Below are positions 1 through 22,216 of a stretch of DNA of 22,216 bases, piece after piece (positions within the stretch are counted from its first letter, which is position 1; every line of letters begins with the position of its first letter). The notes beneath the pieces are model-generated. The model ran no database searches. It was not told where the DNA came from and saw nothing but the letters and a program-made list of their open reading frames with translations. Origin of the DNA: Psammoneis japonica (taxonomy: Eukaryota); assembly GCA_008632985.1 (NCBI GenBank), contig QPGO01000195.1, positions 124,001 through 146,216 of the forward strand, written 5' to 3'. The translations under genes were made by a program, and so were the position numbers.

Positions 1-828
1 GAAAGTTGCGGGATTTTGGTTCTTGCGAGTTTGTCTCATGCTCAGCAGCCAAAACCTGCTTTTTTTGAATTGCCAGACGGTTGCAGCTGAGCACAGACAA
101 GTTGCCGTTTCTGCAGTTTAAAGGGTGGGATTTCAAAACTGGTGCGTTCCATTTAAATTTTTTGGAACACATCCCATTTTTCGTCTTTGGTCTGTGCAAT
201 TGTTTTGAGCTGTGTCCCTTTTTTTGTTCCTGGAGAATCGCGCACATTGCTGAATGTTGTTCACACAGACATGTGCAGAAATTCATGCGTGAGAACATGG
301 ACATCATTGCCCCTTGCTGGTCTGTTGGCTCTACATTGCAACAACATGTGCACCCTGAGCAATGACATGCCACACTGCGACGTGCAATCTACGTTGACAC
401 CCTGCATGTGCTTGCCATGTGTGCATTTCAGTGCTGTGTCTGCGGCAACAGCCTGCGCTTGCTCTCTTCGCTGAACATGAAATGTCAACCACCCAGCAGC
501 ACACAATCAACGCCGACTGCAGCAGCATCTCTCTCTGTCAACACCGGCCCCATCCTTTGTTTCCATTGGCAATGTCTCCATCTCCATCAAATTTGGCACC
601 AATTGCAAGCACAATGCACTTTGCTGCCTTTGTGCAAGTGCAGCCATGTCTGTGTTGTTGATCAGCCAAATCCTGCTGCAAAATTGTCACTCTTGTTTTT
701 GACAGAAACAGGCACAAGTGCTCACTTGAATTTTGGAATTTCCTGTTCAACAGGAATCCTGCAGCCATTGAAGAAGCAGAGTCACCCGCGCATGCACGAA
801 ACACACAAATTTGTTCTGTCCCAGACAC

Positions 829-1316
829 AAGTCTCTGCCCGCACAACGTGGCACAAACCCGCTCTGTTTGTTGTCGTGCATCGTTGCAACTGCCTTGAAG
901 GTTGTGGCTGCCCTTCCTCAACTGGTGCTCAGGCTGTGCATCCTTCTTGGAGTGCAATCATTGTGATTGACAGGAGAGCTGGGTGCTGTGTCTGTTGGCA
1001 ACCCATCCAGAGAAATTGTTCTCCGTCGCGGATGCAAGTTGCTGCCTTGCAAGTTCCATCCCGGATGCAAGTCTCTGTCCACACGACGCGGCACAACACT
1101 GCTCTGATTGTTGTTGTGCATTGTTCACAACTGCCTTGAAGGTTGTGGCTGCCCTTCCTTTGCTGGTGCTCAGGCTGTGCATCCTTCTTGGAGTTCAATC
1201 ATTGTGATTGACAGGAGAGCTGGGCACTGTGTCATTGTGATTGACAGGAGAGCTGGGCACTGTGTCTGTTGGTGACCTGTCCAGAGACATTGTTCTCCGT
1301 CACGGATGCAAGTTGC
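829..1316 (+). repeat. Tandem duplication (about 829-1042 and 1069-1316); copy 2 has an internal ~33-bp duplication
   Basis: Both copies read AAGTCTCTG...CTGCCTTGAAGGTTGTGGCTGCCCTTCCT...GGATGCAAGTTGC; TCATTGTGATTGACAGGAGAGCTGGGCACTGTG occurs twice at ~1199-1265. Confidence 0.9.
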
Positions 1317-1520
1317 AGTGTGTGTGCAGGCAGCTTGGACTGCTTCATCATCAATCATGTCGGAGGGGAACAAGTCTGTCATGAACATGCAGCAACTGTT
1401 GACCACTGTTGAACAAGTTGCTGCGGGGAGGGAAAATGATGATCCCACCCCTGCTGGAATCAAGCACTTTGTTGAGAGTGACAAGGCACACTTTGCAAGG
1501 AGGGGCACAACCATTCACCC

Positions 1521-2129
1521 TTGGCATTGTTCTGCATTGACTGGGGTGTCAAAAGGTCTCCAGGCTCCAGTGTCTTCTTGTTTGACATCGTGCACCACAG
1601 CAACAAATGTGCAAACAACCTGGAAGACAAAGCGTGGTTTCAAGAGGCCATGACAGATTTCTTTCTTGGCGCTTTCAACGATGACAACTGTTCAGCCATC
1701 CGGCAGCATGTCCAGCACAAACACACACACATGCCAATTGTTTGTGAGCAAAAATCAGCAAAGGAACACGACTGCGACATGTCCAATGGTGTGGTGGCTG
1801 TGCTCCTCTGCCGTTGCTTTCACAACGTTGGAGTTGCGGTTGACTTTGTGCACAAAATCAACCATCCGCGAGAGGATGTCATTGCCAAAAAGTGCAGTGT
1901 GTTTGTCCATTTTTGTTTGGTTTTGCCCAGTCCCTTTGCTTTCATGCAGGCAACAAGTGGGATGCACTGCTTCATTGCCAGGAGAATCTCGTCAAATGCT
2001 GCTCAAAAACAATGGGTTTCCAAGATGAGACGGATGGGCTCCTTGAGGAGGCCCGCTGTGCCGACGCAGAGGCATGGTGAAACTGGAAAGAATTGTCAAA
2101 TCTTGAAAATGACAACTCAAGAGTTTTGA
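1521..2129 (+). pseudogene. Possible decayed coding fragment, function unknown
   Basis: Globular-looking stretch (KAWFQEAMTDFFLGAF...GVVAVLLCRCFHNVGVAVDFV) with no Tyr; no family recognised, and ORF length is uninformative here. Confidence 0.25.
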
Positions 2130-2839
2130 GAATCACAGAACGGGTGCACACCCAGTCGAAGTTGTTTCTGTTGCCGTTTCCCCACGATGAGGATGTTTGC
2201 CAGAACTGCATGAAAAAAACTCCAAACAACAGCGCTGTCTGGAAAAAGGACGATCCTTGATGGTTCAAGGAAACTCTGAAGACCACGAAAGATGCAACAC
2301 ACAGCCAATTCAAAATTGATCTGTTGGAATGGACTGCACAACACAAAACACTCTGCTTTTGTCAGCAAGAGGGAGTTTGCCAAGTTTTGGCGACTGTCGC
2401 TTGGTGAACACATTCACAAAAGTTGTCACAACCATGCAGTCATAAATCAAAGGATCCAAGAGCATGCATGGAAATCAAGGCATTGCAATCTTTGAAGGTC
2501 AGCAGTTGAGTTTTTTTCAAAGAGAACCAATGAAGATGACAAAGGTTGCAAACCACTGGAGTTGGAGCCACATCAAACAGTGGGAGACGATGATGAGTGG
2601 TGTGAACAAATGCCGCATTTTTGCACCCATGTGGAAGAGGGCCCAGTGAGCAAGTCAGCCGGAAAATGCAGCAAGAAGCTTGCAGACGACAACTGCAAAT
2701 GATGCAGGCTTCTCCGCAGTCACTGCCAATGGCGGCACAGTGAATCTGATGCTGACCTGGAAGACACAGCAGCCCATCTCGATTTGGAGAATGACAGCGA
2801 TGTTGCTGGCGTCAACGCCAACAAACCAGAGAGGCCCAG

Positions 2840-4645
2840 GTGGCACTCGGTTGCACCAACTGCAACATGTGTGTGACTGAGAAGATGTTTGCCAAAGAAG
2901 GGACAATGGATGACAGCACTGGAGAACTTCCGCACATGGGAAAATGGTTGTTTAAAGAGGTGATGACGACATGCTTCGACCATGTCACACAGATGCACCC
3001 ATCATCATGCAAGAACAAAATGACACACAAGATGCACAGCCGCATTGTTGAGGTTGGTTCAAAGTGACTGTGATCTCTCAAAAGAGGTTCAAGGTTTGGA
3101 CCTGCAAAAGTTCTTTGTTGCTGAGATGAACCACATCGCTCATTGGCGCAAATCCGCCTGCCATCTGTGCCAGTGCCAAGAACAAAGAGCGACCCTTCAC
3201 GTGCAATGTCAAAACCTTGCCAGGCAAACTCATGCTGCAGTGGATTCTTCAACAAGTGACAAAAATGAAAGAGATTCAACGAATCACATGGACGGGGAGG
3301 AAGAATTTTTGAAAAGGACAGTGGGAAAAGACAACAACAAAGGATTGTTGTGCAAGGTCCCCGAACCCCAAGTCTGTTCGAAAGAGGACATGGATGCATG
3401 TTGCCGTGCCAAAGTGGAGCACAACGGTGCAATCAATTTGTCAAAAGTGCACTGCGTGGAATGGACAGCACCCAAAGATGGGAGTGCAGAAGCACCAAAA
3501 TGTCCCAGGGATTTGCTGGAACATGATGTGCCTCATTTGTTTGGTTGGCACAAAGAACAAGAAAATGGCAGAGCACTGATTGAAGACCATTTTAAAGAAA
3601 GCAATGATGAGGGAACAGCCGACATGGACAAGCTGCGGCATCTGATTAAAAAGGCCAAGGAGAAGACTGACAGGCCACAGAAACTCAACAAGAAGGTGAG
3701 GAAAATTCTGCAATGAAGGGCCAAACAGCAGATCGAAACAGATCAGATTTGGAAAGTGCAAGCCCCATGGAGGGACAAGGCAAAACAGCATTTTGCGGAG
3801 GACTCAGCGGACAGCACAGAAGATGCGGGCAACAAGCGCTCAAAATTCTGTGCATGGACAGTCATGGGTGACGAGCAAAAGTGTTGCTCTGGTTGGCGGG
3901 CTAAGCGCAATTTTGAATGTCACCACCCAGGTGTGTGCAGGGCCATGATGGCATTGAAGCCAGGTGAAACTTGTGAAATGCCCAAAGGATTGGTGTTGTC
4001 GAAGCCAGAGGAAATCTCGCTCCCCACCTTTGGTCCCAAGGTTTGCTTTTTACAAGGCAACAATGACACGTGTGTTTTTTCTTCATCAGCTGGTGCGCTG
4101 CATTGCTTGCAAGACGAGCACATGACTCGTCATGTCAGCCGTCAAATTGAGGCTTCTGCAACATCAGCTGCTCGTGGAGACCAACGGATGTTGTTTGCGG
4201 TGTCTCTGATGCAAGGCCTGTTGCGGAAGGAGCATGCTCCAGTTGATGGTCCCATGAAGTTCTACGAAGGCAGGAAGATAGACTGCACCCCAGAGATGTT
4301 GGCATCACGACGGGAGATTTGTTGTGCAAGAAGCTCACCTTGTGTGGATTGTCAAACAACCACTGCGTGACTGTGTGCAATGGTTGGATTTTTGACTCCA
4401 ATCATTCACATGCCATGTCTGTGACAAATCTTGATTGCTGGAATTGGTGTTTGGGCAACTCGCCGGAAGAAGCAGCCTGTGTGACCAATGGTTTGTCAAA
4501 GAAAATTGTGGCGATGCACCAGTTCGATCTGCCCAAGTTAATCTGCAGAAGATTGAACAAGCGCAAGTTGGTGGAGATCAAATGTCAGTCACAATGCATG
4601 TTGGGCATGATGCGCATTTGTCTGCATTGTGCAGGCAGCAATTGA
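2840..4645 (+). pseudogene. Decayed ORF with a putative C-terminal papain-like cysteine peptidase domain; probable transposon accessory gene
   Basis: Consecutive + fragments 3045-3716, 3756-4370, 4319-4645 broken by stops/frameshifts; QGNNDTCVFSS (~4053-4085) then HCVTVCNGWIFDSN (~4361-4402) give the Q..C/H/D order. Confidence 0.45.
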
Positions 4646-4654
4646 GTTGCTGTT

Positions 4655-7425
4655 TCACTGGGTCACCCGTCTTAGAACCAAATCTTGGCACAGGTCTCTA
4701 CACTTGGAGTCCACGAATCCCCAACAAATTGATCCATCCGGTGTTTTCCTGCAAAAGCCAACCAAAATGGCTTTGGTCTGATTCACTTGCAACCAACATC
4801 TGTTGGACAACTCTTCACTGGTGATGGTGGCAGCAAAATGATCCTTGCAACCAAATGTTTCCTTGTGCTCAAGCTGGACATGAAGCAGACGGTTGGGCTC
4901 CACTGCAGCTCCAGTTTTGCCCTCTTCTAACTGCGCAATGACTGTTGGTTCTTTGTCATCTTTCCCATCAACAAGAGAAAGAAGATGCTGCCATGTCTTG
5001 CACACACGCAGATCTGGCATCACTTTTTCAATCCAAAACTCTGACGACAATGCGTCAGAGTCCAAAGATTTGTTTTTCTTGCCAGCTGAACTCACGCGGT
5101 CCATTGCAGCAGTGACATTGAACCCTCTGTGCATGTTTTGAGCAAAATTTTTGCTGCATGAATGGAGCTCTCTTTTGGTCTGCTTCAGCGCCTTTTTGTC
5201 TTCCCCTTCCCAACACACTCAAACTGGTCCTTTGTCATGCATGTTGTCAGGAAAAGACAACATGCTAAGAACAGTGTGTCATTCATGCCAGATTGGGGCC
5301 AGATCTTTGCCGTCTTTGCCATGGTTTTGTTGCATTGGTGGATCCAGAGCATCCATGTCATTGAGAAATTGTGCGATGCAAAACCTGAGATGCAGCTCCA
5401 AATCATCTGAACTGAATCCTGCCAGTGCATGCGCGCGCATGTTTGAGGCAGAGTTGAGCATTTTAACAACATCCGACACCTGCAATTTGGCAGATGGCAG
5501 TGTGCCTGGAGGGTTTGTCATGGCCATGTGATCCGCAACATGTTCATGCAGTTCTTCAGCATTGCCCCGTCCAGTGGCAATCCATGCATTTTTGGCCACG
5601 CCTTGTCAAATGGCATGGTCCAACTTGCTTGTTTGTTGACAGGCAGAAACACCACAGGTGGGCCATCTGGTGTTTCAAGTGTTGGGTTGGCAAAGAATTT
5701 AAACAAACGTCCAAATGCAATCCAGCTCTTGCATTTGAATCCAGCAAAACTGTTCTTTGTAAAGGGGCGCACATTCAACCAAGGAAGTCACAGTGTTTCA
5801 CAACAGTGTCACATCTGGTTCATCAGTGAGGACTCTACAATCCGCTCCCATCACCTGGGTGAGCAGCAAGCCAAACCCATGGCCTTTGCGGTGTTGCCAA
5901 GTCCATGCATTGGTGCCTCCTGCCGCTGGTCAGGAGGTGTCCCACTGAACCAAATGGGAGGCATTTGATGCACGCAGCATTTCTCAGGATGACATTCACG
6001 ATCAAGCAAAAGCACTTCCAACAATTCTGGATTTTGATTGGGTTCATCTTGCAACACTTTCAACAGATTGCAGTTGTTGGCATTTTCTAAAATGCCAGAA
6101 ACAAGTTGTGTGTTCACACTGCAACAATCACCAAGATGAGCTTCGCCCTCCGCCATGGTCCACTGGCTCTGACAGACATTTGTGTGCGTTTTAATTGCAG
6201 CATTTTGGAGAAATTTGTGCACCCATTTGAAAGGAGGGAGAACCAATTTACCACCAAGTTTGCTGAGTGGAAAGTTGGCAGAAGGGGGGGGGTGTGCAGC
6301 AAAGGATTGGAAGCATCAACAGACCAGTTGGTGCACAATCCAAATGGACATGTCAAGTCTGCAATCGTTTGAAAGCCATTGACAAGGGTTTCTTCAATGC
6401 GTTTGTGACAGTGGATGCAAGATGCAAGATGACACCCAACTTTCTTGATGTTCAACACATGGCCGAACAATGCATGATTGGTTTTCATGCCAAATTTCAT
6501 TCCAGTGATTGCGCGTTTTTCCGGTTGGTCTCCAGATCGCAGCCAGACATCTGCGATGGGCTTCATTGATTTGCCAGCGCTGCCAAAAAACATGGGTGGC
6601 ACCTGCCCAGTTTGAAGAAGGTGAATTTTCCTTTCAACCTCAGACACAACCACATCATGATTTGCACCTTTGGGCCCAAGTGCAACAAGAAAGCAGTTGT
6701 TGAACTCGCCAAGGTCGGCTGCGATCACACTTGAGTCATCAGGGAACAAAGGTCCATGATGTGGTTGGCAAAGAAACCCAATGTGGCAAGCCCAAGAGCC
6801 ATTGACATTGGATGCAATGAGGCTCGCGGCAGGGTTAAAATTGTCAGAAAAGGTTTCAAAGGCTGTGACAAGCAATGGACAATCAGTGTGTTCATCATTG
6901 CTCCAAATTGAAATGGAAGTGTCATAAATTTCCTCAACCCGATGACACTGTCTTGCATGGACAACCGGTTGATTTTCTTGAAACAAACCATTTTTGTCAG
7001 CGGCTTCACACAGATTTTCCAGGCCGGCTCCAAATGCCAAAAAGTTGTGCAACGAGTCAATCACACTGCAATGGGAGTGTGTGTTTTTGCCAGAGCCGAG
7101 TGTTTGCATTGGCACCAAGGGCGCCGTGTGTGTTGCAAACATGTGTGGGTGTGGTGGGCAGAACAAACCAAAAGTGATCCAGACTCTCATTTCTTTCCCC
7201 CACCAGCATGGCGGGTTCCAACCATCTGAACAAGTCCAGCAACATGTGCTGCTGTGGCTCGTGCAGGGACAACATTAACTTGCCCAGCAACAAGTGAACG
7301 TCAGCATCCTCGTCTGAAATTTTTTCTGCAAATTGTGCGTTGTCAAACAAATTCTTGGCAAGCAGGCAACGTTTTTTGCTGCCCAATTGTTGGCAGCAAA
7401 AAAAGGATCGGAACAAGTGTGTCAA
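4655..7425 (-). pseudogene. Decayed DDE transposase, CACTA/EnSpm (tnp2)- or Plavaka-like
   Basis: Collinear minus-strand motifs across frameshifts: FSDNFNP...NGSW, LVALGPKGANHDVV, SGDQPEKR, CIHC, EAPMHGLG, DNMHDKGPV*VCWEG; these match the recalled order D, DxP, (D/E)xMH, GPxxxW. Confidence 0.6.
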
Positions 7426-7455
7426 ATGGAGAGCAACCGATCAGCGATCTTGAAG

Positions 7456-8060
7456 TTGCGGACCCCTGCCTGGGTGTCACTCTGAGGGTGTTCTTGGCAG
7501 CCGTCAGACCAATGTTCCACCTCTTGGAGAGCATCTCTGGCGTGACAGTCAATGCACGACTCAAGGTCAACAGTGCATGCACCCCTTTCCACTTGGCACA
7601 ATCCAGGTGGACGTCCAGATTGTTCCGTTCATGTGGCCGGTCTCCCCCAGTGTCATTGTGAGATGCACTGGCCTGAGCAGCCAAGCAGTGATGCAGAGAA
7701 TCATCGTCATTTGCACCCACAATGACGCTCTCATTGTGATGGGATGTCTGACACGAACAAGCCAAAGCAATGCACCTGGTTGCACTCATCATTGTCACCC
7801 TGATTTTCAAGTCGGGGAAAACAACAGAGTGCGCACTGTTGGGATCAAACTGGCGAGGGGTGTCGTGGACAGTCAGCTCACTTGCTCACAGTTGGCTGGG
7901 GCACAGCAGGGTGCCAGTCATTCTTTCCCTGAAAAACATAGCCTCGTGGGCTGGCAGTGGGCGTGGCTGTCCATTGGCTAGATCAACCCACATGGCAGCA
8001 GCCATGCAAATGGGGACATTCCTCATTGGTGCACACTCTTCGGAGCAAGGATGCACTGCA
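7456..8060 (-). mobile_element. Internally deleted copia pol fragment (protease to pre-integrase)
   Basis: 7456-7796 aligns to ~11017-11358 (LSKRWNIGLTAA); 7797-8045 aligns to ~11554-11805 (HEAMFF...LLCP); about 200 bp missing between them. Confidence 0.9.
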
Positions 8061-8061
8061 G

Positions 8062-8673
8062 CCCGAGACTTCAGGCAGTGTTGAAGAGAATGGGCATGCA
8101 GGCAGCGCATGGTGTGCTGAAACCAGAAGAGGAGAAGGTGGCTGGAAATGATCTCTTTCCACAGGTGAAGTTTCTCAGCCCGTCAGAATTGGCAAGCAAT
8201 GGGAGCATCTCAATGTTTGTCAAGAAACAGATTGCTGGTGGCAACATGGACACTTCAAATTGGTCAGGAACTTGGGAGGAATGGGCAAAAAAGGTGGCAA
8301 AAAGGCAAGTTGACAATCTCAGAAACACGGTGTGTTTGGCTGTTGGGGCGGAGGCAATGGCCCGCAAGTTGGGTGACCAATGTGTGTGACTCGAGAGTTG
8401 CGCGCATCTCACAAGAAGATGACGGTGATGCTTTGTCTGTGCAGGCATTGTCACCAAGGAAGAGGGAAAGGAAAAAGAAAAGAAACTCAAGGCGGCAGTC
8501 AAGAGGAAAAAGCAAGGCAGGAACAAGTCAAGCCATGACAAGAATGAAAAGAAAGACATCCCGATTGTGCTGACATGGGATCCGCCCAGCCCAGACACTG
8601 TCGCCGGCAGCAAATGAAGGAACAAGCAGGCACGCAAGCGGTTCTGTGATCACACCCCTGTTTGCAAAAATTG
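8062..8673 (+). pseudogene. Decayed gene of unknown function, copy A (probable intron 8364-8444)
   Basis: GNDLFPQVKFLSPSEL...WEEWAKKVAKRQVDNLRN, a Lys-rich tract and KRFCDH, with an in-frame TGA; near-identical to 15150-15761. Confidence 0.5.
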
Positions 8674-8920
8674 ACAAACCAAGGATTGTGTGGCAATGCA
8701 ATCACAGATTGGCACATGGCAACAAGGTGGAGGCAGAAATGGCGATGTGGACACAGTGAAAAATGGCACACATGATTCTCAACAAGTTGTTGTGACATTG
8801 GCACAGCAAACTTGCAACCAGAGGTTGGCCTGTCATTGTGCGACAACAATTTTTTGCAACATTTTGACAAATTGTCATCATGCAAATCCACACATTTTTA
8901 ACATTTCGTGCACTCTGATG

Positions 8921-9784
8921 CGTGTGTTGTGCACAGCATCATCACACAGCATTTGTCCAACTCTCCCTCTCATTGCAGGATGGGTTGTCGCCATGTGGCG
9001 CATCTGCACAGTGGACTTGCGAATTTGACCATGCACTCCCTCTGTCAGGCAGGATGGGTTGGTGCCATGTGGCGCATCCGGCCAAGGGAGGAGTGGGTTC
9101 GAAGCCCAGCCGCCCACCCCGGATGGGGTTGGAAAGGGGCAGGCCGAGAAAGAAAAGGAGGCTTGGATTTGAGGCCAATTCGAGCCAGTGACCTCAGGAA
9201 GCACAAAGACTCACAACCACTCAGAACGCTGCACACTGTCCTGGCGAGTGCAGGAGGTTCTCAACAACCCAAGAGGCAAAGAAGTTGCCACTCGGCTGGC
9301 TGTTGAGTCCCTTCTCCGCGCACACATTTGGGCGTGTGTTGTGCACAGCATTGTCACACAAAATTTGTCCAACTCTCCCTCTCGTTGCAGGGTGGGTTGT
9401 CACCATGTGGCGCATCCGCACGGAGGACTCATGAATTTGACCATGCACTCCCCATGTTGGGCAGGATGGGCCAGCGCCATGTGGCGCATCCGGCCAAGGG
9501 AGGAGCGGGCTCGAAGCCCAGCCGCCCACCCCGGATGGGGTTGGAAAGGGGCAGGCTGAGAAAGAAAAGGAGGCTTGGATTTGAGGCCGATTCAAGCCAG
9601 CGACCTCAGGAAGCGCAAAGACTCACAACCACTCCGAACACTGCACACTGTCCTGGCGAGTGCAGGAGGTTCTCAACAACCCAAGAGGCAAAGAAGTTGC
9701 CACTCAGCCAGCTGTTGAGCCCCTTCTCCACACACACATTCAGGCATGTGTTGTGCACAGCATCATCACACAGCATTTGTCCAA
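8921..9784 (+). repeat. ~410-420-bp repeat: two tandem units plus the start of a third; further copies at ~16008-16125 (partial) and ~19549-20002
   Basis: TGTGTTGTGCACAGCAT..TCACACA..ATTTGTCCAACT recurs at ~8923, 9335 and 9746; each unit holds GGG(T/C)TCGAAGCCC and CCACCCCGGATGGGGTTGG. Confidence 0.9.
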
Positions 9785-9786
9785 CT

Positions 9787-10450
9787 GAACATGTCCTTTC
9801 AAGGAAAACAAGCATGTTTTCCTTGAAAAGACATGTTGTTTTCCTTAAAAAGACATGTTTGTTTTCAGGACATGTTGTTTTCATTGAAAAGACATGTTTG
9901 TTTTCCTTGAAACCACATGTTCGTCTTCCTTGAAACAACACGTTTGTTTTCCTTGAAAAGACACATTTTTTTTCCTTGAAACAACATGTTTGTTTTCCTT
10001 GAAAAGACATGTTTGTTTTCCTTGAAACGACATGTTTGTTTTCCTTGAAAAGATGTGTTTGTTTTCCCTGAAAAGACACATTTGTTTTCCTTGAAAACAC
10101 ATGTTTGTTTTCCTTGAAACAACGTGCTTGTTTTCCTTGAAAAGACATGTTTGTTTTCCTTAAAAAGACATGTTTGTTTTCAAGACATGTTTGTTTTCAT
10201 TGAAAAGACATGTTTGTTTTCCTTGAAACCACATGTTTGTTTTCCCTGAAACGACGTGTTTGTTTTCTTTGAAATGACATGTTTGTTTTCCTTGAAATGA
10301 CATGTTTGTTTTCATTGAAAAGACATGTTTGTTTTCCTTGAAAAGACATGTTTGTTTTCCTTGAAACGACATGTTTGTTTTCCTTGAAAAGAAATTTTTT
10401 TCCCCTTGAAACGACATGTTTGTTTTCCTTGAAAAGACATGTTTGTTTTC
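9787..10450 (+). repeat. 23-bp satellite array 1, consensus TTTTCCTTGAAA(A/C)GACATGTTTG
   Basis: Direct 23-bp periodicity. Confidence 0.97.
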
Positions 10451-11429
10451 ACCAATCAAAGAGAGAGAGGGAAGAGATGTCGGGTGTTGAACCTGTCACC
10501 TCCTCTTCTGGGACTCGTCCTCCCATGTCTGACACACTGGTTGCAATCATGCGTCGGATGTCACATGCCCATTTGGCGCTGTGGGACCAAAGTCGTCTGT
10601 GAGCGCCAGTCCAGCGCAGAGTCACACGGACTCTTTTCTTCAACTCACGAATGGATGCCTCGGCCAGGTTCTGCCAGGGGCTGCATGGAGTGGACACCTC
10701 CTGGTGCATCCTGCATTCCTTGCAGATCTCCTTGGTCTGGCCTTCCACCATTTCTGGCACGCCATCTGACACAAGGACCTGCGGTGTGCCAACGTCATGC
10801 ACAAATGACATGACGGCATCTGGGTGGTCCTGTTTCCTCTTCCAAGGATGGAGCCTGTCACACCCTCTTCCGTTGGCAAGTGCGCTTCCTCCCATCTTGC
10901 CATGTGTCGATTTGACCTTTGAAAACATCTGGTTGGAGTAGAGTCGTCCCTTGACAGCAGGGAACTTGAGCCAAGGGGCTTTCTTCCGGACTTTCCGTTC
11001 GGATGGTGTGCAGACATTGCGGACCCCTGCCTGGGTCATCACTCTGATGGTGTTCTCAGCAGCCGTCAGGCCAATGTTCCACCTTTTAGAGAGTGTCTTG
11101 GGCGTGACAGTTGATGCACGACTCAAGGTTGACAGTGCATGCACCCGCTTCCGCTCGGCACAATCCAGGTGGACATCCAGGTCATGCCAGTCGTGTGGCC
11201 CATCTCCCTTGGTGTCGTTGTGGGAGACATTTGCCTGAGCAACCATGCGGCGATGCAATGAATTGTCGTCATCAGTGTCCACAATGACGCTCTCGTCATG
11301 ACAGGACATTTGGTGTGAATGAATGGAAGCAACACACCTGGTCACATTCATTGTCGTCGACCATCCACCCGACTTTGCCGATCCTTGGCGCACACTGGCA
11401 CATGCACGTGCTTCCTCCTTTTGCGCCAT
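10449..11429 (-). pseudogene. pol: Copia integrase region (rve core)
   Basis: LSKRWNIGL, LYSNQMFSKVKS, FVHDVGTPQVLVSDG, PCSPWQNLAEASIRELKK, VTGSTPDIS..LFDW; first catalytic Asp appears as Asn; ends at the satellite junction. Confidence 0.92.
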
Positions 11430-11943
11430 GGCATCAGCAGAAGGCTCTCATCTCGGGGGTGATGTGAGCTCCAGCCGGGGGAGGTTCTCCAGATCCTCAT
11501 TTGTTGGCTCGTGTGAATCAAAGACAGAAGCAACGCCTCTTGTTCACAGTGGCACCCTGATCTTCAAGTCAGGGAAAGCAATGGAGTGCGCGCCAGTCGG
11601 ATCAAACTGGCAAGGGGGTGTCGTGGACAATCAGCCCATTTGCTCGCAGTTGGTTGGGGCACAGAAGGGTGTTGGTCATCTTGTCCCCAAAAAACATGGC
11701 CTCGTGGACTGGCAGCAAGCACGGTTGTCCATCAGTTGGATCAACCCACACCGCAGCAGCCACGCAAACAGGAGTGTTTTCCATTGGCGCGTGCTCTTCG
11801 GAGTGGGGGTGCACCACGACAGTTCTGTCGATGTCAGAGCACATCACAAAATTGGACCCAACAGCACACGTGTCAGTGTGCGAGTCTAAATCAGTGGTGG
11901 CTTCATCATCTGAATTTCCAGCAGATGACAAAGAGACACGCAC
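11430..11943 (-). pseudogene. pol: Copia aspartic protease region, frameshifted near 11610
   Basis: LDSHTDTCAVGSN, HEAMFFGDKMTNTLLCPNQLRANG; continues in another frame as QFDPTGAHSI...LPRLELTS. Confidence 0.88.
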
Positions 11944-12030
11944 ATCCTTTGAGAATCACCCAGACAAACAAACAGTGCCAGCAGGTTTAGCAACATTTGG
12001 TTCTGTGCCTTTCAGTGCTGGCGCAACTGT

Positions 12031-13218
12031 TCATTCCTCATTCTGAGGTTTCTCATGTGCGCTGCATCCAAACTGGGTGCCTGCATTGGCGGCAGGTTCA
12101 TCAGGCTCGTCGGAGTCTTTCGGTGCATCAGCAGGTTGAGCAGCAGGCTCGGCAACAGCTGCTTTCTTTACAGCAAGAGTTTCGGCATCAACCGACTCAG
12201 CTTCCAAGGACACAGCAGCAGCTTTGCATTTCTTTTTGGCCTTCTTGGCGTCGCGGAGCTTTTGGACTTGCTCTCACTCGGGACCGTCAAGAGCACTCCG
12301 GTCGGAGATGCCCTTCAGAAAGTCAGAGACCTTCTTGGTCTCGGCCACCAGTTCATCAAGCTCAGACAAGTCGTTGTGAGCCTTTTGATGACGCTGAATG
12401 TGCTGGTCAAATGCAAATCGACCCCGTCCGGTGCACTTCGCGGCAGCAATCTGTGCATGAGCATGGTTCTTTTGGGGGGGGGTGGTGGCGGCTGATCCTT
12501 CCGCCTGCCTCTCAAGTGCAAAGAAAGCAGTGCGACCATCGCGGCTGCGATTGGAAGGTTTGACAAAAGCCCATCCGGGCCCCCCCATCACTGACTTCTT
12601 CAGGAGATCATGCAGTCGTTGCCTGTCCTGCGCATGCTGAGCGCCCGCAAGGCGGGTGGCAGCAATGAGGTCCTCGTCAATGGCAGCGCAGGTGGCAGCC
12701 AACATCTCGGCGGTGACTTCCTCATGTTCCCCAGCTGGACAGATGAGGGGAACTCCGGCAACGGTGCTGCGGTGGTGGCGCAGTTCGGTCTCCAGCAACT
12801 CTTGGAAGGTGGGCCAGCTGTGTGGGTTCTTGAGCTCCACGGCCGTTTTGGCAGCCAATTCGTCGTCCGAGTCGGCGGACTTGAATTGCTCCAGTTCCAT
12901 CAGACGTGCCGCCCATGTTCCAACAACGTCGCCAGCGAAGAGAGCAGCAGTCGGCTGTTGGTTCCGGGCTCTGCGGCAGTCAATCCATGCGTGCAGTGCC
13001 TTGAGCTTTCGATTCGCCAGGTGTGGAAAGCGGACTTGAGGGCTGGCAGCGGCACCCACGCTTTTCATGGTGCCCTTCGTCATGTCGGCAATTTCAGTCA
13101 AAGGGACCTGCTCCAGGTCCTCGACAGCAGTGAAGCCTTGACGGGCCATGTGGGTGCGCGTCTGTGCACTGTGCCCACAACGCGCAAGACAGGCAGCAAA
13201 GGCTGCAGCAGCGGCCAT
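12031..13218 (-). pseudogene. gag: Copia gag, premature TGA at ~12274
   Basis: FPHLANRKLKALHAWIDCR, GVPLIC, GPGWAFVK...DGRTAFFAL, CTGRGRFAFDQHIQRHQKAHNDL, ETKKVSDFLKGISD; lies between LTR and protease. Confidence 0.85.
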
Positions 13219-13746
13219 GGCGCATCAGCAGTTGTTCGCGTTTCGATGCGTGAGCATCCACTTGTGTGAGTGGAGGAAAGTGAGAAAAATGCATGGCTCT
13301 CGTGCCGATTTGGCGGTTTCTGCTTGGCGAACCCATGAGCAGGCAGTGTTGCCCCCAAGCGACAATGTCCAACAGACATGCATCCACATGTGCAGCGTCC
13401 AAACAATTTGATGATGCACTTTGATTGATGAGATGTGTGTGGTCAAATGACAGACAGCGCACAAATCATTGTGTTGTCTTCATCACGAATGTTTGCGTGT
13501 CTCAGCCGACATGTTCCATCCACATGATCAAACATTTCGTGTGATGACGTCATGTCTGACGGATCACAGCTCTGGTCTCCAAGAGCATGTTGTTCATGTC
13601 CATGAATGTTGACACACACAAAGGACTCAGCAATTGCGCAAGCAACCATGGGACCAACATGGCGCTTGCCACAAAAATCAATTGATCACAACGATGCCGT
13701 CACACCGTTTGCAATGCCCGTTCCAGGCGATGAACATCACAGCGCA

Positions 13747-13761
13747 CTGGCTCTGACAAAG
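13747..13761 (-). promoter_or_regulatory. Candidate primer-binding site
   Basis: Minus strand reads LTR-CA|CTT TGTCAGAGCCAG; resembles plant iMet PBS TGGTATCAGAGCCAG after TA->TG but lacks the TGG. Confidence 0.35.
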
Positions 13762-13945
13762 TGACCAAATGCCACCATGATGGCTGAGAATTGGGTGCAA
13801 GACAAGACAGAGTGTTGAGCAGCATCAGCAGGTTCTAGAATTGTGAGATGTTGCGCCATTGGGGCCACTGATCAAGCAACAGTGAACCAATCGCCAACAG
13901 CACACAAACTGCCTGTGTTTGTGACAGCACACCAGCATTTGTTCA
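13762..13945 (-). repeat. 5' LTR (184 bp, TGA...TCA)
   Basis: End-to-end similarity to 21554-21739, stopping exactly at TG/CA termini. Confidence 0.9.
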
Positions 13946-14345
13946 AAACGACATGTTTGTTTTCCTTGAAACAACATGTTTGTTTTCAATGAAAAGACAC
14001 GTTTGTTTTCCTTGAAAAGACACATTTGTTTTCCTTGAAATGACATGTTTGTTTTCCTTGAAACGACATGTTTGTTTTCCTTGAAAAGACATGTTTGTTT
14101 TCCTTGAAACAAAATGTTTGTTTTCCTTGAAAAGACATGTTTGTTTTCCTTGAAACGACACACTTGTTTTCCCAGAAAAGACATGGTTGTTTTCATTGAA
14201 ACCACATGTTTGTTTTCCTTGAAACGCCGCATTTGTTTTCCTTGAAAAGACATTTTTTTCCCTTGAAGCGACATGTTTGTTTTCCTTGAAACGACGTGTT
14301 TGTTTTCCTTGAAAAGACATGTTTGTTTTCAAGACATGTTTGTTT
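13946..14345 (+). repeat. 23-bp satellite array 2
   Basis: Direct 23-bp periodicity starting immediately after the LTR. Confidence 0.97.
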
Positions 14346-14810
14346 GACCTTGACATTGAAGTCTTCTCTGCAGACAGGCCCAAGTCCCGCTCTGGGTTTC
14401 AACTCACCTTGCGCGTGCAAAAGCACCCTGATTTTCAAGTCAGGGAAAACAACAGAGTGTGCGCTGTTGGGGTCAAACTGGCGAGGGGTGTTGTGGACAG
14501 TTGGCTCACTTGCTCACAGTTGGCTGGGGCACAGCAGGGTGTCAGTCATTCTTTCCCTGAAAAACACAGCCTCGTGGGCTGGCAGTGGGCACGGCTGTCC
14601 ATTGGCTGGATCAACCCACATGGCAGCAGCCACGCAAATGGGGACATTCCTCATTGGCGCGCACTCTTCGGAGCAAGGATGCACTGCAGCAGCGTGGTTG
14701 CTGACAACAATTTGTTCAATGTTGTGGAGAAAAATGGAGTGGCTGGCTGTCTCAACATGACCCAAATGATGGCTGCACTTCGAACAGCAATGCTCCTCTC
14801 ATTGTTGCTG

Positions 14811-15067
14811 GCCTGTTCCAGCTCCAGGTGCTCTGCTTTTCATCACGCGAGAGGCCCATTTTCTGCGCAGTTTGGCGCAATTGACTCCTTCAATTTTGAT
14901 CGTTTCGAAAATCGAAAGGTGAGTGTACACCCGAAAATGCATGTAAAGTGCACACTCACCCTTTGATTTGGCAAAAAACGGATTTGGAAAAGTCAATTGC
15001 GCCAAATGCACAAATTTCCAAATGATGGGAATCGAACCCGCGCGGAGCACCTGGAGCTGGAACAGGC
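14811..15067. mobile_element. 257-bp MITE with 23-bp perfect TIRs and CTG target duplication; PIF/Harbinger (Tourist)-like
   Basis: GCCTGTTCCAGCTCCAGGTGCTC (14811-14833) is the reverse complement of 15045-15067; CTG on both flanks; internal inverted repeats. Confidence 0.75.
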
Positions 15068-15149
15068 CTGCTGTGAAAAGATCAAGATGTCGTCTCCAGC
15101 ACCACCGGCAAAGAAAGAGAAAGAAAAATGAGACTGTTGAGCCAATGAG

Positions 15150-15761
15150 CCTGAGACTTCAGGCAGTGTTGAAGAGAATGGGCATGCAGGCAGCGCATGG
15201 TGCGCTGAAACCAGAAGTGGAGAAGGTGGCTGGAAATGATCTCTTTTCACAGGTGAAGTTTCTCAGTCCATCAGAATTGGCAAGCAATGGGAGCGTCTCA
15301 ATGTTTGTCAAGAAACAGATTGCTGGTGAAAACGTGGACACTTCAAATTGGTCAGGAGCTTGGGAGGAATGGGCAAAAGAGGCGGCAAAAAGGCAAGTTG
15401 ACAATCTCAGAAACACGGTGTGTTCGGCTGTTGGGGCGGAGGCAATGGCCCGCAAGTTGGGTGACCAATGTGTGTGACTCGAGAGTTGCGCGCATCTCGC
15501 AAGAAGATGACATTGATGCTTTGTCTGTGCAGGCGTTGTTGCCAAGGAAGAGGGAAAGGAAAAGAAAAGAAACTCAAGGCGGCAGTCAAGAGGAAAAAGC
15601 AAGGCAGGAAAAAGTCAAGCCGTGACAAGAACGAAAAGAAAGACGTCCCGATTGTGCCGACATGGGATCCGCTTGGCCCAGACACTGTCGCTGGCAGCAA
15701 ACAAAGGAACAAGCAGGCACACAAGCGGTTCTGTGATCACACCCCTGTTTGCAAAAATTGA
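15150..15761 (+). pseudogene. Decayed gene of unknown function, copy B
   Basis: GNDLFSQVKFLSPSEL...AHKRFCDH; paralog of 8062-8673. Confidence 0.5.
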
Positions 15762-16125
15762 CAAACCAAGGATTGTGCGGCAATGCAATCATGGATTGGC
15801 ACATGGCAACAAGGTGGAGGCAGAAATGGCGATGTGGGCACAGTGAAAAATGGCACACAAGATTCTCAACGAGTTGTTGTGACATTGGCGCAGCAAACTT
15901 GCAACCAGAGGTTGGCCTGTCATTGTGCGACAACAATTTTTTGCAACATTTTGACAAGTTGCCATCACGCAAATCCACACATTTTTAACGTTTCGTGCAC
16001 TCTGATGCGTGTGTTGCGCACAGCATCATCGCACAGCATTTGTCCAACTCTCCCTCTCATTGCAGGATGGGTTGTCGCCATGTGGCGCATCTGCACAGCG
16101 GACTTGCGAATTTGACCATGCACTC

Positions 16126-16348
16126 CGTCTGACGCGTTCCAGGTCTAGGTGGGACCTCGCACTGCTGAACTGTGACATCGACAGTTTTTTGAGTCTCGTC
16201 GTATGTCGCGCACGTAGATTTCTACGTGATTTTTTCGACATTTTGTGTCATTTTACGGTGCACTTATTGAGCGATCCGTCCAACAACTTTTGACATTTTT
16301 TGTTACAGCGCGATTCTACAATGTCTTAAGAATCGCGCAGGGCAGGCG
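16126..16348. other. TpA- and CpG-retaining, palindrome-rich island; possible end of a young element
   Basis: Nine TpA in ~220 bp; inverted repeats 16211-16218/16221-16228 and 16308-16317/16329-16338. Confidence 0.7.
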
Positions 16349-16657
16349 NNNNNNNNNNNNNNNNNNNNNNNNNNNNNNNNNNNNNNNNNNNNNNNNNNNN
16401 NNNNNNNNNNNNNNNNNNNNNNNNNNNNNNNNNNNNNNNNNNNNNNNNNNNNNNNNNNNNNNNNNNNNNNNNNNNNNNNNNNNNNNNNNNNNNNNNNNNN
16501 NNNNNNNNNNNNNNNNNNNNNNNNNNNNNNNNNNNNNNNNNNNNNNNNNNNNNNNNNNNNNNNNNNNNNNNNNNNNNNNNNNNNNNNNNNNNNNNNNNNN
16601 NNNNNNNNNNNNNNNNNNNNNNNNNNNNNNNNNNNNNNNNNNNNNNNNNNNNNNNNN
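16349..16657. other. Assembly gap (309 N)
   Basis: Run of N. Confidence 1.
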
Positions 16658-18618
16658 GACATGTTTGTTTTCAAGACATGTTTGGTTTCCTTGAAAAGAC
16701 ATGTTTGTTTTCCCTGAAACCACATGTTTGGTTTCCTTGAAAAGACATGTTTGTTTTCCCTGAAACCACATGTTTGTTTTCCTTGAAAAGACATGTTTGA
16801 TTTCCTTGAAACGACAAGTTTGTTTTCCTTGAAACCACATGTTTGTTTTCCTTGAAATGACACGTTTGTTTTCCTTGAAATGACATGTGTGTTTTCCTTA
16901 AAAAGACATGTTTGTTTTCCTTGAAACAACATGTTTGTTTTCCTTGAAACGACATGTTTGTTTTCCTTGAAACCACATGTTTGTTTTCCTTGAAAACACA
17001 TGTTTGTTTTCCTTGAAACGACATGTTTGTTTTCATTGAAAAGACATGTTTGATTTCCTTGAAACCACATGTTTGTTTTCCTTGAAACCACATGTTTGTT
17101 TTCCTTGAAACCACATGTTTGTTTTCCTTGAAACGACATGTTTGTTTTCATTGAAAAAACATGTTTGATTTTCTTGAAACAACATGTTTGTTTTCCTTGA
17201 AACGACATGTTTGATTTCCTTGAAAAGAGACATTTGTTTTCCTTGAAACAACATGTTTGTTTTCCTTGAAACGACATGTTTGTTTTCCTTGAAAAGACAC
17301 ATTTGTTTTCCTTGAAACAACATGTTTGTTTTCCTTGAAATGGCGCATTTGTTTTCCTTGAAACGACATGTTTGTTTTCCTTGAAAACACACAATTGTTT
17401 TCCTTGAAACAACATGATTGTTTTCCTTGAAATGGCATGTTTGTTTTCTTCGAAACGACGTGTTTATTTTCCTTGAAACGACATGTTTGTTTTCCTTGAA
17501 AAGACATGTTTGTTTTCCTTGAAACCACATGTTTGTTTTCCTTGAAACGCCGTGATTTTTTTCCTTGAAAAGACATTTTTTTCCCTTGAAGCGACATGTT
17601 TGTTTTCCTTGAAACGACATGTTTGTTTTCCTTGAAAAGACATGTTTGACATGTTTGTTTTCCCTGAAACCACATGTTTGGTTTCCTTGAAAAGACATGT
17701 TTGTTTTCCCTGAAACCACATGTTTGTTTTCCTTGAAAAGACATGTTTGATTTCCTTGAAACGACAAGTTTGTTTTCCTTGAAACCACATGTTTGTTTTC
17801 CTTGAAATGACACGTTTGTTTTCCTTGAAATGACATGTTTGTTTTCCTTAAAAAGACATGTTTGTTTTCCTTGAAACAACATGTTTGTTTTCCTTGAAAC
17901 CACATGTTTGTTTTCCTTAAAATGACACGTTTGTTTTCCTTGAAAACACATGTTTGTTTTCCTTGAAACGACATGTTTGTTTTCATTGAAAAGACATGTT
18001 TGTTTTCCTTGAAAAGACATGTTTGTTTTCCTTGAAAAGACATGTTTGTTTTCTTTGAAATGACATGTTTGTTTTCCTTGAAACGACATGTTTGTTTTCA
18101 TTGAAAAGACATGTTTGATTTCCCTGAAACGACATGTTTGTTTTCCTTGAAACGACATGTTTGTTTTCCTTGAAAAGACACATTTGTTTTCCTTGAAACA
18201 ACATGTTTGTTTTCCTTGAAATGGCGTGTTTGTTTTCCTTGAAACGACATGTTTGTTTTCCTTGAAACCACATGTTTGTTTTCCTTGAAATGACACGTTT
18301 GTTTTCCTTGAAACGACACGTTTGTTTTCATTGAAAAGACATGTTTGTTTTCTTTGAAACGAAATGTTTGTTTTCCTTGAAACGAAATGTTTGTTTTCCT
18401 TGAAAAGACATGTTTGTTTTCCTTGAAACGACACACTTGTTTTCCCAGAAAAGACATGGTTGTTTTCATTGAAACCACATGTTTGTTTTCCTTGAAACGC
18501 CGTGATTTTTTTCCTTGAAAAGACATTTTTTTCCCTTGAAGCGACATGTTTGTTTTCCTTGAAACGACATGTTTGTTTTCCTTGAAAAGACATGTTTGTC
18601 TTCAAGACATGTTTGTTT
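16658..18618 (+). repeat. 23-bp satellite array 3 with higher-order duplication
   Basis: 23-bp periodicity; the variant series at ~16658-16940 recurs at ~17648-17890. Confidence 0.97.
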
Positions 18619-20003
18619 GACCTTGACATTGAAGTCTTCTCTGCAGACAGGCCCAAGTCCCGCTCTGGCACTCAACTCACCTTGCGCGCGCAAAAGCACC
18701 CTGATTTTCAAGTCAGGGAAAACAACAGAGTGTGCGCTGTTGGGGTCAAACTGGCGAGGGGTGTCGTGGACAGTTGGCTCACTTGCTCACAGTTGGCTGG
18801 GGCACAGCAGGGTGTCAGTCATTCTTTCCCTGAAAAACACAGCCTCGTGGGCTGGCAGTGGCGTGGCTGTCCATTGGCTGGATCAACCCACATGGCAGCA
18901 GCCAACGCAAATGGGGACATTCCTCATTGGCGCGCACTCTTCGGAGCAAGGATGCACTGCAGCAGCGTGGTTGTTGACAACAATTGTTTCAATGTTGTGG
19001 AGAAAAATGGAGTGCTGCTGTCTCAACACGACCCAAATGACGGCTGCACTGTCAAACAGCAATGCTCCTCTCATTGTTGCTGGCATGTTCCAGCTCCAGG
19101 TGCTCTGCTTTTCATCACGCGAGAGGCCCATTTTCTGCGCAGTTTAGCGCAATTGACTCCTTCAATTTTGATCGTTTCGAAAATCGAAAGGTGAGTGTGC
19201 ACCCGAAAATGCATGTAAAGTGCACACTCACCCTTTGATTTGGCAAAAAACGGATTTGGAAAAAGTCAATTGCGCCAAATGCACAAATTTCCAAATGATG
19301 GGAATCGAACCCGCGCGGCGGCAATGCAATCATGGGTTGGCACATGGCAACAAGGTGGAGGCAGAAATGGCGATGTGGGCACAGTGAAAAATGGCGCACA
19401 TGATTCTCAACAAGTTGTCGCGACATTGGCACAGCAAACTTGCAACCAGAGGTTGGCCTGTCATTGTGCGACAACAATTTTTTGCAACATTTTGACAAAT
19501 TGCCATCATGCAAATCCACACATTTTTAACGTTTCGTGCACTCTGATGTGTGTGTTGTGCACAGCATCATCGCACAGCATTTGTCCAACTCTCCCTCTCA
19601 TCGCAGGATGGGTTGTCGCCATGTGGTGCATCTGCACAGTGGACTTGCAAATTTGACCATGCACTCCCTCTGTCAGGCAGGATGGGGCTGGTGCCATGTG
19701 GCGCATCCGGCCAAGGGAGGAGTGGGTTCGAAGCCCAGCCGCCCACCCCGGATGGGGTTGGAAAGGGGCAGGCCGAGAAAGAAAAGGAGGCTTGGATTTG
19801 AGGCCGATTCAAGCCAGCGACCTCAGGAAGCGCAAAGACTCACAACCACTCAGAACACTGCACACTGTCCTGGCAAGTGCAGGAGGTTCTCAACAACCCA
19901 AGAGGCAAAGAAGTTGCCACTCGGCCAGCTGTTGAGCCCCTTCTCCGCACACACATTCAGGCATGTGTTGTGCACAGCATCGTCACACAGCATTTGTCCA
20001 ACT
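18619..20003 (+). repeat. Composite block copy C: protease fragment (18698-18963), MITE missing most of its right TIR (~19083-19318), ~730-bp deletion, 420-bp repeat
   Basis: Matches 14346-15045, then jumps to the equivalent of ~15778 at GCGG. Confidence 0.9.
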
Positions 20004-21553
20004 GAACATGTCATGAAAAGACATGTTTGTTTTCCTTAGAAACACACATTTGTTTTCCTTGAAAAGACATGTTTGTTTTCCTTGAGACGACATGTTTGTT
20101 TTCCTTGAAAAGACATGTTTGTTTTCTTTGAAATGACATGTTTGTTTTCCCTGAAACGACATGTTTGTTTTCCTTGAAACCACATGTTTGTTTTCCTTGA
20201 AAACACATGTTTGTTTTGTCTGAAACGACATGTTTGTTTTCCTTGAAAAGACATGTTTGTTTTCCTTGAAACCACATGTTTGTTTTCCATGAAACCACAT
20301 GTTCGTTTTCCTTGAAAAGACATGTTTGTTTTCTTTGAAACAACGTGTTTGTTTTTCTTGAAAAGACATGTTTGTTTTTCTTGAAAGAACATGTTTGTTT
20401 TCTGTGAAACCACATGTTTGTTTTCCCTGAAACGACATGTTTGTTTTCCTTGAAAGGACACGTTTGTTTTTCTTGAAAAGACATGTTCGTTTTCCTTGAA
20501 AAGACATGCTTGTTTTCCGTGAAACAACATGTTTGTTTTCCTTGAAACCACATGTTTGTTTTTCTTGAAAACACATGTTTGTTTTCCCTGAAACAACATG
20601 TTTGTTTTCCTTGAAATGACATGTTTGCTTTCTTTGAAAAGACACCTTTGTTTTCCTTGAAAACACATGTTTGTTTTCCTTGAAACCACGTGTTTGTTTT
20701 CCTTGAAAAGACACGTTTGTTTTCCATAAAACAACATGTTTGTTTTCCTTGAAACAACACGTTTGTTTTCCTTGAAAACACATGCTTGTTTTCCTTAAAA
20801 CAACATGTTTGTTTTCCTTGAAAAAACATGTTTGTTTTCCTTGAAACAACACGTTTGTTTTCCATGAAACGACATGTTTGTTTTCCTTGAAACCACGTGT
20901 TTGTTTTCCTTGAAAACACATGTTTGTTTTCCTTGAAACGACATGTTTGTTTTCCTTGAAATGACATGTTTGTTTTTGTTGAAAAGACATGTTTGTTTTC
21001 CTTGAAAAGACACACTTGTTTTCTTTGAAACGAAACGTTTGTTTTCCTTGAAATGGCACGTTTGTTTTCAAGACATGTTTGTTTTCCTTGAAACGACATG
21101 TTTGTTTTCCTTGAAAAGACATGTTTGTTTTCCTTGAAATGACATGTTTGTTTTCTTTGAAAAGAAATGTTTGTTTTCTTTGAAAAGACATGTTTGTTTT
21201 CCTTGAAACCACATGTTTGTTTTCCTTGAAACAACACGTTTCTTTTCCTTGAAGAGACATGTTTGTTTTCTTTGAAATGACATGTTTGTTTTTCTTGAAA
21301 ATGCACATTTGTTTTCCTTGAAAAGACGTGATTGTTTTCCCTGAAACCACATGTTTGTTTTCCCTGAAATGACACATTTGTTTTCCTTGAAAAGACATGT
21401 TTGTTTTCTTTGAAAAAACATGTTTGTTTTCCTTGAAAAGACGTGTTTTTTTTCTTGAAAAGACATGTTTGTTTTCCCTGAAACACATGTTTGTTTTCCC
21501 TTGAAACCACGTGTTTGTTTTCTTTGAAAACACATGTTTGTTTTCCTTGAAAC
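20004..21553 (+). repeat. 23-bp satellite array 4
   Basis: 23-bp periodicity; ends CCTTGAAAC at the LTR. Confidence 0.97.
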
Positions 21554-21739
21554 TGACCAAACACTGCCGTGACAGCTGAGAATTGGGTGCAAGACAAGAC
21601 AGAGATCGTTGAACAGCATCAACAGGTTCTAGAATTGCGGGATGTTGTGCTGCCAGGGCCGCTGACTGAGCAACAGTGAACCAATCGCCAATGGCACACA
21701 AACTGCCTGTGTTTGTGACAGCACATCAGCATTCATTCA
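21554..21739 (-). repeat. 3' LTR (186 bp, TGA...TCA) of a second copia copy
   Basis: Matches 13762-13945; preceded on the minus strand by a PPT and RNase H. Confidence 0.9.
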
Positions 21740-21748
21740 GTCCCCTTG
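21740..21748 (-). promoter_or_regulatory. Polypurine tract
   Basis: Minus strand CAAGGGGAC directly before the LTR's TG. Confidence 0.8.
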
Positions 21749-21890
21749 AACTGACGCTGGCTCCGCTTGGGTCAGATCGACAGACAAATGCAACCTGATG
21801 CTGCCCCATTCCAGGGCAGCAGCCACATTGTGGGGGTGGGAAGTGCCGCACCTGCGCGGCAAACCCGTTTGGTTTGTCCCCTTTTGGGGC

Positions 21891-22216
21891 TCACCACAGG
21901 ACGTGACTTGTGATTTCCCGGAGCTTCGGTCCAGGCAACAACTTGGTCAGTGCGTCTGCCAGATTCGTGCGCCCGTCTTCCCAAGCAATGCGCGCTGTTC
22001 CAGCGGCTTGTGCCTCGCAAGTCCTGTGACAGGTGGATGCATTGTGCTTCTTCTTCAAAGTGGACTCCGGTTTGGTTGAGTTCTTGAAGACAGCTTCATT
22101 GTTGCAGAAAACATCAGTGGCCCCATCCATGGGGATTCTGAGCATCCGAAGCTTGCAGCGCAAGGCTTCGATTTGCTCCACTGCAGTCTTCACAGCCATG
22201 AACTCGACCCAAAAGC
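21891..22216 (-). pseudogene. pol: Copia RNase H C-terminus, running off the window
   Basis: EALRCKLRM..IPMDG..VFCNNEAV..NST.PESTLKKKHN...HR..EAQAAG...NLADALTK. Confidence 0.95.

Follow-up and report, generated by a model that had tools for sequence, protein, structure and literature searches.

The stretch of DNA analysed here, 22,216 nt in length and referred to throughout as the window, appears to come from the nuclear genome of a eukaryote, from a part that is rich in repeats and probably silenced. It contains the remains, seemingly dead, of an rve-type DDE transposon and a Ty1/copia element, together with a foldback element, dispersed repeats and 23-bp satellites (Table 1). The open frame P0002 has 155 relatives at E ≤ 1e-3, the best at 1.4e-83; its own match to the Pfam rve family is sub-threshold (E 0.024), PF00665 is precomputed in 19 of the 120 relatives listed, and the family profile matches retroviral integrase cores with E from 9e-4 to 9e-3. 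P0124 has 2376 relatives at E ≤ 1e-3 and aligns to the last ~100 residues of proteins of 1281-1429 aa. RVT_2 was found in all three of the long relatives scanned, with rve upstream of it in one of the three, and by this homology P0124 fits a Ty1/copia LTR retrotransposon polyprotein, of which the last 107 residues alone lie in the window.

Table 1. Features of the window; positions are counted from its first letter.
Feature	Position	Strand	Basis or property
TpA-depleted, CpA/TpG-enriched tract	1..22216	.	TpA O/E 0.04
Longest open frame P0001, 386 aa; Tyr 0.26%, Cys 5.4%, His 5.7%	6117..7274	-	
Second copy of transposase N-terminal part, truncated	7456..7732	-	81% identical to 11017-11294
Dispersed repeat unit, including a 412-bp tandem (2.1 copies, 8920-9786)	8060..9786	.	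self-BLAST 95%, TRF
Further copies of the dispersed repeat unit	15148-16131, 19320-20003		each adjoins a satellite array
23-bp satellite array, 28 copies	9815..10450	.	Tandem Repeats Finder
Degenerate rve-like DDE transposase ORF P0002, 332 aa, Tyr 0.3%	10452..11447	-	homologues
Open frame P0003, 316 aa, Tyr zero	12277..13224	-	
23-bp satellite array, 17 copies	13946..14330	.	Tandem Repeats Finder
Segmental duplicate of 18227-19318, 96%	13954..15045	.	self-BLAST
Nested foldback (MITE-like) element	14807-15071		30-nt arms 93% complementary, plus two inner pairs
TA-normal, CpG-rich island	16132..16348	.	TpA O/E 0.62, CpG O/E 1.63
Assembly gap, 309 N	16349..16657	.	
23-bp satellite array, 84 copies, begins right after the gap	16675..18603	.	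Tandem Repeats Finder
23-bp satellite array, 67 copies, also with a 69-bp higher-order period	20014..21553	.	Tandem Repeats Finder
Ty1/copia-type polyprotein C-terminal fragment P0124, 107 aa, cut by the window end	21894..22214	-	homologues

For P0001 there was no Pfam match and no homologue among proteins of 212-676 aa, and for P0003 no credible Pfam match and no homologue among proteins of 173-553 aa. No viral gene was recognised in the window, which has no match in viral_contigs. Its only TA-normal DNA is an island of 217 nt; outside this island neither host genes nor clearly unique DNA are present.

The whole of this DNA is nearly devoid of TpA. Over the 21,907 called bases we counted 61 TpA where about 1530 are expected (O/E 0.04; frequency 0.0028), that is, about 96% of the TA dinucleotides are gone, to TG or CA. 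CpA (2182, O/E 1.75) and TpG (2330, O/E 1.61) are in excess, as a preliminary description of the sequence had noticed, and CpG stands at 664 (O/E 0.56). The values for ApA (1.38), TpT (1.46), ApT (0.76) and ApG (0.90) speak against any general drive from A/T to G/C. In 1-kb bins the TpA O/E is at most 0.10 everywhere but at 16001-17000, where it is 0.26, or 0.18 after an N-aware recount. The satellites are not the source of the depletion, since with the arrays and the TA-normal island excluded 43 TpA are left in 17,170 nt and the O/E is still 0.04. Non-coding DNA is depleted as strongly as the rest, and so, to the same degree, is the region 1-7400 (~7 kb), which has no second copy inside the window. 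The estimates made earlier by eye were accurate: about 30 TpA had been given for positions 1-8000 and our recount yields 29, while the TpA-free run placed at ~391 to 2442 is exact, with one TpA at 390 and the next at 2443. Tyrosine, described as nearly absent from all six frames, accounts for 5, 6, 5, 3, 1 and 8 codons per frame, each of ~7300 codons, against 413-468 Cys and 337-365 His codons per frame.

Not all of the TG and CA excess comes from TpA. CpG decay is real and accounts for part of it: the TG+CA excess of 1780 compares with deficits of 1473 for TA and 546 for CG, and between copies that are 95-96% identical, 123 of 337 mismatches are of the CpG↔TpG/CpA type and only 7 of the TA↔TG/CA type. 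Because almost no TpA substrate remains, there is no sign of ongoing TA loss between copies. Double differences of the TG↔CA type (40 in 11 pairs of paralogues) are ambiguous; of the eight found between the two transposase copies, four have outgroup residues that point to a CpG ancestor and two have residues that point to a TpA ancestor, the remaining two being uninformative. The CpG decay is consistent with methylation.

Could the scarcity of TpA be native composition, or have been produced by selection against TpA/UpA (avoidance of stop codons or of RNase), or by CpG deamination alone? The CpG decay just described would lend the last of these some weight, as it explains part of the TG/CA excess, but it cannot remove TpA, and the relatives of the elements are normal in both Tyr and TpA. 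Tyr makes up at least 1% (median 3.8%) of all 120 listed transposase relatives, against 0-0.3% in three window ORFs, and the DNA of two transposase relatives has TpA O/E of 0.75 and 0.65. Conserved tyrosines, moreover, have been replaced. At the 10 columns where the relatives have a majority of Tyr, P0002 has His four times, Cys three times, Leu twice and Tyr once, and P0124 has Cys at both of its two such columns (Tyr in 98 of 133 and 117 of 149 relatives). Tyr to Cys/His is seen in all seven pairwise comparisons and the opposite change in none; replacements of the TA-loss type outnumber their reverses in each (9:4, 8:3, 20:11, 18:5, 19:9, 13:5 and 21:9). T preceded the A in only 5 of 7 first-position A→G replacements and in 16 of 43 control cases, a difference that is not significant. 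The genes have been left dead, P0002 having Asn where its relatives carry the first conserved Asp (column 172, at least 90% conserved), and non-coding DNA is depleted equally. TA is the ancestral state, and we give almost no weight to a compositional or selective origin or to CpG deamination alone; these comparisons mark the depletion as a historical mutation.

The same residues speak to the level at which the process acted. Tyr→His four times and Tyr→Cys three times within one ORF bear out the earlier remark that TG and CA outcomes occur within single copies. Both outcomes in one ORF, and loss of TA that the homologues point to in a DNA transposon and a retroelement alike, argue for a process that acted on DNA and on both strands; the Tyr columns, the relatives and the asymmetry of replacements thus uphold the view first put forward, of a DNA-level, strand-symmetric change of TpA to TpG/CpA on mobile-element DNA. 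We suggest a context-specific transition on the DNA itself, TpA→TpG, which would be read as TpA→CpA on the opposite strand. The claim that all repeat classes were hit holds by homology for the DNA transposon and the retroelement, while the MITE-like foldback and the 23-bp satellite are TpA-poor and have no outgroup. Neither of these two can be polarised that way, and the 23-nt unit could have been TA-free from the outset.

A similar pattern might be thought to arise if element RNA in double-stranded form were hyperedited from A to I by an ADAR-type enzyme and the edited copies were then reverse-transcribed and integrated, as ADAR favours a 5' U and works on the two strands of a duplex alike (Discussion of Mettrop et al., bioRxiv 10.64898/2026.01.13.699255), and one of the affected elements is a retrotransposon. 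However, the DDE DNA transposon, the non-coding spacers, the dispersed repeats and indeed the whole 22 kb are equally depleted, and a completeness of 96% over adjoining unrelated elements is not expected from the editing of single transcripts, so that we regard this route as highly improbable. Editing by ADAR or APOBEC of animal retroelements is alike in being deaminase hypermutation against selfish nucleic acids, with ADAR favouring 5' U, but the target of ADAR is RNA and the APOBEC change is C→T/G→A, whereas the window shows A→G/T→C at TpA, and shows it in non-coding DNA and a DNA transposon.

Selfish DNA is known to be mutated in a programmed way by fungal RIP (C→T) and by animal deaminases. 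RIP acts mostly at CpA, creates TpA and lowers GC. In outcome it is like what we see, in that repeated or mobile DNA is permanently inactivated by dinucleotide-specific transitions that fall on both strands, but the sign is opposite: the window loses TpA (0.04) and gains CpA (1.75) and TpG (1.61), GC rises, and the RIP signature of raised TpA/ApT with lowered (CpA+TpG)/(ApC+GpT) is therefore absent. A Y-family polymerase making errors while repairing methylated or damaged heterochromatin (Pol eta-type WA→WG, one of the candidates first named) would produce A→G after T, and the CpG decay of the tract is consistent with methylation. But WA includes ApA, which is in excess, and ApG is not enriched (1.38 and 0.90), so that TpA alone was lost and not WA; moreover, all GC-biased mutations in the hypermutable regions of Bigelowiella natans, 230 of 231 mutations, are at TpA (10.64898/2026.01.13.699255). 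We consider such repair a most improbable source.

An artefact of sequencing or assembly is very unlikely as well, as is a lasting modification of TpA bases that is read as G in a genome that is truly TA, even though an assembly gap lies inside the tract. An island of normal TpA occurs in the same scaffold, 52 TpA survive elsewhere in the tract, and the three surviving sites that we compared across paralogous copies have the same flanking sequence in each copy (for example 8899, 15986 and 19527). The TG and CA states vary from paralogue to paralogue. Further copia fragments with Tyr→Cys/His are found in a public protein library, though they may stem from the same assembly, and in independent B. 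natans lines sequenced by Illumina the same class of mutation was called as fixed (10.64898/2026.01.13.699255).

The preliminary description knew of no account of such a process; the 2026 preprint, however, observes the same signature in real time. In mutation-accumulation lines of the marine alga B. natans, TpA→TpG/CpA hypermutation strikes integrated viral and other foreign DNA, with 230 of the 231 mutations in hypermutable regions being A→G or T→C at TpA and with the rate in some lines raised to about 1e-7 to 1e-6 per site and generation (Mettrop et al., 10.64898/2026.01.13.699255). It further reports 124 TpA-depleted clusters and a class of low-TpA coding sequences, with TpA at a mean frequency of 0.0018, in which DDE and reverse-transcriptase domains are over-represented. 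The window is like these regions in the dinucleotide, the two outcomes and the strand symmetry, in being TpA-poor and CpA+TpG-rich, and in the link to DDE and reverse-transcriptase elements; both orientations occur in one region, none was reversed in our seven comparisons, and the targets, an rve-type DDE transposase and a Ty1/copia fragment, are of foreign origin. By the cut-offs that the preprint gives for TpA-depleted clusters, 21 of the 23 1-kb bins of the window pass (10.64898/2026.01.13.699255), the two failing bins having Rho_TpA of 0.03 and 0.02 and Rho_CpA+TpG of 1.48 and 1.43. The active regions in B. natans, however, are viral inserts that still hold TpA (NCLDV Rho 0.45; virophage region 9.2% TpA), whereas the window is near saturation (0.04) and consists of transposons and satellite. 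From the preprint's figures, 211 mutations/(3132 generations × 6169 TpA) gives ~1.1e-5 per TpA per generation, and by our own arithmetic a fall in O/E from ~0.7 to 0.04 at this B. natans rate would need ~2.6e5 generations. The window would seem to be an end-state example of these clusters, produced by what may well be the same process. The NCLDV target in B. natans is single-copy (10.64898/2026.01.13.699255), in contrast to RIP, which depends on duplication and on a sexual phase.

Which chemistry could remove TpA in this way? The natural substrate of ADAT2/ADAT3 and of TadA is A34, preceded by U33, a 5'-U/T-A context that the window shares. An adenine after T would be deaminated (A→I) and copied as G, by an ADAT2/TadA-family deaminase that may be directed to foreign or silent DNA. 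No such enzyme is encoded in the window or linked to it. The preprint proposes by inference an ADAT/TadA-type deaminase and an analogy to RIP, names the ADAT2 homologue Bn78255 as a candidate and cites DNA activity of amphioxus BjADAT2 (10.64898/2026.01.13.699255). Chemistry on the thymine side would have the same TG and CA outcomes, TpA being self-complementary: if a TET/JBP-like enzyme oxidised the T of TpA to 5-hydroxymethyl- or 5-formyl-uracil, mispairing of the product with G would give T→C, and at a palindromic dinucleotide the sequence cannot separate this from A→G. 5-Formyluracil does mispair with G, and some protists place modified thymine preferentially at TpA. The window, however, carries no sign of such a modification or enzyme, and deamination is the reading favoured in the preprint, by inference too (10.64898/2026.01.13.699255); we think the thymine route unlikely. 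Overall, it seems to us probable that a TpA-specific transition, by the same process as in B. natans and through adenine deamination of the ADAT2/TadA type, drove this repeat tract almost free of TpA.

The TpA that survive are concentrated in TTAA, with a 3' A enriched 2.6-fold and a 3' T depleted 5-fold. This bias fits none of the deaminase preferences with which we compared it; TTAA may be a poor substrate. The island, for its part, has 9 TpA in 218 scored positions (one of them N), where ~0.5 would be expected at the density of the tract. It interrupts a repeat copy, the homology to other repeat copies ending at 16131, abuts the assembly gap, and has no second copy within the window. Decay of CpG through cytosine methylation may have run parallel to TpA loss in the same tract. 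The TTAA-rich survivors, the co-located CpG decay and the satellites are not found in the main text of the preprint, and the near-saturation, the concentration of survivors in TTAA, the CpG decay in the same tract and the TA-normal 217-nt island are possibly new. More tentatively, and with some doubt on our part, TpA hypermutation might reach beyond integrated viruses as a general RIP-like system on repeats or heterochromatin, with near-total TpA loss in transposons and perhaps satellites, sparing TTAA, acting in the same chromatin as CpG (5mC) decay, stopping sharply at element borders as at the island, and perhaps existing outside the one alga described.

The first report of an adenine- or thymine-side counterpart of RIP, erasing one dinucleotide, dates from 2026. 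A saturated tract shows the end state of such TpA loss, ties it to CpG decay and offers a possible substrate rule, namely that TTAA survives while TA followed by T vanishes. There is also a practical consequence for annotation. The + strand holds 32 TAA, 13 TAG and 565 TGA triplets; with almost no TAA/TAG stops and almost no Tyr, such tracts yield long false ORFs, and their transposon genes escape Pfam: of 99 ORFs scanned, none reached a curated cut-off.

Our analysis of the window indicates that TpA has been almost completely lost from it: we count 61 TpA where about 1530 are expected from base composition, an observed/expected ratio (O/E) of 0.04. The ratio does not exceed 0.10 in any 1-kb bin but one, that with the assembly gap, and it is still 0.04 once the satellite arrays and a TA-normal island are excluded (43 TpA in 17,170 nt). 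The preliminary description had put about 30 TpA in positions 1-8000 and none from about 391 to 2442; we count 29 in the first interval, and the TpA at 390 is followed by the next at 2443. None of the remaining A/T dinucleotides is depleted (O/E of 1.38 for ApA, 1.46 for TpT and 0.76 for ApT), so the effect is specific to TpA. The excess of TG and CA that had been described is also there, with O/E of 1.75 for CpA and 1.61 for TpG, and CpG stands at 0.56. A mass balance fits a TG/CA pool that is fed by two processes, TA loss and CG loss, with a TG+CA excess of 1780 against deficits of 1473 in TA and 546 in CG. Tyr, said to be nearly absent from all six frames, has 1-8 codons per frame in about 7300, compared with 413-468 for Cys and 337-365 for His. 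The stop triplets TAA (32) and TAG (13) are scarce in comparison with TGA (565), which leaves long open frames in every frame, so that ORF length alone means little here.

Could the elements in this tract have been poor in TA from the start, by native composition or through selection? This explanation is contradicted by the polarisation of Tyr codons, in which a change of TAY to CAY gives His and a change to TGY gives Cys. When the degenerate rve-like DDE transposase ORF (P0002) is aligned with 22 relatives, the window copy has His at four of the 10 majority-Tyr columns, Cys at three, Leu at two and Tyr at one; His and Cys thus both occur in one transposase gene, in keeping with the earlier claim that TG and CA outcomes both occur within single copies. 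The copia fragment (P0124) has Cys at both of its majority-Tyr columns, at which Tyr is found in 98 of 133 and in 117 of 149 relatives. In seven closest-relative pairs, replacements explicable by a single TA to TG or CA change exceed the reverse ones every time (9:4, 8:3, 20:11, 18:5, 19:9, 13:5 and 21:9), the excess being individually significant in two of the seven only, and these comparisons contain no case of Cys or His changing to Tyr. Moreover, Tyr makes up at least 1% of all 120 listed transposase relatives (median 3.8%), against 0-0.3% in three window ORFs, and TpA O/E is 0.75 and 0.65 in the DNA of two transposase relatives from metagenomes. The polarisation, together with normal Tyr and TpA in the relatives, clearly points to element families that are not natively TA-poor and to a window copy that has been mutated. 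First-position A to G changes after T, considered as a further line of evidence, gave a trend only.

Our results show that the process acts on DNA, as strand-symmetric transitions specific to TpA. RNA editing followed by reverse transcription, already set aside in the preliminary description, cannot explain the pattern because the DNA transposon and non-coding DNA are affected as well. A Pol eta-type process turning WA into WG, which that description had listed among its candidates, is disfavoured since ApA is not lost. The leading idea, which we infer, is adenine deamination by an ADAT/TadA-type enzyme aimed at silent or foreign DNA: A would be deaminated to I and then read as G. A thymine-side route, in which oxidised T pairs wrongly with G, would leave an identical pattern, since the palindromic nature of TpA makes its outcome indistinguishable from that of adenine deamination.

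The TpA that survive offer some indication of what the process prefers. Outside the island, 20 of 52 lie in TTAA, compared with 19 of 477 in the DNA of relatives (odds ratio 15, p 3e-12), and with both strands considered, the position 3' of the target A holds A 2.6 times more commonly, and T five times more rarely, among survivors than in the baseline. These survivors suggest that TTAA would be a poor substrate. At least three survivor sites, e.g. 8899, 15986 and 19527, occur in matching flanks across paralogous copies, and such recurrent sites look old, not like fresh back-mutations. Survivors in which TA is followed by T are almost absent.

The island covers 217 nt (16132-16348), with nine TpA, a TpA O/E of 0.62 and a CpG O/E of 1.63, and runs into a gap of 309 N. 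Its start coincides exactly with the point, at 16131/16132, beyond which the other copies of the repeat unit are no longer homologous. Possible origins are a young insertion, DNA that was not targeted, or a mis-join in the assembly. If the island is real, the depletion has a sharp edge, which counts against a platform-wide artefact, and we consider an artefact of sequencing or assembly unlikely.

How do the repeat copies differ from one another? Across 11 repeat pairs we find 337 mismatches, 282 of them transitions; 123 are exchanges of CpG with TpG or CpA, and only seven are exchanges of TpA with TpG or CpA. This spectrum implies that recent divergence has been driven by CpG decay and that TpA had already been lost when the 95-96% identical copies arose. 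The CpG changes between copies suggest cytosine methylation of the TpA-depleted tract. Adjacent TG/CA double differences, of which there are 40 between paralogues, were considered as proof of ancestral TpA, but they are ambiguous, since a CpG ancestor gives an equal pattern, and we leave them out of the evidence. For the eight doublets in the transposase pair, outgroup residues indicate a CpG ancestor in four and TpA in two and are silent in two (CpG at four of six informative doublets). By region, CpG O/E is 0.37-0.48 over 1-10 kb and 0.55-0.73 over 10-22 kb.

While the preliminary description knew of no account of such a process, TpA-specific hypermutation has already been reported, for Bigelowiella natans (Mettrop et al., bioRxiv 10.64898/2026.01.13.699255); full-text literature searches for TpA-specific hypermutation returned no other description. 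According to this preprint, 231 of 302 nuclear mutations in mutation-accumulation lines fell in two regions, one an integrated giant virus and the other a virophage, 230 of the 231 were A to G or T to C, all at TpA, and the region-specific mutations were restricted to some lines. The same text describes 124 clusters of 1-kb windows with TpA depletion and CpA+TpG enrichment, and a low-TpA class of 324 CDS (mean TpA frequency 0.0018, against 0.0028 in our window) in which domains of DDE endonucleases and reverse transcriptases are over-represented; its authors name an ADAT2-like deaminase as candidate and also draw the analogy with RIP. By the cut-offs found there for such clusters, 21 of our 23 bins qualify. 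From the figures in that text we compute a per-generation rate of 211/(3132 x 6169), or about 1.1e-5 changes for each TpA, at which a fall in TpA O/E from 0.7 to 0.04 would by our own calculation take about 2.6e5 generations, which is short on an evolutionary scale. The window is a saturated new case of the kind described in 2026, its signature real, extreme and mechanistically unexplained, and it contributes three points that can be tested, namely that TTAA survives, that CpG decays alongside and that the border is sharp.

The tract is composed of repeats (see table), with satellite arrays interspersed with dispersed units whose copies are 95-96% identical. Over 8060-21733 the succession of a dispersed unit and then a 23-bp satellite array is repeated three to four times, so that a large part of the right half consists of a segmentally duplicated block. 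A satellite dimer pattern had no match in metagenome_contigs, and tRNA and Rfam scans of the window gave no hit. The foldback element at 14807-15071 has outer arms of 30 nt with 93% complementarity, inside which lie two further pairs of arms, and two of its few TpA lie inside or beside the central loop.

Repeats and coding remnants located in the window
Feature	Positions	Strand	Remarks
23-bp satellite array	9815-10450
23-bp satellite array	13946-14330
23-bp satellite array	16675-18603
23-bp satellite array	20014-21553
Dispersed-unit pair	8060-9044 / 15148-16131
Dispersed-unit pair	8692-9374 / 19320-20003
Dispersed-unit pair	13954-15045 / 18227-19318
412-bp tandem	8920-9786
Nested foldback element, MITE-like	14807-15071		copy near 19080-19344
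Transposase ORF	10452-11447	-	155 relatives, best E 1.4e-83, 51-60% identity
Truncated second transposase copy	7456-7732
Copia fragment	21894-22214	-	last 107 codons before window end; matches C-termini of 1281-1429-aa proteins

None of 99 stop-to-stop ORFs of at least 90 aa scored above the Pfam cut-offs, and the elements were recognised by homology searches where Pfam gave no family. Among the relatives of the transposase, two bear the name 'transposase' at source and a third that of 'IS30 family transposase', while Pfam rve is present in nineteen of the 120 listed; the family profile matches retroviral integrase cores weakly, and a search of viral_contigs with the transposase returned no relative. 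At residue 172 the window copy has Asn where the family shows its first highly conserved column of Asp, so that, its Tyr losses aside, this gene has probably lost catalytic activity, the conserved Asp being presumably catalytic. Near-length homologue searches with two long Tyr-poor frames, P0001 (6117-7274) and P0003 (12277-13224), found no relatives. An open frame at 1482-2126 (+) shows by eye a His ... Gln-x-x-x-x-x-x-Asp-Cys pattern, which has no Pfam support and resembles the Ulp1/C48-type cysteine peptidases borne by some transposons. The three long relatives of the copia fragment that were scanned carry RVT_2, in one case with rve ahead of it, a domain order that is the Ty1/copia arrangement. 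Of the 150 copia-type relatives that match best in the public protein library, 22 show Cys or His at either or both of the conserved Tyr columns; overall Tyr content is at most 1% in thirteen of those 22, so that further TpA-eroded copia fragments exist.

Follow-up and report, generated by a model that had tools for sequence, protein, structure and literature searches.

The closest described system is that of Bigelowiella natans, in which, according to the available part of a 2026 preprint, de novo mutations in mutation-accumulation lines were found at TpA dinucleotides only and converted them to TpG or CpA (10.64898/2026.01.13.699255). The lines were Illumina-called and growing vegetatively, and the DNA in which the mutations arose was integrated and single-copy. 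The same part of the preprint describes 124 clusters of TpA-depleted windows, a cluster comprising at least three 1-kb windows with a Rho TpA of ≤0.43 and a Rho CpA+TpG of ≥1.52, and 324 low-TpA coding sequences (CDS) with a mean TpA frequency of 0.0018, enriched in reverse-transcriptase and DDE Pfams (10.64898/2026.01.13.699255). In the literature searched, this was the single report of a TpA-specific mutator acting against foreign DNA. By its signature, the stretch of DNA analysed here (22,216 nucleotides; "the window") is a saturated further example, on a retrotransposon and satellite block, of the type already reported for B. natans in that part of the preprint.

Analysis of the dinucleotide composition showed 61 TA dinucleotides in the window against approximately 1534 expected, an observed/expected (o/e) ratio of 0.040. 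The o/e ratios over the whole window were 1.73 for CA, 1.59 for TG and 0.55 for CG, and the mass balance of the counts roughly closed (TA -1473 and CG -546; CA +919 and TG +861). The TA o/e was ≤0.10 in every 1-kb bin save 16001-17000 (0.26). Relative to the cluster definition in the available preprint text, TA lay between 0.00 and 0.26 in all of the 1-kb bins, with the CA/TG mean slightly under 1.52 in a few of them. The features of the window are as follows.

1-22216, no strand: TpA-depleted repeat domain (dinucleotide o/e, 1-kb bins).
7454-8062, minus strand: paralogous fragment B, Pol N-terminal region and integrase start (tblastn, P0036 residues 32-291).
9815-10450, no strand: 23-bp satellite array adjoining the truncated integrase (TRF, period 23, 28.3 copies).
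10452-11696, minus strand: integrase region, cut off at the satellite, with ORF P0001 at 10449-11429 (similarity search, alignment A1).
11611-11931, minus strand: Pol N-terminal region, putative protease, with PHSEEH (tblastn, residues ~2-140 of full-length relatives).
12274-13218, minus strand: gag-like ORF P0002, 314 aa, without Tyr (five relatives, E 6e-71 to 2e-49).
14406-14765, minus strand: paralogous fragment C, Pol N-terminal region (tblastn; 94% identical to B).
16132-16348, no strand: 217-bp patch with near-normal TA and high CpG, adjoining the N gap; internal control.
18637-18996, minus strand: paralogous fragment D, Pol N-terminal region (tblastn; 94.8% identical to B).
21894-22214, minus strand: fragment E, C-terminal end of copia Pol RNase H, with LRCKLR and TCHR (tblastn, residues ~1250-1360 of full-length relatives).

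The depletion spanned all 22 kb, including the parts with no detectable mobile-element homology. The satellites and the stretches without protein homology were as TA-free as the element DNA, in which fragment A (the minus-strand copy at 10449-13218) held five TA in 2767 bases, a frequency of 0.0018. Only three kinds of sequence served as controls: the 217-bp patch, some TA-bearing loose ends of sequencing-run contigs, and one relative from elsewhere. The patch, beside the 309-N gap, contained nine TA (o/e 0.62) with a CG o/e of 1.63, against a TA o/e of 0.02 in the neighbouring 15148-16131. The shift at 16131/16132 was sharp and coincided with the end of a repeated segment at 16131. The related metagenome locus L001 had a normal TA o/e of 0.79.

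Judged by homology, the minus-strand sequence at 10449-13218 is a truncated Ty1/copia remnant comprising gag, the Pol N-terminal region and integrase. No Pfam family was found for the gag-like ORF; in alignment A3, the five columns with Tyr in 5/5 relatives (WADY, PLTY, KAYA, FDQY and xxYDS) read C, C, H, H and C in the window. The integrase ORF had its top match in P0023 (E 1.3e-90) and 1413 relatives at E≤1e-3, while its match to Pfam rve (E 0.023) was under the cut-off. The frame of the Pol N-terminal region differs from that of the integrase, and there is therefore a frameshift between them; relative to the window, one base at position 11614 is missing in most other genomic copies. Four in-frame TGA stops were present in the integrase region upstream of 11429. 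The Ty1/copia homology is indicated by four of six scanned relatives (P0034, P0036, P0060 and P0083), which passed the RVT_2 (PF07727) cut-off, so that the window's Pol is homologous to that of RVT_2-bearing elements; P0075 was slightly under the cut-off and P0023 had no match. In the relatives, the integrase matches lie at approximately residues 300-540 and RVT_2 at approximately 830-1090. The order in the window copy is gag, Pol N-terminal region and integrase, followed by the satellite cut-off, with no part beyond. No tblastn match to a reverse transcriptase (RT) was found anywhere in the window, and self-comparison identified no pair of direct repeats flanking 10452-13218 as long terminal repeats (LTRs). 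The copy is a remnant and not a whole element. The "CoDi" label of the consensus motifs used in the initial annotation is putative for fragment A, which is without an RT. In the available part of the source, the CoDi lineages of diatom copia elements are assigned by the similarity and phylogeny of their RT domains (PMC2806351).

The initial annotation had proposed that conserved Tyr codons of this element now read Cys or His, which would make TA the ancestral state. The motifs on which the proposal was built were located on the minus strand as claimed: PCSPWQN at 10668-10688, GCDRLHP at 10845-10865, LWSH at 10581-10592, PHSEEH at 11791-11808, GVPLIC at 12739-12756 and FDQH at 12400-12411. The two RNase H motifs were also present (LRCKLR at 22146-22163 and TCHR at 22023-22034), although they fell outside the 10449-13218 interval to which they had been assigned, in the separate fragment at the end of the window.

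A Tyr test based on 98 relatives in a single MAFFT alignment yielded only three conserved Tyr columns, which was too few, and was replaced by a per-codon test in which each window codon was compared with the 12 closest of 173 relatives. Columns with ≥60% agreement among ≥5 relatives were taken as conserved and lower ones were dropped, leaving 622 columns, which are not all independent, as some belong to the paralogous fragments B, C and D. Tyr was kept in one of 17 conserved Tyr columns; the remainder comprised eight Cys (all TGY), seven His (all CAY) and one TGA, which sits at the satellite junction, so that TGY or CAY accounted for 15 of the 16 changes. Fifteen of the 17 columns were in fragment A, with one each in B and E. 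Other conserved residues were kept in 441/605 columns (Fisher p 1.9e-8 vs Tyr), and Phe and Trp, the comparison by which the annotation had proposed to judge Tyr loss, in 34/44 (p 3.5e-7). At an 80% consensus cut, Tyr was kept in 1/9 columns vs 296/371 for the others. Ile was kept in 12/30 columns, with 14 reading Val and two Met. In a leave-one-out control, the relatives held Tyr at 337/462. Tyr made up 0% of the gag ORF and 0.3% of the integrase ORF, with a median of 3.29% across 175 proteins and 1.5% in the lowest relative. The TA depletion and the Tyr loss were confirmed as real and far above chance.

Cys or His at these positions in the relatives would have spoken against a loss of Tyr. 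The window residue was scarce there at three sites (H 3/158 at 10850, C 1/159 at 10862 and H 6/116 at 10583), and codon 22157 of fragment E is TGC in the window and Tyr in 10/10 relatives. Some of the listed motifs were weaker: at PYSPWQN the relatives carry Y in 79/142, H in 45/142 and C in none, so that His is common at this column; at the first Y of PYSEEY they carry F in 27/41 and Y in 13/41; and at AYHR, Y is present in only 4/9.

Since the relatives have Tyr (TAY) where the window has TGY or CAY, a change that cannot arise by CpG decay, TA was ancestral at these codons, and the direction proposed in the initial annotation is supported. The copies inside the window lend independent support: at one site all three states were present (TA in B, CA in A and TG in C and D), and the PYSEEY codons are CAC in copy A and TGC or TGT in the other three copies. 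Single CA or TG sites with no protein anchor are ambiguous as to the ancestor. When relatives' DNA was sought, one metagenome locus (43% identity) was recovered and none in viral contigs; the relatives' DNA is too distant for the codon-level table of Ile ATA, Val GTA and Leu CTA/TTA that the annotation had suggested, and the assessment of these codons is at the amino-acid level. Cross-codon TA was deduced from Ile>Val and from Thr>Ala after T.

The spectrum of change was drawn from 481 columns of the Pol fragments, of which 141 were changed (109 explicable by one base change and 32 multi-step). The 109 one-step changes included 25 of TA type (TA>TG 17 and TA>CA 8), CG>CA (12), CG>TG (6), other A:T>G:C (12), other G:C>A:T (16) and transversions (38). 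Outside TpA, this split thus shows no overall drift from AT to GC. Along the coding strand of copy A, 12 inferred TA sites had become TG and 10 CA, with no strand bias (p 0.83), and no clustering into strand-coordinated TG or CA runs was detectable along this copy (10 runs vs 11.9 expected, z -0.84).

Among adjacent double mismatches between A and B, C or D, CA<>TG was the commonest class, at 7-11 per ~270 bp, with the other classes at ≤3; fragments B and A were 81% identical across 278 bp, with seven such doubles. Fragments B, C and D carry the same states apart from one to four CA<>TG doubles per 267-1103 bp, and fragment C lies within a 1.1-kb segment that is duplicated at 18219-19318 with 95.7% identity. 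Copy A and the B/C/D lineage were hit independently, and the B/C/D lineage was duplicated together afterwards.

The sequence is very probably a dead, truncated copia copy in a repeat block on which a TpA-specific A:T->G:C transition process of the B. natans type has acted almost to saturation. The Ty1/copia copy lies between 23-bp satellite arrays, within a 22-kb repeat block across which TpA has given way to TpG or CpA depending on the strand that was hit. TAY Tyr codons have thereby turned into TGY Cys or CAY His and many Ile into Val or Met, and the disappearance of TAA and TAG stops leaves long spurious ORFs in all six frames. The suggested order of events is hypermutation followed by segmental amplification, with CpG decay continuing. 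The process may be the same as that seen de novo in the B. natans mutation-accumulation lines, operating on chromosomal DNA and presumably protecting the genome from mobile or foreign DNA; its identity is suggested by the shared signature. The preprint hypothesizes an ADAT2/TadA-like enzyme that deaminates the adenine of TpA to inosine, which is then read as G; we hold this chemistry to be plausible but somewhat short of an even chance. As TA is self-complementary, adenine deamination is indistinguishable here from a thymine-directed route. No deaminase gene was found in the window.

Decay of methylated CG to TG and CA, with TA low for other reasons, has almost no probability as the sole cause. 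Its marks are clear: the CG o/e is 0.55; at 22 of the 40 best-supported sites that vary between the window and other genomic copies, a TG or CA of the window corresponds to CG in those copies; CG<>TG/CA was the commonest difference between duplicates within the window (110/233); and R>stop (CGA>TGA) was seen, together with G>R and D>N after C. However, CpG decay cannot remove TA, the TA deficit of 1473 exceeds the CG deficit of 546, and copy B retains TA where other copies have CA or TG. The Tyr columns refute it as the only cause, since the relatives have Tyr there, and not Arg. As a process in its own right, CpG decay also contributes CA and TG, superimposed on the TpA-specific change and still ongoing, and much of the variation between copies relates to CpG and not to TpA. 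An ADAR-like A-to-I editing of the element RNA before reverse transcription, with insertion of the hyperedited cDNA, would draw on the RNA stage of retroelements and on the preference for U before the edited A noted in the available preprint text (10.64898/2026.01.13.699255). It predicts A>G on the coding strand only, but 10 of the 22 inferred events were T>C there, including seven Tyr>His. The satellites and the non-homologous stretches were equally affected, and the B. natans mutations arose in integrated DNA; we regard this explanation as extremely improbable. Fungal RIP was rejected, as a TA o/e of 0.04 and a CA o/e of 1.73 represent the opposite direction.

Errors of sequencing or assembly might also be considered, for instance if a modified base at TpA were misread as C or G, and such an artefact could draw on the N gap and on the sequencing runs. 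Contigs of a public run contain 65% of the window's 31-mers, and 3152 of them align, differing nearly only by transitions; this sole matching run, with its platform unrecorded, may be the source sample of the assembly itself, and the independent support that it gives is weak. Three contigs of a second run (X2) lay on the window, none of a third (X3) did, and no RNA runs with the window sequence were listed. Against an artefact are the recurrence of the 31-mers, the normal TA of the patch on the same scaffold and the TA carried by some loose ends of contigs from the same run (X1). B, C and D agree on CA or TG at nearly all sites and A differs from them, which resembles inheritance, and the B. 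natans signature came from Illumina-called lines in the preprint text available (10.64898/2026.01.13.699255). An artefact is thus highly unlikely. An avoidance of TA throughout the genome, by compositional habit or by selection and irrespective of repeats, would fit the involvement of all 22 kb, including the parts with no mobile-element homology. Tyr codons are, however, indispensable to a genome, and the loss of conserved Tyr from gag, integrase and RNase H is destructive rather than selected; together with the sharp boundary at 16131/16132 and the presence of TA in other run contigs, this leaves such an avoidance with a very low probability.

Under the preferred reading, a TpA-specific process on a dead copia copy, the reading frames deserve attention. 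The initial annotation had noted that they stay open, and 95 stop-to-stop ORFs of ≥100 aa were counted vs a mean of 11 and a maximum of 22 in 50 shuffles. The surplus arises because TAA and TAG stops need TA, which has been lost. The accompanying view that the proteins were disabled by missense change held for the replacement of Tyr, although the four TGA stops, the frameshift and the truncation after integrase also contributed. Pfam analysis of 66 long ORFs found nothing at curated cut-offs, and the longest non-satellite ORF (6117-7274, minus strand) had no relative among 2148 candidates and is read as spurious. The further satellite arrays (13946-14330, 16675-18603 and 20017-21553) all had a TA o/e of ~0.02. 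Long ORFs are approximately nine times as numerous in this TA-free DNA as in shuffled sequence, a warning for annotation, and Pfam was blind to a genuine integrase (E 0.023) within it. Unannotated low-TpA CDS in such genomes may be largely spurious, and genuine mobile elements under-annotated.

That a RIP-like, heterochromatin-wide defence by TpA hypermutation operates outside B. natans, or in an undescribed part of it, with whole retrotransposon families and satellites losing all TA and copies then being amplified dead, is possible but rather doubtful. If true, defence by DNA adenine deaminases would be more widespread among marine protists. To the published case, the window adds polarity evidence from protein homology and paralogues that is independent of mutation-accumulation lines. 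It also adds an end state of the process (4% of the expected TA over at least 22 kb vs 45% in the giant-virus insert, in the preprint text available), and an order of events, hypermutation before segmental amplification with CpG decay continuing.

Set beside the known systems, the window resembles B. natans, as described in the available part of the preprint, in that only TpA is hit, TpG or CpA results according to strand, and CpA+TpG is enriched in clustered windows; the TpA frequency of fragment A equals that of the low-TpA CDS (0.0018). Rates were measured in the preprint for a giant-virus insert, which is single-copy (Rho TpA 0.45), and for a virophage insert, both far from saturation, whereas in the window a high-copy copia family and a satellite are nearly saturated (0.04) over at least 22 kb, and the polarity comes from Tyr codons and paralogues rather than from mutation-accumulation lines. 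Like fungal RIP, the process makes dinucleotide-specific transitions in repeats and mobile DNA on both strands, destroys coding capacity and blunts similarity searches. RIP, however, converts CpA to TpA by C>T, raising TA, lowering GC and creating stops, whereas in the window TA is lost, GC is raised and TAA and TAG are gone; repeat dependence is a feature of RIP, and the B. natans target in the available text is single-copy. CpG methylation decay of transposable elements, also active in the window, shares the products TG and CA, but it starts from CG and explains neither the TA loss nor Tyr>Cys/His. Animal ADAR and APOBEC editing likewise leaves clustered, deaminase-type transitions in mobile elements, with ADAR sharing the preference for U before the edited A; it acts on RNA or minus-strand cDNA and is strand-asymmetric, whereas in the window the two strands are equal and the satellite is also affected.

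TA was almost absent from the 22,216-base window, which includes a single run of 309 Ns. We counted 61 occurrences against approximately 1534 predicted from base composition (observed/expected (o/e) 0.040 for the whole window), with an excess of CA (o/e 1.73) and TG (1.59) and a CG o/e of 0.55. The depletion was present in every 1-kb bin and affected satellites, mobile-element fragments and homology-free stretches alike. The stop codons on the two strands numbered 32 and 33 for TAA, 13 and 16 for TAG, and 565 and 416 for TGA. Because TAA and TAG were almost absent, long open reading frames were in excess (95 stop-to-stop ORFs of at least 100 amino acids in six frames; mean 11, maximum 22 in 50 shuffles). 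Pfam scanning of 66 long ORFs gave no match at the cut-off, and no relatives were found for the longest non-satellite ORF (6117-7274, minus strand, 386 aa). Positions 1-7400 (7.4 kb) held 27 TA (o/e 0.054) and many long ORFs. No protein or Pfam homology was found within this segment, and its ORFs are probably spurious, lying in repeat DNA mutated past recognition. Of the residual TA, 21 of 61 were within TTAA; several were in satellite monomers in which TTGAA had become TTAAA, which suggests recent TG>TA changes and not survivors.

The recognisable features of the window were as follows.

10449-11429, minus strand: integrase ORF (P0001), with clear relatives
12274-13218, minus strand: gag-like ORF (P0002), with clear relatives
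Approximately 13218-10359, minus strand: fragment (copy) A, comprising gag, the Pol N-terminal region and integrase (tblastn)
8062-7454, minus strand: fragment B (tblastn)
14765-14406, minus strand: fragment C (tblastn)
18996-18637, minus strand: fragment D (tblastn)
22214-21894, minus strand: fragment E, the RNase H end (tblastn)
9815-10450, 13946-14330, 16675-18603 and 20017-21553: four arrays of a 23-bp satellite
8920-9786: 412-bp tandem repeat, 2.1 copies

The five fragments, all on the minus strand, were mapped by tblastn with 168 relatives (the five gag relatives were not among them). The integrase part gave 20 matches in a word-indexed search (best 1.3e-83) and 1413 at E ≤ 1e-3 in an exhaustive search (best 1.3e-90, to the relative P0023), and the gag-like part gave five (E 6e-71 to 2e-49). 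RVT_2 was above the cut-off in four of six scanned relatives, downstream of the integrase match, and the family was therefore assigned to Ty1/copia. Copy A is dead. It carries four in-frame TGA stops, a frameshift between two Pol frames and, at position 11614, one base more than most genomic copies; it stops at the 23-bp satellite immediately after integrase and is without RT, the domain on which the CoDi groups are defined as described in PMC2806351. Each satellite array lies directly downstream (minus strand) of a copia fragment, the fragments being cut at different points. The satellite may be part of the element's 3' region, or a captor of dead copies; variation among its monomers falls mainly on CG/CA/TG positions.

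The initial annotation had reported that conserved Tyr codons in 10449-13218 read Cys or His, TA being ancestral. Every motif that it quoted was present, most of them where it had placed them; the two RNase H motifs were found in fragment E, outside that interval. For each window codon, the 12 closest relatives were compared, and columns were retained as conserved where at least 60% of at least five relatives agreed (622 columns). Tyr was kept in one of 17 such columns. The 16 changed columns read Cys in eight (all TGY), His in seven (all CAY) and TGA in one, at a satellite junction. All non-Tyr residues were kept in 441 of 605 columns (Fisher p 1.9e-8 against Tyr); some of these columns lie in the paralogues B, C and D, and are not independent. 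Phe and Trp together were kept in 34 of 44 (p 3.5e-7), and at 80% consensus Tyr was kept in 1/9 compared with 296/371. In a leave-one-out control, relatives retained Tyr in 337 of 462 columns, like other residues. The two element ORFs had a Tyr content of 0% and 0.3%; the median of 175 proteins was 3.29%, and the lowest relative stood at 1.5%. At these columns, relatives rarely had the residue found in the window (His 3/158 at 10850, Cys 1/159 at 10862, Cys 0/142 at 10685). Three quoted motifs fared less well: His is natural at the PYSPWQN column in 45/142 relatives, 27/41 have Phe at the first Tyr of PYSEEY, and the AYHR column is Tyr in just 4/9. Ile was kept in 12 of 30 columns, with 14 changes to Val and two to Met, which fits T|ATH>T|GTH and ATA>ATG.

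Among conserved columns of the Pol fragments, changes were seen in 141, of which 109 were explicable by a single base change: 17 TA>TG, 8 TA>CA, 12 CG>CA, 6 CG>TG, 12 other A:T>G:C, 16 other G:C>A:T and 38 transversions. This split indicates that general AT>GC drift outside TpA is absent. The remaining 32 columns needed more than one step (five were Ile>GTG). Evidence from the paralogues is independent of any outside sequence: in a four-copy DNA alignment, both PYSEEY codons read CAC in A and TGC/TGT in B/C/D, and at one site B has TA, A has CA and C/D have TG. CA<>TG was the commonest adjacent double mismatch between A and B/C/D (7 to 11 per ~270 bp; other classes ≤3).

Editing of the sense RNA was ruled out by the strand symmetry of outcomes; the coding strand of copy A bears 12 TG and 10 CA outcomes, with no run structure found along the copy (z −0.84). 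CpG decay as the only cause was ruled out by the Tyr columns. A genome-wide low-TA habit is implausible. A related metagenome locus had a TA o/e of 0.79, and the 217 bases preceding the N gap (16132-16348) held nine TA (o/e 0.62; CG o/e 1.63), compared with 0.02 in the adjoining kilobase. The switch to near-normal TA coincides exactly with the end of repeat homology at 16131, and the patch could be a young insertion, the edge of a hypermutated domain or a scaffold join. In contigs of the public sequencing run X1, 65% of 31-mers from 10460-13900 recurred, and 3152 contigs matched this interval at 85-100% likeness, with 189 transition versus 18 transversion sites and some TA-bearing loose ends; the run lends weak support because it is possibly the assembly's own source and no platform is recorded for it. 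The copia family was high-copy in the run (summed word depth thousands, versus tens for single contigs), and at several sites the alternative CA/TG state made up approximately half of the depth.

CpG decay is also active in the window. Other genomic copies differ from the window at 40 best-supported sites: at 22 they show CG against its TG/CA, at four the difference would yield TA, and at five CG is lost. The higher-order segmental duplicates (7796-10450, 13946-16131 and 18219-20678) contain satellite, a Pol N-terminal fragment, ~1 kb of uncharacterised sequence and the 412-bp repeat, and are mostly ~94-96% identical, one long pair being at ~88%; of eight pairs of window duplicates compared, two were at 81% and 91%. 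Their differences comprised 110 CG<>TG/CA, 25 CA<>TG doubles, seven TA<>CA/TG, 49 other transitions and 42 transversions. The TA deficit (1473) exceeded that of CG (546), and their sum roughly equals the CA+TG gain (1780), on expectations computed from the present base composition, itself shifted. Hypermutation would have struck copy A and the B/C/D lineage independently. As B, C and D have states in common, they would have been duplicated after being hit, along with the satellite and the 412-bp repeat, and CpG decay would have gone on afterwards.

The Tyr observation was confirmed, and its interpretation is supported. A single report of a TpA-specific mutator was found in the full-text literature searched (bioRxiv 10.64898/2026.01.13.699255). 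That preprint followed mutation-accumulation lines of Bigelowiella natans; of 302 single-nucleotide mutations in the nucleus, 231 lay in one integrated giant-virus region and one virophage region and were nearly all A>G or T>C, with every A>G/T>C at TpA. It also reports 124 clusters of 1-kb windows poor in TpA and with raised CpA+TpG, and 324 low-TpA CDS (mean TpA frequency 0.0018) enriched in reverse-transcriptase and DDE domains, and puts forward an ADAT2-like protein as a DNA adenine deaminase (10.64898/2026.01.13.699255). For the window, we infer both the enzyme and the mode of target choice. Its change runs in the opposite direction to fungal RIP. The window shares the composition and mutational signature described in the preprint; its TA depletion goes further (0.04 vs 0.45), and affects a high-copy copia family with a satellite. 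Judged from its sequence, it would be a saturated example of a process so far known from one preprint.
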